From assembly GCA_036012755.1 (NCBI GenBank), contig DASCPX010000183.1, forward strand, positions 21,866 through 85,865: DNA of 64,000 bases, given 5' to 3'. This stretch comes from Myxococcota bacterium. GTDB lineage: Bacteria > Myxococcota_A > UBA796 > CAJQPC01. Both the position numbers and the translations under genes were made by a program. Shown in pieces: positions 1-64,000 of the stretch (positions are counted from its first letter, which is position 1; every line of letters begins with the position of its first letter). A model generated the notes under the pieces. That model was not told the DNA's origin. It ran no database searches and saw nothing but the letters and a program-made list of their open reading frames with translations.

Positions 1-14
1 TACCTGTGGGGTAC

Positions 15-1763
15 CTAGGACAGCGTCGCGTCGAGGGACTCCGGGCTGAAGCCCGCGTCGTGGAGGTGGGCGTAGAGGCCGCCGAGCTCGATGAGCTCCT
101 TGTGCGTGCCGACCTCTGCGACCTTGCCGGCGCGGAGCACGACGATGCGGTCGGCGGCGGCGATGGTCGAGAGCCGGTGGGCGATGACGATGACGGTCTT
201 GCGCTCGAAGATGCGGGCGATGGCGTCCTGGACGAGCTGCTCGGTGACCGGGTCGATCGAGGCGGTGGCCTCGTCGAGGATGACCACCACCGGGTCGTAG
301 GCCATGGTGCGGGCGAAGGTGAGGAGCTGGCCCTCGCCGACGCTCAGGTTCGAGCCGCGCTCCTTGAGGATCTGCCGCCAACCTTCTGGCAGATCCGAGA
401 TGAACTCGCGGGCGTGGACGAGCTCCGCTGCGCCCTCCAGGCGCGCCTCGTCCACCGCCGGGTTGTCGAGAGCGACGTTGAAGCGCACGGTCTCGGGGAA
501 GAGCTGGATGTCCTGGCGCACAGCCGCGACGGCCTTGCGCACCGTGTCCAGCTTGAGCTCGCGGAGCTCGTGACCGTCGAGGGTGATCGAGCCGCGGTAG
601 CCCTCGTAGCTGCGATCGACGAGCCGGGTCAGCGTCGTCTTGCCGCAGCCGGTCGGACCGACGATCGCCACCACCTCGCCGGGGTCGACCTGGAGGCTCA
701 CGCCCTTGAGGACGTCTTCGCCCTCGACGTAGCCGAACTCGACCTCGTCGAGGCGAACACGGCCCTCGATCCCCTCGAGCGAGACCTCGCCGTCGCTGAT
801 CTCCTCCGTCGTGTCCATCAGCCTGAAGATCTTGTCCAGCGCCGCCAGGGCCCGCTGGATGATCGTGATCTTCTGCGAGAGCTGGCGCAGCGGCTGGAAG
901 AGCCGGTTGAGGTAGTCGATGAAGGCCGCCAACAGGCCCGCCGAGACCACCGCTGTGAAGAGGTCGCCGGTCGCGTACCAGAGCATCAGGGCGATGCACA
1001 TCGAGCCCACGCCGTCCACCGCTGCGTACATCAGCGCGTCGAAGATGTTCGAGCGGATCGTCGCGTCCCGGAAGGGCGTGTTCAGGGCGACGAAGCGCTC
1101 GTAGGCCCGCTGCTCGTCGTTGAAGAGCTGGATGATCTCCATGCCGCTGACGCGCTCGGCCATGTAGGCGTTGACCGCGGCGAGGGTCTCCCGGATGCGG
1201 TTGAAGTAGACCCTCAGCCGCCGCCTGCAGAGCTCGATGATCAAGAGCAGCGGCGGGGCCACCAAGAGCAGCACCAGCGTCATCCGCCAGTTCAGCACGA
1301 ACATCGCGGCGAGCACGCCGAAGACCATCAGCACGTCGAGGACGACCGTGATCACCCCAGAGCTGAGCGACTCGCCTAGGGACTCGACGTCCGAGGTCGC
1401 CCGGGTCAACAGCTCCCCAGCCGGTCGGCGGTCGAAGAAGCGGGGCGCCCTCGTCAGCAGGTGCCTGAAGATGCCTTCTCTCAGGCGCAGGATCGTGCGC
1501 TGGCCACCGATGCCCAGGCAGATGCCGTAGGTCGTCTCCACGAGGTAGGCGGCGACGATGCAGCCGAGGTAGACGCCCGCGAGCTCGGCGAGGCCCTCGA
1601 CCCGGCCGGTCACGACGTGCTCGTCCAGGATCTCCTTCATCAGCAGGGGCTGGTACAGGGCCAGACCCGCGGACAGCGGCGTGAGCAACATGGCCAGCAG
1701 GAACAGGGGAGCGTCCGCCTTCGCGTAGGGCCAGATGCGAGCGAGCAGCTTGAGGTCCTTCAC
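15..1763 (-). CDS. ABC exporter, fused permease/ATPase (MdlB/MsbA-like half)
   Basis: TM region, then GPTGCGKT, LSVGEGQ, ILDEAT and IAHRLST. GTG start overlaps the upstream TGA. Confidence 0.9.
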   Translation of the reverse strand: MKDLKLLARIWPYAKADAPLFLLAMLLTPLSAGLALYQPLLMKEILDEHVVTGRVEGLAELAGVYLGCIVAAYLVETTYGICLGIGGQRTILRLREGIFRHLLTRAPRFFDRRPAGELLTRATSDVESLGESLSSGVITVVLDVLMVFGVLAAMFVLNWRMTLVLLLVAPPLLLIIELCRRRLRVYFNRIRETLAAVNAYMAERVSGMEIIQLFNDEQRAYERFVALNTPFRDATIRSNIFDALMYAAVDGVGSMCIALMLWYATGDLFTAVVSAGLLAAFIDYLNRLFQPLRQLSQKITIIQRALAALDKIFRLMDTTEEISDGEVSLEGIEGRVRLDEVEFGYVEGEDVLKGVSLQVDPGEVVAIVGPTGCGKTTLTRLVDRSYEGYRGSITLDGHELRELKLDTVRKAVAAVRQDIQLFPETVRFNVALDNPAVDEARLEGAAELVHAREFISDLPEGWRQILKERGSNLSVGEGQLLTFARTMAYDPVVVILDEATASIDPVTEQLVQDAIARIFERKTVIVIAHRLSTIAAADRIVVLRAGKVAEVGTHKELIELGGLYAHLHDAGFSPESLDATLS

Positions 1764-3487
1764 CCCTTGCCCCCCTTGTCCTGCTGGGCCAGCCAGGCCT
1801 CCCGGTAGGGCCCCGGCATGCCCACGAGGTCCTCGTGCCGCCCCTCGGCGACCTTCCTGCCTTTGTCGAGGACCAGGACGCGATCGACGCGCCGCAGCAC
1901 ACTCATGCGGTGGCTGACCAGGATGGTCGTGGGTCTCTGGTCGCCGCTGGCGAGGCTCTCGAGGGTGTCGATGAGGTCGCGCTCGGTCGCCTGGTCGACG
2001 GCAGAGAGCACGTCGTCGAGCACGAGCAGGTCGTAGCGGCGGTACAGCGCCCGGGCCAGCGCCGTGCGCTGCCGCTGACCGCCGCTGAGCATGATCCCGC
2101 GCTCCCCGACGATGGTGTCCAGGCCGTCCGGGAGGGCCGGGAGGTCGGCCCGCAGCGCCGCCCGATCGACGGCGAGCTCGACGTCGCCCTCTCGGCCCAT
2201 CGCCACGTTGTCGCGGATCGAGTCGGAGAAGAGGAAGGGCACCTGGGGTGCCACCGCCAGCTTCTGCCTCCAGGCGGCCAGGTCGAGCTCCCGCAGGTCC
2301 GTGCCGTCCACCTCGACCGCACCTGGCGGAGGGTTCCAGGTCCGCGTGAGGAGGCGCAACAGCGTGGTCTTTCCAGAGCCGGTCGGCCCGTAGATGCCGA
2401 GCACGCAGCCTGGCTCGATGTCCACGTCGAGCTCTGAGAGCGCCTCCTCGGCGCCCTCGCCGTAGGTGAAAGAGAGCCCCCGGATCCGGATGTGTGGGGC
2501 CCCCTCTGGGAGCTCGACCCGCGTGTCCCGGTCCGGCCTCTCCGGCTCCCGGTAGAGGATCTCGTCGATGCGCTCCAGCGAGATCATGCCTCGCTGGAAG
2601 ACCGACACGAGCCAGCCCAGCGACATCAGCGGCCACAGCAGGTAGGCGATGAAGGTCACGAAGGCGACGAGCTCGCCGACGCTGACCTCGCCTGCGATGG
2701 CCATCGGGCCGCCACGGGACAACAGGAGGTAGATGCCCGTCGCTCCAGAGGCGCCCAGGAGAGGGAAGATGCTCGAGCGGACCAAGGCCAGCTTCACGTT
2801 CGTCCGCTTGTAGGCCTCGTTGCGCTCGGCGAAGCGTGCGACGAAGGCCTCTTCTGCCGTGAAGCCCTGGATGGTCTGCACGCCCTGGAGCGACGACAAC
2901 ACGACGTCCGAGAGCGCCGCCAGCTGCTGCTGGGCGACTCGGACGAGCTTGTGGAGGCGGAGGATGCCGACCTGCAGGATCACCATCCCGATGAGGATCG
3001 GGGCGGTGACCATCAGCGTCAGCGTTGGCGACAGGCGGACCATCTCGCCGCCGGTCAACAACAGGGCCAGCGTCACGTTGCAGATCTGGAGCCCACCGAA
3101 GCCGACGAGCGCCCGCAGGTAGGCGATGTCGTTGCTGGCGCGGCTGACGATGTCGCCGGTCTCCATGCCCGCGTAGAAGCGCGGCTGGACCCGGGTGAGC
3201 TGGGCGAACAGGTCGTTCTTCAGGTGGAACTCGACGAGCCGTCCCGGGGTGAAGAAGAGCACGCGGGACAGGCTGCGCACGCCGATCACGGAGAGCCCCA
3301 TCAGGGCGATGACGACCACCTCCTCGCGGACCTTCTCGGCGTCGGAGAGCGAGTCGATGGCCGAGGCCATGTGGAGTGGGATCTGGACCGCCAGCCAGTT
3401 CGTCAGCGCGAGGAAGACGAAGCCGCCGATGTACCACTGCCAGTAGCGGGCCGCGTAGCGCAGCCCGAAGCGCCCCAGGCCCTTCAA
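1760..3487 (-). CDS. ABC exporter, fused permease/ATPase (MdlA-like half)
   Basis: GPTGSGKT, LSGGQRQR, degenerate Walker B LVLDDVLS, SHR. TTG start in a TTGA overlap. Likely heterodimer with the downstream gene. Confidence 0.9.
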   Translation of the reverse strand: MKGLGRFGLRYAARYWQWYIGGFVFLALTNWLAVQIPLHMASAIDSLSDAEKVREEVVVIALMGLSVIGVRSLSRVLFFTPGRLVEFHLKNDLFAQLTRVQPRFYAGMETGDIVSRASNDIAYLRALVGFGGLQICNVTLALLLTGGEMVRLSPTLTLMVTAPILIGMVILQVGILRLHKLVRVAQQQLAALSDVVLSSLQGVQTIQGFTAEEAFVARFAERNEAYKRTNVKLALVRSSIFPLLGASGATGIYLLLSRGGPMAIAGEVSVGELVAFVTFIAYLLWPLMSLGWLVSVFQRGMISLERIDEILYREPERPDRDTRVELPEGAPHIRIRGLSFTYGEGAEEALSELDVDIEPGCVLGIYGPTGSGKTTLLRLLTRTWNPPPGAVEVDGTDLRELDLAAWRQKLAVAPQVPFLFSDSIRDNVAMGREGDVELAVDRAALRADLPALPDGLDTIVGERGIMLSGGQRQRTALARALYRRYDLLVLDDVLSAVDQATERDLIDTLESLASGDQRPTTILVSHRMSVLRRVDRVLVLDKGRKVAEGRHEDLVGMPGPYREAWLAQQDKGGKG

Positions 3488-4218
3488 GCAGGGTCGACCA
3501 GGAAGCGATGCAGCGCGAGCAGGGCCCGGCCGAGCACGAGTCGCGCTGGACCGTCCGTCGGTCGGAGGGTGAGCAGGGTGTCGACGCGACGCCCTTCGAT
3601 GTCCAGCGTCAAGACGACCGTCTCGGGAGCGCTCCCGCGGAGGAGCTCCAGCTCCCCGGTCTCGAGCTGGAGCACGACGTTCCCTCGCTCGCCGTCGCTC
3701 CAGTTGCAGACCAGCCAGGACTTCGACTCGGACAGGTCGATCGCAGCGGGCATGCGGAGCCCGTCGTGCAGCAGCAGCTTGGTGATGGGTCGCCAGCTGA
3801 CGACCATCGGCTCGAGCTCGTCCGTGTCGTCCGGTGGAAGGAGCGGGCTGTGCCAGGAGGGCTCGGTGGAGTCGTCCTCGCTGTCGTCTTCGTCGACGTC
3901 TTCGGCCGGGTCGGGGATCGGGAGGTGGTCGTCGGGATCCTCGAGGATGTCGTCCCACTCGCCGACATCCTCCCAGCCCTCCTCGCCGTCGATCGTGGCC
4001 TCGTCCCAGGCGGGATCCGATGGCGCCAGGTCGTCGGCCTTCTCCAAGAGGTCCTCTGGCTCCCACAGCTCGTCATCGGCCGAGGTCTCCTCGTCCTCGT
4101 CGAGGTCCTCGTCGACCTCGAGCGGGTCATCGAGGAGGTCCTCGTCCTCCCACCAGGCCTCGTCCTCGACGTCGTCGGGGCTCTCCAAGGGGAGCTCGAC
4201 GCTCTTGTCACGGCTCAC
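3484..4218 (-). CDS. Acidic low-complexity protein with C-terminal RimB-like (retropepsin-type) domain, degenerate
   Basis: Long D/E/W-rich N-terminus. C-terminus VVSWR...PAAIDLS...LVLGRALL..RFLVDP. GTGA overlap. Confidence 0.55.
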   Translation of the reverse strand: MSRDKSVELPLESPDDVEDEAWWEDEDLLDDPLEVDEDLDEDEETSADDELWEPEDLLEKADDLAPSDPAWDEATIDGEEGWEDVGEWDDILEDPDDHLPIPDPAEDVDEDDSEDDSTEPSWHSPLLPPDDTDELEPMVVSWRPITKLLLHDGLRMPAAIDLSESKSWLVCNWSDGERGNVVLQLETGELELLRGSAPETVVLTLDIEGRRVDTLLTLRPTDGPARLVLGRALLALHRFLVDPA

Positions 4219-4832
4219 TGGTTGCGCTGGAGCTTGAAGTAGGAGAACGCGATGTTGGAGATGCGGGCGCTGTTCTGCTCCCACCAGAAGCCGCCGATGT
4301 CGCTCGCCGCCTCCACGACCGCCTGGGTCGCGAAGGTCTCTCCGCCGGTGGCGATGTCCTCGCCGAGCTTGCTGGCGAGGTTCACCTCGTGGCCGTAGAA
4401 GTCGTCGCCGTCGATGTCGAGGATCTCGCCCCAGCCGAGCCCGAGGCTCACGCTGACGCTGTCGTTGAAGTGCCGCCCGACCGCATCCGCGAGGCAGGCC
4501 TCGTGCATGCCCACCGCGGCTCGAACAGCATCGCTCGGAGTCTGGAAGGTCGCGTAGAGGTTGTCCGCCTCTGCCTTCACCAGGTTTCCGCCGTGCTCGG
4601 CGATCACCGGCCCGACGAGCTCGCGCATGCGCTGGATGAGGCCCAGGAAGTGGAGGATGCCCTCCTCCTGGGTGATGCGTGAGAAGCCGGACATGTCCGA
4701 GATCAACACCGCGCGGCGAGCCAGGAAGCGCTGCTGGATGAGCCCATCGACCTCGGCGCGGCCGGCCGCGTCGATGTGCCGGTTTCGCGCCTGGAGGAGC
4801 GCGTTGAGCTCTTCGACGGCTGGTGTGGACAT
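4215..4832 (-). CDS. Stand-alone class III adenylate/guanylate cyclase
   Basis: SDMSGFS, VKAEADN, GLGWG and DFYGHEVNLASKL motifs. Confidence 0.85.
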   Translation of the reverse strand: MSTPAVEELNALLQARNRHIDAAGRAEVDGLIQQRFLARRAVLISDMSGFSRITQEEGILHFLGLIQRMRELVGPVIAEHGGNLVKAEADNLYATFQTPSDAVRAAVGMHEACLADAVGRHFNDSVSVSLGLGWGEILDIDGDDFYGHEVNLASKLGEDIATGGETFATQAVVEAASDIGGFWWEQNSARISNIAFSYFKLQRNQ

Positions 4833-4870
4833 CGCCAGAGCCTATCGCGCTCCGTCCGACGAGGGATGCC

Positions 4871-4911
4871 TGCGCCGAATCGACGCAGCGCACCTGCTCC
4901 GATCTGGAGCA
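4871..4911 (+). promoter_or_regulatory. Two 17-bp dyads, putative bEBP enhancer (UAS)
   Basis: TGCGCC-N5-GACGCA (4871-4887) and TGCTCC-N5-GGAGCA (4895-4911). NtrC-site-like geometry upstream of the sigma54 motif. Confidence 0.55.
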
Positions 4912-4934
4912 CACCCGCCCTGCCTTTCACCTGA

Positions 4935-4947
4935 TTTCAGCCCCTTA
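4935..4947 (+). promoter_or_regulatory. Putative IHF site
   Basis: TTTCAG-CCCC-TTA, one mismatch to WATCAR-N4-TTR, lying between the UAS and the sigma54 motif. Confidence 0.35.
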
Positions 4948-4952
4948 CAGCC

Positions 4953-4968
4953 TGGCCCGCCTCGTGCA
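4953..4968 (+). promoter_or_regulatory. sigma54 (-24/-12) promoter
   Basis: TGGCCCGCCTCGTGCA = GG-N10-GC, 33 bp before the MBL gene of an operon that encodes a bEBP. Confidence 0.65.
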
Positions 4969-5001
4969 TTGTTCGGTCTCCCAACGAGACAGGGAGCCAA
5001 C

Positions 5002-5793
5002 ATGGACGTCCGATTCTGGGGAGTGCGCGGCAGCATTCCCGTCTCCGGCGCGCGCTACCTCGGCGCCGGCGGCAACACATCCTGCGTCGAGTTCCTGCAT
5101 CGGGGGCGTCGGCTGGTCATCGACGGGGGCACTGGTTTGCGCGCCCTCGGGGCCAGCCTGGGCTTCCGGCCCGTCGAGGCGACCTTCTTGTTCACCCACG
5201 TGCACTGGGATCACATCCAGGGCGTTCCCTTCTTCGGGCCGGCCTTCCACCCGGACAGTCGCTTCGTCTTCGGCGGTGCGGCGGGTCTCCAGGAGGCCCT
5301 CTCCGAGCAGATGAAGGCCCCACAGTTCCCCATCACGCTGGAGGCCGTCCGAGCTGGAATCGACTGGTTGGAGCTCGAGAGCCAGCGCACCTTTCGCGTC
5401 GGCCCGTTTTCCGTGACTCCGCTGTCCATGAACCACCCGGACGGTGTCTTCGCCTACCGGGTCGAGACCGGGGACCACAGCGTCGTCTTCGCCACCGACG
5501 TCGAGCACGCCGGGGTCGTCGACGAGGCCCTCGTGGAGCTCTCCGCCGGCGCGGACCTGCTCGTGCACGACGCCCAGTACACCCCGGACGAGTACGCCGT
5601 GCGCCGGGGCTGGGGCCACTCCACCGTCGACGAGGCCATCGAGGTCGCGCGCCGAGCCGAGGTCGGAGCGCTGGCTCTCTTCCACCACGACCCGGCGCGG
5701 GACGACGAGGCCCTGTGCCGCTTGGAGGCCCGAGCTCGCAGCCGGCTTCCCGGTGCCTTCGTGGCGCGGGAGGGGCCGGCCCTGGCGCTTTGA
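5002..5793 (+). CDS. MBL-fold metallo-hydrolase (RNase Z / phosphodiesterase-like)
   Basis: FWGVRGS, GGNTSC, THVHWDHIQG, HDAQY, GWGHS, FHHDP. GGAG RBS. Confidence 0.88.
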   Translation: MDVRFWGVRGSIPVSGARYLGAGGNTSCVEFLHRGRRLVIDGGTGLRALGASLGFRPVEATFLFTHVHWDHIQGVPFFGPAFHPDSRFVFGGAAGLQEALSEQMKAPQFPITLEAVRAGIDWLELESQRTFRVGPFSVTPLSMNHPDGVFAYRVETGDHSVVFATDVEHAGVVDEALVELSAGADLLVHDAQYTPDEYAVRRGWGHSTVDEAIEVARRAEVGALALFHHDPARDDEALCRLEARARSRLPGAFVAREGPALAL

Positions 5794-7241
5794 CGTCCCG
5801 GTCGGCGAGGCAGTACGCTGAGGACATCCTTCGCCGAGTCCTCGATCGTCGCGTCACGCTGGGCCGAGTCGAGCTGGATCGCGTGCTGGAGCGGATCATC
5901 GACGAGGTGCGGGTTCAGCTCGGCGCCGATCGCGGCACCCTCTACCTCGTCGACCACGCCACCTGCGAGCTGGTCTCCCGGGTCGCCCACCTCCCGGAGA
6001 TCCGGCGCATCCGGCTGCGCATCGGCGAGGGCGTCGCCGGACGCGTCGCGGCCACGGGCGAGGTCGTGCGCGTACCCCCTGGGCCCACGGCTCGCGGCAT
6101 CGACGCCCTGACCGGCTACGTCACGAAGAACCTCGTCGCCGCCCCAGTGGTCTCTGGCGGCGCCGTCGTCGCCGTGCTGCAGGTGCTCAACAAGCCGGGA
6201 GGCTTCTCGGACGAGGACGTCGAGCTCCTCGCTGTCCTCTCCGAGCGGGTCGCCGAGCTCTTGGACCAGACCTCGCTGTCCGCGCAGCTCCGCCCTGGAC
6301 ACCGCCAGCCGCTGGCCTTTCGCTTCAACCACATCGTGGGGGACTCCGCGGTGATGCAGGCGGTCTACGAGCGCACCGCGAAGGCGGCGAGGTCCATGGC
6401 GACCGTGCTGGTGCGCGGAGAGTCGGGCACCGGCAAGGAGCTCATCGCCCGGGCCATCCACGAGAACTCGGGCCGGGCCGGGTGCCCTTTCGTCAAGGTC
6501 GACTGCGCCGCGCTACCCGAGAACCTCGTCGAGAACGAGCTCTTCGGCCACGTCCGAGGGGCCTACACCTCGGCTGGCAGCGACGCCTCCGGCAAGGTCG
6601 ACGCTGCACTGGGAGGCACCCTCTTCCTCGACGAGATCGGCGAGCTCGGGCTGCCGGTCCAGACCCGCCTGCTCCGGCTCTTGCAAGACCGGTGCTTCGT
6701 CCGGGTCGGCGGCACGCAGTCGATCGAGGCGGACGTTCGCTTCGTCTGCGCGACCCACGTCGACCTCGAGGAGGCCGTGCGGGACAAGCGCTTCCGCCAG
6801 GACCTCTACTACCGGCTGCGGGTCATCGAGGTCCGCACTCCGGCGCTGAGGGAGCGAGGGGGAGGGGACCTCGACCGACTCGTCGACCACTTCCTCCACC
6901 GCTTCTGCCGGGAACACGATCGGGACGTCGAGCTGAGCGATGCGGCGCGAGCCGCGCTCCATGGCCACGACTGGCCCGGCAACGTGCGGGAGCTGGAGCA
7001 CTGCCTGGAGTCGGCGGTGGTCCTCGCGGAGGGGAGCACGATCGAGCGGGAGAGCCTGGCGCTGGGGCCCCACCGGCCGGCGGTCCCGGGGGTCTTCCGC
7101 TCCGGGGTCGTCCCGCTGGAGGAGCTCGAGCGCAGCTACGTCCAGCACGTGCTGGAGCTCTGCGGGGGCAACAAGTCAGAGGCCGCCCGGGTGCTCGGGA
7201 TCGGCCGGAACCGGCTCTCCAGGAAGCTCTCCGACCGCTGA
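5790..7241 (+). CDS. GAF-domain sigma54-dependent Fis-family activator (bEBP)
   Basis: GAF domain, [13 protein letters not shown]-x-x-[32 protein letters not shown]-terminal HTH. TTGA overlap. Confidence 0.92.
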
Positions 7242-7270
7242 CAATCGGTTTCAACTCAAGGACAATTGGT
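7240..7270 (+). promoter_or_regulatory. Direct repeat GACAATYGGT x2 (21-bp period) upstream of flp
   Basis: GACAATCGGT at 7240-7249 and GACAATTGGT at 7261-7270, in an AT-richer spacer. Confidence 0.4.
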
Positions 7271-7323
7271 GTTTTCCCGATGCTCTCGTCAGGGATAGAC
7301 TGTCGTCTTCCCCCGGAGGCCTC

Positions 7324-7500
7324 ATGTCGTCCTTCCTTCGTCGTTTCCTGGCTGACGAGTCGGCCGCCACGTCGATCGAATACGGGCTGATCGCCGTGGT
7401 CGTGAGCGTTGGCATCCTCGCCAGCGTGCAGGCCTTCAGCGGCTCGCTGGCCAACCTCTGGAACTACACCGCGACGAACATCACGGCGAACCTGCCCTAG
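7324..7500 (+). CDS. flp: Flp/Fap family type IVc pilin
   Basis: FLADESAATSIEYGLIA Flp motif, 58 aa, GGAGG RBS. Confidence 0.88.
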   Translation: MSSFLRRFLADESAATSIEYGLIAVVVSVGILASVQAFSGSLANLWNYTATNITANLP

Positions 7501-7502
7501 GG

Positions 7503-9584
7503 CTGCGCTACGGGGCGCTCCTGTGCGCCTCGGGGGCTTGCGCGCTGGCCTACGAGGTGTTGTGGATGCGGCGCTTCGCGCTGCTCTTCGGCGCCTCTGC
7601 GATCGCCACGACCTTGACCCTGGCCACGGTCTTCGGGGGGCTGGGGCTCGGGGGACTGCTCGGTGGTCGCCTGCCAGCGCACCGTCCGAACCGGACCTAC
7701 GCCCTGCTCGAGGTCTCCGCGGCGCTCTGGGCCCTTGCCCTGCCCTTCGGGCTCGTCGCCCTCACGCCTCTGGTCCAGCGAGCGGACTCCCTGCTGGTCG
7801 ACGCCTTGGTCGTCGCGCTGCTCGCCGGGCCTCCAGCGGTGGCCTTGGGCGCCACGCTCCCGGTGCTGGCCCGGGGCTTTCGGAGCCGGGCCACCGTCGC
7901 CGGGCTCTACGCGGCGAACACCGCCGGGGCAGTGATCGGCGCGCTGGCGGTTCCGGCTCTGTTGCTCCCGCTCTTCGGCGTCACGGGCTCCGAGCGCCTC
8001 GTCGCCATCAGTGGCATCGCCGTCGCGGTCGTCGCTGGCCTCAGCGGTCTCCAGCGACGGGAGCGGGCGGTGGATCGGGTGCTGCGAGCCGACGCCCTGC
8101 TCGCCGTCGCCGCCGCGGGGTTCTCGGCGATGGTGCTGGAGGTCGCGTGGACACGCCTGGGCGCGGTGCTGCTCGGTCCCTCGATCCATGCCCTCGCCTG
8201 GGTGCTGGCGGCCTTCCTGGGCGGTATCGCCGTCGGTGCGGCCCTCGGTCGTCGCAGAGGTCGCCTCGACCACGCGTTGGGGGCCATGGCCCTCTGCGCG
8301 CTCGCTGGCACCTTCGTCTACGCCCAGGCGCCCCTGATGTTCGCGAGCCTGTATGACCGCCTCGGCCCGGAGGGTCTCTGGCTCGCTTCGGTCGGTCTCG
8401 CGGTGCTCACGATGGCCGGGGCCCCCATCGCCAGTGGCTTCGTCTTCGCTCGAGCCCTGGAGCAGGGCGAGGTCGGCGCGCTCTACGGCGCCAACACGCT
8501 GCTGGGTGTGGTCGGCGCCGCGCTGGCCGGGCTGGTCCTCGTGCCAGCCCTCGGGGTGCAGGGGACCGTCGTCGTCGCCGCAGTCGTGGTGGCGCTCGCG
8601 GCCTCCGTGGTGGGCCGGAGACCGTGGTGGATCCTGGCCGCTGTCGCCCTCGCGGCGCTGATGCCGGACTGGGACGCCAGGCTGTATGCGGTCGGGATCT
8701 ACAGCCGGGTCAGCGATCTCGGGGACCGCAGCCGCGAGGGCATCCGGAGCTTCGCGCAGGAGGGCTGGGACCTGCTCTTCTACGAGGACGGTCGGACCGC
8801 GGCGGTGGCGGTCGGCCAGAGCACTACGACGGGCACGATCTGGCTGTCCATCAACGGCAAGGTCGACGCCTCCACCGGTGACGACATGCCGACCCAGGTG
8901 CTCTCCGGCCAGATCCCGCTGCGCATGCACGGCGCCGCCAGGGACGTCCTCGTCGTGGGGCTCGCCTCCGGAGTCACGGCAGGGGCTGTGCTCGACGAGG
9001 GCGTGGAGTCCCTGGTCATCGTCGAGCTCGAGCCCAGGGTGGTCGAGGCCAGCCACTACTTCGACGATTACTCCGGAGCCCCGCTGTCCGACGAGCGCAC
9101 GCGCCTGCGGGTCGACGACGCCCGGGCGGTCCTCTCGGAGCCCCAGACCTTCGACGTCATCATCAGCGAGCCCAGCAACCCCTGGATCACGGGGGTGTCG
9201 AACCTCTTCACCCTCGAGTACTGGGAGCTGGGGCGCAGCCGGCTCCGGGAAGGCGGGGTCTTCTGCCAGTGGATCCAGCTCTACGGGCTCGGGACCCGGG
9301 AACTCCTCAGCGTCGTCGCTACCTTCGTCGAGGTCTTCCCCCAGACCTGGCTGTACGAGCCGCTCGAGGGCGGCGACGTGCTCCTCGTCGGTGCGCTCGG
9401 AGAGGTCTTGCTGGACGATCTCGACCCCGTGTTGGGCCCCGACGGCGTCCAGCGTCTGGCCGGTGGGGCCCGCCTCAACACCGACGAGCACCCCTGGGTC
9501 GAGCTCGAGGCGCCCAGGGCGATGCACCTCGCGACGGTTGTGGCCAACAAGGAGGCCATCCGGCGCGTTAGCGGCCGACAGTGA
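7503..9584 (+). CDS. Fused membrane (MFS-like) / spermidine synthase-like protein
   Basis: SGACALAYEVLW...LYAANTAGA duplicated TM unit; VLVVGLASGVT, DVIISEPSNPW. Start uncertain: CTG 7503 or GTG 7557. Confidence 0.82.
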   Translation: MRYGALLCASGACALAYEVLWMRRFALLFGASAIATTLTLATVFGGLGLGGLLGGRLPAHRPNRTYALLEVSAALWALALPFGLVALTPLVQRADSLLVDALVVALLAGPPAVALGATLPVLARGFRSRATVAGLYAANTAGAVIGALAVPALLLPLFGVTGSERLVAISGIAVAVVAGLSGLQRRERAVDRVLRADALLAVAAAGFSAMVLEVAWTRLGAVLLGPSIHALAWVLAAFLGGIAVGAALGRRRGRLDHALGAMALCALAGTFVYAQAPLMFASLYDRLGPEGLWLASVGLAVLTMAGAPIASGFVFARALEQGEVGALYGANTLLGVVGAALAGLVLVPALGVQGTVVVAAVVVALAASVVGRRPWWILAAVALAALMPDWDARLYAVGIYSRVSDLGDRSREGIRSFAQEGWDLLFYEDGRTAAVAVGQSTTTGTIWLSINGKVDASTGDDMPTQVLSGQIPLRMHGAARDVLVVGLASGVTAGAVLDEGVESLVIVELEPRVVEASHYFDDYSGAPLSDERTRLRVDDARAVLSEPQTFDVIISEPSNPWITGVSNLFTLEYWELGRSRLREGGVFCQWIQLYGLGTRELLSVVATFVEVFPQTWLYEPLEGGDVLLVGALGEVLLDDLDPVLGPDGVQRLAGGARLNTDEHPWVELEAPRAMHLATVVANKEAIRRVSGRQ

Positions 9585-10396
9585 GTATCCGCGATCGTGC
9601 AAGGACCGGGCTGCAGGCGCTGCCTCGAAGACTCAGGCGGCGACTGGGTTCCCGCGGCATACGACGCGAGGACATCGAGCTCCAGAGCCTCGTCGGCTAC
9701 CGCATCGCCGGCACCATCTGGAGAGCCCCCGGGGCCAGGACCGCGATCATCCTGACGCCGGGAACCAACGACCCCGGGAGCGTGTTCGAGGGCTGGACCC
9801 AGCCGGTGAATGCCATGGAGATCGCCAGCCTCGGCTACGTGTGCGCGCACTTCGACCCGGCGGGTCGGGGGAGGAGCTGGGGCGAAGAGGACTACGGCGG
9901 CCCCGAGCACCAGGACGACCTCCGGGTGGTCATCGAGCACCTCCGCCCACAGGTGGAAAGCCTGGGCGTGCTCAGCATCTCGTTGGGAATCGCGATGGCG
10001 GCGGGAGCCCTGACAGAGGACCTCGGCGTCGACTGGCTGCTGGACTGGGAGGGCCCCTGTGATCGCGAGATCATCTGCGCGGGCGGTCGCATGATGGCCC
10101 CGGCGCTGGGCCACGACCTCGAGGACGACACCTACTGGTGCCCGCGCGAGGCGGTCGTCCACGTCCCGAGGCTCCGCTGCGGCTACGTGCGCGTCCAGTC
10201 CAGCCGCGACCACGCTCAGCCCGGCGAGCTGCGTCATGCCACCCGCATGATCGAGGCGGCCGCCGGCGGAGATCTCCCCTTCTTTCATCTCAACGAGCAC
10301 GGCGACGGGGTCGTGCCCGAAGAACCCGACTGGTACGCTCCCGGGCGCGCAGTCGCGAACCGGACCCTGCTTGGCTGGGTACAGAGGTTGACATGA
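9581..10396 (+). CDS. Alpha/beta hydrolase (CocE/NonD-like)
   Basis: FDPAGRGRSWG and nucleophile elbow LSISLG. GTGA overlap. Confidence 0.65.
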   Translation: MSIRDRARTGLQALPRRLRRRLGSRGIRREDIELQSLVGYRIAGTIWRAPGARTAIILTPGTNDPGSVFEGWTQPVNAMEIASLGYVCAHFDPAGRGRSWGEEDYGGPEHQDDLRVVIEHLRPQVESLGVLSISLGIAMAAGALTEDLGVDWLLDWEGPCDREIICAGGRMMAPALGHDLEDDTYWCPREAVVHVPRLRCGYVRVQSSRDHAQPGELRHATRMIEAAAGGDLPFFHLNEHGDGVVPEEPDWYAPGRAVANRTLLGWVQRLT

Positions 10397-10866
10397 TGCT
10401 CTGGCTCCTCACATCGCTCGCGCTCGCTGGCGCGCGCAGTCTGGACATGACCCTGCAGGTGGACGGGGTGGCGATCTCCGAAGGCAGCTACGTGCTGCCG
10501 ACCCAGCCCGAGAGCGTCGAGTTCGACGTCGAGGGAGCGCCGCACCTCGCCACCGCGACCTTCGAGAGCCGACACGACACGGTGCGTGTGCACATCCGCG
10601 TCGACGAGCTCAAGGGCAAGAAGCGCAAGCCCTCCGAGGTGACCGCGCTGGAGCTCACGCTCTACGAGGACTACCCCGGCGTCCTGGACCGCAGCGTCGA
10701 GGGCAGCGCCTACAAGCTCGAGGCGGTCTGGACCGACACCAACCCGAAGAAGACACGCCTCGAGGTGCCCCCGGTCCCGCCGGAGGCGCTCGAGGCCCCG
10801 CCCGCAGGGGAGACACCGGAGGCCCCGCCCGCAGGGGAGACACCGGCCGAGGAGCCAGCCGGCTGA
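10393..10866 (+). CDS. Hypothetical secreted protein, Pro/Glu-rich tail
   Basis: Short signal MMLWLLTSLALA, ATGA overlap, coding-like GC3. Confidence 0.65.
   Translation: MMLWLLTSLALAGARSLDMTLQVDGVAISEGSYVLPTQPESVEFDVEGAPHLATATFESRHDTVRVHIRVDELKGKKRKPSEVTALELTLYEDYPGVLDRSVEGSAYKLEAVWTDTNPKKTRLEVPPVPPEALEAPPAGETPEAPPAGETPAEEPAG
10792..10845 (+). repeat. 27-bp perfect tandem repeat x2 (EAPPAGETP)
   Basis: GAGGCCCCGCCCGCAGGGGAGACACCG twice. Confidence 0.9.
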
Positions 10867-10868
10867 CC

Positions 10869-12852
10869 GTGCTCCTCCTCGTCGCTGCTGCCCTGGCTCA
10901 GGAGCCCGAGGGCCAACCCATCGACGAGGTCGTCGAGCGCACCGCCACGGCCTTCGAGGAGTCGCGGGTCCTGCGGGTCGTCCCGGCGGTGCTCGATGAG
11001 CTGCAGGTCAAGGAGCTCGTGCCCATCCTGCGCGAGGTCGAGACCAGGGACGACAAGGACGTCCGGGACTACATCCTCCTGTCCCGGCTGTACAGGCACC
11101 TCGACGAGCCAGACCAGGCCGTCAGGGCGCTGTCGGAGGGAGGCCTTGAGCCTCGAACCCGACAACGCCCAGCTCCGCATCGAGTACGCCTACGCCCTGC
11201 TGGAGAAGGGGGAGCTGGAGGAGGCCCGCGCCAGCGCGCGTGAGGGCGTGCTGCTCGACGAGTCACAGATCCGCGTCGCCACCGTCTACGCCGCCGCGCT
11301 GGGGTGGCCCTGGCCCTTTCTCGGCGCCAGCCTCGGCTCGATCTGGATCGCCGGGCTGCTGGGCTGGCGACGTCACCGGGGCGTCTCGGCCTGGATCGGC
11401 CGCACGGATGGAATCGCCGGGAGTCGGCACATCCTCCCGGCCCTGGCTCTCTGCGTCAGCGTCTCGCTCGGGCTGCAGTTCCTCTTCACCGCCCACAAGG
11501 TGGCCTTCGTGCTGCTGTCGTCCTGGGCGATCCTCAGCGCGGCATGGCTCGTCTTCGATCCCTTCCGCGAGCCGCTCGGACGCGCGGCCCGGGCCGTCGG
11601 CGGCTCTCTCTCCCGGCTCGCCACGGGGCGCCTCGGGGCTCCGCTGTCACGGCTGCCCCCCGGGACCCAGGTGCTGTTGCTCCTGGCCAGCGCCTTCTTC
11701 CTCGTGTCGGTGGCGCCCTTCATCGAAAACGCGGATCTGCGGCTCGTCGCGATCTTCCTCGGCGGGATGCTGTTCTTCTCCACCCTCGGCGGGATCATCC
11801 TGCGCCTGCTCGGACGCTCCGCCAGCCTGCGCCGTAGCCTGCGATGGCTGGCTCTCGGCGGCACGCTGCCCTTCCTGGTCTTCTTCGTCTACGCCGAGCA
11901 CGAGTCCATCCGCGTCTCCATCCAGTCAGCAGAGGCGCTCAGCAGCGCCGCGGCCGATCGCCTGGTCGGCTACCTCGTCGTCTGGGGCATCGGCGCGCTG
12001 CTCGCGCTGCTGCTCGCAGGCATCATCAGCCGCAGCATCCTCGACCCGGTGCGCAGCATCCTCAGCGCCGTCGAGGCGGTTCGGGCCGGCGACCTGGGGT
12101 CCCGCACACAGGTCGATCGTAGAGACGAGATCGGCACGCTGGCCGGTGCGGTCGACGAGATGGCGGCGGGACTGGCCGAGCGGCGCCGCATCGAGCAGAC
12201 CTTCCGCCAGTACGTCGCCGGCGCGGTCGCCGAGCGCTTGATCGCCGGGGACACCCTGGTCTCGGAGCCTCGCCGTGTGCACGCGGTCGTGCTGTTCTGC
12301 GACGTGCGTGGCTTCACGGCGCTGTCCGAGAAGCTCGAGCCCGAAGACGTCGTCCGCCTCCTCAACGGGGTCTTCGGCCGCATCGCCCCGGTGGTCCGCA
12401 CCTGGGGTGGGGTCGTCGACAAGTTCCTCGGCGACGGCATGATGGCCGTCTGGGGCGTGCCCGAGCCTCTCCGCAAGGGGGCCCACGTGGGGGTCTCGGG
12501 CGAGGAGCTCGCTTCCCGCGCGGCGCTGCAGATGGTGGCCGAGGTGGAGGCGCTCGAGGCCGAGCTCTGACAGCGGGGGCTGCCCGCGATCTCGATCGGT
12601 GTCGGCGTCAACGCCGGCGAGGTCGTCGCCGGTCCCATCGGGAGCACCGAGCGCAAGGAGTACACGGTCATCGGCGACGCGGTGAACACGGCGCAGCGGG
12701 CCGAGTCCCAGGCCCGGGGCGAGGTCGTGCTCACCGAGGCGGTCATCGAGGTGCTCGGTGACCTCGTCGAGGTCGTGCCACGCGATCCTGTGGCGCTGAA
12801 GGGGAAGTCCGAGCCCGTCCTGCTCTACACCCTCACTCGCCTCCGCAGATAG
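10869..12852 (+). pseudogene. TPR-TM-HAMP class III adenylate cyclase, disrupted
   Basis: Frameshift at a GGAG duplication (11135-11142) and an in-frame TGA at 12568-12570. The cyclase motifs GVGVNAGEV...[14 protein letters not shown]...LKGK continue to TAG 12852. Confidence 0.8.
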
Positions 12853-13273
12853 CGGTCTCGGCGTCGCACTCGAAGAGCACGCCCAGGTCGCGGCAGGGGC
12901 CCGTGCCGCTGTCGAGGCAGTCGCCGACGGCGAGCGAGGTGATCGCGTGGCCGTGCCACCAGGCGCAGCGCTCCGCCGGGTCGTAGAGGACCTGGAGCTC
13001 AAAGGTCATCTCCGGGGGCACCTCGATGCAGAACACCCCGCCGACGTTGGCGGTGGTCTCGTTCAGCAGCGTGCAGTCCGTCGGGTCCCAGGCCCGGACC
13101 GCCGCGCTGGGGGCCCCCTGGTTGTCGTAGTCGCGCGCGACTCCGCTCACGCAGGCGTCGTTGGTGCGGCTGTCCTCGTCTTCGCTGTCCTCGTCTTCGC
13201 TGTCCGAGTCGTCCGTCGGCGAGCTGTCCACCGAGTCCTTCGGAGACGTGCAGGCCAGCAGGATCAGGAGCAT
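12833..13273 (-). CDS. Small Cys-rich lipoprotein
   Basis: MLLILLA-C lipobox, acidic linker, several Cys. Confidence 0.65.
13169..13205 (-). repeat. 15-bp tandem repeat, about 2.5 copies (EDEDS)
   Basis: GCTGTCCTCGTCTTC twice plus a partial copy. Confidence 0.8.
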
Positions 13274-13280
13274 GTGGACA

Positions 13281-14504
13281 TCATGGATCACCCACCCGGT
13301 GGATGGCACCGTGACCGAGGCTCTCCTTGGTTCCGGTGACCTCGACCAACGGGTCGAGCACGAAGACCGCGCCGCCCTCGCTCCTCACCGCCGAGCCGCG
13401 ATGGCCAGCGATGCGTCCCCCCTCCACCGTCGCTCTGGCGGCGTCCTGGCCAAGCAGACCGCAGTCCATGCCCTCGACGATCGTGCAGTCCACCAGGCCC
13501 AGGCGGGCCTTGTCGCGGAGCAGCACGCCGTGGCTGGTCATCCTGGAGAGCGTGCACCCTTCTGCGCGCACCTCGGCGTTGTCGGAGATCTCGAGCGCTT
13601 GGAAGGCGCAGCGGTTGACCTCGAAGTCCACGAGCTCGGCGACCGCGTCGTCGTGCACCCAGATCCCACCGGAGTTGGAGCCCTCGAGCAGGCCTCGCTC
13701 GAGCTCGGGCCGGGCGTCTTCGGAGATCTCGATGGACGCCAGCGCCCCCCCCTCGACCTGGATCTCCAGGTAGGTCCCCTTGCTCTGGCCGTGCAGGAAG
13801 AGACCGCTGGCTCCGCTGTCGCGCACCAGGAAGCCGTCGATGGTCGGGTCCGCGTCGCCCGTCACCTCGAGGGCAGCCAGGCCGCAGTGCAGGGCCGCGC
13901 AGCCGTGCAGCCGGGGCTTCGCGTTGCCGTGGATGAAGAAGGCCCCCCGTCCCGCGGCAGCCACGGTCACGCCGACCAGGGTGGGGGCGGCGTCGGCTCC
14001 GACCTCGACCCCCGCCATCTGGCCGGCCGCGATCGCGCAGGCGCTGACGGTGCCGCGGGCCTCTCCCGTGAAGAAGAGCCCAGAGCCCGAAGCGGTGATC
14101 TTGAGGTCCTCTGCGATCGGCGCTGCTTTGTCCTGCACCGAGAGCCCGATGGCGCAGCGCTCGGCGCGAACCCTGTTGATGCGTGGGGTGACCTCCCACC
14201 CGCAGGCGATCGCCGTTCCGCCGACAGACAGCTCCAGGTCTTCCAGCGTCGGGCTGCCGGCCTTGACGACGATGCCGTGGTGGTCGTTCTCCACGCGAAG
14301 ACCCGTGATGGTCGCGTCGGCCCTGATGGCCAGCACCACGGGCTCCTTGCCACGGAGCACGCCGCCCCTGATGGTCACGGCCTTGGTCACGATCGTCATC
14401 TCGACGATGTGGACGCCTTCGAGCTGCAGGACGTCGCCTTCGGCCGCGGCGGCCAGGCCAGCCTCGAGATTGGGCACATCGCCGGGTACGGTCCAGGTCT
14501 TCAT
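13281..14504 (-). CDS. Right-handed parallel beta-helix repeat protein
   Basis: Regular ~23-aa repeats of the type GLFFTGEARG / GVEVGADAAP / ALEVTGDADP. Confidence 0.75.
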   Translation of the reverse strand: MKTWTVPGDVPNLEAGLAAAAEGDVLQLEGVHIVEMTIVTKAVTIRGGVLRGKEPVVLAIRADATITGLRVENDHHGIVVKAGSPTLEDLELSVGGTAIACGWEVTPRINRVRAERCAIGLSVQDKAAPIAEDLKITASGSGLFFTGEARGTVSACAIAAGQMAGVEVGADAAPTLVGVTVAAAGRGAFFIHGNAKPRLHGCAALHCGLAALEVTGDADPTIDGFLVRDSGASGLFLHGQSKGTYLEIQVEGGALASIEISEDARPELERGLLEGSNSGGIWVHDDAVAELVDFEVNRCAFQALEISDNAEVRAEGCTLSRMTSHGVLLRDKARLGLVDCTIVEGMDCGLLGQDAARATVEGGRIAGHRGSAVRSEGGAVFVLDPLVEVTGTKESLGHGAIHRVGDP

Positions 14505-14511
14505 CGCGTCC

Positions 14512-15528
14512 TCAGGTGTCGGCGATGACGCGTGGGTCCCTCACCGATGCTCGGGCCGTCTCTAAGGTGATGATCTCGTCGCGCAACAAGCGACGGATCG
14601 TGTGATCCATGAGACTCATGCCCACGCGCCGCCCGATGGTCATCGCCTGCGGGATGGCCTCGAGCTCGTCGCTCCTGATCGCCTGGCGCACGGACTCCGT
14701 CGAAACCAGGAACTCGCTGGCCAGCACGCGTCCCCCATTCGCCCTCGGCAGGAGGCGTTGGGCATGGATGCCCAGCAGCGTGGTGGCAAGCTGACGGCAG
14801 GCGGCCGGACGGCGACCCTCCGACCAGGCGTCGAGCAGGCACCCGATCGTGTCCTGGACCGTCGCGAAGTGCAGCGTCACGAGCACGAGGTGGCCGGCCT
14901 CTGCTGCCATCATCGCCAGCTGCACGCTCTCCAGGTCGGGCAGATCGGAGAGCGCCAGGACGTCTGCGTCCATGCGCATGGCGAGCTCCAGTCCGCTGGC
15001 GATGTCGGGCACGTCCGGTCCCACCCCCAGGGGAACGACGACGCCGTGCTTGTGGGAGTGGATGCGCTCGACCGGATCCTCGATGCAGACGACGGTGGAC
15101 CGGGTGCGCTGGTTGAGCTGGTCGACGAGGGCGTGGAGCGTGGTCGTGGTCCCCGCCCCGGCGGTCCCGGTCAGGAGCAGGAGCCCCGAAGGTCTCTGGA
15201 GGAGCGCGACGAGGTGAGGGGAGAGGCTGAGCTCGTCTGGGGTCTGGGGTGGGGCGATCACCCGGACGCTCGCACCACTGCGACCCTGGGCCGTGAACAC
15301 CGTCACCCGGAACGTGCCGAGGCCCTCTACGGTGCGCCGAAAGGTCGAGCGGGTCTCGTCCTTGGCGATCTCGGCCACGAAGGCCGCTGTCTCGGTGGAG
15401 TGCAGCGCCGGCGCCCTGAGCAGCTTGATTCGCCCGTCGACGCGCACGGCGGGTGGCGCGCCAGCGTGAACGTGCAGATCGGAGGCTCCCAGCTTCACCG
15501 CCGTCCTGAGCAGCTTCAACACGTCCAT
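14512..15528 (-). CDS. PilT/PilU-family protein with degenerate ATPase motifs
   Basis: ASDLH, IEDPVE, AAEAGHLVLVTLH and AIRS are present. Walker A is GTAGAGTTT (no Lys); Walker B is LALSDL. Confidence 0.82.
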   Translation of the reverse strand: MDVLKLLRTAVKLGASDLHVHAGAPPAVRVDGRIKLLRAPALHSTETAAFVAEIAKDETRSTFRRTVEGLGTFRVTVFTAQGRSGASVRVIAPPQTPDELSLSPHLVALLQRPSGLLLLTGTAGAGTTTTLHALVDQLNQRTRSTVVCIEDPVERIHSHKHGVVVPLGVGPDVPDIASGLELAMRMDADVLALSDLPDLESVQLAMMAAEAGHLVLVTLHFATVQDTIGCLLDAWSEGRRPAACRQLATTLLGIHAQRLLPRANGGRVLASEFLVSTESVRQAIRSDELEAIPQAMTIGRRVGMSLMDHTIRRLLRDEIITLETARASVRDPRVIADT

Positions 15529-15565
15529 CGAGCCGATGCTATCTCGGCTGTGGCAGCCTGGGTGC

Positions 15566-17674
15566 ATGTGGCTGCTCGTCGTCCTGTCCTGTCGCGAGAA
15601 CATCGGCATCGCCGATGTCGGCTCGGGCGAGGGAGAGCCCTGCGAGGATCACGAGACCTGCGCCAGCGGGCTGGTCTGCGCCCACGACGGAACCTGCCAG
15701 GTCGAAGACAGCCCAGGGACCTACGCCATCGGCGAGGAATGCCTCCACGCAGAGGAGTGCCAGCTGGGCCTGATCTGCGACTCCGACGGACAGTGCGCCG
15801 AGCCTGGCGCCGAGGGCACCGGACAGGCGGACGACGCCTGCGAGGACGACGGGGACTGCGCGCTGGGACTGGTCTGCTCGGACGGGCTCTGCGAGGACCT
15901 CGGCGTGCCCTACTGGGAGGGCGTCACGTGCGAGGCGGACTCGGGCGACTTCCGCATCTACACCGAGGTCCCGAGCCTGCCCGAGGAAGACACCATCGAG
16001 TTCTACCGGATGCCCTTCGCCTCCGACGCGCGTGTCGACGGAGATGGCCACCTCGAGCTCTCCGGCCACAGCTCTCCTGGAGGCGCGGTCGACTCCTGGC
16101 TCGCGGCCGCCCTGCGACCCTCCGACCTGGGACTCACGCCCACGGTGTTGTTTCGAGCCAGCGGTCGCCTGGACACGGACAGCGTGCGTGGTCTCTCCGA
16201 CGACGACACCCTGTCGATGGCCGACCTCGACCAGAGCTCAGAGGACTACGGCTTTCGAGGCAGCTTCACCTGGCGTGTGAGCCCGGGACGCGGCCGCTAC
16301 CACTGCGAGAACTGGATCGGGGTCCAGACCTTCCCGGGTGTGCCGCTGGCCGCTGACGGCAGCTACGGCGTCTGGCTCACCAGCGGGGTCCAGAGCGCCA
16401 CCGGCGAGTCGGCTTCCCGAGACGAGGATCTCGACGCGCTGCTCTCGGAGGAGACCCCCACCGACGCCCGCCTGCTCGTCGCGTGGAATGCGTGGTCCCC
16501 GCTCCGCGACTTCTTCTCTCGCAACGGGGTCGACCCCGACACGGTCGTCGGGGCGGCGGTGCTCAGCACTGGGAATCCCGCCGCTCGGGTCCGCTCCATC
16601 GAGGACCGGCTCGAGGGCGAGGCCGTCTCCTCGGACTTCCCCGAGCTGGTCGACTGCGCCTCCAGTCCTTGCGAAGGGGGCTGCGCAGACGACGTCACGG
16701 AGCTCCATGGGCAGCTCGCACTGCCGATCTTCCAGGACGAGGCCGGCGCCTGGGACTGGGACACCTTCGGAAACCCCTACCTGCGCGGCGAGGAGCTGGC
16801 CTGCGTCGCCATGACGACCCCTGGAGCTGGCGAGGACTGGCCTGTCGTCGTGGTCGTCCAGGACGAGGGCGCCGGCTTCCGGGACTGGATCGACACGGGG
16901 CTGGCCAGGGAGCTGGCGGAGGCTGGCTTCGCGGCGATCAGCGTCGAGCTGCCCCACCACGGCACCCGCGGTCGAGGGGACGGCAGCCTCTACGACCTCG
17001 AGGATCCGGAGCGTTGGCTCGGCGATCGGCTCCAGCTGGTCGCGGACCTCGTCCAGCTCTCGCGAGTCCTGGAGGGGCGCGAAGTCCACGCCGTCGGTCA
17101 TGGCGTCGGCGGTGAGATCGCGCTGGGCTGGGCATCGACCCGGCGGGACGTGTCCACGCTGGTCGTCGGCGGAGTTGGGGGCGGGCTCACGGACCGCCTG
17201 CTCGAGGTGGAGCGCGACGGGGTGCCCGTCCACTACAGGCTCCAGGTCATGCTCGCGGACTCCAAGCTCGGCAGCTACCACCCGATGCTGGCGCTGATGC
17301 AGTACGTGCAGGAGCGTGCCGATCCCCTCGTTTGGGCCGAGGACGTCTGGAAGAACCCCCCCACCGCGACCGAACCCAGCCACGTGCTCCATCTCTACGG
17401 CGCCGAGGACGAGGTGGTCGGCGCCCCGGCTCAGCAAGCCCTGCAGCGGGCCCTCGGCCTCCCCACGCTGGAGCCGGTGTTGGTGGACTTCGAGCAGTCC
17501 ACTGTTACCGGCTCCGCCTCGCGCAACCTGCTGAACGACCGCGGTGATCGCATCACCGGCGCGTCGGTGCAGCTCGACGCGGGCCACGACGCGATCTGGT
17601 CCGACGAAGGACGTGACTACGTCGTGCGCTTCCTGGCGTCCTCGCTCGAGGCGGACGAGCCGACGATCGAGTGA
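15566..17674 (+). CDS. Lipoprotein: Cys-rich repeats plus alpha/beta-hydrolase-like domain (degenerate)
   Basis: MWLLVVLS-C; three C-x5-C-x-x-GL-x-C repeats; ELPHHGTR; GHGVGG in place of GHSxG. Confidence 0.75.
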   Translation: MWLLVVLSCRENIGIADVGSGEGEPCEDHETCASGLVCAHDGTCQVEDSPGTYAIGEECLHAEECQLGLICDSDGQCAEPGAEGTGQADDACEDDGDCALGLVCSDGLCEDLGVPYWEGVTCEADSGDFRIYTEVPSLPEEDTIEFYRMPFASDARVDGDGHLELSGHSSPGGAVDSWLAAALRPSDLGLTPTVLFRASGRLDTDSVRGLSDDDTLSMADLDQSSEDYGFRGSFTWRVSPGRGRYHCENWIGVQTFPGVPLAADGSYGVWLTSGVQSATGESASRDEDLDALLSEETPTDARLLVAWNAWSPLRDFFSRNGVDPDTVVGAAVLSTGNPAARVRSIEDRLEGEAVSSDFPELVDCASSPCEGGCADDVTELHGQLALPIFQDEAGAWDWDTFGNPYLRGEELACVAMTTPGAGEDWPVVVVVQDEGAGFRDWIDTGLARELAEAGFAAISVELPHHGTRGRGDGSLYDLEDPERWLGDRLQLVADLVQLSRVLEGREVHAVGHGVGGEIALGWASTRRDVSTLVVGGVGGGLTDRLLEVERDGVPVHYRLQVMLADSKLGSYHPMLALMQYVQERADPLVWAEDVWKNPPTATEPSHVLHLYGAEDEVVGAPAQQALQRALGLPTLEPVLVDFEQSTVTGSASRNLLNDRGDRITGASVQLDAGHDAIWSDEGRDYVVRFLASSLEADEPTIE

Positions 17675-17675
17675 G

Positions 17676-17972
17676 TCACTGCCCGAGCTTGGGCGGCGGT
17701 GTCAGGCCGATGCCCCCACCCGCGCCGGGCCCGCCGAGCTGAGGGGGTCCTCCACCCAGGGTAGGCGCTCCGGTGGTCCCGCCGAGCTGTGGTGGGGTAC
17801 CCAGGGTCGGGGCTCCGGTCGAGGTCGTCGCGGGTGGGACCTCGTCGGGCACCTCGGGTGCCACCTCCGTGACCTCCTCGAGCACGATCTCCTCTTCCTC
17901 GACCGGTGGGGGCGTCGGCTCGGGTGTCGCCTCTTCGGAACAGGCGAGGATCGCAGCAAAAAGCAGGCTCAT
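17676..17972 (-). CDS. Small Pro/Gly-rich lipoprotein
   Basis: MSLLFAAILA-C, TGATG overlap with the upstream stop, P(T/Q/K)LG repeats. Confidence 0.6.
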   Translation of the reverse strand: MSLLFAAILACSEEATPEPTPPPVEEEEIVLEEVTEVAPEVPDEVPPATTSTGAPTLGTPPQLGGTTGAPTLGGGPPQLGGPGAGGGIGLTPPPKLGQ

Positions 17973-19993
17973 CAGTGCTCCTTCAGCCGACAAGGTAGCC
18001 CGACCATCTCCGGACTACCCGACAAGGGATCGACATCCTCGGTTCCGACGACCTCTCCGACCTCGACGGACCAGCCCCACGGCACGACCACACCGATGGG
18101 ATGGACGTCCTCGTCGAGGACGACGCGTCCCGACACGGAGCCGTGTGCGGTCTCCAGGACCACGGAGGCGCCGCCTTTGAGTCCGAGATCCGGGTGGACC
18201 CGGATCCCAGGCTCCACCGCGTCCGCGGACCGATAGCGCCAGCCCTTGCCGCCAGCCCAGGTGATGGCCGTCGTCAGGCGGAGTGGGTAGGCATCGGAGA
18301 TCGGCGGCGGGTCGAGGTCGCGGATGATCTCGCCGATCGGTGCAGGGGCCAGGTTCAGGCGCTCGTCGTCGTCGGCGGGTCGCCAGCCGGCGCGGTCGGT
18401 CTCCCCAGCGTCGAGTCCGCTCGGCATCTTCTCGAGCGTCGCCCGATCCGGCAGCCCGGACCAGTCCAGCGCCTGGTCGATCCAGGCGTCGAGGTCCGCG
18501 CCCCCGAGGAACCGACCCAGGAGCCTGAGGTGCCCGCCCCACTCGCCGCCTCTGAGCGGCGGCGCCGCGGCCTCCAGGAGGTCCCCGAGGATGGCGGCGA
18601 CATCGCGGGCCTGCCCGTGCGGAGGGAGCAGCGCCGGGGTGGCCTGGGTGTAGCGGCTGGGCAGGCTGGATGTATCCAGCAGGTGGAGGTCGGCCCGCTC
18701 CCAGAAGTGGGTGCTCGGCAGGATCCAGTCGGCTCGCGCGGTCGTGGCGCCGGGCATGGAGTCGATGGCGACGAGGAGCTCGAGGGCTTCGAAGGCGGCC
18801 CCGGTCCTCTCGGGATCCGGGAGCTCGGTGAGGGGGCAGCCGTCCACGCAGACCAGCGCCCTGACGGGGGTCGAGCTCTGGAGGATCTCCTCGGCCAGGG
18901 CGGTGCCGGGGAGCTGGGCCAAGAGCGCCTTGAAGCCGCGCACACTGCTCGCTGGCGCGCCAGAGGTCGGGAAGCTCCCCAGGATCGCGCTCAGATCCAC
19001 GAGTCCACCGGTCTCGTACAGCCCGCCTGGGCGGAGCAGGTTCGCCGTGACCGCTGCGTGCACGAGCCAGGCCCAGCTGGCCACCGTGCCGTGCCTGGAC
19101 TGGGTCAGGGTGGGGGATGCAACGACGCAGCCCATGGCCGACCGCCCGAACTTCAGGCCGACGCCTGCGAGCACCTCGACGTCGATTCCGCAGATCTCCG
19201 CGCAGCGAGCTGGCGTCCACGGTTCGAGCCACTCGAGCGCCTGGTCGAAGCCGCGGGTGTAGTCGGAGACGTACTGCTTGTCGATCCAGCGGTTCTCGAG
19301 CGTCGCGCTTGCGAGCCCGAGCATGTAGAAGACCTCTGTCCCGGGTCGGACCTGGATGAAGGAGTCGGCCCCCTCCGCCAGCGCTGTCTTGCGGGAGTCG
19401 ACGACGACGAGCTTGGTGCCCTTGCGGCGGCCGCGGAAATAGCTGAGCGCCTGGTGGTGGACGGTGCCGGCCTGCATCGGGCCCCAGTTGCCCTCCTCCT
19501 GGCCGCCGCCGATGAGGATCGTGTAGTGGCTGCGGCCCACGTCGGCCTGCAGCGCCATCGGCGCGCCCATCACCAGGTCGGTCGCGTAGAGCTTGCTCGC
19601 CCCGTACATCGCGAGCTCGGTGAAGACATTCGGCGTCCCCATCGCGAAGGCGAAGGCGCCCAGTCGCAGCACTCCGGCGTGGTCGTTGGCCAGGGGCCCC
19701 CCGGCATAGAGACCGATCGATCGCGGCCCGTGCTCTCGGCGGAGTCCCTTCAGCGTCGAGGCGATCGCGCACACGGCTTCGTCCCAGGAGACGGGCTGGT
19801 AGCCGGAGCCGACTCGCTTCAGCGGCGTGGCGAGGCGCTCCCGGGGGACGGCGCTGTTTTCGCCGACAGGGCAGAGTGCGCCTGCGCTCTTCGGGTTGGC
19901 TGGATCCCCGCGGAGCGCCGTGATGCGGCCGTCCTGGACCTCGGCGTGGACTCCGCAGAGACCTTCGCAGACGCGGCAATAGCTTGAGATCAT
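17972..19993 (-). CDS. Molybdopterin-dependent oxidoreductase family protein
   Basis: N-terminal CxxCxxxC...C 4Fe-4S motif, RLATPLKR, VSWDEA, ADWILP..HFWER. Confidence 0.82.
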   Translation of the reverse strand: MISSYCRVCEGLCGVHAEVQDGRITALRGDPANPKSAGALCPVGENSAVPRERLATPLKRVGSGYQPVSWDEAVCAIASTLKGLRREHGPRSIGLYAGGPLANDHAGVLRLGAFAFAMGTPNVFTELAMYGASKLYATDLVMGAPMALQADVGRSHYTILIGGGQEEGNWGPMQAGTVHHQALSYFRGRRKGTKLVVVDSRKTALAEGADSFIQVRPGTEVFYMLGLASATLENRWIDKQYVSDYTRGFDQALEWLEPWTPARCAEICGIDVEVLAGVGLKFGRSAMGCVVASPTLTQSRHGTVASWAWLVHAAVTANLLRPGGLYETGGLVDLSAILGSFPTSGAPASSVRGFKALLAQLPGTALAEEILQSSTPVRALVCVDGCPLTELPDPERTGAAFEALELLVAIDSMPGATTARADWILPSTHFWERADLHLLDTSSLPSRYTQATPALLPPHGQARDVAAILGDLLEAAAPPLRGGEWGGHLRLLGRFLGGADLDAWIDQALDWSGLPDRATLEKMPSGLDAGETDRAGWRPADDDERLNLAPAPIGEIIRDLDPPPISDAYPLRLTTAITWAGGKGWRYRSADAVEPGIRVHPDLGLKGGASVVLETAHGSVSGRVVLDEDVHPIGVVVPWGWSVEVGEVVGTEDVDPLSGSPEMVGLPCRLKEH

Positions 19994-19998
19994 TGCGC

Positions 19999-20757
19999 CT
20001 AGCCTATGTCAGCGCGCATCCCGGCGCTGATGATGGCCAGGAGCTTCCACTCCTCTGGGAAGGGAGACAGATCACGTTGCAGTCGCTCGGCCGCGGCGCG
20101 GCTCCGAAGACGGGGGAGCAGCGCGCGGATGAGGACCCTGACGCCCGCTCCTCTGGCTGCGCACACATAGGGCACGATCGGACAGGAGGGGTCGGCCTCG
20201 AGCGCCCGAGCGGCGGCCTGGACGAAGGCCTCGTCGTGTCCGTTGGCGGCCAGCGCAGCGATGATCTCCGGGCGGGCGCTCTCCGCCAGATCGACCAGGG
20301 CGTCGACGTGCCCCCGGGCGGCGTACGCGGTGCAGACGCTGGCGAAGGCCGGGTGGTCGAGCGCCGAGGTGAGGTGGCGACGCCCGACCGGGGTCTCCAC
20401 CTGCTCGGACAGCGCCAGCATCCAGCCCGCCGCGGGGTGGCGCCCTGCGGCGAGCTCGAGCAGCTCGACGGACAGGTCGGGGGCCAGGTCCGACAGCCGC
20501 CGGTAGACGGCGGCGGGGGTGGCGCCCTTCTCCACGGCCTCGATCACCGTCATGGCGGCCAGTACGGCTTGCCGACCCGAGAGCGCCTTGGGTCCGAGCA
20601 CGAGATCCCCGAGCGCCAGGGGCTCGCTCTCCGCCAGCGCCGCGTAGAGCGGTCCGAGGTCCACGCCATCGGCGAGGGCGTTCCGGGCGTCATCGCGGAG
20701 CACCTCCAGGTCCCGAGGGAGGAGCAGCCCAGACAGATCGCCGCTTGTCCAGCTCAT
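19999..20757 (-). CDS. Hypothetical alpha-helical protein
   Basis: ATGA-coupled ORF with coding-like codon bias. Confidence 0.6.
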   Translation of the reverse strand: MSWTSGDLSGLLLPRDLEVLRDDARNALADGVDLGPLYAALAESEPLALGDLVLGPKALSGRQAVLAAMTVIEAVEKGATPAAVYRRLSDLAPDLSVELLELAAGRHPAAGWMLALSEQVETPVGRRHLTSALDHPAFASVCTAYAARGHVDALVDLAESARPEIIAALAANGHDEAFVQAAARALEADPSCPIVPYVCAARGAGVRVLIRALLPRLRSRAAAERLQRDLSPFPEEWKLLAIISAGMRADIG

Positions 20758-21218
20758 CCGACGAGGGCCTCGATGTCGTCCATGTCGCGGGGCTCGGGGT
20801 CTCCCTCGCCGAGGGCGACGAGAGCTTCGGAGATCGCCTCGCCCTCCTGGACCGGGCGCAGCCCCTCCACCGTCCAGACCCGCGCCAGCCCGCGTCCGGC
20901 CCAGGACCAGCCGAGCTCGTCACTGGCGACGATCAGCAGCGCGAGGTCCTCGCCCCGGGCAGGGCCCAGCCCCTCCGCGCCTTCGTCGAGTCGGCGGATG
21001 ACCTCGGCGATCAGGGCCAGGCCGTTGCCCTCTGAGGGCACGTCGTGGAGCAGCCGGTGCAGCTCGACCACGGCGGCCCAGGCCTGGACGGGAGGACAGC
21101 CCGCGGCGACCCTGGCGGCGATGTCCGCGGAGGCGGTCGCGTCCCCGACCCGGAAGCGCACGTGTCCGTTGAACCGCAGGCGCCCGGAGGCGCCGATCAA
21201 GAGGGCGCGCTGCAACAC
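20754..21218 (-). CDS. Hypothetical protein
   Basis: ORF coupled to the downstream gene. Confidence 0.55.
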   Translation of the reverse strand: MLQRALLIGASGRLRFNGHVRFRVGDATASADIAARVAAGCPPVQAWAAVVELHRLLHDVPSEGNGLALIAEVIRRLDEGAEGLGPARGEDLALLIVASDELGWSWAGRGLARVWTVEGLRPVQEGEAISEALVALGEGDPEPRDMDDIEALVG

Positions 21219-21285
21219 CGATGCGGCCTAACGCTATTGCCGGAGGACGGCCTGCGGGCTATTTCGGCGGCCCCGGGAGGCACCT

Positions 21286-21531
21286 GTGCACCAGTACCTC
21301 ATTCCCTTCGGTGGCGTCGTCGCTGGCGCCGGATTCATGACCATGCTGTTTGGCTGGGAAGGCCCTGGTGGCGTGCACATCGCGGAGCAGATCTCGATGG
21401 TGGGCTTCTCCGCGGTCGGCGACATCAGCCTCAATTCCCTCGGTCAGCTCGCCTTTGCGTTGATTCTGATCGGAATCGGGATGATGGTGTGGGGAAACCG
21501 CACGGCTTGGAAGGAGACCAGCGGCTACTAG
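21286..21531 (+). CDS. Small two-TM membrane protein
   Basis: GGAGG RBS, two hydrophobic segments, 81 aa. Confidence 0.65.
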   Translation: MHQYLIPFGGVVAGAGFMTMLFGWEGPGGVHIAEQISMVGFSAVGDISLNSLGQLAFALILIGIGMMVWGNRTAWKETSGY

Positions 21532-21540
21532 GTACACGCT

Positions 21541-22602
21541 GTGTCACGCGACCCCTTCGAGAGCGTCGAGTCTCCCTACCGGCCCCGACTCCACCGTGGC
21601 CTCAAGCGCTTGGCGCGCCCCCTCATCACGGAGCTCGAGCGAGCCTTCGACGAGTTCGAGGAGCCCCTCGGACGCATAGAGAGGAGCGTCGCCGAGCTCA
21701 TGCTCGGTCATGGCCTGCCGACCGGCGTCTCCCCGGGCAGCCACATCGCGCCCGGTGTTCCGCGTGTCCGTCCGGTCCTCGTCCTGCTGGCGACCCGGGC
21801 GGCTGGCGGAGATCAGGACGCCGAAGAGGCCGCCTTCTCTGCGGAGCTCCTCCACAAGGCGGTCGTACTCCACGACGCGGCTCTGGGACGGCAGGACGGT
21901 CGTCGTCGTCGCATCACGCGGCGGCTGCTCGGGGGAGCGGCACATTGGCTCGGCGGTCACCATCTCGGTCTGCGCGCCCTCGAGGTCGTGCGAGCGTCTC
22001 GGCCGGAGCTCCTCGGCGAGGTCCTCGACACCATGCGCGAGATCACGGAGGGGCACGCCCTGGCAGAGCGACTCCGCGATGCTGACCCGGACCTCGAGGA
22101 CTGGCGCGACTACGCTGAGCTCCACATCGGCGCTGTGTACGCATTCTCCTGCCGGGCCGGGGCGCGCCTCGCCGGAGCCCCGCGAGAGATCGGCTCGGCC
22201 CTGGGGCGGTACGGCCGCCACATGGGCATCGCCTGGCACGCGCTGGAGGACCAGTGGCTGATCACGGTCTCAGCAGAGGAGCTCCCGAAGATCCTGGCCC
22301 ACCGCACAGCCTCCGGTCGCCCGGTGCTCCCTCTCATCGTCGCTCTCGAGGAGGACCCGGAGGTCGACGCCCTGGTCGACCGCGTGCTCGCAGACGGTGA
22401 CGTCGCCGCCGCCCGTGAGCTCCAGCGACGGCTGGTCTGCACAGAGGGTCTCTTCGAGACGCGCAAGACGATGGTCGAGCACAGCCTCGCCGCGCGGCGC
22501 GCGCTGCGCGTCCTCCGTCCTGGCCCTCACCGTGACGCGCTCGACCGGCTGGCCTACAGCCTCGCGGCCAGCGGGGCGCGGATCGCCGAGGAGAACGAAT
22601 AG
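21541..22602 (+). CDS. Polyprenyl synthetase-like protein lacking DDxxD motifs
   Basis: RVRPVLVLL, AELLH..VVLHDAAL..RRR, YGRHMGIAW, GRPVLPLI. Confidence 0.72.
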   Translation: MSRDPFESVESPYRPRLHRGLKRLARPLITELERAFDEFEEPLGRIERSVAELMLGHGLPTGVSPGSHIAPGVPRVRPVLVLLATRAAGGDQDAEEAAFSAELLHKAVVLHDAALGRQDGRRRRITRRLLGGAAHWLGGHHLGLRALEVVRASRPELLGEVLDTMREITEGHALAERLRDADPDLEDWRDYAELHIGAVYAFSCRAGARLAGAPREIGSALGRYGRHMGIAWHALEDQWLITVSAEELPKILAHRTASGRPVLPLIVALEEDPEVDALVDRVLADGDVAAARELQRRLVCTEGLFETRKTMVEHSLAARRALRVLRPGPHRDALDRLAYSLAASGARIAEENE

Positions 22603-22779
22603 GAGCTTGGTGCACGTTGATCCCGGCTTGTCGAGGCTCGACCTCGGGACTCGTCGCCGCGGACGTGCGCTTTGGCTCGTCTCCTCCGGCCGCTCGGGCT
22701 GGCAGCGGCGACCCCCGCTTGGGCGAGGGGCCGCCTCGCCAACGAGAGCGGCCTCCGGGTGAGCCTTCTCAACGCGAAG

Positions 22780-22848
22780 CGCCACAAACTGTGGCGTTTC
22801 GGCCCGAGAAGCCTGTCTTGTCCGTCCCATCCGCCACACTTTGTGGCG
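22780..22848. repeat. Pair of 17-bp palindromes CGCCACA-N3-TGTGGCG
   Basis: Copies at 22780-22796 and 22832-22848, between convergent genes. Confidence 0.8.
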
Positions 22849-22866
22849 ATCGGCTGGCGCAGAGAC

Positions 22867-24186
22867 TCAGAGCGGGTAGTCCGTCTGGAAGACCGTGAAG
22901 CGGTAGTAGGCAGCGGGGCCGTACTCGGTCCCGTCGTCGTTGGTCACCTGGATGAAGTACTGCCCTCCGTCGAGGGGACCGATGGGGCCGACGTCGCTGA
23001 AGTCGTCGTCCGTGCCGATGTCGTCGCCCTCTCCGACGACCTCGCCGTCCTCGTCGTAGATCGTGACCTCGGCGTCGATCAGCGAGCCGAAGAGATCGGC
23101 GGTGCCGTTGAGGTAGAGGTAGTTGTCCGGGTCGACCGAGATGCTGTACCAGTCCTCGTCGTAGCCGTAGTCCATGATGCCCCAGGCCAGGGCGGTGCCC
23201 TGCTCGCCGTCGTCGTTGGTCTCCCACACGAAGTCCATGACGTTGGCTTCGCCGTCGTAGTCGTTCGGCTCGAGCTCGGCCTCGTAGTGGTAGCCACGAT
23301 CGTAGACGCGGACGTAGACGAAGCCCCAGTGGCTCTCGCCCCCATCTCCGCTGGCGTCGCTGACCGCCAAGGTGGCCTCGCCGCCGTCGACCTCGAAGTA
23401 GAAGCCCGAGCCGTTGTCGCCGCCCGGGGACTCCTTGCGCAGCAACAGGTCGCCCTCGATGTCGTAGAGCTCGTAGAGCGGCGTGGCGTCGGAGTCGACG
23501 GCGTAGGAGCTGCCGGTCAGCACGGTCGGGCACTCCTCGTAGGGCAGGGCGAGCTCGATGTAGTCGGTGTCGCCCTCCTCCTCGAGCAGCCAGCCGACGG
23601 CGTAGAAGTAGCCGGAGTCGACCTCGAGGAGCTCTCCGTTCTCGAAGCTGTCCGGGTCCTCTGTGCGGCGGCCGTACTCGGCCACCTCGAGCGTGTAGCT
23701 GAAGTCCGGGATGCCGATGTCGTTGATGTCCTCGACCATGACCGTCCAGGCGCCTTCCTCGGGCAGGTAGGCAAAGAGCACCGTGTCGTAGGTCGTCACC
23801 GGGCCGAGGGCGTGGTCGTTCTCCTGAGCGTGGAGCTTGCCGGTGGGGCTGTACAGGGAGAGGAGGGTGTCGTTGTCTTCGTCATCGGTGATCGTGTCGA
23901 TGCGGATGAACTCACCACCATCGGCGTTGAAGGTGAAGAAGTCCTGGTCGTCGTCGTCCTGCAGGACGCCTTCGACGGGAGCGTCCCAGAGGATCGACTC
24001 GGCCTCTTCCAGGGAGTTGTTCCGGTCCCCGGTGGTGCACTCCTCCTCGTCGCAGATCTGCCAGCTGCTGCAGTCGGTGTCCTCGGCGCAGGGAGTTTCG
24101 TCTGGGGGCGAGTCGTCGTTCGGCAGGTAGCCGGAGTCATCGGGGTTGCCGCGGTTGCAGCCCAGGACCAAGAGAGAGATCAGCAT
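22867..24186 (-). CDS. Acidic lipoprotein with pre-peptidase C-terminal (PPC)-like domains
   Basis: MLISLLVLG-C; DQDFF, DTDYI and DEDWY repeats; ELEPND. Confidence 0.72.
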   Translation of the reverse strand: MLISLLVLGCNRGNPDDSGYLPNDDSPPDETPCAEDTDCSSWQICDEEECTTGDRNNSLEEAESILWDAPVEGVLQDDDDQDFFTFNADGGEFIRIDTITDDEDNDTLLSLYSPTGKLHAQENDHALGPVTTYDTVLFAYLPEEGAWTVMVEDINDIGIPDFSYTLEVAEYGRRTEDPDSFENGELLEVDSGYFYAVGWLLEEEGDTDYIELALPYEECPTVLTGSSYAVDSDATPLYELYDIEGDLLLRKESPGGDNGSGFYFEVDGGEATLAVSDASGDGGESHWGFVYVRVYDRGYHYEAELEPNDYDGEANVMDFVWETNDDGEQGTALAWGIMDYGYDEDWYSISVDPDNYLYLNGTADLFGSLIDAEVTIYDEDGEVVGEGDDIGTDDDFSDVGPIGPLDGGQYFIQVTNDDGTEYGPAAYYRFTVFQTDYPL

Positions 24187-24256
24187 GAGCGAAACTTAGC
24201 TTGCCAGCCGCACCATGGCGGCTAATACGGGCGGCTGTCGCCTCTGGAGGTCCACC

Positions 24257-25240
24257 ATGCCGCGTCCGCGTGCTCTCACGGGCATCCAGCCATCCGGGAT
24301 CCCGCACGTCGGGAACCTCAAGGGCATGATCGAGCCGGCCCTGTCCCTCCAGGAGACCCACGAGCCCTTCTACTTCATCGCCAGCTACCACGCCCTGACG
24401 ACCCTCAAGGACCCCCGGCTCCTTCGCGAGTACCAGCGCGAGGCGGCCATGTCGTTCATGGCCTTCGGCCTGGACCCGGGCGTCACCGCGTTGTTCCTGC
24501 AGCAGGACGTGCCAGAGGTCTGCGAGCTCGGTTGGATTCTGGGCTGCCACGTGAACACAGGAGTGCTCGAGCGCGCACATGCATACAAAGCGGCGCGGGA
24601 TGCGGGCCGCGAGATCAACCTCGGGACCTTCAGCTACCCCGTGCTCATGGCAGCGGACATCCTCATCTACGACTCCCACCATGTCCCCGTCGGCAAGGAC
24701 CAGAAGCAGCACGTGGAGATGGCGCGGGACATGGCCGCGGGCTTCAACCACCGCTACGGCGCGGATGTCTTCGTCCTTCCGGAGCCGCTCATCCGCGAAG
24801 AGGTCGCGACGGTCCCTGGAGTCGACGGGCGCAAGATGTCCAAGTCCTACGACAACACGCTGCCGCTGTTCCTCCCGCCGAAGGAGCTGCGCAAGCGCAT
24901 CATGAAGATCGTCACCGACAGCAAGGGTGTCGAAGAGGCGAAGGACCCGGAGACCTGCAACGTCTTCGGGCTCTACCAACTCTTCGCGACGACGGAGGAG
25001 CAGGAAGCCCTCGCGATCCGCTATCGCGCCGGAGGCATGGGGTACGGGCAGGCCAAGCAGGAGCTCTTCGAGGTCATGGACCGCTCCCTCGCCGAACCCC
25101 GTGAGCGCTACGGTGCTCTCTGTTCTGATCCGTCGACGGTGGATCGGGTGCTCGCCCAAGGGGCCGAAAAAGCGAGATTCATTGCCCAGCAGACCTTGGC
25201 GCGCGTCCGTGGGGCCGTAGGTTTGGGGTCCGCGCGTTAA
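24257..25240 (+). CDS. trpS: Tryptophan--tRNA ligase
   Basis: TGIQPSG, HVGN, YPVLMAADIL, VPVGKDQKQH, KMSKS. GGAGG RBS. Confidence 0.97.
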   Translation: MPRPRALTGIQPSGIPHVGNLKGMIEPALSLQETHEPFYFIASYHALTTLKDPRLLREYQREAAMSFMAFGLDPGVTALFLQQDVPEVCELGWILGCHVNTGVLERAHAYKAARDAGREINLGTFSYPVLMAADILIYDSHHVPVGKDQKQHVEMARDMAAGFNHRYGADVFVLPEPLIREEVATVPGVDGRKMSKSYDNTLPLFLPPKELRKRIMKIVTDSKGVEEAKDPETCNVFGLYQLFATTEEQEALAIRYRAGGMGYGQAKQELFEVMDRSLAEPRERYGALCSDPSTVDRVLAQGAEKARFIAQQTLARVRGAVGLGSAR

Positions 25241-25245
25241 TTCGG

Positions 25246-25283
25246 TGTCAGGGGACTGTCAGCTGATTGACGCGGTCTTGACA
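25246..25283 (+). promoter_or_regulatory. Four phased half-sites upstream of the sigma factor gene
   Basis: TGTCA-N6-TGTCA-N6-TGACG-N6-TGACA with an exact 11-bp period. Confidence 0.55.
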
Positions 25284-25414
25284 AACAGTTCGGGCAGGTG
25301 GCTGTAGAACCCCTCCGGAACGCCTCCACCCTGGGAACCTAATGCACCACCCCCGGGCTCAGACGAACAAAACCCCCAGAACGGTTGTCCCATGTCGGGA
25401 CCTCAGGAGACTCG

Positions 25415-26488
25415 ATGCCTTCGTATCGACCCGAATCCTTTGACGAAGAAAACCCCTTCCAGCAGCGGAGCACGGGTCGCGGTGAGCGGCTGAGCGCCGA
25501 GGAAGAGAAGGACATGGCGCGCCGGATCCGCGTCGCCGAGGATGCAGCCCGGGACGCCATCATCGACATTCCCGACGCGCGCGCCATCATCGGTCGCCGT
25601 CCGGACCGTGCCGAGCGCACTCGAGCCGGCGCCGTCAGCCGCCTGGAAGAGGCCGTCATGGCGACCTGTGCCCAGGCCAAGACCAACCGGGAGTTCCGGC
25701 AGCCGGCCCGCAAGGCCTCGGGCGCCTGGCAGGCCGCCGAGAACCTCCGCTGGCGCCTCGCGATGTCCGGCCGCCGGATCGCCCATGGAGAGGCCCGCAA
25801 GCTTGCCGGGCCGTTCATGGACGAAGAGGACCTGGTCCAGGAGGGCTACATCGGCCTCCTCCGCGCCGCCAAGCGCTTCGACCCCGACCGTGGCATTCGC
25901 TTCAGCACCTACGCGCGCTGGTGGGTCAGGGCACAGATGACCCGCGCCATCGACCACACGGGCCGCCCTGTGCGCCTCCCCGGGTGTGCCGTCGAGCAGA
26001 CCCGCAACCTCCGCAAGGCCATGAAGCGCTTCGAGTCCGGCGGCGTGGAATACAACGTCCAGGATCTCGCGGAAGAGGTCGGCATCGACAAGGAGCGCGC
26101 GGAGCTCCTCCTGTCCCAGGGCAACACGATCTCGCTCGAGCAGCCGGTGGACGACGGACCCCGCCCCAGGCCGCTGGAGCGCTTCCTCTCGGACGACGAC
26201 GCCCCGCCGCCCGATGGCGAGGCCATCCAGTCCCAGGAGCTCGCGCGGATGCACACCGCCTTCGCCGCCGTGCTCTCCGATCGCCAGCGCTTCGTCCTGA
26301 CCCGTCGGTACGGGCTCGACGACGGCGAGTTCCGCACCCTGTCAGAGGTCGGCAAGGAGATGGGGCTTTCCCGCGAGCGCGTCCGCCAGATCGAGCGCGA
26401 AGCCCTCATCAGGCTGCGCGACCACAGCGGCATTCGGGACAACCCCTTCTTCCTCCGCCAGCTCGCGCGGGTCGCCGCCCAGGCATAG
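25415..26488 (+). CDS. Alternative sigma-70 factor (RpoD/RpoS-like regions 2-4)
   Basis: DLVQEGYIGLLRAAKRFDPDRGIRFSTYARWW and LSRERVRQIE. AGGAG RBS. No region 1.1. Confidence 0.93.
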   Translation: MPSYRPESFDEENPFQQRSTGRGERLSAEEEKDMARRIRVAEDAARDAIIDIPDARAIIGRRPDRAERTRAGAVSRLEEAVMATCAQAKTNREFRQPARKASGAWQAAENLRWRLAMSGRRIAHGEARKLAGPFMDEEDLVQEGYIGLLRAAKRFDPDRGIRFSTYARWWVRAQMTRAIDHTGRPVRLPGCAVEQTRNLRKAMKRFESGGVEYNVQDLAEEVGIDKERAELLLSQGNTISLEQPVDDGPRPRPLERFLSDDDAPPPDGEAIQSQELARMHTAFAAVLSDRQRFVLTRRYGLDDGEFRTLSEVGKEMGLSRERVRQIEREALIRLRDHSGIRDNPFFLRQLARVAAQA

Positions 26489-26524
26489 CGGGCGGCCTCG
26501 GGGGCAGTTTTCTGGCACACAGAA

Positions 26525-26542
26525 CCTCACGTACGCGTGAGG
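26525..26542. promoter_or_regulatory. Perfect inverted repeat CCTCACG-TACG-CGTGAGG (operator or hairpin)
   Basis: 7-bp arms just upstream of the TTGCTC...TATTATGGT promoter-like sequence. Confidence 0.4.
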
Positions 26543-26586
26543 AATCCGCTTGCTCGTTGGTTCCGCGTCGCTATTATGGTTGACCT

Positions 26587-27228
26587 ATGAGTACGCGCAT
26601 TCCCGACCTCGACCTCGTCAGGGCCTACCTCGACGAAGATGACATCCAGGCCTTCGAGCTCATCTACAAGCGCTACGCGAACGACGTCTACAGGGCGATG
26701 TCCCGGGCCCTTTCGGGCTTCTCCTTCGCAGAGGTCGACGAGTTCAGCCAGGAGCTCTGGGCCCGTGGTCGCGCGCTGCTCGAGCCCTATGACCCGGAGC
26801 GCGGCACCCTGCGCACCTACCTGGTCGTGCAGGCCACCTGGGGTGCTCGCTCGGCGGAGGCCAAGCGCATGCGGCGCCACGCCAGCCGCCGCGCCGCCCA
26901 ACTCCCTGCCACTGGCCAGGATCCCGCGGCGATGCGCTGCATGAGCGCCTGGTCCCTCGAGAACGCGGACGGCGCTGTCGCGCGCATGGGCGGAAACGGA
27001 GCCCGCAAGGCTGGCGCCACCCGCGCGGTGCGCACCTACCTCGCCCAGAACACCGATCGTCCCGCCCAGGTGCTCGAGGCCTGGCTGGAAGGCCGCACCG
27101 GCCGTGACATCGCGCAGGAGCTGGGTGTCCACCCGGCGCAGATCAGCCGCGACCTCGCCCGCGCCCGCTCCAGGATGGAGGGCTTCCTCCCGGCCCGCCC
27201 CCGGCTGGCCGCCCCGAGCGACGACTAG
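26587..27228 (+). CDS. Divergent ECF-type sigma factor
   Basis: AFELIYKRY, YDPERGTLRTYL, HTH DIAQELGVHPAQISRDLARAR. Confidence 0.72.
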   Translation: MSTRIPDLDLVRAYLDEDDIQAFELIYKRYANDVYRAMSRALSGFSFAEVDEFSQELWARGRALLEPYDPERGTLRTYLVVQATWGARSAEAKRMRRHASRRAAQLPATGQDPAAMRCMSAWSLENADGAVARMGGNGARKAGATRAVRTYLAQNTDRPAQVLEAWLEGRTGRDIAQELGVHPAQISRDLARARSRMEGFLPARPRLAAPSDD

Positions 27229-27340
27229 CGCCCCTCGGCAGAAGTCGCGATGCGCCTTCCACCGGCGCCTTCGGCGCGCGGCGCGGCGCATCGTTCACCC
27301 CGTCGCAGCCCGACTGCGTCGGAACTCGTGCCGGAGAGAA

Positions 27341-28048
27341 CTAGCGCTTCTGCTTCAAGGCATGGGCCGCCCGGCGGCGCCGGCCCAGGTCCGAGACCTC
27401 CTTGACGGCGTCTAGCTGATCGAGCACGTCGTCGACCTCGTCGATGGCCAGATCGGCCGTGACGCGGGTCGAGGCCACGTGCAGCGTGCGCACCGTCTCG
27501 ATGAGGTCCTCCACCTCCTCCTCGTCCTCCGCGTTTCCAAGAGGCACTCGGAGCAAGGCCGAGCGGAAGGCCTCGCGGATCCGGCGGGCGGCCTCGACCA
27601 CGCGCGGGTTCTCGTGGCGGGCCAACTCGTCGAGCAGGGTCAGCGCCGCCTGCTGGCGGGTGTCGCCAGGTGCGATCTGCGAGGTGGCGGGCGGTGCGAT
27701 CTGCGAGGTGGCGGGCGGTGCGATCTTCTTGACCTGCTCCGTCGTGAACAGGATGCGGTCTCCCTCCCAGGCCGTGCAGTGCATCGTGAAGCCGTTGTAG
27801 GAGACGACCTGGATCCTGAGCGTGCGGCCCGAGACGACCACCTGGTGGATCGCCTCGGTGACGTAGTTGCCGCCGATCCGAGTCGTGTCCTGGACGACGC
27901 CGCTGACGGCGACGGTCTCCCGCAGGCCGTAGTTCCGGATCTTGATCGTGCTGCCGGCGAACTCGAACTCCCAGCTGTGGAAGGGGATGACCCACATCAG
28001 CGTCGGCAGCACACCGAGCAGGAAGACGAGCAGGGCTAGGACCTCCAT
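27341..28048 (-). CDS. Hypothetical membrane-anchored protein
   Basis: N-terminal TM, beta-rich domain, helical C-terminus. TGATG overlap. Confidence 0.6.
   Translation of the reverse strand: MEVLALLVFLLGVLPTLMWVIPFHSWEFEFAGSTIKIRNYGLRETVAVSGVVQDTTRIGGNYVTEAIHQVVVSGRTLRIQVVSYNGFTMHCTAWEGDRILFTTEQVKKIAPPATSQIAPPATSQIAPGDTRQQAALTLLDELARHENPRVVEAARRIREAFRSALLRVPLGNAEDEEEVEDLIETVRTLHVASTRVTADLAIDEVDDVLDQLDAVKEVSDLGRRRRAAHALKQKR
27669..27726 (-). repeat. 24-bp tandem repeat, about 2.4 copies (IAPPATSQ)
   Basis: GGTGCGATCTGCGAGGTGGCGGGC twice plus a partial copy. Confidence 0.9.
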
Positions 28049-29049
28049 CAGCCGGCGACCTCCGTGAGCACGCGCAGGAAGTTCCCTCCCCAGCAGGCAA
28101 GGATCTCGGGCGCCGTCCATCCCCGCTCGAGCAGGGCCTGGGTCAACAGCGGCAGCTTGTCGGCGCCGTCGAGGTCGCGAGGGTAGAGGCTCCAGCCCTC
28201 CCAGTCGCTGCCGATGGCGCAGTGCTCGACGCCGACCACGTCGCGGATGTGGGTGAGGTGGTCGACGACCGCGGCCAGGCCGCCTGGGCCGATGAAGGGC
28301 GTGACGAAGATCACACCGATGACACCGCCGGTGTCCGCGATAGCGCGCAGCTGGGAGTCGTCGAGTCCGCGCGGGCTGTGGTGGACGCTGTTGCAGGCGG
28401 TGTGGGAAGCGATGACCGGGGCCCGGGTCCGCTCGCAGAGCTCGAGCAGCCCCGCTCGGTTCAAGTGCGCGACGTCGATGACCATCTGCAAGCGGTTCAG
28501 CTCGTCGACGAGGTCACGACCGTAGTCCGTCAGGCCAGCCTTCGGGTCCTGACCCCAGCCGACCATCGGCTTGCAGGCCTCGTTCTCGCTGAAGTGGGCG
28601 AAGCCGACGTAGCGCATGCCGCGGTCGCGGTAGTGGGAGAGCTTCCCGAGCGAACCGACCAGTCCGTGGGCGCCCTCCAGGCCCGCGAAGCAGGCGATGC
28701 GACCAGCCTCGCAGGAGGCACGGATCGTCGCGCTGGTCGTGGCCAGCTCGAGGTCGTCGGGGTGGGCGGCGAGCTTGGCGTGCATCCGGTCGAGCATGCG
28801 CTCGATCTTCGTGGGGCCGCGGCGGCCCGCCAGGGGGGAGACCACCACACCCAGGGCCAGGCAGCCGACGTTGCCGGCGCGCAGACGAGGCAGGTCGACG
28901 TGCCCCATCAGGGCGGCGCCCGGGAGCAGGTTCGGGCGGTGCTCCCGAGCCCAGTTCCACGCGAGGAAGGTGGTCGTGAGCAGGACGTCGCAGTGGAGAT
29001 CGATGATCAGCGCCTGCTCGTGGATCGCCCGGGCCTCTTCGCTGATCAC
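28048..29049 (-). CDS. Membrane dipeptidase (peptidase M19)
   Basis: IDLHCD, GLEG, IDVAH, IASH, AIGSDWEG, GGNFLRV. Confidence 0.9.
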   Translation of the reverse strand: MISEEARAIHEQALIIDLHCDVLLTTTFLAWNWAREHRPNLLPGAALMGHVDLPRLRAGNVGCLALGVVVSPLAGRRGPTKIERMLDRMHAKLAAHPDDLELATTSATIRASCEAGRIACFAGLEGAHGLVGSLGKLSHYRDRGMRYVGFAHFSENEACKPMVGWGQDPKAGLTDYGRDLVDELNRLQMVIDVAHLNRAGLLELCERTRAPVIASHTACNSVHHSPRGLDDSQLRAIADTGGVIGVIFVTPFIGPGGLAAVVDHLTHIRDVVGVEHCAIGSDWEGWSLYPRDLDGADKLPLLTQALLERGWTAPEILACWGGNFLRVLTEVAG

Positions 29050-29954
29050 AGGAGCCTCCCGACCACGTCGACACCTTCCCAGCTCCCGTTGTCGACAGGT
29101 CGCTGGAGCTGGCCCGGGGCGCAGAGGGTGTGGAAGCCCACGGGCTCGACGTCGGTCGCACAGGCTCCGAGCGGGAGACCCTCCAGGATGGCGAGATCGT
29201 CCAGCGTCGCGATGGCGTGGACCGGCAGCATGCGGGGCAGGGGCGCCGGCGCGAGGAACTCCAGCGGCAACAGCGGGACCGCCCACTCGTTGCCGCTCCA
29301 GCAGCGCCCGCGGACCCGCCCGAGCCCGCAGCGTCGGCGCCACTCGGGGCCGACGGCCGGGTCGACCTCGCCGCGCGGCATGCTGATCGCGAGCTCGCGA
29401 AGGGCCTGGGCGACGCGCATCGCGAGGCGCTCGGCGTCCCCGAGGCAGAAGATCGCGGCGGGGCTGCGGCACCCCGCCCCGTCGTAGAGCGCCGCGTCCT
29501 CTGCCAGGGCTCGCGCGGTCGCATTGGAGATGTCCTCTACGACGGCGAAGCTGACCCGGTGGCCGAAGAGGGCCTTCGGACCAGCGAAGGCGCTCTCGAG
29601 GGTGGACATCGCCGCGTCGGCGCCAAAGGCGAGGAGGGCGTCGACCTGCTCCAGCAGGGTGAGATCGTGGCCCTCGACGCAGCGGACGCCGTAGGCCTCT
29701 GCGATGGCGCGAGTCGCCTCGGGCCTGCGGGACGGGGCCTTGAGCACCACCTCGCAGCCGAGCCTGGTGAAGCGGTCGACCCAGCGCAGAGGCGCGGTGA
29801 AGACGTTCTGCGCGCACCAGATGGCCACCCTGCGTGCGCTGCCGCTTCGCGTGGTCGCCGTCGAGATGCACTCCAACTCGACGCGCAGTGCCTCTCGGGC
29901 GCCCTCCTCCGAGAGGCCGGTGTTCCAGGTCGCGGGGTCGCCGAGAGCTCTCAC
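29046..29954 (-). CDS. LuxC-like acyl-CoA reductase (short)
   Basis: AQNV, VLKAPS, LLAFG, FGHRVSF, DAALYDGAGCRSP with the catalytic Cys. Confidence 0.75.
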   Translation of the reverse strand: MRALGDPATWNTGLSEEGAREALRVELECISTATTRSGSARRVAIWCAQNVFTAPLRWVDRFTRLGCEVVLKAPSRRPEATRAIAEAYGVRCVEGHDLTLLEQVDALLAFGADAAMSTLESAFAGPKALFGHRVSFAVVEDISNATARALAEDAALYDGAGCRSPAAIFCLGDAERLAMRVAQALRELAISMPRGEVDPAVGPEWRRRCGLGRVRGRCWSGNEWAVPLLPLEFLAPAPLPRMLPVHAIATLDDLAILEGLPLGACATDVEPVGFHTLCAPGQLQRPVDNGSWEGVDVVGRLL

Positions 29955-30805
29955 TCGGCCGCCAGCGAGCAGCCTCGGGGCTCGGCTCTCTGAAGTCGGC
30001 CCTGGAGGAAGACGCGACCCCCGCGGACCTCGCCGAGATCTTCGGTCTCGATCGCGAGCAGGCTGCTCCAGTTCGCCAGGTCCACGAAGCGCAAGAGCCC
30101 GACTCCCTCCGTGGGCTCGCCGCTGAGCGGATCGACCGCGTAGGGAACGAGCCAGCGGGGCGGAAGGTAGCCCTCACCGGGGGCACCCCACAGCTGGGAG
30201 GACAGCTCCGTCATGCCGTACTCGTCGATGCGCCGGAAGTGGGGCCCCAGGCCAGCGCGAAGGTCGAGGTGCTCCGGGGAGTCACCCTTGAAGCCACCCG
30301 TGACCATCACGACCGAGCCCGGCGGGAGCTCCATGACAGGCAGCTCGGCGGCTCGGGACGCGGTGGTGGCGACGAACACCGGGCCCTCGCCTGAGGGGGC
30401 ATCAGCGGTGGCGTCCGGGAAGAGCATTCGCATCATGTGACCCAGGGAGCTGTCAGCTGCCCTCGGGCAGAGGTTCAGGGCTTGTGGGGGCGGGTCCGTC
30501 ACGCAGGCCTCGAAGTGGAGACGCGCGGCCACATCGTAGGCCTCTGTGTCGGCCATCATGTGCACGCCCCGCTCCCCGGTCGTGCCGCTGGTGCGGAAGG
30601 TGACGCCCTGTCTCGAGGTGCAGAACACGAGCGCCCGGCAGAGTCGGACAGGCACCGCCGGGATCTCGTGGAGCGAGGTCGGCTCGACCCCCGCGGCGAA
30701 GTCCCGGTGGACCGGGGACACGGTGACCTGCCAGCGGAAGAGCTCCAGCGCGAAGGCCTCGACGTCGCCGCCGTGCCGGAGGAAGTCCAGGACACGAGCC
30801 CTCAC
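29951..30805 (-). CDS. LuxE-like acyl-protein synthetase
   Basis: FRTSGTTG, TGGFKG, EYGMTELSSQ, DLAN, TEDLG, GR...AEPRGCS. Confidence 0.82.
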   Translation of the reverse strand: MRARVLDFLRHGGDVEAFALELFRWQVTVSPVHRDFAAGVEPTSLHEIPAVPVRLCRALVFCTSRQGVTFRTSGTTGERGVHMMADTEAYDVAARLHFEACVTDPPPQALNLCPRAADSSLGHMMRMLFPDATADAPSGEGPVFVATTASRAAELPVMELPPGSVVMVTGGFKGDSPEHLDLRAGLGPHFRRIDEYGMTELSSQLWGAPGEGYLPPRWLVPYAVDPLSGEPTEGVGLLRFVDLANWSSLLAIETEDLGEVRGGRVFLQGRLQRAEPRGCSLAAE

Positions 30806-32043
30806 GACAGCTCTCCGAGGGCGCCCAGGAAGGCCTCGAGCTGCTCCTTGGTGACGGTCAGCGGTGGGGTCAGGGCCAGGACCTCGGCCTGCTCCCCGGC
30901 TGGCAGCGCGATGAACCCGCGCTCCAGCAGCCCGCGGCTCAGGGCCAGGCTGTCGGTGACCTCGAGACCCAGCAGGAGCCCGCGACCCCTGACCTGGCCG
31001 AAGCCGGCCAGCTCATCGGCGAACCAGCGCCCGAGCTCGGCAGCGCGCTGGGGAAGGGCCGTCTCGAGGATCACCTGGATGCAGGCCAGCGCCATCGCGC
31101 AGCCCGGGGGATGACCGAGGAAGGTCTGGGTGTGGAGCGCCTCGCCAGCGCTGGCGCCCCAGGCCTCCATGATCTCCCGGCGACCGACACAGGCCGAGAT
31201 GGGCGCCCCTCCGGCCATGCCCTTGCCGAGGCAGACGAGGTCGGGGAGGAGGCCCTCTGCCTGGAAGGCGAAGAGGCTGCCGGTGCGCCCGAAGCCCGTG
31301 TAGATCTCGTCGAGGATCAAGACGGCGCCTGCCTGATCGCAGGCCTCGCGCAGGTCCCCGAGCCAGCCGGCCGGGGGCACGCGGATGCCGCCGCGTCCCT
31401 GGATCGGCTCGACGAGCACGGCGCCGGCGTCGCCGAGATCGATCGCCCCACCAAAGGGGGCGTGGCGCACGTGGTGGCCGAGCTGCTCCTCGAAGGGCGC
31501 GCGGAAGGAAGCTGACTTGTAGGCGGTGGCGGCGAGCGCACCGTAGGAGAGGCCGTGGTAGCCGCCGGAGAAGGCCAGCACGCCTGGGCGCCCGCTGGCG
31601 ATGCGTGCCGTCTTCAGCGCCGCCTCCACCGCGTCGGAGCCAGAGGTCCCGAGGATGCTGTGGTCGAGCCCCGTGATCGCCGCGAGGCGCTCCAGGAGCT
31701 CGATGCGTCGCGGGTCCGGGAAGGCGTCTCCCATCGCGTGGGGAAGGCGCGAGAGCTGGGCTCGCCCCGCGGCGACGACCCGGGGGTGGCGGTGACCGAC
31801 GCTGGCCGCGCCGAAGCCAGCGGTGAGGTCGACGAAGACGTTGCCGTCGACATCACGGACGTTGGCTCCCAGGGCCTCGTCCCAGACCATCGGATCGGTG
31901 TCGGCGGTGCCGAGGGTCGCAGCGCGACGGGCTCGCCGCGCCGTGATCGCGGGGCACTCCCGCCGGGCGAGCCGGTCCACCCAGGCGCGCGAAGTCGGGC
32001 CCGGGACCGCGGTCTTCAGCGCTGGCAGGGAGCGACCGTCCAC
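30802..32043 (-). CDS. Class III PLP aminotransferase
   Basis: DVDGN.FVD, SGSDAVEAALK, GGYHG, EPIQG, DEIYTGFGRTG, GKGMAGG. Confidence 0.92.
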   Translation of the reverse strand: MDGRSLPALKTAVPGPTSRAWVDRLARRECPAITARRARRAATLGTADTDPMVWDEALGANVRDVDGNVFVDLTAGFGAASVGHRHPRVVAAGRAQLSRLPHAMGDAFPDPRRIELLERLAAITGLDHSILGTSGSDAVEAALKTARIASGRPGVLAFSGGYHGLSYGALAATAYKSASFRAPFEEQLGHHVRHAPFGGAIDLGDAGAVLVEPIQGRGGIRVPPAGWLGDLREACDQAGAVLILDEIYTGFGRTGSLFAFQAEGLLPDLVCLGKGMAGGAPISACVGRREIMEAWGASAGEALHTQTFLGHPPGCAMALACIQVILETALPQRAAELGRWFADELAGFGQVRGRGLLLGLEVTDSLALSRGLLERGFIALPAGEQAEVLALTPPLTVTKEQLEAFLGALGELS

Positions 32044-32079
32044 CTCGGCCCTCTAACCCCAGGCAAGATAGTGGAGCGC

Positions 32080-33501
32080 GTGCTCCTCCCCATCCTGCTG
32101 GCCTGCACAGGTGGGCCGACGCTGGTCCAGCCCGAGGGCACCATCGTGCTGGACCTCGTCAACCCGACCCCGACCGACGCGTTCAGCGGCGTCGACGAGA
32201 TCTCGATCGAGCTCCGCGTCGGCGGCGTCGTAGTGGCGTCGGAGACCTTCGGCGTCGACGAGCCGGCCGAGATTCCAGGCCTCGATGCCTTCGGCACAGG
32301 GCGCTTCCACGTCGCTGGGCTCTCCGGCGGCACCGTCATCAGCTATGGCCGCTCGCCAGAGATCCTGCTTGGACCCGACCAGGACCACAACGTCGCGATC
32401 ACCTTCCTGCCGGTCAACCAGGTCCTTTCCATCGCGGACTCGATGGCCGAGCCCCGCTCGCAGCATGGCGCCGTCCGGCTCCCCGACAACCGCATCCTGC
32501 TGCTCGGCGGGGCCAATCCGAACCGGGACGCCAGCTACGACGACGTCGAGATCTACGACCCGAGCGAGGGCATCTTCAAGCCCACCGGGACCTACCTGCC
32601 GCTGTCGCTGTACGACGTCGAGCTGTCGTTCTCGACGGACCGGACGATCTGGCTCAACGGAGGGCGGACGCTGTTGTCAGAGGGGCCGAAGGTGCAGGCC
32701 ATTTTCTTCGAGTACGACCCGGTCACCGAGCAGATAGAGATGGCCGCCGACATGAACGTGTCCCGGGCCGGTCACTGCTTCCACGAGTTCCGCGACGGCT
32801 TCGGCGCCGCCATGGGTGGGAACCGGGACACCCCCGCGATCGACTACCTGCGTCCGGACCCCGACACCGGCGAGTGGACCTGGTCAGAGGTCGTGATCAG
32901 CGGCCTGGACCAGACGGCGATGACGGGCTGCGCCGCGCTGCCCACCGGCGAGGTCTTCGTCCAGGGCCTCAGTGACGACTCCACCGGCCTCTTCGACTTC
33001 AGCGAGGACGCCGCCGCAGCCAACCCGAACATCTCTGACGCCTTCTACGCCGTCGAGAGCGGGACCTACGAGCTGCTCGACGGCGCGATGCTGATCCCCG
33101 TCTCCGATGAGCAGGTCTGGGTCGGCGGTGGGCGCACCATCGGTGGCGTGTCCGACACCACCGGGCGCATCTTCGACGTCCCGACCCGCAGCTTCGTGGG
33201 TGGGGTGGATCCCTCTCGCGAGCGGGTCGACGGCCAGTGGGACGAGTGGATCGAGGATGGCTGGTACGCCCTGGGCTGCGGCTCGCCCGACGGCGACAAC
33301 TCTCGCTCCCAGACCACGATCGAGCTCATCAACCTGCTCTCCGGCGAGCGCTACTCCTACGTCGAGGGGGACCGCAGCCGTCCAGGTTGTGAGCTGACGG
33401 TGCAAGCCGACGGCGCGATCCTCATCACCGGTGGCTTCGAGTCCGGCGGTGACGCCGAAGCGAGCGCCGCCGTGATGGTCCCCTACAACCCCCAGGAGTG
33501 A
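32080..33501 (+). CDS. Kelch-repeat lipoprotein
   Basis: MLLPILLA-C; PRSQH..RILLLGG..EIYDP repeats. Alternative GTG at 32071. Confidence 0.72.
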   Translation: MLLPILLACTGGPTLVQPEGTIVLDLVNPTPTDAFSGVDEISIELRVGGVVVASETFGVDEPAEIPGLDAFGTGRFHVAGLSGGTVISYGRSPEILLGPDQDHNVAITFLPVNQVLSIADSMAEPRSQHGAVRLPDNRILLLGGANPNRDASYDDVEIYDPSEGIFKPTGTYLPLSLYDVELSFSTDRTIWLNGGRTLLSEGPKVQAIFFEYDPVTEQIEMAADMNVSRAGHCFHEFRDGFGAAMGGNRDTPAIDYLRPDPDTGEWTWSEVVISGLDQTAMTGCAALPTGEVFVQGLSDDSTGLFDFSEDAAAANPNISDAFYAVESGTYELLDGAMLIPVSDEQVWVGGGRTIGGVSDTTGRIFDVPTRSFVGGVDPSRERVDGQWDEWIEDGWYALGCGSPDGDNSRSQTTIELINLLSGERYSYVEGDRSRPGCELTVQADGAILITGGFESGGDAEASAAVMVPYNPQE

Positions 33502-33502
33502 G

Positions 33503-34939
33503 TCACGGGCCGAAGCGGTGGGTCAGCGCGGCGATGAGCCTGGCGTGGATGCCGTCGAAGCTGCCGTTGCTGAAGATCGCGACGACGTCCCCCTCGACGG
33601 CGTTGGCAGCGACGGCGGCGACGATGTCCTCTGTGTGGTCGAGGCAGGTCGCCTCCACGCCACGGGCTCGGATGTCGCTGGCGAGGGCGTGGGGGTCGAG
33701 GCGCTCCTCCGCCCCGATGCGCTCGTCGTAGGTGGCCTTGATGATCACGCAGTCCGCGCCGTCGAAGGCCTCTGCGTAGGGTCGCTGGAAGATCTTGCGG
33801 CGAGATGTGTTCGAGCGCGGCTCGAAGACGACCCAGAGGCGGCGCCCCCCGAAGCGGAGGCGGAGGGCCTCTGTGGTCACCCGCACGGCGGTCGGGTGGT
33901 GGGCGAAGTCGTCGACGACGGTCACACCTCCGACCTCGCCGATGATGTCCTGGCGCCGCTTGATGCCGCGGAAGGTGTCGAAGCCGCGAGACAGCTGATC
34001 CGCTGAGAGCCCCTCGCGCTCGAGCGCCGCGACAGCCGCGACCTGGTTGTAGAGGTTGTGCTCGCCGACGAGGATCGAGCTGAACACGCCGAAGGGCTGG
34101 CCCTCGCGCAGCACCGAGAAGCGCATGACGCCGCGGTCGTGGTCGACGGCCTCGACGCGCCCGTCCCACTGCTGGTTTGGCCCGTACTTCCGGACCTCGC
34201 AGGGGGCGTCCTCGCAGACCGCGCGAACCGTCGGGTGGTCCCAGCGCGCGACGAGGCAGCCGTCCTCTGGCATCGACGCCACCAGCTCGCGGAAGGCCTC
34301 CTGGCAGTGCTCCAGGTCCCGGTAGATGTCCGCGTGGTCGAACTCGACGCTCGTGATGATCGCGGTGTCGGCGCGGTAGCTCAGGAACTTCGGGCGCTTG
34401 TCGAAGAAGGCGGTGTCGTACTCGTCCCCCTCGATGACGAAGTGACTGCCGCCACCGGCCCTCGCCGTGCGATCCCAGCCGTGCACCACGCCGCCGACGA
34501 GGTAGCCGGGATCGAGCCCGGCGTCGTCGGCCAGCCAGGCGGCGATCGCGGTCGTGGTCGTCTTTCCGTGGGTGCCGGCGCAGACGATGGACCTGGCCTC
34601 GCGCAGGAAGAGCTCGCCGAGCACGTGCGGGAAGGAACAGTAGGCGAGGTCCCGCTCGAGCACGGCCGCGGCCTCTTCGTAGACCGCTCGGATGACGTTG
34701 CCGACGACCACGAGGTCGGGGCCGTGGTCGAGGTTCGAGGCGACGTAGCCCTTCTGGATCTCGATCCCGAGCGAGGCGAGGTAGTCGCTCATCGGTGGGT
34801 AGGCGCCGGTGTCGGAGCCGGTCACGGTGAAGCCGGCGTCCGACAACATGCCGGCGATGGCACCCATGGCCGTGCCGCAGATGCCCATCACGTGGATGGT
34901 CTTCAGCTCCTCTGGGAGCCCTTGGTCGTAGAGAGGCAT
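33503..34939 (-). CDS. mpl: Murein tripeptide ligase Mpl (MurC family)
   Basis: GICGTAMG, GTHGKTTT, EGDEYDTAFFDK, DDFAHHPTA, FEPRSNTS, SNGSF. Confidence 0.9.
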   Translation of the reverse strand: MPLYDQGLPEELKTIHVMGICGTAMGAIAGMLSDAGFTVTGSDTGAYPPMSDYLASLGIEIQKGYVASNLDHGPDLVVVGNVIRAVYEEAAAVLERDLAYCSFPHVLGELFLREARSIVCAGTHGKTTTTAIAAWLADDAGLDPGYLVGGVVHGWDRTARAGGGSHFVIEGDEYDTAFFDKRPKFLSYRADTAIITSVEFDHADIYRDLEHCQEAFRELVASMPEDGCLVARWDHPTVRAVCEDAPCEVRKYGPNQQWDGRVEAVDHDRGVMRFSVLREGQPFGVFSSILVGEHNLYNQVAAVAALEREGLSADQLSRGFDTFRGIKRRQDIIGEVGGVTVVDDFAHHPTAVRVTTEALRLRFGGRRLWVVFEPRSNTSRRKIFQRPYAEAFDGADCVIIKATYDERIGAEERLDPHALASDIRARGVEATCLDHTEDIVAAVAANAVEGDVVAIFSNGSFDGIHARLIAALTHRFGP

Positions 34940-35526
34940 GCTCGGGTGTGCGGAGCGACGGTGGAGGGGAGGGTGCGGAGTGACTGACGCAGCATGGACA
35001 GCGCGTCGGGGGTGTCCACGTCATACCAGAAGGGAAGCAGATCGCAGTCGAGGTGTGCGGCTCGCAGCAGGGTCTCGGCGAGGACGGCGTCCGTGCTCCA
35101 GGGCATCTCCGCCATCAACTCCGGGTGCGGGCGCTGCCAGGCGATGCCCCAGTAGCCTCCGTCGAAGGCCGGGCCTATGGCGAGCTCGTGTCGCCCGGCG
35201 GCGAGGCGCTGGAGCAGCTCTGGCGGCAGGGTAGGGGAGTCCGTTCCCAGCGCCACAGACGGCCCCCGCATCGCGTGGAGCATGCGCGCGCCGAGGTCCC
35301 CCTGGACCTGGGCTTCGACCGGACAGTCGAGAGCCTGCACCCAGGGATGGTCGAGGTCTCCGGCGATCGAGGCGGTGAGCTCCAGGTCACAGGACCGCAC
35401 CAGCGCGAAGACATCCGCGGCCATCGCGGCGTGGAGCTCGGCAGCGCCCTCTGGACCGAGGGCCGGGATCAGCCGGGTCTTCACCGTGCCCGGGACCGGA
35501 GGCCTGGTGAACACGACGGCCCTCAC
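34903..35526 (-). CDS. DUF2064/TIGR04282-family (CofC-like) transferase
   Basis: PGTVKTRL, GDLGARM, GTDSP, GPAFDGGY, WYDVD. GTGA overlap. Confidence 0.85.
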   Translation of the reverse strand: MRAVVFTRPPVPGTVKTRLIPALGPEGAAELHAAMAADVFALVRSCDLELTASIAGDLDHPWVQALDCPVEAQVQGDLGARMLHAMRGPSVALGTDSPTLPPELLQRLAAGRHELAIGPAFDGGYWGIAWQRPHPELMAEMPWSTDAVLAETLLRAAHLDCDLLPFWYDVDTPDALSMLRQSLRTLPSTVAPHTRACLSTTKGSQRS

Positions 35527-36203
35527 GTTCGATGCCGCCAGGTCGCGCGCAGGATGCCGATGCCTGCTCGGATCGTGCCGCGGACGGTGCCCGAGATCTT
35601 CGAGCGACCGCCGCCCCGAGGCCGGTAGCGCACGGGCACCTCCTGGACCCGAAGGCCGTTCTGGACTGCCTTCATCTGCATCTCCACGTTCCAGCCGTAG
35701 GTCATCTCCGACATGCGCAGGGCCAGCAGCACGTCCCAGCGGAGGGCTCGGAAGGGGCCCATGTCCCGGTAGGTCCAGCCCGTCCAGCGGCGGATGAGGC
35801 GGGTCGCCAGCAGGTTCCCGAAGCGCTGGTTGGGCAGGAGCGCGCCCTGCTCGGCGAGGCTGACGCGCTCTCCCAGGACCATGTCGGCTTCGCCCTTGAG
35901 GATGGGCCTCAACAACAGCGGCAGGTCGTCCACGTTGTCGCTTCCGTCCGCGTCGAGGATGACGATGATGTCCGGTGGTGTCTCCTCCAGGTGTGCAAAG
36001 CCCGCGAGACAAGCAGAGCCGTAGCCCCTGCGCTCCTCGATCACGAGCTCGGCGCCCCCTTCCAGCGCGATGTCTCTGGTGCGGTCCGTGGAGCCGTTGT
36101 CGACGACGATGACCCGCCCGGGACGAAGTCTGCGGAGGTCCGCGAGCACCGACGGGAGGGCCTCCTCCTCGTTGAGGGCGGGGATGACGACCGCGACGCG
36201 CAC
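35523..36203 (-). CDS. Glycosyltransferase family 2
   Basis: IPALNEE, VDNGSTD, GYGSAC, LDADG, DMGPFRA. Confidence 0.9.
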   Translation of the reverse strand: MRVAVVIPALNEEEALPSVLADLRRLRPGRVIVVDNGSTDRTRDIALEGGAELVIEERRGYGSACLAGFAHLEETPPDIIVILDADGSDNVDDLPLLLRPILKGEADMVLGERVSLAEQGALLPNQRFGNLLATRLIRRWTGWTYRDMGPFRALRWDVLLALRMSEMTYGWNVEMQMKAVQNGLRVQEVPVRYRPRGGGRSKISGTVRGTIRAGIGILRATWRHRT

Positions 36204-36226
36204 CGTCGGTGGTTAATGTGCACCTG

Positions 36227-36667
36227 ATGCTCGCGCTTGCACTGCTGTTGTCCGTCGACGCCGCCGACAACCCCTTCCGCGTGCAGCCCCAGGGGCTCTC
36301 CGTGCCTGCTGGGTCCTCTGCCAAGGCCACCTTCGTCATCACCGTCCCCGACGGCACCTTCCTGTACCAGGACATGACGGAGGTGAAGGTGGTGGCCTCC
36401 GCGCCGCTGACCGCTGGTGCGCCCGACCTGCCTCCTGCGGTCGAGAAGGAGGACCCGGTCCTGGGCATGACGCGATCCATCTGGGATCAAGACGTCTACA
36501 TCGAGATCCCGGTCACGGCTCCGGCAGAGCTGGGCGACCACTCGCTGGTCCTCGAGGCCAGGTACCAGGGCTGCAAGGGCACGCTCTGCTACATGCCGGT
36601 GACAGAGGAGGTCACGATCCCCGTGCGCGTCCTAGCCGCCGTAGATGCCGACGCTGGAGCTCCCTGA
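36227..36667 (+). CDS. Stand-alone DsbD N-terminal-like domain protein
   Basis: Signal peptide; YQGCKGTLCYMP motif. Confidence 0.72.
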   Translation: MLALALLLSVDAADNPFRVQPQGLSVPAGSSAKATFVITVPDGTFLYQDMTEVKVVASAPLTAGAPDLPPAVEKEDPVLGMTRSIWDQDVYIEIPVTAPAELGDHSLVLEARYQGCKGTLCYMPVTEEVTIPVRVLAAVDADAGAP

Positions 36668-38308
36668 GACCACGTCACCGCGGGTCGAGCCCGTCGTCTC
36701 GAGCGACAGCGTGCCCTCGCCCAGGTACGCCCAGACCTGCCAGTTGTCCAGGTCGCCCGCGTCGTAGAGCAGGTAGGCCTGCACCCTGTTCCAGTCCACC
36801 GGCAGCGTGCCTTCCTGGGTGAGGTCGTCGGTCTCGGCCAGGGCGTAGTAGGCGATGGCGTCGCCGCCCTCGAGCCGCCCCGAGGCGAAGAGGATGGACG
36901 AGCCGGTCTCGTGCTCGCCGATGACGGCGCTCATGAACTCCACCGGCATCTCCTCCCCGTAGAGGGTCACCTCGAAGGAGCCTGAGCCGTAGGCGAAGGT
37001 GTTCTCTGTTCCGTAGCTGCCCCAGGTCGTGTCGAAGGTGACATCGAAGCGTCCCTGCTCGGCGAGGCAGATCGCCTCCCGAAGCGAGTCGTCGATGGTG
37101 GGGGGACCGCTGGCGAGCTCGTCTTCGATGTGTCCGCGCCTCGAGGTGATGAAGTCACCCATGTTCTGGATGGTCTGGCGCCGCAGGGACTTGTCCTCGT
37201 AGTCGCTCAGGTAGGGCTTGGTCAGCGCCTCCATCTCGTCGAGCCGGGTCGCCCAGTGGGACTCGTCCCAGGTCGTCTCGAGCAGGCCATCGAGGGCCTC
37301 GAAGTAGCGGTCCTGACCCTCGGCCGTGTTGTAGATCCGCCATGCCAGCATGCTCTCACCGGTCACGCTGGTCGGGCTGTAGGCGCCGAAGGGCTGCTCG
37401 CCCTCCAGGACGGCGTCGACACCCCACGGGATGAAGTGGAAGCGGTCGCCGTCGTCCGGATCCGCGTAGACGTAGAAGTTGTTGGTGTTGGCCGTGTAGC
37501 TGTCCCAGTGGCCGATGAGCACCTCTGTGGCCCATGCCCGCAGGAAGGCGTCGACGTCCACGACCTCGTCCAGCTCGGCCAGCACCTCGTCGTCATCGGC
37601 CTCGAGCGCGGCCACCACGGCGGCGAGGTCCGCTCGGTCGCTGCCACCCCACTCGTCCTCGAAGGTGTCTGTCCAGCCCTCGCGGAAGTCCGACAGGGTG
37701 CCCTCGTAGAGGTGGCCGTCGCCGTCGCCGAACTCCCGTCGAAGCAGCTGGCGCTTGACCGGCTCGATGTTGGAGTACAGCCCGAGATCCTCGCCGTTGA
37801 CGACCACGTGGGCGAAGTTGCAGCGCGACGCGGGCACCCCGGCGGCCTCGTAGATCTCGAGGGCCATGCAGGTCTTCAGCCGCGAGGGGTCCTGGCGGGT
37901 GTTGTTGAGCGTCAGGTGCTCGACCTCGTGCCAGCGCTGTCCGCTGACGATGTCGTCGAGGTCCAGCTTGATGCCCGGACGTGTCGACTCCTGGGAGCCG
38001 ATGAGCCCCTTCTTCCTGATGGCGACTGACTCCATGAGGTCGCCGTCGAGGGTCACGTCAGCCTCGAACCAGGTGTAGGGATGAGCGAAGGGCTCATCCA
38101 TGCAGTCCTCGCCGGCGAGGATGTCGAAGATGTTCCGCGCCTGGTTCCGCATCTCCTCGAAGTCCGCCTCCGACATCTCGATCTCGACCTCGATGACGTG
38201 GTCGGGGTCGTAGACGACCGCGGTCGGGTCGGTCTCCGGAGCGGCCGAGTCGTCGACGGGCAGGTTCGGGACGCTGTTCCGGGTGCAGGCCAGCAGGAGG
38301 ATGGTCAC
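36632..38308 (-). CDS. CotH kinase family lipoprotein
   Basis: MTILLLA-C; IRKKG, LTLNN, LGLYSNIE, HWDSY, NNFYVY, FIPWGVD. Confidence 0.85.
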   Translation of the reverse strand: MTILLLACTRNSVPNLPVDDSAAPETDPTAVVYDPDHVIEVEIEMSEADFEEMRNQARNIFDILAGEDCMDEPFAHPYTWFEADVTLDGDLMESVAIRKKGLIGSQESTRPGIKLDLDDIVSGQRWHEVEHLTLNNTRQDPSRLKTCMALEIYEAAGVPASRCNFAHVVVNGEDLGLYSNIEPVKRQLLRREFGDGDGHLYEGTLSDFREGWTDTFEDEWGGSDRADLAAVVAALEADDDEVLAELDEVVDVDAFLRAWATEVLIGHWDSYTANTNNFYVYADPDDGDRFHFIPWGVDAVLEGEQPFGAYSPTSVTGESMLAWRIYNTAEGQDRYFEALDGLLETTWDESHWATRLDEMEALTKPYLSDYEDKSLRRQTIQNMGDFITSRRGHIEDELASGPPTIDDSLREAICLAEQGRFDVTFDTTWGSYGTENTFAYGSGSFEVTLYGEEMPVEFMSAVIGEHETGSSILFASGRLEGGDAIAYYALAETDDLTQEGTLPVDWNRVQAYLLYDAGDLDNWQVWAYLGEGTLSLETTGSTRGDVVSGSSSVGIYGG

Positions 38309-38994
38309 GAACCCAAGGGTAGCGTCGGATCGGCGAGGTGGGCGTGGTCGTTGAGGCGATGGACGCGCAGACCGGACTCCGACCAGCCGAGCAGCGACAG
38401 CGCCGTGTTCGGTTGGCGGACGTAGGGCAGGAAGCGGAAGGGGAGACCAACAGCGGTGAGCACGGCCACCGCCAGCGCCATCTGGTGGGTGACGATGACG
38501 ACGGGGACGCCTGGACCGTGACGCCTGCCGAGGTCTTCCAGCGCTGGGATCACTCGGGCTGCCAGCTCTCGCAGGGTCTCTCCGCCGGGGACCCGCACGT
38601 CGGTCGGGTCGATGGCCCAGGCGGTGAAGATCTCGGGGTTGTCCGGGACCACCTCCTGTGCGAGCAGGCCCTCGAAGTCGCCCTGGTCGAGCTCCTGGAG
38701 GGCTGGGAGCAGCCGAGGTGGCCCGAGAGGCTCCGCGGTCTGGGCCGCCCTCGACAGCGGCGAGCTGTAGAGCGCCGCCCGGGGGAGGGATCGGAGCCGG
38801 CGGCACACGGCCTCTGCCTGGTCACGTCCCACCTCGTCCAGAGGGACGTCCATGCAGCCCACGAAGCGGCGCTCGACGTTGGCTCGTGTGCGGCCGTGTC
38901 GGAGCAGCAACAGCGGCGTCTCGCCCCCCTCCGCGCACTCGGCGAGGGCTCGTGAGAGAGGGTCGGGCGGGGGCAGTTTTTGCACGCTCTGCAC
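38305..38994 (-). CDS. Histidine phosphatase family protein
   Basis: LRHGRT, YSSPLSRA, ELDQGDFEG, GGET, VTH, LNDHAHL. Start 38994 or 38985. Confidence 0.88.
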   Translation of the reverse strand: MQSVQKLPPPDPLSRALAECAEGGETPLLLLRHGRTRANVERRFVGCMDVPLDEVGRDQAEAVCRRLRSLPRAALYSSPLSRAAQTAEPLGPPRLLPALQELDQGDFEGLLAQEVVPDNPEIFTAWAIDPTDVRVPGGETLRELAARVIPALEDLGRRHGPGVPVVIVTHQMALAVAVLTAVGLPFRFLPYVRQPNTALSLLGWSESGLRVHRLNDHAHLADPTLPLGS

Positions 38995-39048
38995 GTACCC
39001 CCTACCACCGGGGCGGGGTAGGGTGAAGTGCACTCTCGAGGCGGAGAA

Positions 39049-40026
39049 ATGGCTGACCCAAAGAAGGGCTTCGACCCCCTGGCGAGCCTGTTCGACGGGC
39101 CTGATCTCAGGGACTTCTCTGGCGCTGGCTCGCCGCTGCCGGAGGTGGACGAGTCCATCGAGTTCACGGATCCATCGCCGGAGGCCACCGATCCCCTGAT
39201 CTCGATGCCGGTCGACGGCCTGCCGCTGGAGACCCTCAAGGGCTCCGAACCGGGCAGCTCGCCGGCTCCGGCACCCATCCCGCCTCGGGCGCGCGCTGAG
39301 ATGCCCAGCGCCCTGGAGCCCCCCGAGCCCGCCGCGCTGGAGCCCACGCCCATCGCTCCGAGCGCCGAGCCCGACGCTGCGGAGGACGCCCCGACAGAGG
39401 AGGGTCCCACGAGCGAGGACAAGGCAAAGCTGGCGAAGGCGCTGGCCGCCGCCGCGCTCGCAAAGGCCCAGGAGAAGCAGAAGATCGAGGGCCTGGCCAA
39501 GGCCGAGAGCAAGCGTCGCCGCTCTATTCCTCCCCCTCCGGAGATGGCGGAGCCCGAGGCACCGAAGAGCCGTCTGGAGGGCCTGGCGGCGCGCGCACCC
39601 AGGCCAGTCTCTGCGTTGGAGGCAGCTCGGGCCGCCGCCAGCGCCGAGGCCGCAAGGAAGGAGGCTGCCGACGTCGCGCATCTGCTCGAGCTGCCGAACC
39701 GGATCGACAAGATCTTGCGCCGCCAGCTCAAGGGCATCCGCACCCTCGACGTCGTCAACGCGCTGTTGATGGACGACAGGCCCCTGCTGCAGGCCCTCTG
39801 GAAGGGGCATCGAGCCCGCTTTGCTGCGACGGGGAGCCTCTCAGAGGTCGTCGCCACGACCAACGTCATCCGGGCGCTCGGGGCCGTGCCCAAGGGCCAA
39901 CTCGTCGCGGCGATCGTGGAGACCGAGAAGACCGACTACCTCGTCTGGGTGGACCTTGGCAGCGAAGCGACCATCGCGGCCTTCCCCGATGCCCGCGCCT
40001 GGTACGCCCACGCTCGGGACACCTAG
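39049..40026 (+). CDS. Hypothetical protein, Pro/Glu-rich N-terminus and globular C-terminus
   Basis: GGAG RBS and coding-like GC3. Confidence 0.65.
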   Translation: MADPKKGFDPLASLFDGPDLRDFSGAGSPLPEVDESIEFTDPSPEATDPLISMPVDGLPLETLKGSEPGSSPAPAPIPPRARAEMPSALEPPEPAALEPTPIAPSAEPDAAEDAPTEEGPTSEDKAKLAKALAAAALAKAQEKQKIEGLAKAESKRRRSIPPPPEMAEPEAPKSRLEGLAARAPRPVSALEAARAAASAEAARKEAADVAHLLELPNRIDKILRRQLKGIRTLDVVNALLMDDRPLLQALWKGHRARFAATGSLSEVVATTNVIRALGAVPKGQLVAAIVETEKTDYLVWVDLGSEATIAAFPDARAWYAHARDT

Positions 40027-41870
40027 GTCGGTCCCCAGGGCGATCCCCGCCACCTCGACAGGGTCAACAGGGTCCACAGTCTCCGACGGTGGTCCCGGTG
40101 GCCGCGCTCGTGTTCATCCAGGATCCGCCTGACCGTTTGCGGGTCACACAGACCCTCGAGGGACTCGGGCAGGTCGTCCAGCAGGTGCTTGCACGGGCCG
40201 GCCAGCCAGTGGGCCAGGGGGGTGCCGAAGCCCTTCTTGGGGCGCTCCACGACCCAGTCGGGGACGAGCCCGGAGAGCGCCCGGCGAAGGAGGACCTTGG
40301 TCTTCCTCCCTCGGATCTTGTGCCGTACCGGCAGGTTCTGGGCGAGCTCGACGAGGCGGTGGTCCAGGAAGGGGCTGCGGAGCTCGATGGAGTGGAGCAT
40401 CGTCGCCCGGTCCGCCTTCGCGAGGACACCCTCTCCGAGGTAGAGGCGCTGGTCGAGGAACATCGCCGCCTCGGCCACGTCCAGGCCCTGGACCACGCGA
40501 CCCCAGCGGTCCACGGTGTCCCAGGGGTCGACCTGGAGGCCGAGCAGCGGCTCGAGCTCGTCGGGGAGGAAGGCTCCCAGCCAGACCTGGTTGCGTCTGG
40601 CCAGGGCATGGGGCAGGCCGGCCGTGAAGCGACGGGCGAGGTAGCCGGCGCCGAGGTTCTCACGGCTGGCCGGGAGTCGCCCGGCGACTCGCCCGAGGAG
40701 CCCGCTCCCCACGCTGGCGGGAGCTGCGATGCGGTGTGCGAAGTAGGTGGGGTAGCCGCCGAAGTGCTCGTCGGCGCCGTCGCCGCTTATCGCCAGCTTG
40801 TGACCGGCGGCTCGGATGCCTTCGGCGAGCACCCAGGTCGAGGGCAGGGAGCCGTCCGCGAGGGGCTCGCACATGCCGGCGCTCAAGGCGTCCAGGACCT
40901 CTGGCATCCGGCCCGCCCGGAAGCGGACCTCCGTGTGCTCCAGGCAGAGGTGCTCGGCGACCGCGCGGGCCGGTCCGGACTCGTCGAAGCTCTGCTCGTC
41001 GAAGACCAGGGAGAAGGAATGCAGCGGCGCCTTCCGCTCCTTCACCGCCAGCGCCGCGATGGCCGAGCTGTCGATTCCACCGCTCAACAGGATGGCGAGC
41101 GGCAGGTCCGTGTCGCAGCGCTTGCGTACAGCCATGCGCAAGGAGGTGGTGATGGCTTCGACCCAGCGCTCCTCGGCGATGCCCTTTCGCTGGGCCCCGT
41201 GTCCGGGCAGCGGCGGGTCCCACCAGCGCTCGAGCCGCTCGCCCTCGGCCGTGCAGACCAGGACGGTCCCGGCCTCGAGCTTGTGGATGTCCGCGTAGAT
41301 GCTGCGTGGCGCCGGCACGTACTCGAACATCAGGTACTGGGACAGCGCCACCTCGTCGATCCGCCTGGAGACCCCTGGGTGGACGAGGAGTCCCTTGAGC
41401 TCGGAGGCGAAGAGCACCGTGCCGTCCTCCAGCCGCGTCCAGTAGAGGGGCTTCTGGCCGAGCCGGTCCCGCGCCAGCCAGAGGGTGCCGGGCTGCCAGG
41501 CGGCGACCGCGAACATGCCCTCTGTACGGCGCAGCCCACGCTTCAGGCCGACCTCTGCAGTCAGCGCCGCGAGCACCTCTGTGTCGCACTCCGTGTCGAA
41601 GCGGAAGCCCAGCGCCGCGTGCTCGGAGCGCAGGGGGTTGTGGTTGTAGATCTCGCCGTTGAAGGCGACCCACACCCCGCCTCCCGAGAGCGGCTGCCGG
41701 CCGTTTTCGCGGTCGACGATGGCCAGCCGCCGCGCGGCCAGCGCGCCCTCGGCGACCTCGACGATGTGCTCGTCGTCGGGGCCGCGGTGCTCCAGCACCC
41801 GGACCATCTTCGCGACGGGTCCTCGGTCGACGGGCCCCCTGAAGTTGAAGGCCCCGGCGATGCCGCACAT
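40023..41870 (-). CDS. asnB: Asparagine synthase (glutamine-hydrolysing) family amidotransferase
   Basis: MCGIAG, HRGPD, FNGEIYN, LSGGIDSS, SGDGADE, RPKKGF. Confidence 0.92.
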   Translation of the reverse strand: MCGIAGAFNFRGPVDRGPVAKMVRVLEHRGPDDEHIVEVAEGALAARRLAIVDRENGRQPLSGGGVWVAFNGEIYNHNPLRSEHAALGFRFDTECDTEVLAALTAEVGLKRGLRRTEGMFAVAAWQPGTLWLARDRLGQKPLYWTRLEDGTVLFASELKGLLVHPGVSRRIDEVALSQYLMFEYVPAPRSIYADIHKLEAGTVLVCTAEGERLERWWDPPLPGHGAQRKGIAEERWVEAITTSLRMAVRKRCDTDLPLAILLSGGIDSSAIAALAVKERKAPLHSFSLVFDEQSFDESGPARAVAEHLCLEHTEVRFRAGRMPEVLDALSAGMCEPLADGSLPSTWVLAEGIRAAGHKLAISGDGADEHFGGYPTYFAHRIAAPASVGSGLLGRVAGRLPASRENLGAGYLARRFTAGLPHALARRNQVWLGAFLPDELEPLLGLQVDPWDTVDRWGRVVQGLDVAEAAMFLDQRLYLGEGVLAKADRATMLHSIELRSPFLDHRLVELAQNLPVRHKIRGRKTKVLLRRALSGLVPDWVVERPKKGFGTPLAHWLAGPCKHLLDDLPESLEGLCDPQTVRRILDEHERGHRDHRRRLWTLLTLSRWRGSPWGPT

Positions 41871-41877
41871 CCTGAGC

Positions 41878-42852
41878 TCAGACCTCTCTCAAGGAGGCAC
41901 GAGCGATGACCTCTTCGTCGGTCTCGAGGTTTCGCACGCTGTGGATGCGATACGGCGCCTTGTCGCGGACGTCGTAGTGCATCCGGATGAGGACCTCGGC
42001 GACGATGCCGAGCGTGACCTCGACGACACCGAGCATCGCCATCAAGGCCGCGCCGACGCCCAGGACGGCGACGACGGCAGGGTCCAGCCAGAGCGCAGCG
42101 ACGAAGGCCCCGGCTCCGGTCAGCACGCCCAGCAGCAGGAAGAGGAAGCCCGCCCAGCCGAAGAAGTAGATCGGCGTGACGTAGAAGTCGCGCAGGAACT
42201 TGACGGTGGTGAGGTCCAGCAGGACCTTCGGGATCCTGCCCAGACCGTACTTCGAGACGCCGCGTGTTCGCGCGTGGTGGCGGACGGGCATCTCGGCGAG
42301 CTTCGCGCCCGCCCAGGTGACGTAGATCGGGATGAAGCGGTGCATCTCGCCGTAGAGCGGGATGTGGCGGATGTACTCGGCCTTGTAGATCCGCAGGGTG
42401 CAGCCGTAGTCGTGGAGGTGCACGTTGGACAGGGTGGAGATCAGCTTGTTCGCGATCCGACTGGGGAAGGTCCGCGTGAGCGTCGAGTCCTGGCGGTCCT
42501 TGCGCCACCCGCACACGACGTCGTAGCCCTCCTCGAGGCGAGCCAGCATCGCCGGGATGTCCGCCGGGTCGTTCTGGAGATCTGCGTCCATCGTGACGAT
42601 CAGCGGCATGGTGGCGTGCCGGATGCCGGCGGTGAGCGCCGCGGTCTGTCCGTAGTTGCGCACGAACCGGATCACGCGCACGCGGTCGTCTGCGGCGGCC
42701 AGCTGGAGGAGCTCCTCGTGGCTGCCGTCTTCTGACCCGTCGTCGATGTAGAGCACCTCGAAGTCGATGTTCTCCAGCGCCGCCACGATGGCCTCGTGTA
42801 GAGGCTGGAGGTTGCCCTCCTCCTCGTAGACCGGGACGACTACGGAGATCAT
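41878..42852 (-). CDS. GT2 polyprenol-phosphate glycosyltransferase (ArnC-like)
   Basis: RNYGQTAA, MDADLQNDP, GEMHRFIP, two C-terminal TMs. Confidence 0.9.
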   Translation of the reverse strand: MISVVVPVYEEEGNLQPLHEAIVAALENIDFEVLYIDDGSEDGSHEELLQLAAADDRVRVIRFVRNYGQTAALTAGIRHATMPLIVTMDADLQNDPADIPAMLARLEEGYDVVCGWRKDRQDSTLTRTFPSRIANKLISTLSNVHLHDYGCTLRIYKAEYIRHIPLYGEMHRFIPIYVTWAGAKLAEMPVRHHARTRGVSKYGLGRIPKVLLDLTTVKFLRDFYVTPIYFFGWAGFLFLLLGVLTGAGAFVAALWLDPAVVAVLGVGAALMAMLGVVEVTLGIVAEVLIRMHYDVRDKAPYRIHSVRNLETDEEVIARASLREV

Positions 42853-43529
42853 TCGCTGGGAGGGGCCTCCTCATCTGGTTCGGCCGCTGGTGCCTCCTCG
42901 GGTGGCCCGCCGCCTTCGTCTTCGGGCCGGACCTCGCCCGGGGCTGCTTCGTCGGGCTCCGGTTGGGGATCGTCCACAGGTTGGTCGGCGCCATCTGGCT
43001 GTGGGGGCTGATCCGTTGGCGGTGGGCCCGGGCGCAGGTTGCCGAGATCCGGATCCTCGCTCAGCACGAGCTCGAGCTCGCCGATGTCGACCTCGCCGAT
43101 CTCGACGGACAGCTTGCCCGCAGGGTCGTCCTCAGACGGGCCATCGCCCTGCTGGTCGACGAAGCCGAGGATGTGGAGGTCTCCGAAGTTCTTCGGCACC
43201 TCGAAGCTGAAAGGCCCCAGCTCAGGCACCGACTCGGCCGAGACCAGCTCCGGAGCGGAGATGCCCTCTTGCGTGAGGAGGTCCATTCGGATCGTGCCTG
43301 TCTTGTCCCCCTCGTAGATCACCGTTCCGGTGAGCATCACGGAGCCATCGGTCAGGTCGAAGCCTCCCGGTGTCTCGGTCCGCTGCTCGTCGGGAGCGCC
43401 CGGTATGGCGCCTCCAGGGGGGACTTCGCCCCCAGGGAGGGTCTCCTGGGCCTGGGGGCAAGCGGTCAGTAGCATCAGCGAGCAAACGACAAGCGCTGGT
43501 TTCAACGGTGACTCTCCGTCCTTGGACAC
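42849..43529 (-). CDS. Hypothetical lipoprotein
   Basis: Lipobox LTA-C and Pro/acidic tail. ATGA overlap downstream. Confidence 0.6.
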
Positions 43530-43577
43530 CTTCGGCTACCACCGGCGGGCTCACGCTGTCAACGGCGGGACCCCAGC

Positions 43578-43607
43578 TTGACGTCGCTCGCACGCGCGCG
43601 GTACAGA
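43578..43607 (+). promoter_or_regulatory. Possible sigma70 promoter of the BMC operon
   Basis: TTGACG-N18-TACAGA. Confidence 0.3.
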
Positions 43608-43652
43608 CGTCGCGGACAGTCCTGCCTCCCCAGACGCCGAGTTCGCGCTCTC

Positions 43653-44267
43653 ATGTCGGTCACCGTTCGCGGTTACGTCTTCATCGACTCCCTCCAGCCG
43701 CAGCTGGCTGCTTTCACCGGCACGACCTGCCGGGGCTTCCTCCCCCTCGCCGGACAGGCGTCGCTGTGGGTGGAGACGGCTCCGGGGATGATCATCAACC
43801 GGGTGACGGACGTCGCGCTCAAGGCGACGCGCGCGGTGCCCGCGGTGCAGGTGGTGGAGCGGGCCTTCGGCCTGCTCGAGATCCACCACGACGACAAGGG
43901 CGAGGTGCTCTCAGCGGGTGACGCGATCCTCGAGTACCTCGGCGCCGACAGGGCCGCCGTGAGCAAGCCGAAGGTGGTCAGCAACCAGATCATCCGCGCG
44001 GTAGAGGCCTACCAGGCCCAGCTCATCAACCGGAACCGCCAGGGCATGTTGCTCATTCCGGGACAGTCGCTCTTCATCCTCGAGACCGAACCAGCTGTGT
44101 GGGCGGTCATCGCGGCGAACGAGGCCGAGAAGGCCGCGAACGTCAACCTCGTGAACCTCCGGCCCTTTGGCGCCTTCGGGCGCTTGTGGATGGCTGGGAC
44201 CGAGTCCGAGATCGACTCGGCCGCCCAGGCCGCCCAGGCCGTGATCGAGTCTCTCTCTACCTCCTGA
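43653..44267 (+). CDS. BMC-T shell protein (double-stacking, CsoS1D/CcmP-like)
   Basis: [34 protein letters not shown]. Confidence 0.9.
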
Positions 44268-44284
44268 ACAAACCGGAGATCCAG

Positions 44285-44575
<291 letters not shown>

Positions 44576-44578
44576 TAG

Positions 44579-44892
44579 ATGAAGCTCGGCCGCATCGTCG
44601 GGACCGTGGTCTCGACGCGAAAGGACCCCAAGATCGAGGGCTTGCGCCTGTACCTCGTGCAGGACCTGTCCCTCGCTCTGGAAGGCAGGGAGTCCTTTGT
44701 CGTCGCGGCCGACGCGATGGGCGCGGGAGTCGGCGAGGTCGTCCTCTACGCCTCGGGCTCCTCCGCTCGCCAGACGGACATCACGGACAACCGGCCAGTC
44801 GACGCCGTCGTCATGGCGATCGTCGACTCGATCCATCGCTACGGCGAGCTGGTGTTCAACAAGGTGCCGCCGTTTCCGAAGGCTGACGGCTG

Positions 44893-44893
<1 letters not shown>
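44579..44893 (+). CDS. BMC-P pentamer (EutN/CcmL family)
   Basis: [32 protein letters not shown]. Confidence 0.94.
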
Positions 44894-46296
<1,403 letters not shown>

Positions 46297-46301
46297 GCGA
46301 C

Positions 46302-46880
46302 ATGAGCGGAACCGGGGATGCGCTCGCACTCGTCGAGCTCGACTCGATCGCGCGTGGCTACCGCGTCCTGGACGCCATGGTGAAGCGCTCGCCGGTCGAG
46401 ATCCTCGAGGCCAACCTCGTCGAGCCGGGCAAGTACCTGATCCTCTTCGCTGGCGGTGTCGCCGAGGTCGAGGAGAGCTACTCGGCGGCCCTCGAGGCCG
46501 GGGCCGGACACCACCTCGACGCGATGCTCCTTCCGATGGTCCACGGCGCCATCGTGCCGGGACTGCGCGGCTACCACAACTGCGAGGAGCCAGACACCAT
46601 CGGGGTGATCGAAGCGACCTCCGTGGCGGCGATGCTCGAGTCCTGCGACCGCTCGCTCAAGGACGCCGAGGTCGTGCTCGCCGGCCTGCGCCTCACCCCG
46701 GCGCTCGGCGGAAAGGCCTTCTTCGTCGTGCACGGCGAGCAGGCCGATGTCGAAGCGGCTGCGGAGATCGCAGGGGCTGTGCTGCTCGAGCGCAAGGTCC
46801 AGATCGAGGTCATCGCGCGGCCGCACGAGGACTTCCTGGCCTACCTGCTTCGCCCCGCGCCCTTTAGAGTGGAGACCTGA
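46302..46880 (+). CDS. BMC-T shell protein (single-layer, PduT-like)
   Basis: Tandem BMC domains: ALALVELDSIARG..PGKY and GGKAFF..IARPH. Confidence 0.9.
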   Translation: MSGTGDALALVELDSIARGYRVLDAMVKRSPVEILEANLVEPGKYLILFAGGVAEVEESYSAALEAGAGHHLDAMLLPMVHGAIVPGLRGYHNCEEPDTIGVIEATSVAAMLESCDRSLKDAEVVLAGLRLTPALGGKAFFVVHGEQADVEAAAEIAGAVLLERKVQIEVIARPHEDFLAYLLRPAPFRVET

Positions 46881-47149
46881 TGGAGCTCGCGCGCGTCATC
46901 GGCACGGTCGTTGCCACCCAAAAGCACGAGGCCCTCGAGGGGGTCAAGCTGCTCGTCATCCAGCCCCATGACCACAACGGAGACGCCCAGGGCGACCCCA
47001 TCGTCGCCGCGGATCCGCTCCAGGCGGGGGTCGGAGACACGGTCCAGTGGATCTGCGGGCGAGAGGCCGCCCTCGCGCTGCCCCAGACCTTCACCCCGGT
47101 CGACGCCTCGATCGTGGCCATCGTCGATCACGTCTGGGGTCGCGAGTGA
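46880..47149 (+). CDS. BMC-P pentamer
   Basis: ARVIGTVVATQK, AGVGD, GREA, VDASIVAIVD. Confidence 0.92.
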   Translation: MELARVIGTVVATQKHEALEGVKLLVIQPHDHNGDAQGDPIVAADPLQAGVGDTVQWICGREAALALPQTFTPVDASIVAIVDHVWGRE

Positions 47150-47418
47150 TCCTCTGCCGGGTCATCGGCAACGCCGTCGCCACCGTGAAGCTGCCGGTCT
47201 ACGTGGGCCACACGGTGCTGGTCTGCCGCCCGGTGAAGTGGGACGGTGAGACCCCCAACGGCCACGTCTTCCTGGCCAGCGACTCGGTCCAGGCGGGCGA
47301 GGGCGACCTGGTGCTCTGCGCCCGAGAGGGCAACACGGCGAGGCAGATCCTGGCCGACGACGACTCGCCTGTCCACGCCGTCGTGGTTGGCATCGTGGAC
47401 GACATCCACACGGAGTAG
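47146..47418 (+). CDS. BMC-P pentamer
   Basis: RVIGNAVATVK, QAGEGD, EGNTAR, VVGIVD. GTGA overlap. Confidence 0.9.
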   Translation: MILCRVIGNAVATVKLPVYVGHTVLVCRPVKWDGETPNGHVFLASDSVQAGEGDLVLCAREGNTARQILADDDSPVHAVVVGIVDDIHTE

Positions 47419-47427
47419 GGTCGGAGG

Positions 47428-47476
47428 ATGCTCCTCCTGCTGGCACCCCAGCGAGGCGGAGTTCTTCGCTCGCTGA
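47428..47476 (+). pseudogene. Possible gene scar (MLLLLA start fused to a 3' end)
   Basis: TAGGGT-N6-ATG CTC CTC CTG CTG GCA, then out-of-frame PSEAEFFAR-TGA. Confidence 0.3.
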
Positions 47477-47480
47477 GCGG

Positions 47481-48161
47481 TCAGCGCCGGCCCATGAAGA
47501 TCCGCAGCACGTACCAGAACAACATCGCCACGCTGGCGAAGAGGGAGAGCGAGGCCGAGACGTAGCGGTCCCGCGGGTAGCGGTGGAGGATGTTGCTCGT
47601 GTCGTAGAGGATGGCGGCGCCGGCGAAGACGACCATGCCCACCGAGAACCAGGTCCCCAGCTGGAAGCCGAAGACCACGCTGCCGACGATGAGCAGGATC
47701 ACCCCCACGCCGATCCAGCGCAGCATCCCTCCCATGAAGGAGAAGTCCTTGCGCGTGGAGATCGCGACGCCGGTCAGCCCCGCGAAGCCGATCAGCGTCA
47801 CGAGCGCGGCGCTCTGGATGGCCCCCGGGGCGTAGTGCTCCGCGAGGTAGAGCATCGGGACGAAGATCAGGGCCTCGGCCGTCACGAAGGTGGCCAGGGC
47901 GAGGTACTGCAGGGGGAGCGGCCTCACCCGGGCCGCCGCGGCGCTGGCGATCCAGCCGACGACCATGAAGGCGCCAAGGACCAGCAGCCAGCTGACGCTG
48001 AGCATCGCGGTGGCGATGGGCTCTGCGAGGCCTGTCCAGAACAGGGCGACCTCGATGAGCGTGAAGGCGATGATGGCGCCGAAGAGGTGGACGTAGGTCT
48101 TGGCGATGAAGGCCGCTCGTGCTTTGACGGAGGCCTGCGCGACAGGGGTGAGAGTAGTCAT
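47481..48161 (-). CDS. Bax inhibitor-1/YccA family membrane protein
   Basis: FIAKTY, TRKDFSF, ILYDTSNI, about 7 TMs. Confidence 0.9.
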   Translation of the reverse strand: MTTLTPVAQASVKARAAFIAKTYVHLFGAIIAFTLIEVALFWTGLAEPIATAMLSVSWLLVLGAFMVVGWIASAAAARVRPLPLQYLALATFVTAEALIFVPMLYLAEHYAPGAIQSAALVTLIGFAGLTGVAISTRKDFSFMGGMLRWIGVGVILLIVGSVVFGFQLGTWFSVGMVVFAGAAILYDTSNILHRYPRDRYVSASLSLFASVAMLFWYVLRIFMGRR

Positions 48162-48174
48162 GACCGAGAGCTAA

Positions 48175-50085
48175 TCACGGGAGGCGGTCTCGTCGGTCGG
48201 GATTGCAGACTTCGAAGGCCCTCAGCGTCTCCATGTGGGCCATGCCCGACAGCGCGCTGTCCGCCAGGACCACCGCCCGGAGCGAGTTGTTCTTCATGGA
48301 CCTGGCGTCCTCTGCGGCCACGACCGCCGCAGCCGCCGCGATCGCCTCGTCGGAGGTCAGCTCTACGAGCGCGGTCTGCCAGGCCCGCCGGGCGCGGGCG
48401 ATGCGTCCCTCGCAGTCGAGGTCCTCTGCCTGGACGGGGGCCACGATGTCCTCGACGGCGACCTTCGGTCGAGGCCAGATCCGGGCGGGCGGGTTGTCCG
48501 GGTCGAGGCGGCTCGGGCAGCCGGTCTGGGCCGCGGCTCCGCGGGTGCCTTGGAGCCGCTCGTGCCACCGGTCGAGGTCCTCGTCGGAGGCCCCCGCCAC
48601 ACGAGCCTCCTCGATGAGGACGGAGTGGAAGGTGCTCATGTGGGGGACGCGCGACCAGGCCAGATCGACTCGGCTGGCGAGATCCGTGGGGGGCTCGACG
48701 TCACCCTTCGTGAACACCCACCAGGTCTCGCAGCCGTCGTATGGCTCCCATCCGGCTACGCGCAGCGCGGGCTTGGCCCGCCCGAAGTGGCCGCCGGTGA
48801 TGTCGACGAAGAGCACGTCGGTGCGCTCGGAGAGCCAGGCGACCCGGTCGCTGGGGTCGTACATGCCGACCAGGCCAGGCTCCGTGAGGCCGAGGGGATC
48901 GACGATGTGGTTGTCGACCACGTAGCCGAAGAGCCCCAGCTCGGAGAACGACAGGCGAGCGTCTTTTGGGGTGTTGGCGACCGCCCAGGCGGCTGGCCAG
49001 GCTCCGAAGGAGTTGTCGTCCCAGCCCCAGTGGATGTGACCCGCGAGCACGCCGGTCTTCTGAGTACGCCGGGTCGATGGCATGGGAATGGCCTCGTGGA
49101 TGGCGAGGTCGCGCACCCGGTCGGTGGGCGCCAGGGCCACGCCCAGCCCGAGGGACAGCGCCAGCACCGGCCAGCGCAGCCGCCCTCGAGCGCAGAGGGC
49201 CAGGCAGATGGCCATTGCCGGCAGCGCCGGCATCAAGAGGCGGAAGTTGTCGAAGATGTCGCCTCCGACGGCCACGCTCATCGCCAGGTAGGCCAGGGCC
49301 ACCAGCGCCGGCAGGCTGCGAATCCGCCACAGCACGGCGGCTACGAGGACCACCCCGAGGCCCATCTCCCAGCCGAAGTTCAAGAGGTACATGACCCCCT
49401 TGATCCAGCCGTCGGCCTGCACCTTGACGTGGAAGGTGTTGGGCAGCACCGAGCCGAACAGGACGAGCTTGGTGACCACGAGCACGAGCCCGCTGGCGAG
49501 CACGATGGCGCCGCCTCGCAGCAGCGTCCGCCGAGGTCCGCGGGTCGCCAGGTGCCAGGCCACGACGATCAGCGGCACCATCACCGCGTCCGGGCGGATC
49601 CACGGCGCCATGGCCATGGCCATGGAGGCCAGCGGTAGGCCGCCTTCGCGCTCCTTGGGGTAGAAGACCCAGGAGGCGGTGACCAACAGCGCCACCACCG
49701 GGGTCTCCATGCCCTGCACCGCCCAGAAGGGGAAGAAGGGCACCACCGCCAGGATGCAGGCGGCGACGAGCATCTCGAGGGGAGTCTTCAGCGCCTGGAG
49801 CGCCAGCCCGACCGCCGCCAGCGCACAGATCAGCCCGATGACCCGCGCCGCCCTCAGCCCGTCTCCGTTGGTGAAGGGTGCAAGGACGAGCGCCCAGCCC
49901 AGGTTCGTGATGCCCTCGACGTGCTCGCCCGGGTTGAAGACGAGGCCTTCGCCAGCCCAGAGGTTCCGGGCATAGCGAAGGGTGATGAAGGTGTCGTCGA
50001 CCCAGTGGGCCGTGTAGTGCAGCGCGTGCAGCAGGCAGGCACCGACCGCCGCGATCGGAACCAGGGCGCGCCGGGTCCAGCTCAG
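48175..50085 (-). CDS. Multi-TM GT-C-like (AftB-like) glycosyltransferase
   Basis: VDDTFITLRYARN..GLVFNPGEHVEG, GMET, RPD, LPNTF. Start uncertain (CTG 50085). Confidence 0.7.
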   Translation of the reverse strand: MSWTRRALVPIAAVGACLLHALHYTAHWVDDTFITLRYARNLWAGEGLVFNPGEHVEGITNLGWALVLAPFTNGDGLRAARVIGLICALAAVGLALQALKTPLEMLVAACILAVVPFFPFWAVQGMETPVVALLVTASWVFYPKEREGGLPLASMAMAMAPWIRPDAVMVPLIVVAWHLATRGPRRTLLRGGAIVLASGLVLVVTKLVLFGSVLPNTFHVKVQADGWIKGVMYLLNFGWEMGLGVVLVAAVLWRIRSLPALVALAYLAMSVAVGGDIFDNFRLLMPALPAMAICLALCARGRLRWPVLALSLGLGVALAPTDRVRDLAIHEAIPMPSTRRTQKTGVLAGHIHWGWDDNSFGAWPAAWAVANTPKDARLSFSELGLFGYVVDNHIVDPLGLTEPGLVGMYDPSDRVAWLSERTDVLFVDITGGHFGRAKPALRVAGWEPYDGCETWWVFTKGDVEPPTDLASRVDLAWSRVPHMSTFHSVLIEEARVAGASDEDLDRWHERLQGTRGAAAQTGCPSRLDPDNPPARIWPRPKVAVEDIVAPVQAEDLDCEGRIARARRAWQTALVELTSDEAIAAAAAVVAAEDARSMKNNSLRAVVLADSALSGMAHMETLRAFEVCNPDRRDRLP

Positions 50086-50924
50086 GGCTCGTTGACCCGG
50101 TCGAAGAACAGCGCGTGGTCGCGTGAGAAGTCCCCGAAGCCGAGGAAGACCTGCTCCTTGAGTTCTTCGTGCCAGGCGAGGTCGCAGAACTGGAAGGCTC
50201 GGCGCAGGCCCATCACCGCCTGATCGAAGCACTCCGCGTTGGCGCCGCAGCCATGGGCGCTGTGCTTGGAGATCCAGGCGTAGGCGAGGTGTTCTCCGCC
50301 CGCCACCTCGATCTTCGTGCTCCGCAGGTAGGCCACCAGCGCGGGATCGCCGCTGTCGAGGGCCTCGTCGATCAGCGAGAACTCCCCGTCGGCGAGGACC
50401 TCGCTGCCGAGGTGGTAGCCGATGGAGCGGAAGATGTTCGGCAGCGTGTCAGGCGTGTGCGTGCCGTAGCCGATGGCAACTCGCTGTTGGAGCCCGTCCA
50501 GCCACGTGGGGTCCGCCAACGCCGCGTTGATCTTCTCTGTGTCGGTCATCCGGCCGTACTGCAAGATGCCCCGCAGCGTGGCCTGGGCCAGACATCGGTG
50601 GGTGTCCCTGTGCTCCGTGTCGGAGTCGTCGAACTCGTCGCGGGCGGCGTCGAAGAAGAAGCTCGCCACCAGGACGCTGCGGTCTGACAAGGCCACGATG
50701 GGCTCGTCCCGGTCGCGGAAGAGCTCTCGACTGCGGCCGATCTTCGCGGCCAGCGCGGCCACGCCGCTGCCGAAGTAGCCGTTCCAGCTCGCGTAGCGGG
50801 CGACGAAGCGCAGGAGCGAGGCGTGATTGCGCATCGCGCGGCCCAGCGCCCCCGCCACCAGGTCGTTGCTGGCGTCGAAGTCGAAGCGCTCTCGGAGGTC
50901 CTGCCTCTGGAACCGGGTCGTCAT
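50082..50924 (-). CDS. Hypothetical protein, possible heme-oxygenase-like dimetal fold
   Basis: All-helical pattern with DEF..THR, GSE and WISKH spaced like HDO ligands. ATGA overlap. Confidence 0.45.
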   Translation of the reverse strand: MTTRFQRQDLRERFDFDASNDLVAGALGRAMRNHASLLRFVARYASWNGYFGSGVAALAAKIGRSRELFRDRDEPIVALSDRSVLVASFFFDAARDEFDDSDTEHRDTHRCLAQATLRGILQYGRMTDTEKINAALADPTWLDGLQQRVAIGYGTHTPDTLPNIFRSIGYHLGSEVLADGEFSLIDEALDSGDPALVAYLRSTKIEVAGGEHLAYAWISKHSAHGCGANAECFDQAVMGLRRAFQFCDLAWHEELKEQVFLGFGDFSRDHALFFDRVNEP

Positions 50925-51808
50925 CGGACCTTCTGCTTCTTGGCGCGACGCTTCTTGAAGAGGTCCTCCAGCTCCGTGTCGACCGCAAAGTCGAGGGCCT
51001 CTTCGACGCGCATGCGCTCGACCGCGTCGTCCAGGGCTTCCGTGACGTCCGCGCTGCCGGGGTTCGCGACCACCCGCTGGTAGACCTCTTCAAAAGTGTC
51101 CGCCATCGACAACATCGCGGCCTCCACGGCGGCGGCCCGGCCCCAAAGCGACTTCCGGCGCTCGAGGATGCGCGTCAGATCGGCCTGCGCCTTCTGGAGG
51201 TGCCTCCTGTCGACGGCGTCGGTGGCCTGGCCCAGCTGGACCTCGATCTCGCCGAGGCGCCGGTTCAAGCCGCGCTCGTCCACGTCGTCCCAGCGCTCTC
51301 GCATGGCGAGCCACGCCATCCAGAGCCCGAGGAAGTCGACCGAGGCGTCGTCGAGGTCCTCGATGTTGCGACCGGTCAGCTGCGTGCTGCGCGATCCGGC
51401 GATCTGGCGCAGGGAGTCGAGGCGGTCGAGCATCTTGTTGTAGGCGCGCCAGTTCTTGTCGTCCGGCCGCGCCTTGCGCTCCAGCTCTGCGATGAGGTGG
51501 GCGCGAACGGCGGCTCGTCGCTCAGCGCGCTTCTTGCGGTTGACGAACTCCCGGAAGACCGGCGAGGAGGGCACGAAGAGCGCCGCGATGCCCTCGACGG
51601 CGAGGGCGGCGATGATCGGGATGACCCCGACGCCGATGCCCAGTGGGATGCTGAGGACGGCGCCCAGGCCCAGGGCTCCGACCAGCCCCAGCACGCTCAT
51701 CTGCGAGGTCACCATCTCCTTGAAGTAGTTGGCGTTGGCCTCCGGGACATCGTCAGCGGCCTGCCAGAGGCGCTTGATGGGGGCCAGAGGCTTGTTGTGA
51801 TCGGCCAT
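50921..51808 (-). CDS. Hypothetical membrane-hairpin plus coiled-coil protein
   Basis: Two N-terminal TMs and a long charged helical region. Coupled on both sides. Confidence 0.7.
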   Translation of the reverse strand: MADHNKPLAPIKRLWQAADDVPEANANYFKEMVTSQMSVLGLVGALGLGAVLSIPLGIGVGVIPIIAALAVEGIAALFVPSSPVFREFVNRKKRAERRAAVRAHLIAELERKARPDDKNWRAYNKMLDRLDSLRQIAGSRSTQLTGRNIEDLDDASVDFLGLWMAWLAMRERWDDVDERGLNRRLGEIEVQLGQATDAVDRRHLQKAQADLTRILERRKSLWGRAAAVEAAMLSMADTFEEVYQRVVANPGSADVTEALDDAVERMRVEEALDFAVDTELEDLFKKRRAKKQKVR

Positions 51809-52617
51809 CAGAGCGAGACCCGCACCTGGCCCTTGCCGCTGGCGTGGAGCTGCTCGAGGATGCGCTCCTCCATCGCCACGGCCGAACTCGAGCGCTGCCA
51901 GTGAGTGCAGCGTGGGCGTGGCTCCTCGATGGTGAAGTCATCCGCGATCTTCGCGGGCTGGGTGGAGAGCACGACGACCCGGTCCCCGAGCAGGAGCGCC
52001 TCTGTGACGTCGTGGGTCACGAAGGCGACGACGCAGGGGTTGGTCTCCAAGAGCGTGCTCAAGAGCTCCTGCATCTCCTCGCGCGTCTGGGCGTCCAGGG
52101 CCCCGAAGGGCTCGTCCATGAGCAGGATGCGTGGCTGGAGCACCAGGGCGCGCGCCAGGGCCACCCGCTGGTTCTGCCCGCCGGAGAGCTGCGCGGGCCT
52201 GAGCTCGGCCTTGTCCGCGAGCCCGACCTGCTCGAGGATGGCCTCGAGGCGGGCCTTCTGCTCGGCCGCCGAGACGCGCTCCTTCCACAGGCCCAGGCGG
52301 AAGGGGAAGGCGACGTTCTCTCGCACGCTCAAATCCGGCCTGTTCGCGTAGCGCTGGAAGACCATCACCGCGTCGTCGTGGGGACCCACGCAGGCCTCGC
52401 CGTCGATGAGGACCTCTCCAGAGGTGGGGGTCACGACGTTCAGCGGTCGGACGCCGCCCATCATGCGGAGGATGGTGGACTTTCCGCAGCCCGAAGGCCC
52501 CAGGATCATGGTGATGCCCGGCCCCTCGAGCTTCAGGCTGATGCCGTCGACCACGCGCAGGATGCCGCCCTCCGGCTTCGGGTACTCCTGGACGACGTCG
52601 CACAGCTCGACGCTCAC
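51808..52617 (-). CDS. NitT/TauT-family ABC ATP-binding protein
   Basis: GPSGCGKS, LSGGQNQR, MDEPFGALDAQTR, VTHD. Confidence 0.92.
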   Translation of the reverse strand: MSVELCDVVQEYPKPEGGILRVVDGISLKLEGPGITMILGPSGCGKSTILRMMGGVRPLNVVTPTSGEVLIDGEACVGPHDDAVMVFQRYANRPDLSVRENVAFPFRLGLWKERVSAAEQKARLEAILEQVGLADKAELRPAQLSGGQNQRVALARALVLQPRILLMDEPFGALDAQTREEMQELLSTLLETNPCVVAFVTHDVTEALLLGDRVVVLSTQPAKIADDFTIEEPRPRCTHWQRSSSAVAMEERILEQLHASGKGQVRVSL

Positions 52618-53405
52618 GTGACCTCCCAGTCGTAGAAGCGCTTCTTGACCGCGGTCATGGCCGTGAAGGTCACGAGCGCCAGGCCGATGATGACGAAGAT
52701 GCTCGCAAAGACCTGGTCCATCGCGGAGAACCGTCGGGCGTGGGACATCAGTTGCCCGAGGCCGACCTCTGCGTTCACGTACTCGGCGACCGTGATGTAG
52801 GTCCACTCGATGCTGACCGCGACGATGACCGCGTCCGCGATGCGCGGCATGGCCATCGGCACGACCGCGTGGCGGATGGACTCCCAGGGCGTCGCCCCGA
52901 GGTCCCTGGCCGAGATGTAGTAGGTGCTCGGTACCGCCCGGACCGCGTCGCGCACCATCGGGATGAGGTAGACGACCGCGCCCAGGAAGAGGAAGGTGAT
53001 CTTCATCGACTCCTGGATCCCCAGCCACATCACGAGGATGGGCAGGACCGCCACGATGGGTGCGGAGCGAAAGGGGTCGACCAGCGGGGAGAGCGCCGCG
53101 TTCACGCGGGTCGAGGCGCCCATCAGGATGCCGATGGGAACGCCGATCGCGACGAGCAGGAGCCCCGCTACCGCCACCCGGGACAGCGACGCAGCTGTCG
53201 CCCGACCGAGGGGGGACTCGCCCTTTTCGGGGTTCCAGGCGAGGTTCACGAAGGCCTCTGCGACCTCCCACGGAGCCGGCAGCTTGTTGGCCTCTACGAG
53301 TCCGGCGCCGCTCAGGACGCACCAGACGGCGATGACCGTGGCCACCGCCGCGACGCCGAGGATGCGCCTCGTCTTGGCGTCGAGGACGTCGTAGGGGTTC
53401 CACAT
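52614..53405 (-). CDS. NitT/TauT-family ABC permease
   Basis: LPAPWEV, SARDLGAT, VAEY..GLG, multiple TMs. Confidence 0.9.
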   Translation of the reverse strand: MWNPYDVLDAKTRRILGVAAVATVIAVWCVLSGAGLVEANKLPAPWEVAEAFVNLAWNPEKGESPLGRATAASLSRVAVAGLLLVAIGVPIGILMGASTRVNAALSPLVDPFRSAPIVAVLPILVMWLGIQESMKITFLFLGAVVYLIPMVRDAVRAVPSTYYISARDLGATPWESIRHAVVPMAMPRIADAVIVAVSIEWTYITVAEYVNAEVGLGQLMSHARRFSAMDQVFASIFVIIGLALVTFTAMTAVKKRFYDWEVT

Positions 53406-53411
53406 CCGGGC

Positions 53412-55052
53412 TCAGCCCCGGCTGTGGATTGCCAGACGGGTGGTCCGGTTGGCTGAGCGGCAGTCCTCGAGAGACAGCTCCTCGGCGGCGGGGTTGGACT
53501 CGTCGCAGATCGGCTTGTCGGGTCCGTACCCGACGACGACGAAGCGCTCGCGCGGGAACTCCCACTGCAGGACCAGGTAGTCGACCACGACGGCGGCCCG
53601 CTTGCCGGAGAGGGTCATGTTCGTGCCGCGCGAGCCGGTCGAGTCCGTGTTGCCGCTGACCTCGAAGTAGGCGGCGCCGTTGTTCTCGATGAGGGGGACC
53701 ATCTCGTCGTCGATGATCTGCTCGCTGCGCTTGGTGAGCTCGGCGCTGCCGGTAGCGAAGTTGATCGTGATGGGCTTGGTGAGCTGGGCCTGGCGGGCGT
53801 GGGCCTCGTCACGCTCCTTCTCGGTGAAGACGAACTGCGGCTTGGCGGCCGCGGCCTTCGCAGCGGCGTCCTCGGCGAGGAGCTTCTGGACGTACTTGTA
53901 CTCGAAGCTGTCCTGCGGGTTGATGACCGGCGAGTTGGGGTTCGCCAGCGCTCCGGCTCCCCGGTAGATGCCGTCGAAGCGCTTGTAGACGCGCTCGTAG
54001 TGGTTCGTGCCTCCGGCCATGCCGAGGATGCGGGCGTTGTCCTCGAGCCCGGTCCAGACGATGCCGTCGAAGAGGCCCTTCACGAAGGCGTCGCCCTCTT
54101 CGCGGGCGAGCAGGTCGAAGAACTCCTCTGTCTCCCGCAGCGCGCGGACGGCGTTGTCCGGGTCGGACTCGGCGGCGGTGACGCCCTCGAGCCAGCCCTG
54201 CACGAAGCCCTGGAAGGCTGCGTCGTTGGCCGGGTCGTCGAGGTGTCGCGTGTCGCAGACGATGACGTCGTAGACCAGGTTCGTGGCGGTGGCCGTCGAG
54301 TAGATGACGTGGGCGCCGTCGATGCCCGTGGCGGCCAGGGACAGGTCCGGATCCCAGAGGGCGGCGGCGTCGGCGTTGCCGGACTCCAGCGCGGCTCTCA
54401 CGCCGGCGAGGCCTTCGTCGGGGTTCACGTAGATGAACTTGATCGAGTTCTTCTTGCGCGCCGTCAGGGAGCTGTTGTCGATGGCGTCGATGACCATTCC
54501 GTCCGAGGGCGTGTACTGCAACAGGGCGATGGACTTGCCGGCGAGGTCCTCGATGGAGTTGACCTTTGGATCGGTCGCGATGACCGCGTCGGCCCCCTGG
54601 GTGTTGTCGACGACGACGACGGCCTTGGCGTCGAGCCCTGCGTTGCGGAGGTTCGGGTGCTCCTGGGCCCAGAAGTCGCTGGTACGCCAGGAACAGTGTG
54701 CCGTCTTGCTGGTGAAGATCGTGGACAGCGTCGGGATGTCGTCCTGGATGACGAGCTCCACGTTCACGCCGGCCTTGTCGAAGATGGAGCCGGGCTGGGT
54801 CGTCAGCGAGTTCCCGTTGGCGACCAGCGCCGGGGCGTAGCCGTGGAAGGAGACGATCGACACCTTGAGCGGGTTGCTCTTGGTCCCGAGCGCTCCACCG
54901 TCCCCGCCGAAGGTCGGCACGCTGGGGTCGCCCTCTGAGAGGGGGTCGACCTCGCCCGGGTCGGAGAACCCGAGGTGGTAGATGGCGGCGCCTGCTACGG
55001 CGATGATGGCGAATGCGATGAGTCCCTTGGACAACGGCGTCAGCTTGGCCAT
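53412..55052 (-). CDS. Substrate-binding protein (NMT1/SsuA-like) fused to an OmpA-like peptidoglycan-binding domain
   Basis: GADAVI..IEDLAGK, LWDPD; C-terminus INFATGS..GNTDSTG..N..LS..RA..GYG..NR. Confidence 0.87.
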   Translation of the reverse strand: MAKLTPLSKGLIAFAIIAVAGAAIYHLGFSDPGEVDPLSEGDPSVPTFGGDGGALGTKSNPLKVSIVSFHGYAPALVANGNSLTTQPGSIFDKAGVNVELVIQDDIPTLSTIFTSKTAHCSWRTSDFWAQEHPNLRNAGLDAKAVVVVDNTQGADAVIATDPKVNSIEDLAGKSIALLQYTPSDGMVIDAIDNSSLTARKKNSIKFIYVNPDEGLAGVRAALESGNADAAALWDPDLSLAATGIDGAHVIYSTATATNLVYDVIVCDTRHLDDPANDAAFQGFVQGWLEGVTAAESDPDNAVRALRETEEFFDLLAREEGDAFVKGLFDGIVWTGLEDNARILGMAGGTNHYERVYKRFDGIYRGAGALANPNSPVINPQDSFEYKYVQKLLAEDAAAKAAAAKPQFVFTEKERDEAHARQAQLTKPITINFATGSAELTKRSEQIIDDEMVPLIENNGAAYFEVSGNTDSTGSRGTNMTLSGKRAAVVVDYLVLQWEFPRERFVVVGYGPDKPICDESNPAAEELSLEDCRSANRTTRLAIHSRG

Positions 55053-55054
55053 GT

Positions 55055-55789
55055 TCAGCTCTCCTGGGGGAATGTGACGTTCAGGGTCTTCAGGCGATCG
55101 ATCTCCGCCTCGTAGCGGGCTCGTTCCTGAGTGCAGATGTTGCGTGTCTCGGCGAGGCGGACGTTGACCTGCGCCTTGGCGTCGGCCACGTCCTGCAGCT
55201 CCTGGGCGAGCAGGGCCTCGAGGTCCGCGATCTGCTTGCGGATCTCTGTCGAGGCCTTCTCCTTGTACTGGTCTTGCGAGCTCAGATCGTCGGCCGCCTT
55301 GGTCTCTGCTTCCGCGACGGTCGCGTCGAGCTCGGCCTGGGCGGTGCGCAGGGCCTCCATCTTGCGGTCGGCGTCGAGCAGGGGGTCGCTGATGGTCCAG
55401 GTCGGCTCCGCGGTGTCCATCGCGAGGATCGCCGCCTTGCGTGCTGCCGGGTCCAGCGCCTTCATCGCGTCCAGGATCGTGAGCAGCTTCTCCGCCGGAT
55501 ATGGCGAGCCGGTGACACCCAGGCGGTCGTAGACCTGGTCCAGCGGCACGCCGGACTGCACGTCGACGAGGGGCTCGACGTGGACAGGCGGGGGCTCCGG
55601 GGGTTCCAGAGCCGGGTCGGTGTCCGCCTCGAGGTCCACCTCGCCGCTCTCCAGCGCGCGGGACTCAGCCAGGATGCGCTCGATCTCCTCCGGATCGGCG
55701 GGGCCAGCGCCTCCACCGACCCGCTCGCGCTCGGCGTCGGTCAAGTCGACCAGCCCAGCTTTCGCCAGGGCCTTCAACCATCTGCTCAT
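55055..55789 (-). CDS. Hypothetical coiled-coil protein
   Basis: Amphipathic N-terminus MSRWLKALAKAGLV and a long heptad C-terminus. First gene of the operon. Confidence 0.7.
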   Translation of the reverse strand: MSRWLKALAKAGLVDLTDAERERVGGGAGPADPEEIERILAESRALESGEVDLEADTDPALEPPEPPPVHVEPLVDVQSGVPLDQVYDRLGVTGSPYPAEKLLTILDAMKALDPAARKAAILAMDTAEPTWTISDPLLDADRKMEALRTAQAELDATVAEAETKAADDLSSQDQYKEKASTEIRKQIADLEALLAQELQDVADAKAQVNVRLAETRNICTQERARYEAEIDRLKTLNVTFPQES

Positions 55790-55866
55790 CGGGAACCTCT
55801 AGGCGTCCTCGCCCGTCTTTCGGGCGCTCCAAACCCCTTATTGCCAGGGCTGCCCCGCGGCCACGG

Positions 55867-56577
55867 TCAGGAGTGTCGCTTGAGCGCGTCGGCGACGATC
55901 GAGGTGGCCGAGCCGGAGCGGCGTGTCCAGGTGGACTCGGCGGGGCTGTCCGCCTCGCGCTCGAAGATCCCCTCGTGTTTCTCGTGGAGCTGCGCGACGA
56001 GGTCCTCTGGGAGCGCGACGGGACCTCCCAGCTGGCGGGCGACGAGGGCGATCTTCGCGAGGTGCTCGACGAGCTCCATGCGCAACAGCGCGGTCTCGAG
56101 GTCCGGCCCCACCGTGAGCACGCCGTGGTTGGCGAGCATCAGGGCGTCGGCCTCTTCAAGCTCTTGGAGGTCCGGCTCCATGGAGAACGGGACCAGCGGG
56201 ATCCGGCGTCCCAGGGAGACGACCGGCTCGGCCATGAAGGGAGGGCCGAGCTCTACCTGGGCCACGGCGAAGCCCGTCGCGGTCGGAGGATGGGCGTGGA
56301 TGACGCAGTGGACGTCTGGGCGGATCCGGTAGGCGGCCAGGTGCAGCTTCAGCTCGGAGAAGCCCTTGCGCGTTCCACTCACCAGCTCGCCCTCTCCGTC
56401 GACGACGATGAGCATCTCGGCGCTGACGGCGCCCTTCGACATGGACGTCGGCGTCGCCAGGAAGTGATCGCCGAGCCGGGCGCTGACGTTGCCGTCGTGG
56501 TTCGCCACCCAGCCGCTGGCGTGGAGCTGGCGCGCCGTGGTGACGAGCTCGGCGCGGAGGGTCTCTTCGCTGGACAT
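55867..56577 (-). CDS. Class II aldolase/adducin family protein with putative C-terminal encapsulation peptide
   Basis: DGNVSAR, TPTS, SELKLH, HAHP, ANHG; linker plus helix ATSIVADALKR. Confidence 0.88.
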   Translation of the reverse strand: MSSEETLRAELVTTARQLHASGWVANHDGNVSARLGDHFLATPTSMSKGAVSAEMLIVVDGEGELVSGTRKGFSELKLHLAAYRIRPDVHCVIHAHPPTATGFAVAQVELGPPFMAEPVVSLGRRIPLVPFSMEPDLQELEEADALMLANHGVLTVGPDLETALLRMELVEHLAKIALVARQLGGPVALPEDLVAQLHEKHEGIFEREADSPAESTWTRRSGSATSIVADALKRHS

Positions 56578-56581
56578 GGGC

Positions 56582-57088
56582 CTACTCGGTCCTGCAGGCG
56601 CTGCCGATGGACGCGACGGTGGCGTTGCCGATGCCCTTGACCCGCGTGAGGTCGCCGCAGCTGGAGTAGGAGCCGTTGGCGGTGCGGTCGTCGATGATGG
56701 CCTGCGCCTTCGCCGGGCCGATGCCATTGAGGGCCTGGAGCTCGCTCACCGAGGCTTCGTTCACGTCGATGGCGTCAGCGGCCGGCTCTGTCGCCACTGT
56801 CGCTGTCGCCTCCGCTGCCTCCGGCGCGTCAGTTGCCTCACCCGCCTCACCGAACTCGACCATCGCCGAGATGCTCTGGAGCGTGGCCGGGCCGATGCCC
56901 GGGACGCTGTCGAGCTCGTTCAGGGTCGAGAAGGGGCCGTTGGCCGTGCGGTACTCGATGATGGCGGAGGCCTTCGACGGACCGATGCCAGGGAGGGTCT
57001 CGAGCTCGGAGGACGACGCGGTGTTCACGTTGACCCCCGCGAACGCTGGACTGACGAAGAGCAACAGGCCGAGGATCCAGCTGAACAT
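56582..57088 (-). CDS. comEA: ComEA-family DNA-binding protein, two HhH domains
   Basis: VNVNTAS..LPGIGPSKA..GPF..VPGIG, repeated twice. Signal peptide. Confidence 0.88.
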   Translation of the reverse strand: MFSWILGLLLFVSPAFAGVNVNTASSSELETLPGIGPSKASAIIEYRTANGPFSTLNELDSVPGIGPATLQSISAMVEFGEAGEATDAPEAAEATATVATEPAADAIDVNEASVSELQALNGIGPAKAQAIIDDRTANGSYSSCGDLTRVKGIGNATVASIGSACRTE

Positions 57089-57090
57089 CC

Positions 57091-58107
57091 CTACTCCTTT
57101 GTCTGGTCGCGACGAGTGCTGCGCCGCTGCCACCATTGTCTGATACGCCAGAACAAGCCCCTCGGGGGCTCGATCTCGTCCGGATCGCTCGTTCGGGGCC
57201 GCGCGCCGCCCGATCCGGCGATCTTCGGGGCCGTCTCGGGGAGGGGCTCGATGGCCGGGCGCGGGGCGGCGACCGTGGCGTCCCGCGGCAACCACCCCAG
57301 GTTCGCGGCCGAGGGGAGGCCGTCGAGGACCTCGACGTTGCGGCCGTCGCTCTCGAGTGTGAGCACTCCCCACGCGTCCGTGCGGTAGATCACGGCGCCG
57401 GATGCTGCCAGCCGCGCGGTCGTCTGGTCCCCCGGGTGGTGGTAGCGATTGCCCAGGCCGCAGCTGATGAGGGCGATGTCGGGGTCCACCGCGCGCAGGA
57501 AGGCCGCCGAGGTGGAGTGGTTCGAGCCGTGGTGGGCCACCTTGAGCACCTCGCAGCGCTCGATCCCCCCGGATATCAGCGCGCGCTCGGTCGGGGCCTC
57601 GGCGTCACCGGTCAACAGGAAGCAGACCTCGCCGTGGTCCAGGCGCAGGACCACCGAGTTCGAGTTGAGGTCCGAGCGCGTGCCCCGCAGCGTCTTCGGT
57701 CCGGGCCACAACACCGTCACGGTCAGGTCGTCATAGGTGAAGACCTCGCCTTTCTGGGCCGTGCGATGGGTGACGGCCTCCTCGTCGAGCGTCTGGACCA
57801 GCTCCCCGTAGGTCTTCGTCGTGTGCTCCAGCCCGTTGTCGAGGAAGAGCTCGACGTCGAAGGACCGGACGATCTGTTGCATGCCCCCGATGTGGTCGGC
57901 GTGCGGGTGGGTGGCGACGACGAGGTCGAGGTCCTCGACTCCGAGGGCGCTCAGGACCGGAACCAGGTCCGCGCTGCGGGTGCCCGAGTCGACCAGGATG
58001 TGTTCGCCGTCGGGGGCCTCGATGAGGATCGCGTCACCCTGGCCCACGTCCAGGACGTGGACCTCGAGCGTCCCTGCCCATGCGATCCCGGCCCAGACCG
58101 CGAACAA
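57091..58107 (-). CDS. ComEC/Rec2-type MBL-fold nuclease domain (stand-alone, secreted)
   Basis: LDVGQGDA, THPHADHIGG, NSNSVV, LTGDAE, KVAHHGS, NRYHHP. Confidence 0.87.
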   Translation of the reverse strand: MFAVWAGIAWAGTLEVHVLDVGQGDAILIEAPDGEHILVDSGTRSADLVPVLSALGVEDLDLVVATHPHADHIGGMQQIVRSFDVELFLDNGLEHTTKTYGELVQTLDEEAVTHRTAQKGEVFTYDDLTVTVLWPGPKTLRGTRSDLNSNSVVLRLDHGEVCFLLTGDAEAPTERALISGGIERCEVLKVAHHGSNHSTSAAFLRAVDPDIALISCGLGNRYHHPGDQTTARLAASGAVIYRTDAWGVLTLESDGRNVEVLDGLPSAANLGWLPRDATVAAPRPAIEPLPETAPKIAGSGGARPRTSDPDEIEPPRGLFWRIRQWWQRRSTRRDQTKE

Positions 58108-59286
58108 CTAAAGCTTGGCGAACCAGATGGTGCGGTTCGTGTAGTCGTAGCAGGCGACGTAGCGTGTCCCACCGATGGTCACGGTCTCGTTGTGGAAGCC
58201 GAGGCCCGCCTCCTGGCCACCGAGGGTGTCGAGGGTCCAGGCGCTGCCGTCGCTCGTGGCGAGGCGGACGTCGTTGTCCTCTCCGTCGAAGTAGACGATG
58301 GCGGGGAAGCTGCCGTTGTCGAAGAGCTCGCCGTCGGCGCCGGCCCACTCGCCGTCGTCGACCAGCTCGGTGGTCCAGGTGTCGCCGGAACCCCGGGCGA
58401 TGCGCAGATCCTGGTTCGTCACGTCCTGGTAGGCGATGATGATCTCTCCGCCGCTGGACAGCAGCGAGGGCCACTGGCCGACATCGGCTTCGAGCCCGTC
58501 TTCGTCGATGCTGCCTTCGTCGACCACGGTGATCTCCCAGCCGGCGCCGCTGTCGACGGCCAGCTTCAGGTCTCCGTTGGCTGCGTCGTAGTAGGCGATG
58601 TACGTACTCGAGCCATCGATGAGGAGTTCGGCGTACTTGCCGACGTCCGCGTCCTTGTCCTCGAGCCCGGAGGCGGTGTCCTCTGCGACGAAGGGCTCGC
58701 CCTCGTCCACGACCTCTGAGTCCCAGCTGTTGTCGTTCCAGTGGACGATGCGCAGCTGGCCCTTCCCGGCGTCGTAGTGGGCCACGACGGGGAGGTCGTC
58801 TCTGAGCTGGAGGCTCGAGAAGAGCCCGGCGTCGGGTGTCGGCCCGCTGCCGGTGTCGGCGAGGCCCGTCTCCCAGTCGTCCTTGCCCGAGCGGCGTGCG
58901 TAGAAGAGGTTGCCGTTGGTGCTGTCGTAGTAGGTGATCCAGGCGGTGCCGCTTCCGTCGACGGCGAGGGAGGTGTACTTGCCACGGTCACCCGGGTCGA
59001 GGCCATCGTCGCCGGCGTAGCCGTCGATGCGCTCCTCTTCCCAGGAGACGGTGCCGTCCTCGATGGTGCCGACGCTGAAGGCCAGCGCTCCCTTCGTGCG
59101 GTCGTAGTAGGAGACGACCGGGTCGCCGTCCATGACGTCCATGGAGAGGTACTGACCGATGTCGTGGGGCTCCTCGGGCTCACCGTCTATCAGGTGGACA
59201 GGGTCTTCCCGGCAGCCCGTGCAGGCCTCCAGGAGCACGCTGGTGCCGACGACCAGGACGATGGGGATGAGGCGGGAAACACGCAT
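58108..59286 (-). CDS. Repeat (beta-propeller-like) lipoprotein
   Basis: Repeats of G-x-Y-x-S-L...I-x-YYD...L. Signal with LEA-C/TG-C. Confidence 0.68.
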   Translation of the reverse strand: MRVSRLIPIVLVVGTSVLLEACTGCREDPVHLIDGEPEEPHDIGQYLSMDVMDGDPVVSYYDRTKGALAFSVGTIEDGTVSWEEERIDGYAGDDGLDPGDRGKYTSLAVDGSGTAWITYYDSTNGNLFYARRSGKDDWETGLADTGSGPTPDAGLFSSLQLRDDLPVVAHYDAGKGQLRIVHWNDNSWDSEVVDEGEPFVAEDTASGLEDKDADVGKYAELLIDGSSTYIAYYDAANGDLKLAVDSGAGWEITVVDEGSIDEDGLEADVGQWPSLLSSGGEIIIAYQDVTNQDLRIARGSGDTWTTELVDDGEWAGADGELFDNGSFPAIVYFDGEDNDVRLATSDGSAWTLDTLGGQEAGLGFHNETVTIGGTRYVACYDYTNRTIWFAKL

Positions 59287-59330
59287 GGGGACGCTCACTT
59301 CGGTGCCAGGAGCCGGGGGGGAACGTAGCA

Positions 59331-60620
59331 CTAACGGACCGTGATCGCACCGGAATGAATCCACGGGTGCGAGCGCTCCGCGAGCGCCTCCGCGTCGGTC
59401 AGGAAGTCGGTCAGGTGGAGGGGCACGATGGACCAGCTGACGCGGTAGACGCCCGGGGTCGTGGCCTCGTGTTCGCCGCAGCCCTCGGCCACTACGGCGC
59501 CGTCCCGGCGAATCGCGACGGTGATCTCGGGGTCCTCGACGCCGCGCGGCGAGGTAGAGGCGAGGCCCGTACAGGAGACGTGCAGAGTGCCGGGATCGGC
59601 GATGCCGCCGAGCTCGGTGATGTCGCCGCCGCTGTCGATGTGGACGTCGAGCGCGTCCGGGACACCCAGGAGCTCGAAGACCACGGCGTTTCGACCGGCG
59701 GAGAGCGCCTCGTCGAAGTCCTCACCCTCGGTCAGGGCCCAGTTGCTGAACCAGGAGACCATGCGCCGGTAGCTGTCGACGCGCTCGCCGTCGTCCAGCT
59801 CCAGGTTCAGCACGTTCTGGTGTGCGTCGGTGCCGGCTATGCCGACGGTGGGTCGGAGCTGGGACAGGGCGTCCCAGTGCTCCAAGGAGGGTGTCTGGTC
59901 CTGGTGGACGGCGAGGTAGAGCAGGTCCGGCTCGGCGTCACCGTCGACGAAGGGCCCGATGTCCTCGACCCAGGAGAAGGGCTCCAGGCCCAGGTCCTCC
60001 TCCCGCTTGTCCGGAGCGAACATGGCGTGGAGGTTGAAGATCTCGAGCCCGACCAGTCCCCACTCGGAGCGCTCGACCAACTCGTCGAGGTCGCGGCCCT
60101 CTGAGTGGGCCTGGAAGACGAGCGCCCCGGCCTCGGCGAAGGCGGCGTAGGACTCGGCGTCGCTGCGGTTGTAGAGGGCGTACCGCTCCTCTGCGGTCCC
60201 GGGGACGGGCTCCTCCAGCCCGATGGGCATGCTGTCGTCCTCGATGCCCGGGTAGAGCAGGGTCCCGCACTCCATGCGGCTGCCGTGCCCGAGGTCTTCG
60301 TCGCCCTCCCTGAGCAGCTTCGTGTCCTCGTAGTCCTGGTAGGCGGCGTGGGAGGGGTGGTCGGTGACGTAGGCGAAGTCCATGCCGGTCCGGCAGAGCC
60401 CGTCGCGGAAGTCCTGGAGGCACTCCTCTGAGAAGACACCGTCCTCGTCGATCCGACCGTCGCAGGCGTCGTGGGACCAGGGGGAGTGCAGGTGGACGAT
60501 GCCGCGACGCCAGCGTCGGTCGCGCAGTTCGAGAACGAGCCGCGGGCGGTCCGGCGACCAGGGCACAGTCACAGGTCCGCTGTCGCCGGGCGCTCCGGTA
60601 CAGGCCAGCAGGAGGAACAT
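59331..60620 (-). CDS. PHP-like metallohydrolase lipoprotein
   Basis: MFLLLA-C; HLHSPWSHD, TDH, QAH, EIFN, GTDAH. Confidence 0.75.
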   Translation of the reverse strand: MFLLLACTGAPGDSGPVTVPWSPDRPRLVLELRDRRWRRGIVHLHSPWSHDACDGRIDEDGVFSEECLQDFRDGLCRTGMDFAYVTDHPSHAAYQDYEDTKLLREGDEDLGHGSRMECGTLLYPGIEDDSMPIGLEEPVPGTAEERYALYNRSDAESYAAFAEAGALVFQAHSEGRDLDELVERSEWGLVGLEIFNLHAMFAPDKREEDLGLEPFSWVEDIGPFVDGDAEPDLLYLAVHQDQTPSLEHWDALSQLRPTVGIAGTDAHQNVLNLELDDGERVDSYRRMVSWFSNWALTEGEDFDEALSAGRNAVVFELLGVPDALDVHIDSGGDITELGGIADPGTLHVSCTGLASTSPRGVEDPEITVAIRRDGAVVAEGCGEHEATTPGVYRVSWSIVPLHLTDFLTDAEALAERSHPWIHSGAITVR

Positions 60621-60648
60621 CTTCTCCGACTATTGGGTCCGGGCCCTC

Positions 60649-61404
60649 TCAGCGAGCGTTGAGCGCCTCTACCACCGCCAGGGCGTCCCCGACGCTGTAG
60701 TAGTCGACGGACAGCAGGTTGACGAAGCCGACCGCCTCCAGGCAGGCGCCGACGTGGTCACCGATTACCGGCTGGTGGTTGATGGCCTCTGCGTTTTCCG
60801 GACTGGCGATGGGGTTCGTCAGCACGTGGGTGACCTCGTAGAGGCCCCCGTCGATCTCCTCTCCCTGGACGGTGCAGTCGAGCTCCTCGGGCGTGTCGTA
60901 GTCCCAGGCAGTGCCGTAGACGAGCCGCTCGTCGAGCAGGACGAGCTCGCCACGCAGGGCCCGCATCGTCTGCCAGGGCTCGCCATGCGGTTGCAGGTGG
61001 ACGCGCTCGTAGACCGCGTGGGCCTCTACTGCGTCGATCATGTCTCCCTCGGGGGCCTCGTCCTGGAAGTCGATCAGCACGGTCTCGTCTGGGTTCTCGC
61101 CGAGGAAGTCCTCGATCTCGTCCAGGATCTCCTCCAACGGCTGGGTGCCGAGCTCGCAGAAGCCGTGGCAGGCGGCTAGCTCTCCTTCCCACTCGTAGAC
61201 GTCGACGTTGAGGCTCCTGACGCCGTCCTCGAGCTGGGTGGGGATCGCGAAGGTGTGGTTCCTGGCGGTCAGGTGGTAGCCGCGCTCTTCGCTGGCGTGG
61301 GAGTTGTGGCTCCGCAAGAAGGCGACCTCGTCCAAGGGCAGGTCACAGAGCTCCACGGCGCCGTTGCAGCGCAGGGGCTCCGTACAGGCGATCAACCACA
61401 GCAC
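60649..61404 (-). CDS. PI-PLC-like phosphodiesterase lipoprotein
   Basis: MLWLIA-C; CNG..LC, SHNSH, QLEDGVR, CHG, FL..NP.E, VDYY. Confidence 0.78.
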   Translation of the reverse strand: MLWLIACTEPLRCNGAVELCDLPLDEVAFLRSHNSHASEERGYHLTARNHTFAIPTQLEDGVRSLNVDVYEWEGELAACHGFCELGTQPLEEILDEIEDFLGENPDETVLIDFQDEAPEGDMIDAVEAHAVYERVHLQPHGEPWQTMRALRGELVLLDERLVYGTAWDYDTPEELDCTVQGEEIDGGLYEVTHVLTNPIASPENAEAINHQPVIGDHVGACLEAVGFVNLLSVDYYSVGDALAVVEALNAR

Positions 61405-61436
61405 CCTCGCAGGCTAACCTCGGGCCAGGCGGGCCC

Positions 61437-62528
61437 ATGCACATCAGTGGCAGCTTCGACTCCGGCAACATCGAGCTCCGCGACGGCGAGCTCCACATCC
61501 GCCACGACGTCGGCGGCGAGCACATGCAGTGGTTCCACTTCCGGGTCACCGGTGCCCGTGGAGAGGCCTGCACCCTGAGGCTCGTCAACGCCAAGGCTGC
61601 CAGCTACCCAGAGGCCTGGGAGGGCTACCGCGCCTGCGTCTCGAGCGACCGAAAGGCCTGGCGGCGAGTGGACACCCGGTACATCGGCGGGGCCCTCGAG
61701 ATCGCCTTTTCGCTGGAGTCCGAGGTGGTCTGGGTGGCCTACTTCACGCCCTACTCCCTCGAGCGGCACATGGAGCTGTTGGGGTGGTGCCAGGGCAGGG
61801 CGCGTCTCGACCGCCTGGGCACCACCCTGGATGGACGCGACCTCGACAGGGTCATCGCCGGCACGGGCGACAAGGTCGTCTGGATCATCGCTCGCCAGCA
61901 CCCCGGGGAGAGCATGGCCCAGTGGTGGGTAGAGGGCCTCCTCCGCCGGCTCCTGGATTCCTCGGACGCCCTCGGGCGGCGCCTCCTGGACAGCGCCACC
62001 TTCCACATCGTGCCCAACATGAACCCCGACGGCAGCGTCCGCGGCCACCTCCGCTGCAACGCCTCCGGGGCGAACCTCAACCGCGAGTGGCACGAACCCT
62101 CCGCCGAGCGCTCGCCAGAGGTGCTCCATGCGCTGGCCGCCATGGATGTCTCCGGTGTCGACTTCTTCATGGACGTCCACGGCGACGAGGAGCTGCCCTA
62201 TGTCTTCATCTCCGGCTGCGAGGGCGTCCCCGGCTGGGACGAGCAGCGGGGCAGGGACGACCGGCTCTTTCGTGACGACTACGAGCGGGCCTGTCCCGAC
62301 TTCCAGCAGGTCATCGGCTACGGCGTGGACAAGCCCGGCGAGGCGAACATGAGCATGGCCGGCAACGCCGTCGCCGAGCGCTTCAGCTGCATCGGGCTCA
62401 CCCTCGAGATGCCCTTCAAGGACAACGCCAACGCCCCGGACAGCGACCACGGCTGGTGTGCGCGGCGCTCCATGCGTCTCGGCGCCGCGGTGCTCCAGCC
62501 GCTCTCGGCGCTCCTGGACCGCCTTTGA
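61437..62528 (+). CDS. M14 cytosolic carboxypeptidase
   Basis: FDSGNI, ARQHPGE, PNMNPDG, NLNREW, DVHGDE, TLEMPFKD. Confidence 0.92.
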   Translation: MHISGSFDSGNIELRDGELHIRHDVGGEHMQWFHFRVTGARGEACTLRLVNAKAASYPEAWEGYRACVSSDRKAWRRVDTRYIGGALEIAFSLESEVVWVAYFTPYSLERHMELLGWCQGRARLDRLGTTLDGRDLDRVIAGTGDKVVWIIARQHPGESMAQWWVEGLLRRLLDSSDALGRRLLDSATFHIVPNMNPDGSVRGHLRCNASGANLNREWHEPSAERSPEVLHALAAMDVSGVDFFMDVHGDEELPYVFISGCEGVPGWDEQRGRDDRLFRDDYERACPDFQQVIGYGVDKPGEANMSMAGNAVAERFSCIGLTLEMPFKDNANAPDSDHGWCARRSMRLGAAVLQPLSALLDRL

Positions 62529-63703
62529 TCGCGCTTCTGGGCTGTCTCTCTTCGCCGGCGCCGCCGGCGGGGCCGGATCTGACCCTCGTCAGCGTCGAGA
62601 CCCTCCGCGCTGATCACCTGCCCGCCTGGGGCTATGAGCGGGAGACGATGCCGTTTCTCTCCTCCGTGGAGGGACGCCGCTTCCACCATGCGCGCTCCAC
62701 CGCTCCGTGGACGCTGCCCTCGATGGCCTCGATGCTGACCGGCCTGCAGGCCACCGAGCACGGCGTCGTGACCCACGACAGCGTGCTGCCCGAGGATGTC
62801 CGGACCCTCGCAGAGGACCTCTCCGCCGCCGGCTACGAGACGGCGTTCTTCGGCGTGAACGAGCTCTTCGTCGACCCTCGAGGCCTCGACCAGGGCTTCT
62901 CGACCTTCATGGGCGTGAACGGATGGTCCGCGGACAAGCTCCGGCGCGAGGTGGAGGCGTTCCTTGAAAACCGGAACGATAATAGACCGTTGTTCCTTGT
63001 GGTCCACTTCTTCGAGCCTCACTGTCCATACCACGCCCCTCGAGACCTGCGCGGCACCTTCGTCTCGGACCCGGGCGAGCGGGTATCAGAGGAACAATGG
63101 TCAACGATGTCAGACTGTTATAAGGAGGACCCTGACATCTCGAAGACCATCGACGCCTATGACGAGGAGCTCGTGGCTGTCGACCGTGTGATCGGGCAGC
63201 TGCAGCTCCCGGGGATCGTCGCCTACGTCGGGGATCACGGCGAGTCCTTCTGGGAGCACGGTGACTACGGCCATGGCCGTCAGGTCTACGATGAGGCAGT
63301 CCATGTGCCGCTTATCGTTCATGGAACCGGCTTCGAAGGTGTGGAGGAGCGACCGGTCTCGACCGCATGGATCGCCAACACCTTCAGGGCTCGGGCGGGG
63401 CTCTCCAGCGAGCGCCCGAGCCTGGAGTCTCCGTTGGCCCAGGTCGTCTCCCAGACCGCCAACGAGGGGCTGGATCGGAGCGTCGTCGCCGAGGGCAGCC
63501 TGCGGCTCTTCCTCGACGAGGAGGGGGCCAGGCTGACCGATCTCGCCAGTGATCCGGTCGAGACCGGTCGCATCGAGGACGAGGCCGCTGTCACGCGGCT
63601 GACGGCGGCGCTTCCCCAGCCGCTCTTCGACGCCGAGCGGCGCCCGCTGGAGGCCGCCTCGGTAGAGCGCTTGCGGGCGCTGGGCTACCTCGAGCGAGAA
63701 TAG
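62525..63703 (+). CDS. Sulfatase-family lipoprotein
   Basis: MIALLG-C; ETLRADH, WTLPSMASMLTG, EPHCPY, GDHGE, LRALGY. TTGA overlap. Confidence 0.87.
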   Translation: MIALLGCLSSPAPPAGPDLTLVSVETLRADHLPAWGYERETMPFLSSVEGRRFHHARSTAPWTLPSMASMLTGLQATEHGVVTHDSVLPEDVRTLAEDLSAAGYETAFFGVNELFVDPRGLDQGFSTFMGVNGWSADKLRREVEAFLENRNDNRPLFLVVHFFEPHCPYHAPRDLRGTFVSDPGERVSEEQWSTMSDCYKEDPDISKTIDAYDEELVAVDRVIGQLQLPGIVAYVGDHGESFWEHGDYGHGRQVYDEAVHVPLIVHGTGFEGVEERPVSTAWIANTFRARAGLSSERPSLESPLAQVVSQTANEGLDRSVVAEGSLRLFLDEEGARLTDLASDPVETGRIEDEAAVTRLTAALPQPLFDAERRPLEAASVERLRALGYLERE

Positions 63704-63712
63704 GATTCGCTC

Positions 63713-63912
63713 GTGTTCGTCGCTTTGTTCGCCTGCACCGGGCGATCCCGACGCCGAGGAGGGTTGGTTCGAGACCGGCCAGCCCGCCGACGCCGTGCTC
63801 GGTGCCGGAGCGCCTGGCCTTCGACGGCCGCTCCCTGTGGGTGGCCGAGTACAAGTTCTCCGGTCGAGTCCTTGGCTACCAGCGCGTTGACGCCCGCACC
63901 CTCGGCGAGTAG
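63713..63912 (+). pseudogene. Remnant of an NHL-repeat-like lipoprotein gene
   Basis: Three frames: MFVALFAC / WFETGQPADAVLG / PERLAFDGRSLWVAEYKFSGRVLGY..TAG. Confidence 0.5.
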
Positions 63913-63915
63913 GTG
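63887..63915 (+). promoter_or_regulatory. Possible sigma70 promoter of the tRNA
   Basis: TTGACG-N17-TAGGTG, 8 bp before the tRNA. Confidence 0.35.
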
Positions 63916-63923
63916 GCCGTCCT

Positions 63924-63997
63924 GCCCCCGTAGCTCAGTTGGATAGAGCGGCGGATTCCTAATCCGTAGGCCGAAGGTTCGAATCCTTTCGGGGGTA
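63924..63997 (+). tRNA. tRNA-Arg(CCT)
   Basis: Acceptor GCCCCCG/CGGGGGT, D-arm TAGCTCAGTTGGATAGAGC, anticodon loop TTCCTAA, T-loop TTCGAAT. CCA not encoded (followed by CCT). Confidence 0.96.
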
Positions 63998-64000
63998 CCT

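Follow-up and report, generated by a model that had tools for sequence, protein, structure and literature searches.

Short, uncharged N-terminal signals on hundreds of predicted lipoproteins of an uncultured marine Myxococcota bacterium

Introduction

Canonical Sec and lipoprotein signals are about 15–30 amino acids long. Hikita and Mizushima reportedly found in 1992 that Escherichia coli signal peptides lacking a positive charge at the N-terminus work, with a longer hydrophobic stretch compensating for the charge. As set out in an extract of PMC9360617, the canonical lipoprotein signal is divided into a positively charged n-region, an h-region, and a lipobox with the sequence Leu-Ala/Ser-Gly/Ala-Cys, which is acted on by Lgt and then by SPase II. 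Leaderless mRNAs, in which a TAnnnT -10 element is positioned directly upstream of the start codon, are described for Deinococcus deserti and Mycobacterium tuberculosis in an extract of PMC4007540.

In the genome described here, most of the proteins that look lipid-anchored and exported have a short uncharged start of approximately half the textbook signal length. Measured against the canonical Sec/SPase II signal as the extract of PMC9360617 presents it, these N-termini are alike in their position, hydrophobic core, Ala, Gly, or Ser at -1, and invariant Cys at +1, and also in Leu at -3 (62%), a polar acidic linker, and the presence of genes for Lgt, LspA, and Lnt. They differ from it in having no n-region (Lys/Arg in 7/492) and in position -2, which is mostly Leu, Phe, or Ile, not Ala or Ser (PMC9360617, same extract). 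They also fall short of the usual h-region and length, the modal signal here having 7 residues. No description of such minimal uncharged lipoprotein signals was found in the literature searched.

Results

Short N-termini in the window

The window is a 64,000-nucleotide stretch of one contig, for which a preliminary description listed ten ORFs beginning with 6–10 uncharged residues before a lipobox Cys. All ten are present and nine are intact, but the frame starting at 63713 breaks after 8 codons. The starts had all been written as Met, but five of the ten codons are not ATG: GTG is used at 32080, 38308, 61404, and 63713, and TTG at 62525. The ORFs and two promoter hexamers are as follows.

12833..13273, minus strand: 146-aa protein, no Pfam family, MLLILLAC; ATG 7 nt past the stop of the upstream gene
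15566..17674, plus strand: 702-aa alpha/beta-hydrolase-like protein, MWLLVVLSC
17676..17972, minus strand: 98-aa Pro/Gly/Glu-rich putative small lipoprotein, MSLLFAAILAC; AAGGAG Shine-Dalgarno motif
22867..24186, minus strand: 439-aa conserved putative lipoprotein, no Pfam family, MLISLLVLGC
24193..24198, minus strand: -10 hexamer TAAGTT, -12 to -7 relative to the start at 24186; the TAA in it is the in-frame stop noted in the preliminary description
32080..33501, plus strand: 473-aa kelch-repeat protein, V(M)LLPILLAC; GTG start; GGAG at -9 to -6
36632..38308, minus strand: 558-aa CotH-family protein, V(M)TILLLAC; GTG start; TACCCT at -13 to -8 (38316–38321)
59331..60620, minus strand: 429-aa protein, no Pfam family, MFLLLAC; GGAG Shine-Dalgarno motif; TAG 3 codons upstream (60630–60632)
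60649..61404, minus strand: 251-aa PI-PLC-X-domain protein, V(M)LWLIAC; GTG start
61411..61416, minus strand: -10 hexamer TAGCCT, at -12 to -7 of the 61404 start
62525..63703, plus strand: 392-aa sulfatase, L(M)IALLGC; TTG start; sulfatase domain from residue 19
63701..63909, plus strand: broken frame, VFVALFAC, GTG at 63713; TAGGAT -10-like hexamer at 63701–63706

The CotH, sulfatase, PI-PLC-X, and kelch families named for the cargo were recovered with Pfam, whereas no PPC domain, which had also been named, was detected at E ≤ 0.01 among the nine proteins scanned. The GC content of 12833..13273 is 0.65/0.50/0.95 at the three codon positions. Of the two stop/start overlaps previously noted, the one at 17972 involves the stop of a molybdopterin oxidoreductase gene (TGATG), and that at 62525 the stop of an M14 carboxypeptidase gene (TTGA).

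The short signals as a genome-wide class

The genome-wide count that the preliminary description had proposed gave 550 matches among 4093 ORFs to a start codon followed by 4–11 uncharged residues and [GAS]C within the first 200 codons. The same pattern matched in 19 of 2413 internal 200-codon control windows, which excludes a chance origin. The gene caller was crude, with GC3 thresholds; it overlooked several genes of the window and placed the start of the kelch gene wrongly, and only canonical start codons were modelled. In 433 of the 550 cases the match is exactly the start picked by a predictor blind to signal peptides. With that predictor, approximately 684 predicted lipoproteins are found among 4064 proteins, and about 80% of them are of the short form. 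Their signals have up to 8 residues in 405 proteins, 9–12 in 162, 13–16 in 55, 17–25 in 46, and more than 25 in 16, with a mode of 7, and 102 of the 684 contain Lys or Arg.

The gap between Met and Cys in the short class is 3–9 residues, most commonly 6. When positions 2 to k-4 were left free, for Cys at index 6–9, Lys/Arg occurred in 7/492 and Asp/Glu in 0/492 candidates, and the lack of charge is therefore not forced by the search pattern. Among 531 lipoboxes, position -3 is Leu in 329, whereas position -2 is atypical (Leu 332, Phe 46, Ile 44); position -1 is Ala in 380, Gly in 82, and Ser in 69, a choice imposed by the search rule. The core is richer in Leu than that of the long class (55% versus 40%) and has a higher mean Kyte-Doolittle hydropathy (2.98 versus 2.59). 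The early mature region is polar and acidic, with a net charge of -2.2 over 15 residues, the same as in the long class.

The short signals resemble the engineered signals of Hikita and Mizushima in that charge appears dispensable and hydrophobicity compensating, but the stretch here is shorter, natural, and found in hundreds of proteins. In the canonical class of the same genome, the median distance from the last charge to Cys is 13 residues; the short stretch is about half of this, which runs against the 1992 precedent.

Signals of the SPase I type appear to be shortened too. An ad hoc pattern, an uncharged leader of 9–17 residues ending in an AxA-like site, matched 247 of 3380 non-lipoprotein predictions, 210 of them with 9–12 residues. 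Ten Plug hits identified TonB-dependent receptors, nine ORFs of which were read; among the eight N-termini that could be judged, four are short uncharged SPase-I-type leaders of 10–11 residues, two are canonical, and two are others. The N-terminus of BamD is MFALLLTLSLPAVAA. Among 19 randomly sampled short-class proteins, the cargo includes GH5 cellulase, 5'-nucleotidase, sulfatase, and CotH; nine of the proteins have no Pfam family, and one or two look cytoplasmic (RpiB with 'MGAIMGC' and a PPDK_N-domain protein).

Distribution in the order and the export machinery

Among 201 genomes of the phylum that were searched, the trait occurs only in this order, in which it is graded among genera; matches number 0–5 per genome outside the order and 50–119 in high-trait genera, counts that come from related genomes and are not independent samples. 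Processed in the same pipeline, 200 kb of the high-trait genome G005 gave 25 of 30 signals with 12 or fewer residues, and 400 kb of the low-trait genome G067 gave a median signal of 14 residues, Lys/Arg in 20/33, and 8 or fewer residues in 5/33. Because of these ultrashort signals in G067, tolerance seems to be order-wide and the difference one of frequency.

The 439-aa protein (24186) has orthologues in 26 of 31 genomes, the studied genome itself counted, and each of the 12 loci read, those of the studied genome and 11 relatives, retains the lipobox Cys. Its signal is short in genera g1 and g7, whereas sister genera (g3, g5, g2, and g8) have canonical Lys/Arg signals on the same protein. A protein whose signal is canonical in one genus and has only 7 residues in the next constitutes a natural experiment, through which the minimal needs of SecYEG, Lgt, and LspA can be tested directly.

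The genome encodes five Lgt, two LspA, and one Lnt, as well as SecA, SecY, Ffh, and SPase I, and the tandem lspA genes are located in an lspA-lspA-lgt-lgt cluster. In both LspA copies, which can be aligned to the solved LspA 6ryo, the catalytic Asp motifs GNxxDR and FNxAD are intact. The preliminary description suggested altered recognition by SecA/SRP, Lgt, or LspA; the explanation that the short signals need a changed SecA, SRP, SecY, Lgt, or LspA, or an extra factor, is unlikely. It is favoured by the confinement of the trait to one order, by the multiplied and clustered Lgt and LspA genes, and by family f1, in which trait counts are higher in genera with two similar LspA copies. It is also favoured by SecY, in which the position corresponding to E. 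coli residue 187, taken here as a pore-ring residue, is Ala or Ser, not Ile, in all 28 sequences. However, the SecY Ala/Ser, the Lgt copies (2–6 across the order irrespective of the trait), and the double LspA (also present in G022 and G026, with a trait count of 0) all occur in order genomes with low or zero counts. Furthermore, high- and low-trait genomes do not differ in the catalytic motifs of LspA or in an LspA insertion found throughout the order, no column of the SecY alignment separates 10 high-trait from 16 low-trait genomes, and low-trait G067 has ultrashort signals too. No trait-specific change was found in the machinery compared across genomes, namely Lgt, LspA, and SecY.

Proposed function of the short signals

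The short N-termini are genuine and probably constitute minimal Sec-type signals, as the preliminary description had suggested for the lineage; the cargo families and the conservation of the motif point to export, lipidation, and cleavage. The lipoprotein form would consist of the initiator Met, 4–8 Leu-rich uncharged residues, and L-(L/F/I)-(A/G/S)-Cys, and the secreted (SPase I) form of Met, about six hydrophobic residues, and an AxA-like site, 9–12 residues in total. The proteins would be exported by the ordinary pathway, and the Cys of the lipobox would be diacylglycerylated by Lgt before the signal is cut by LspA. The n-region would have shrunk to the N-terminal Met, with the Leu-richer core and the acidic early mature region providing hydrophobicity and orientation, and a very short peptide free of charge could then be pulled into the membrane. 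The trait may have originated in the substrates, through loss of their one Arg or Lys and of upstream codons, from canonical signals that were already minimal in the order (MR followed by about 12 residues).

It is quite unlikely that the N-termini are real but that many of them are something other than cleaved Sec/SPase II signals, such as uncleaved anchors, weak signals, YidC-type insertion sequences, or sequences leading to retention in the inner membrane. Canonical signals co-exist with short ones in the same genome, and Pal has a canonical signal (MR..., MIR..., or MSR...) in all six high-trait genomes of g1 and g4 that were read; since Pal stays canonical there, the short signals may be less efficient or serve another fate. 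To our knowledge, the hydrophobic stretch is also shorter than any that is functional, and the nine sampled proteins without a Pfam family fit such a fate as well. Nevertheless, the Cys preceded by Ala, Gly, or Ser is conserved among orthologues, and the linker that follows it is typical of lipoproteins. A strain variant of 61404, C>A at 61389 on one contig of run X7 (depth 2), changes the lipobox -1 residue from Ala to Ser and obeys the lipobox rule. Moreover, passage through the inner membrane is obligatory for TonB receptors and BamD, which have short or uncharged leaders of the SPase I type.

The minimal Sec-type reading can be extended to a wider proposal, which is tentative and, taken whole, rather doubtful. 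Hundreds of proteins in several genera would truly be exported, and those with a lipobox lipidated, by charge-free signals of 6–10 residues; the trait would have evolved repeatedly in one order, and efficiency would come from adaptation in SecA, Ffh, YidC, or membrane thickness, or from a formyl group kept at the N-terminus of proteins translated from leaderless mRNAs. The textbook n-region and about half of the h-region would then be dispensable in vivo. If the leaders work as they appear, the accepted lower limits, a basic n-region and a core length that engages the translocon, fail in nature. Rule-based and trained predictors would then miss most of the envelope proteome of the lineage, a shortfall of approximately 17% of ORFs as lipoproteins plus about 250 proteins of the secreted type.

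Position of the start codons

The DNA upstream of the short starts is non-coding in aggregate. In ORFs aligned on these starts, GC3 periodicity (0.86–0.90) sets in at the start codon, and GC upstream is flat at 0.5–0.7. The codon log-odds per codon are -0.35 for the 10 codons preceding the start (n=373), compared with +0.19 downstream of the Cys and +0.31 for gene interiors. In-frame stops are found within 5 codons upstream in 122/550 and within 10 codons in 185/550 cases, and exactly 3 codons upstream in 77/550.

The exact short form is given by public gene callers for eight of nine window proteins, among them the 392-aa sulfatase and the 146-aa protein, for which a 158-aa alternative also exists in public collections; the exact form of the 17972 protein was not found there. 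Some public calls start the kelch protein (32080) at a GTG 3 codons upstream (MERV..., 476 aa). The open frame upstream of 32080 lies antisense to an aminotransferase gene, 30802–32043 (minus strand), leaving a spacer of only 36 nt.

Orthologues from the same genus permit only short starts for six window proteins, including those at 13273, 15566, 38308, and 62525, for which longer starts are possible in their own genome; an upstream ATG at 15536, for example, would yield MLSRLWQPGC-MWLLVVLSC. The G001 orthologue of 13273 begins V-LLILLAC behind a GAGGAGG Shine-Dalgarno motif, with no other start within 29 codons. For 15566, G002 allows only MWWLFWIGC, which follows a stop by 14 codons; in G001 the N-terminus is MLALLLIGC, and the distance to the upstream stop is 2–3 codons. 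The syntenic G002 orthologue of 17972 (55% identity) begins MLLMLALAC. The CotH orthologues of 38308 begin MMTSLLLLAC in G001, with a stop 6 codons upstream, and MPAFALSLLFSLAC in G002, the sole start after a stop 14 codons upstream. Orthologues of 60620 begin MLLLTLAC in G002 (TAG 3 codons upstream and AGGAGG), MLLIALAC in G001 (TAGCCT at -12), and V-VLFFVAC in G007. Those of 62525 begin V-ILLGLAC in G002, the only start within 43 codons, and MIQLLLLLAC and MTWLLLLAC in g4.

That the real starts lie upstream, perhaps at non-canonical codons, and encode ordinary signal peptides is highly improbable and already largely refuted: 365/550 cases have no in-frame stop in the 10 upstream codons, four of the ten window ORFs have candidate upstream starts, and coding log-odds are positive in about 70 of the 373 upstream windows of 10 codons, but codon periodicity is absent upstream in aggregate, 122 stops lie within 5 codons, orthologues are forced short, a divergent gene takes up the DNA upstream of 32080, -10 boxes and Shine-Dalgarno motifs are spaced for the short start, and the low-trait control genome yields canonical signals in the same pipeline.

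Predicted leaderless mRNAs and -10 boxes

In-frame stops had been described four codons upstream of 24186, 60620, 61404, and 63713; they are real but lie 3 codons before the start, at nucleotides -12 to -10. This stop is the -10 box (GnTAnnnT, -12 to -7) of predicted leaderless mRNAs, and it reads as an in-frame stop because the consensus begins with TAG or TAA. At this offset the G002 orthologue of 24186 carries TAGATT. Of the 550 cases, 72 have a TANNNT starting at -12 and 30 have one starting at -13, with 0–11 at other offsets; for all ORFs the corresponding counts are 324 and 149, against a background of about 20–80 (29,603 candidate starts). This peak is where a -10 hexamer would be expected if the first base of the start codon were also the first transcribed base. 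Position -14, which was not imposed by the search, is G in 62% versus a background of about 34%. As the -10 box lies 6–7 nt before the start codon, transcription and translation would share their first base, which fixes the N-terminus.

Approximately one-fifth of the short starts are on predicted leaderless mRNAs. The leaderless mRNAs of D. deserti and M. tuberculosis, as presented in the extract of PMC4007540, are similar in the TAnnnT located 6–7 nt before ATG or GTG, in the G at -14 and the lack of a -35 signal, and in the share of genes, about 11% (440/4064 here). In contrast to that account (PMC4007540, same extract), the motif is twice as common on short-signal lipoproteins here (116/533) as among all genes (440/4064), with the leaderless status predicted from the motif. 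In high-GC genomes, a TAG or TAA 3 codons before a start can thus be a leaderless -10 box that marks the true start.

The frame at 63713 is probably a decayed or frameshifted small lipoprotein gene, the alternative reading being a chance ORF. Its GC3 is 0.88 in the 8 signal codons and 0.65 in the other 69, and coding-like GC3 (0.87) shifts to the second frame at 63738–63806 and then to the third at 63820–63909. No indel was found in this region in contigs of runs X2, X5, and X6. The host is an uncultured marine bacterium, and DNA of the locus is present in marine metagenome runs; no RNA run is listed among those carrying the stretch 54000–63900. Beyond the broken frame (63701–63909), a tRNA-Arg is located at 63924–63999.

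Short uncharged signals throughout the genome

The source genome, G000, is assembled into 250 contigs with a total length of 6.73 Mb and a GC content of 68%; the window covers 21866–85865 of contig C183. Of the 4093 stop-to-stop ORFs with closed 5′ ends provided by a crude caller based on third-position GC (GC3), 550 have within their first 200 codons a start codon and then 4–11 residues, uncharged and mostly hydrophobic, ahead of [GAS]C. The same pattern is present in 19 of 2413 internal control windows of 200 codons. When the 550 ORFs are aligned, a third-position GC of 0.86–0.90 sets in exactly at the short start codon, and GC is flat upstream. The codon log-odds per codon are −0.35 over the ten codons upstream (n = 373), +0.19 past the cysteine, and +0.31 in gene interiors. 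A start predictor supplied only with codon log-odds, start-codon type, and a bonus for a Shine-Dalgarno sequence or −10 box agreed with the short start for 433 of these 550 ORFs. The absence of charge is not forced by the pattern, because early positions that were left free are still nearly devoid of lysine and arginine (7 of 492 candidates); aspartate and glutamate occur in none of the 492.

Lipoproteins are predicted for 684 of 4064 proteins of G000. This share, about 17%, would be very high for a bacterium. The signals have at most 8 residues in 405 of the predicted lipoproteins, 9–12 in 162, 13–16 in 55, 17–25 in 46, and more than 25 in 16, and lysine or arginine precedes the cysteine in 102. 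The same pipeline applied to 400 kb of G067, a related genome with few pattern matches, returned mostly MR-type signals with a median length of 14 and with lysine or arginine in 20 of 33; therefore, the pipeline is not a source of spurious short signals. In 200 kb of G005, a related genome with many matches, 25 of 30 signals have 12 or fewer residues. A sample of genome G087 was left out of the comparison, because the GC3-based caller found only 48 genes in its 200 kb. One or two of 19 randomly selected short-class proteins look cytoplasmic, and no division into housekeeping and accessory functions is evident between the long and short classes (20 and 19 sampled proteins). The short-start pattern is real and extends throughout the genome and the order.

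The canonical lipoprotein signal is described as tripartite in PMC9360617. The signal cores contain 55% leucine in the short class and 40% in the long class, and the hydrophobic run of the short class is about half as long. Compensation by the charge of the early mature region was discarded, because the two classes are equally acidic there, with net charges of −2.24 and −2.20. In one precedent, from Hikita and Mizushima in 1992, uncharged signals reportedly needed a longer hydrophobic run.

Predicted leaderless promoters at the short starts

An in-frame stop four codons upstream had been taken to forbid longer signals at several window ORFs. The in-frame stop is present, but it is positioned three codons before the start and is usually part of a −10 box. 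Among the 550 short starts, an in-frame stop lies exactly three codons upstream in 77, while 72 carry TANNNT from position −12 and 30 from −13. Over all candidate starts of G000, the TANNNT offsets peak at −12 (324) and −13 (149) above a background of roughly 20–80, and the frequency of G at −14 is raised to 62%. No −35 signal was found upstream of the TANNNT starts in G000. The motif is an extended −10 box with a spacing predicted to place transcription initiation at the first base of the start codon, i.e. to produce leaderless mRNA. The spacing resembles that of leaderless mRNAs of Deinococcus deserti and Mycobacterium tuberculosis, as described in PMC4007540. The box reads as an in-frame stop because its consensus begins with TAG or TAA. 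The window contains the following hexamers:

24193–24198, TAAGTT, −10 hexamer of the start at 24186
61411–61416, TAGCCT, −10 hexamer of the start at 61404
63701–63706, TAGGAT, −10-like hexamer of the start at 63713
38316–38321, TACCCT, −10 hexamer of the start at 38308, one base further out

The start at 60620 is preceded by TAG and then a GGAG Shine-Dalgarno sequence. Read-through of the stop at the −4 codon of the 24186 ORF was dismissed, since this stop belongs to a −10 motif that recurs at many starts and since, taken together, the upstream regions are non-coding. A longer N-terminus is impossible for leaderless genes. A predicted leaderless context is found in 116 of 533 short-signal lipoproteins, twice the share in the whole gene set (440 of 4064), and another 235 of the 533 have a Shine-Dalgarno sequence. 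GnTAnnnT located 6–7 nt before the start codon, without a −35 signal, is thus a feature of about 11% of G000 genes, including those of cytoplasmic proteins, and suggests widespread leaderless transcription. A search for RNA sequencing runs containing the locus (window positions 54000–63900) gave none.

N-termini of the window ORFs and their orthologues

All ten short N-termini listed in the preliminary description were found in the window sequence, and five of the ten ORFs start with GTG or TTG. The exact short form is present in public gene calls for eight of nine window proteins. Four of the exported protein families that had been named were identified using Pfam, whereas a PPC domain was not found:

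36632–38308, minus strand, CotH-family protein
32080–33501, plus strand, kelch protein
60649–61404, minus strand, PI-PLC-X protein
62525–63703, plus strand, sulfatase, with the domain starting from residue 19

The 702-aa protein starting at 15566 has weak Pfam matches to hydrolases.

Relatives of the 439-aa protein (22867–24186) are present in 26 of 31 genomes, G000 included, and its lipobox cysteine is kept at all 12 loci compared (G000 and 11 relatives). Conservation of the starts had been proposed as a check, and for four ORFs with possible longer starts the same-genus orthologues permit only the short one. The syntenic orthologue of the 98-aa ORF (17972) begins with MLLMLALAC.

N-termini of orthologues of window proteins
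439-aa protein, same genus: MLLLLLAC behind TAGATT; V-TPILFALAC behind a Shine-Dalgarno sequence
439-aa protein, genus g7: MFLWILAC
439-aa protein, genus g3: MNKHLLSV...GGC
439-aa protein, genus g5: MRASIALLSLFFVGC
439-aa protein, genus g2: MTPRPRPLSPW...GAC
15566 ORF: MWWLFWIGC; MLALLLIGC
38308 ORF: MMTSLLLLAC, stop six codons upstream
62525 ORF: V-ILLGLAC, no alternative start within 43 codons
13273 ORF: V-LLILLAC behind GAGGAGG

The kelch gene has an alternative GTG start three codons upstream (32071–32082), which would give MERVLLPILLAC; public collections contain the 476-aa form on seven contigs and the 473-aa form on one. The open frame upstream of 32080 lies antisense to an aminotransferase gene. 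This class-III-aminotransferase-like gene (30802–32043, minus strand) is among the long ORFs of the segment 27300–31500, in which the GC3-based caller called nothing and which has the highest GC content of the window (0.718). In a contig from hydrothermal vent metagenome run X7 (depth 2), C>A at 61389 changes the −1 alanine of the PI-PLC lipobox to serine. The sulfatase orthologue of G007 (locus L062, contig C130) reads PLILALAC, with no ATG, GTG, or TTG nearby, and may initiate at CTG or ATC. The end of contig C138 of G005 (locus L082) carries what we take to be a Nextera transposase adaptor, joined in frame with the beginning of the 60620-gene orthologue; it is therefore probably adaptor contamination of the assembly.

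Distribution of the trait

A codon-agnostic pattern (RTG, five NTN codons, GCN, TGY) was scanned in 121 genomes of the order and in a sample of 201 genomes of the phylum. The reversed pattern gave 0–2 matches per genome, and genomes outside the order have 0–5.

Matches per genome within the order
Genus g1: 57–79
Genus g4: 50–106
Genus g58: 115–119
Genus g30: 58–73
Genus g15: 16–47
Genus g3: 2–7
Genus g5: 1–2
Family f2: 1–5

In a tree of a single gene, SecY, g1 and g4 are sisters, and low-trait g3 belongs to the same clade; mid-to-high family f7 is sister to low f2. The trait is quantitative and would have risen or fallen several times, because high and low groups are intermixed on this tree.

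Export and processing machinery

The short signals had been proposed to imply altered export machinery. G000 encodes two LspA in tandem, five Lgt (a pair of which follows immediately after the lspA genes), one each of Lnt, SecA, and Ffh, and three type I signal peptidases (SPase I). The lspA-lspA-lgt-lgt cluster is located at positions 100000–102591 of contig C59 (locus L069, 1444–4146), and the three further Lgt paralogues are on contigs C203, C40, and C127. The cross-genome comparison comprised Lgt, LspA, and SecY. Nearly all of the 121 genomes have 2–6 copies of Lgt, and two LspA copies are present also in zero-trait genomes. The catalytic motifs are intact in the two LspA copies of G000, and an insertion of roughly 10 residues relative to solved LspA occurs order-wide. 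Residue 187 of SecY (numbering of chain 5abb_A) is alanine in G000 and alanine or serine in all 28 sequences examined. We take this position to be the pore-ring isoleucine of E. coli; G000 keeps the other five of the presumed six ring residues. Residue 192, phenylalanine in E. coli, is threonine in most of the 28 sequences and serine, alanine, or valine in three. No SecY column, pore ring and plug included, distinguishes the 10 high-trait genomes compared from the 16 low-trait ones. None of the candidate correlates (Lgt and LspA copy numbers, LspA motifs, SecY columns) tracks the trait, and the comparisons of these three proteins do not support altered machinery.

Leaders of the SPase I type

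Ten Plug-domain matches were obtained; nine ORFs were read and eight N-termini judged. Four of the eight are short uncharged SPase-I-type leaders of 10–11 residues, such as MLWLSMTLALA and V-IQLLVALALA, both followed by QEPP, and two are canonical. Our own pattern predicts 247 SPase-I-type candidates, mostly of 9–12 residues. Since these predicted leaders are also short, the shortening appears to be a property of Sec signals in general, not of lipoproteins alone. BamD of G000 starts with MFALLLTLSLPAVAA, and BamD of the order has no lipobox; the homologues (L116–L145) have SPase-I-type leaders without a lipobox cysteine. Pal retains a charged signal of the canonical kind in each of the six genomes of g1 and g4 that were read (MRITTLLFLTLTMAATC in G000), and threonine occupies the lipobox −1 position in Pal of these genera (L146–L175; …AATC, …GATC). 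Essential outer-membrane lipoproteins provide no proof of function, as BamD is lipobox-free and Pal canonical.

Judged from the sequences, we consider it reasonably probable that the short leaders function as minimal Sec/SPase II and SPase I signals, which are handled by ordinary machinery and arose through changes in the substrates, within an order that already has very short canonical signals. No earlier report of ultrashort Sec or lipoprotein signals across a bacterial genome was found in the literature outside subscription journals.

Broken ORF at the contig end

The ORF at 63713, which had been counted as the tenth lipoprotein gene, is not intact. From 0.88 over VFVALFAC, its GC3 drops to 0.65 beyond, where coding-like GC3 (0.87) shows up in both other frames, one after the other. 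Contigs from three other runs have the same sequence, broken frame included, without indels; the contigs of all four runs compared have T, not A, at 63760. The small ORF within 63701–63923 has a start typical of leaderless short lipoproteins and appears to be broken by two frame changes. It lies just ahead of a tRNA-Arg with which the contig closes. Contig C183 ends in a 139-nt segment (63862–64000) that includes the tRNA-Arg and matches, at 100% identity, the reverse complement of the end of contig C246 (70034–70172) of G000; therefore, the two contigs probably join at this shared segment.
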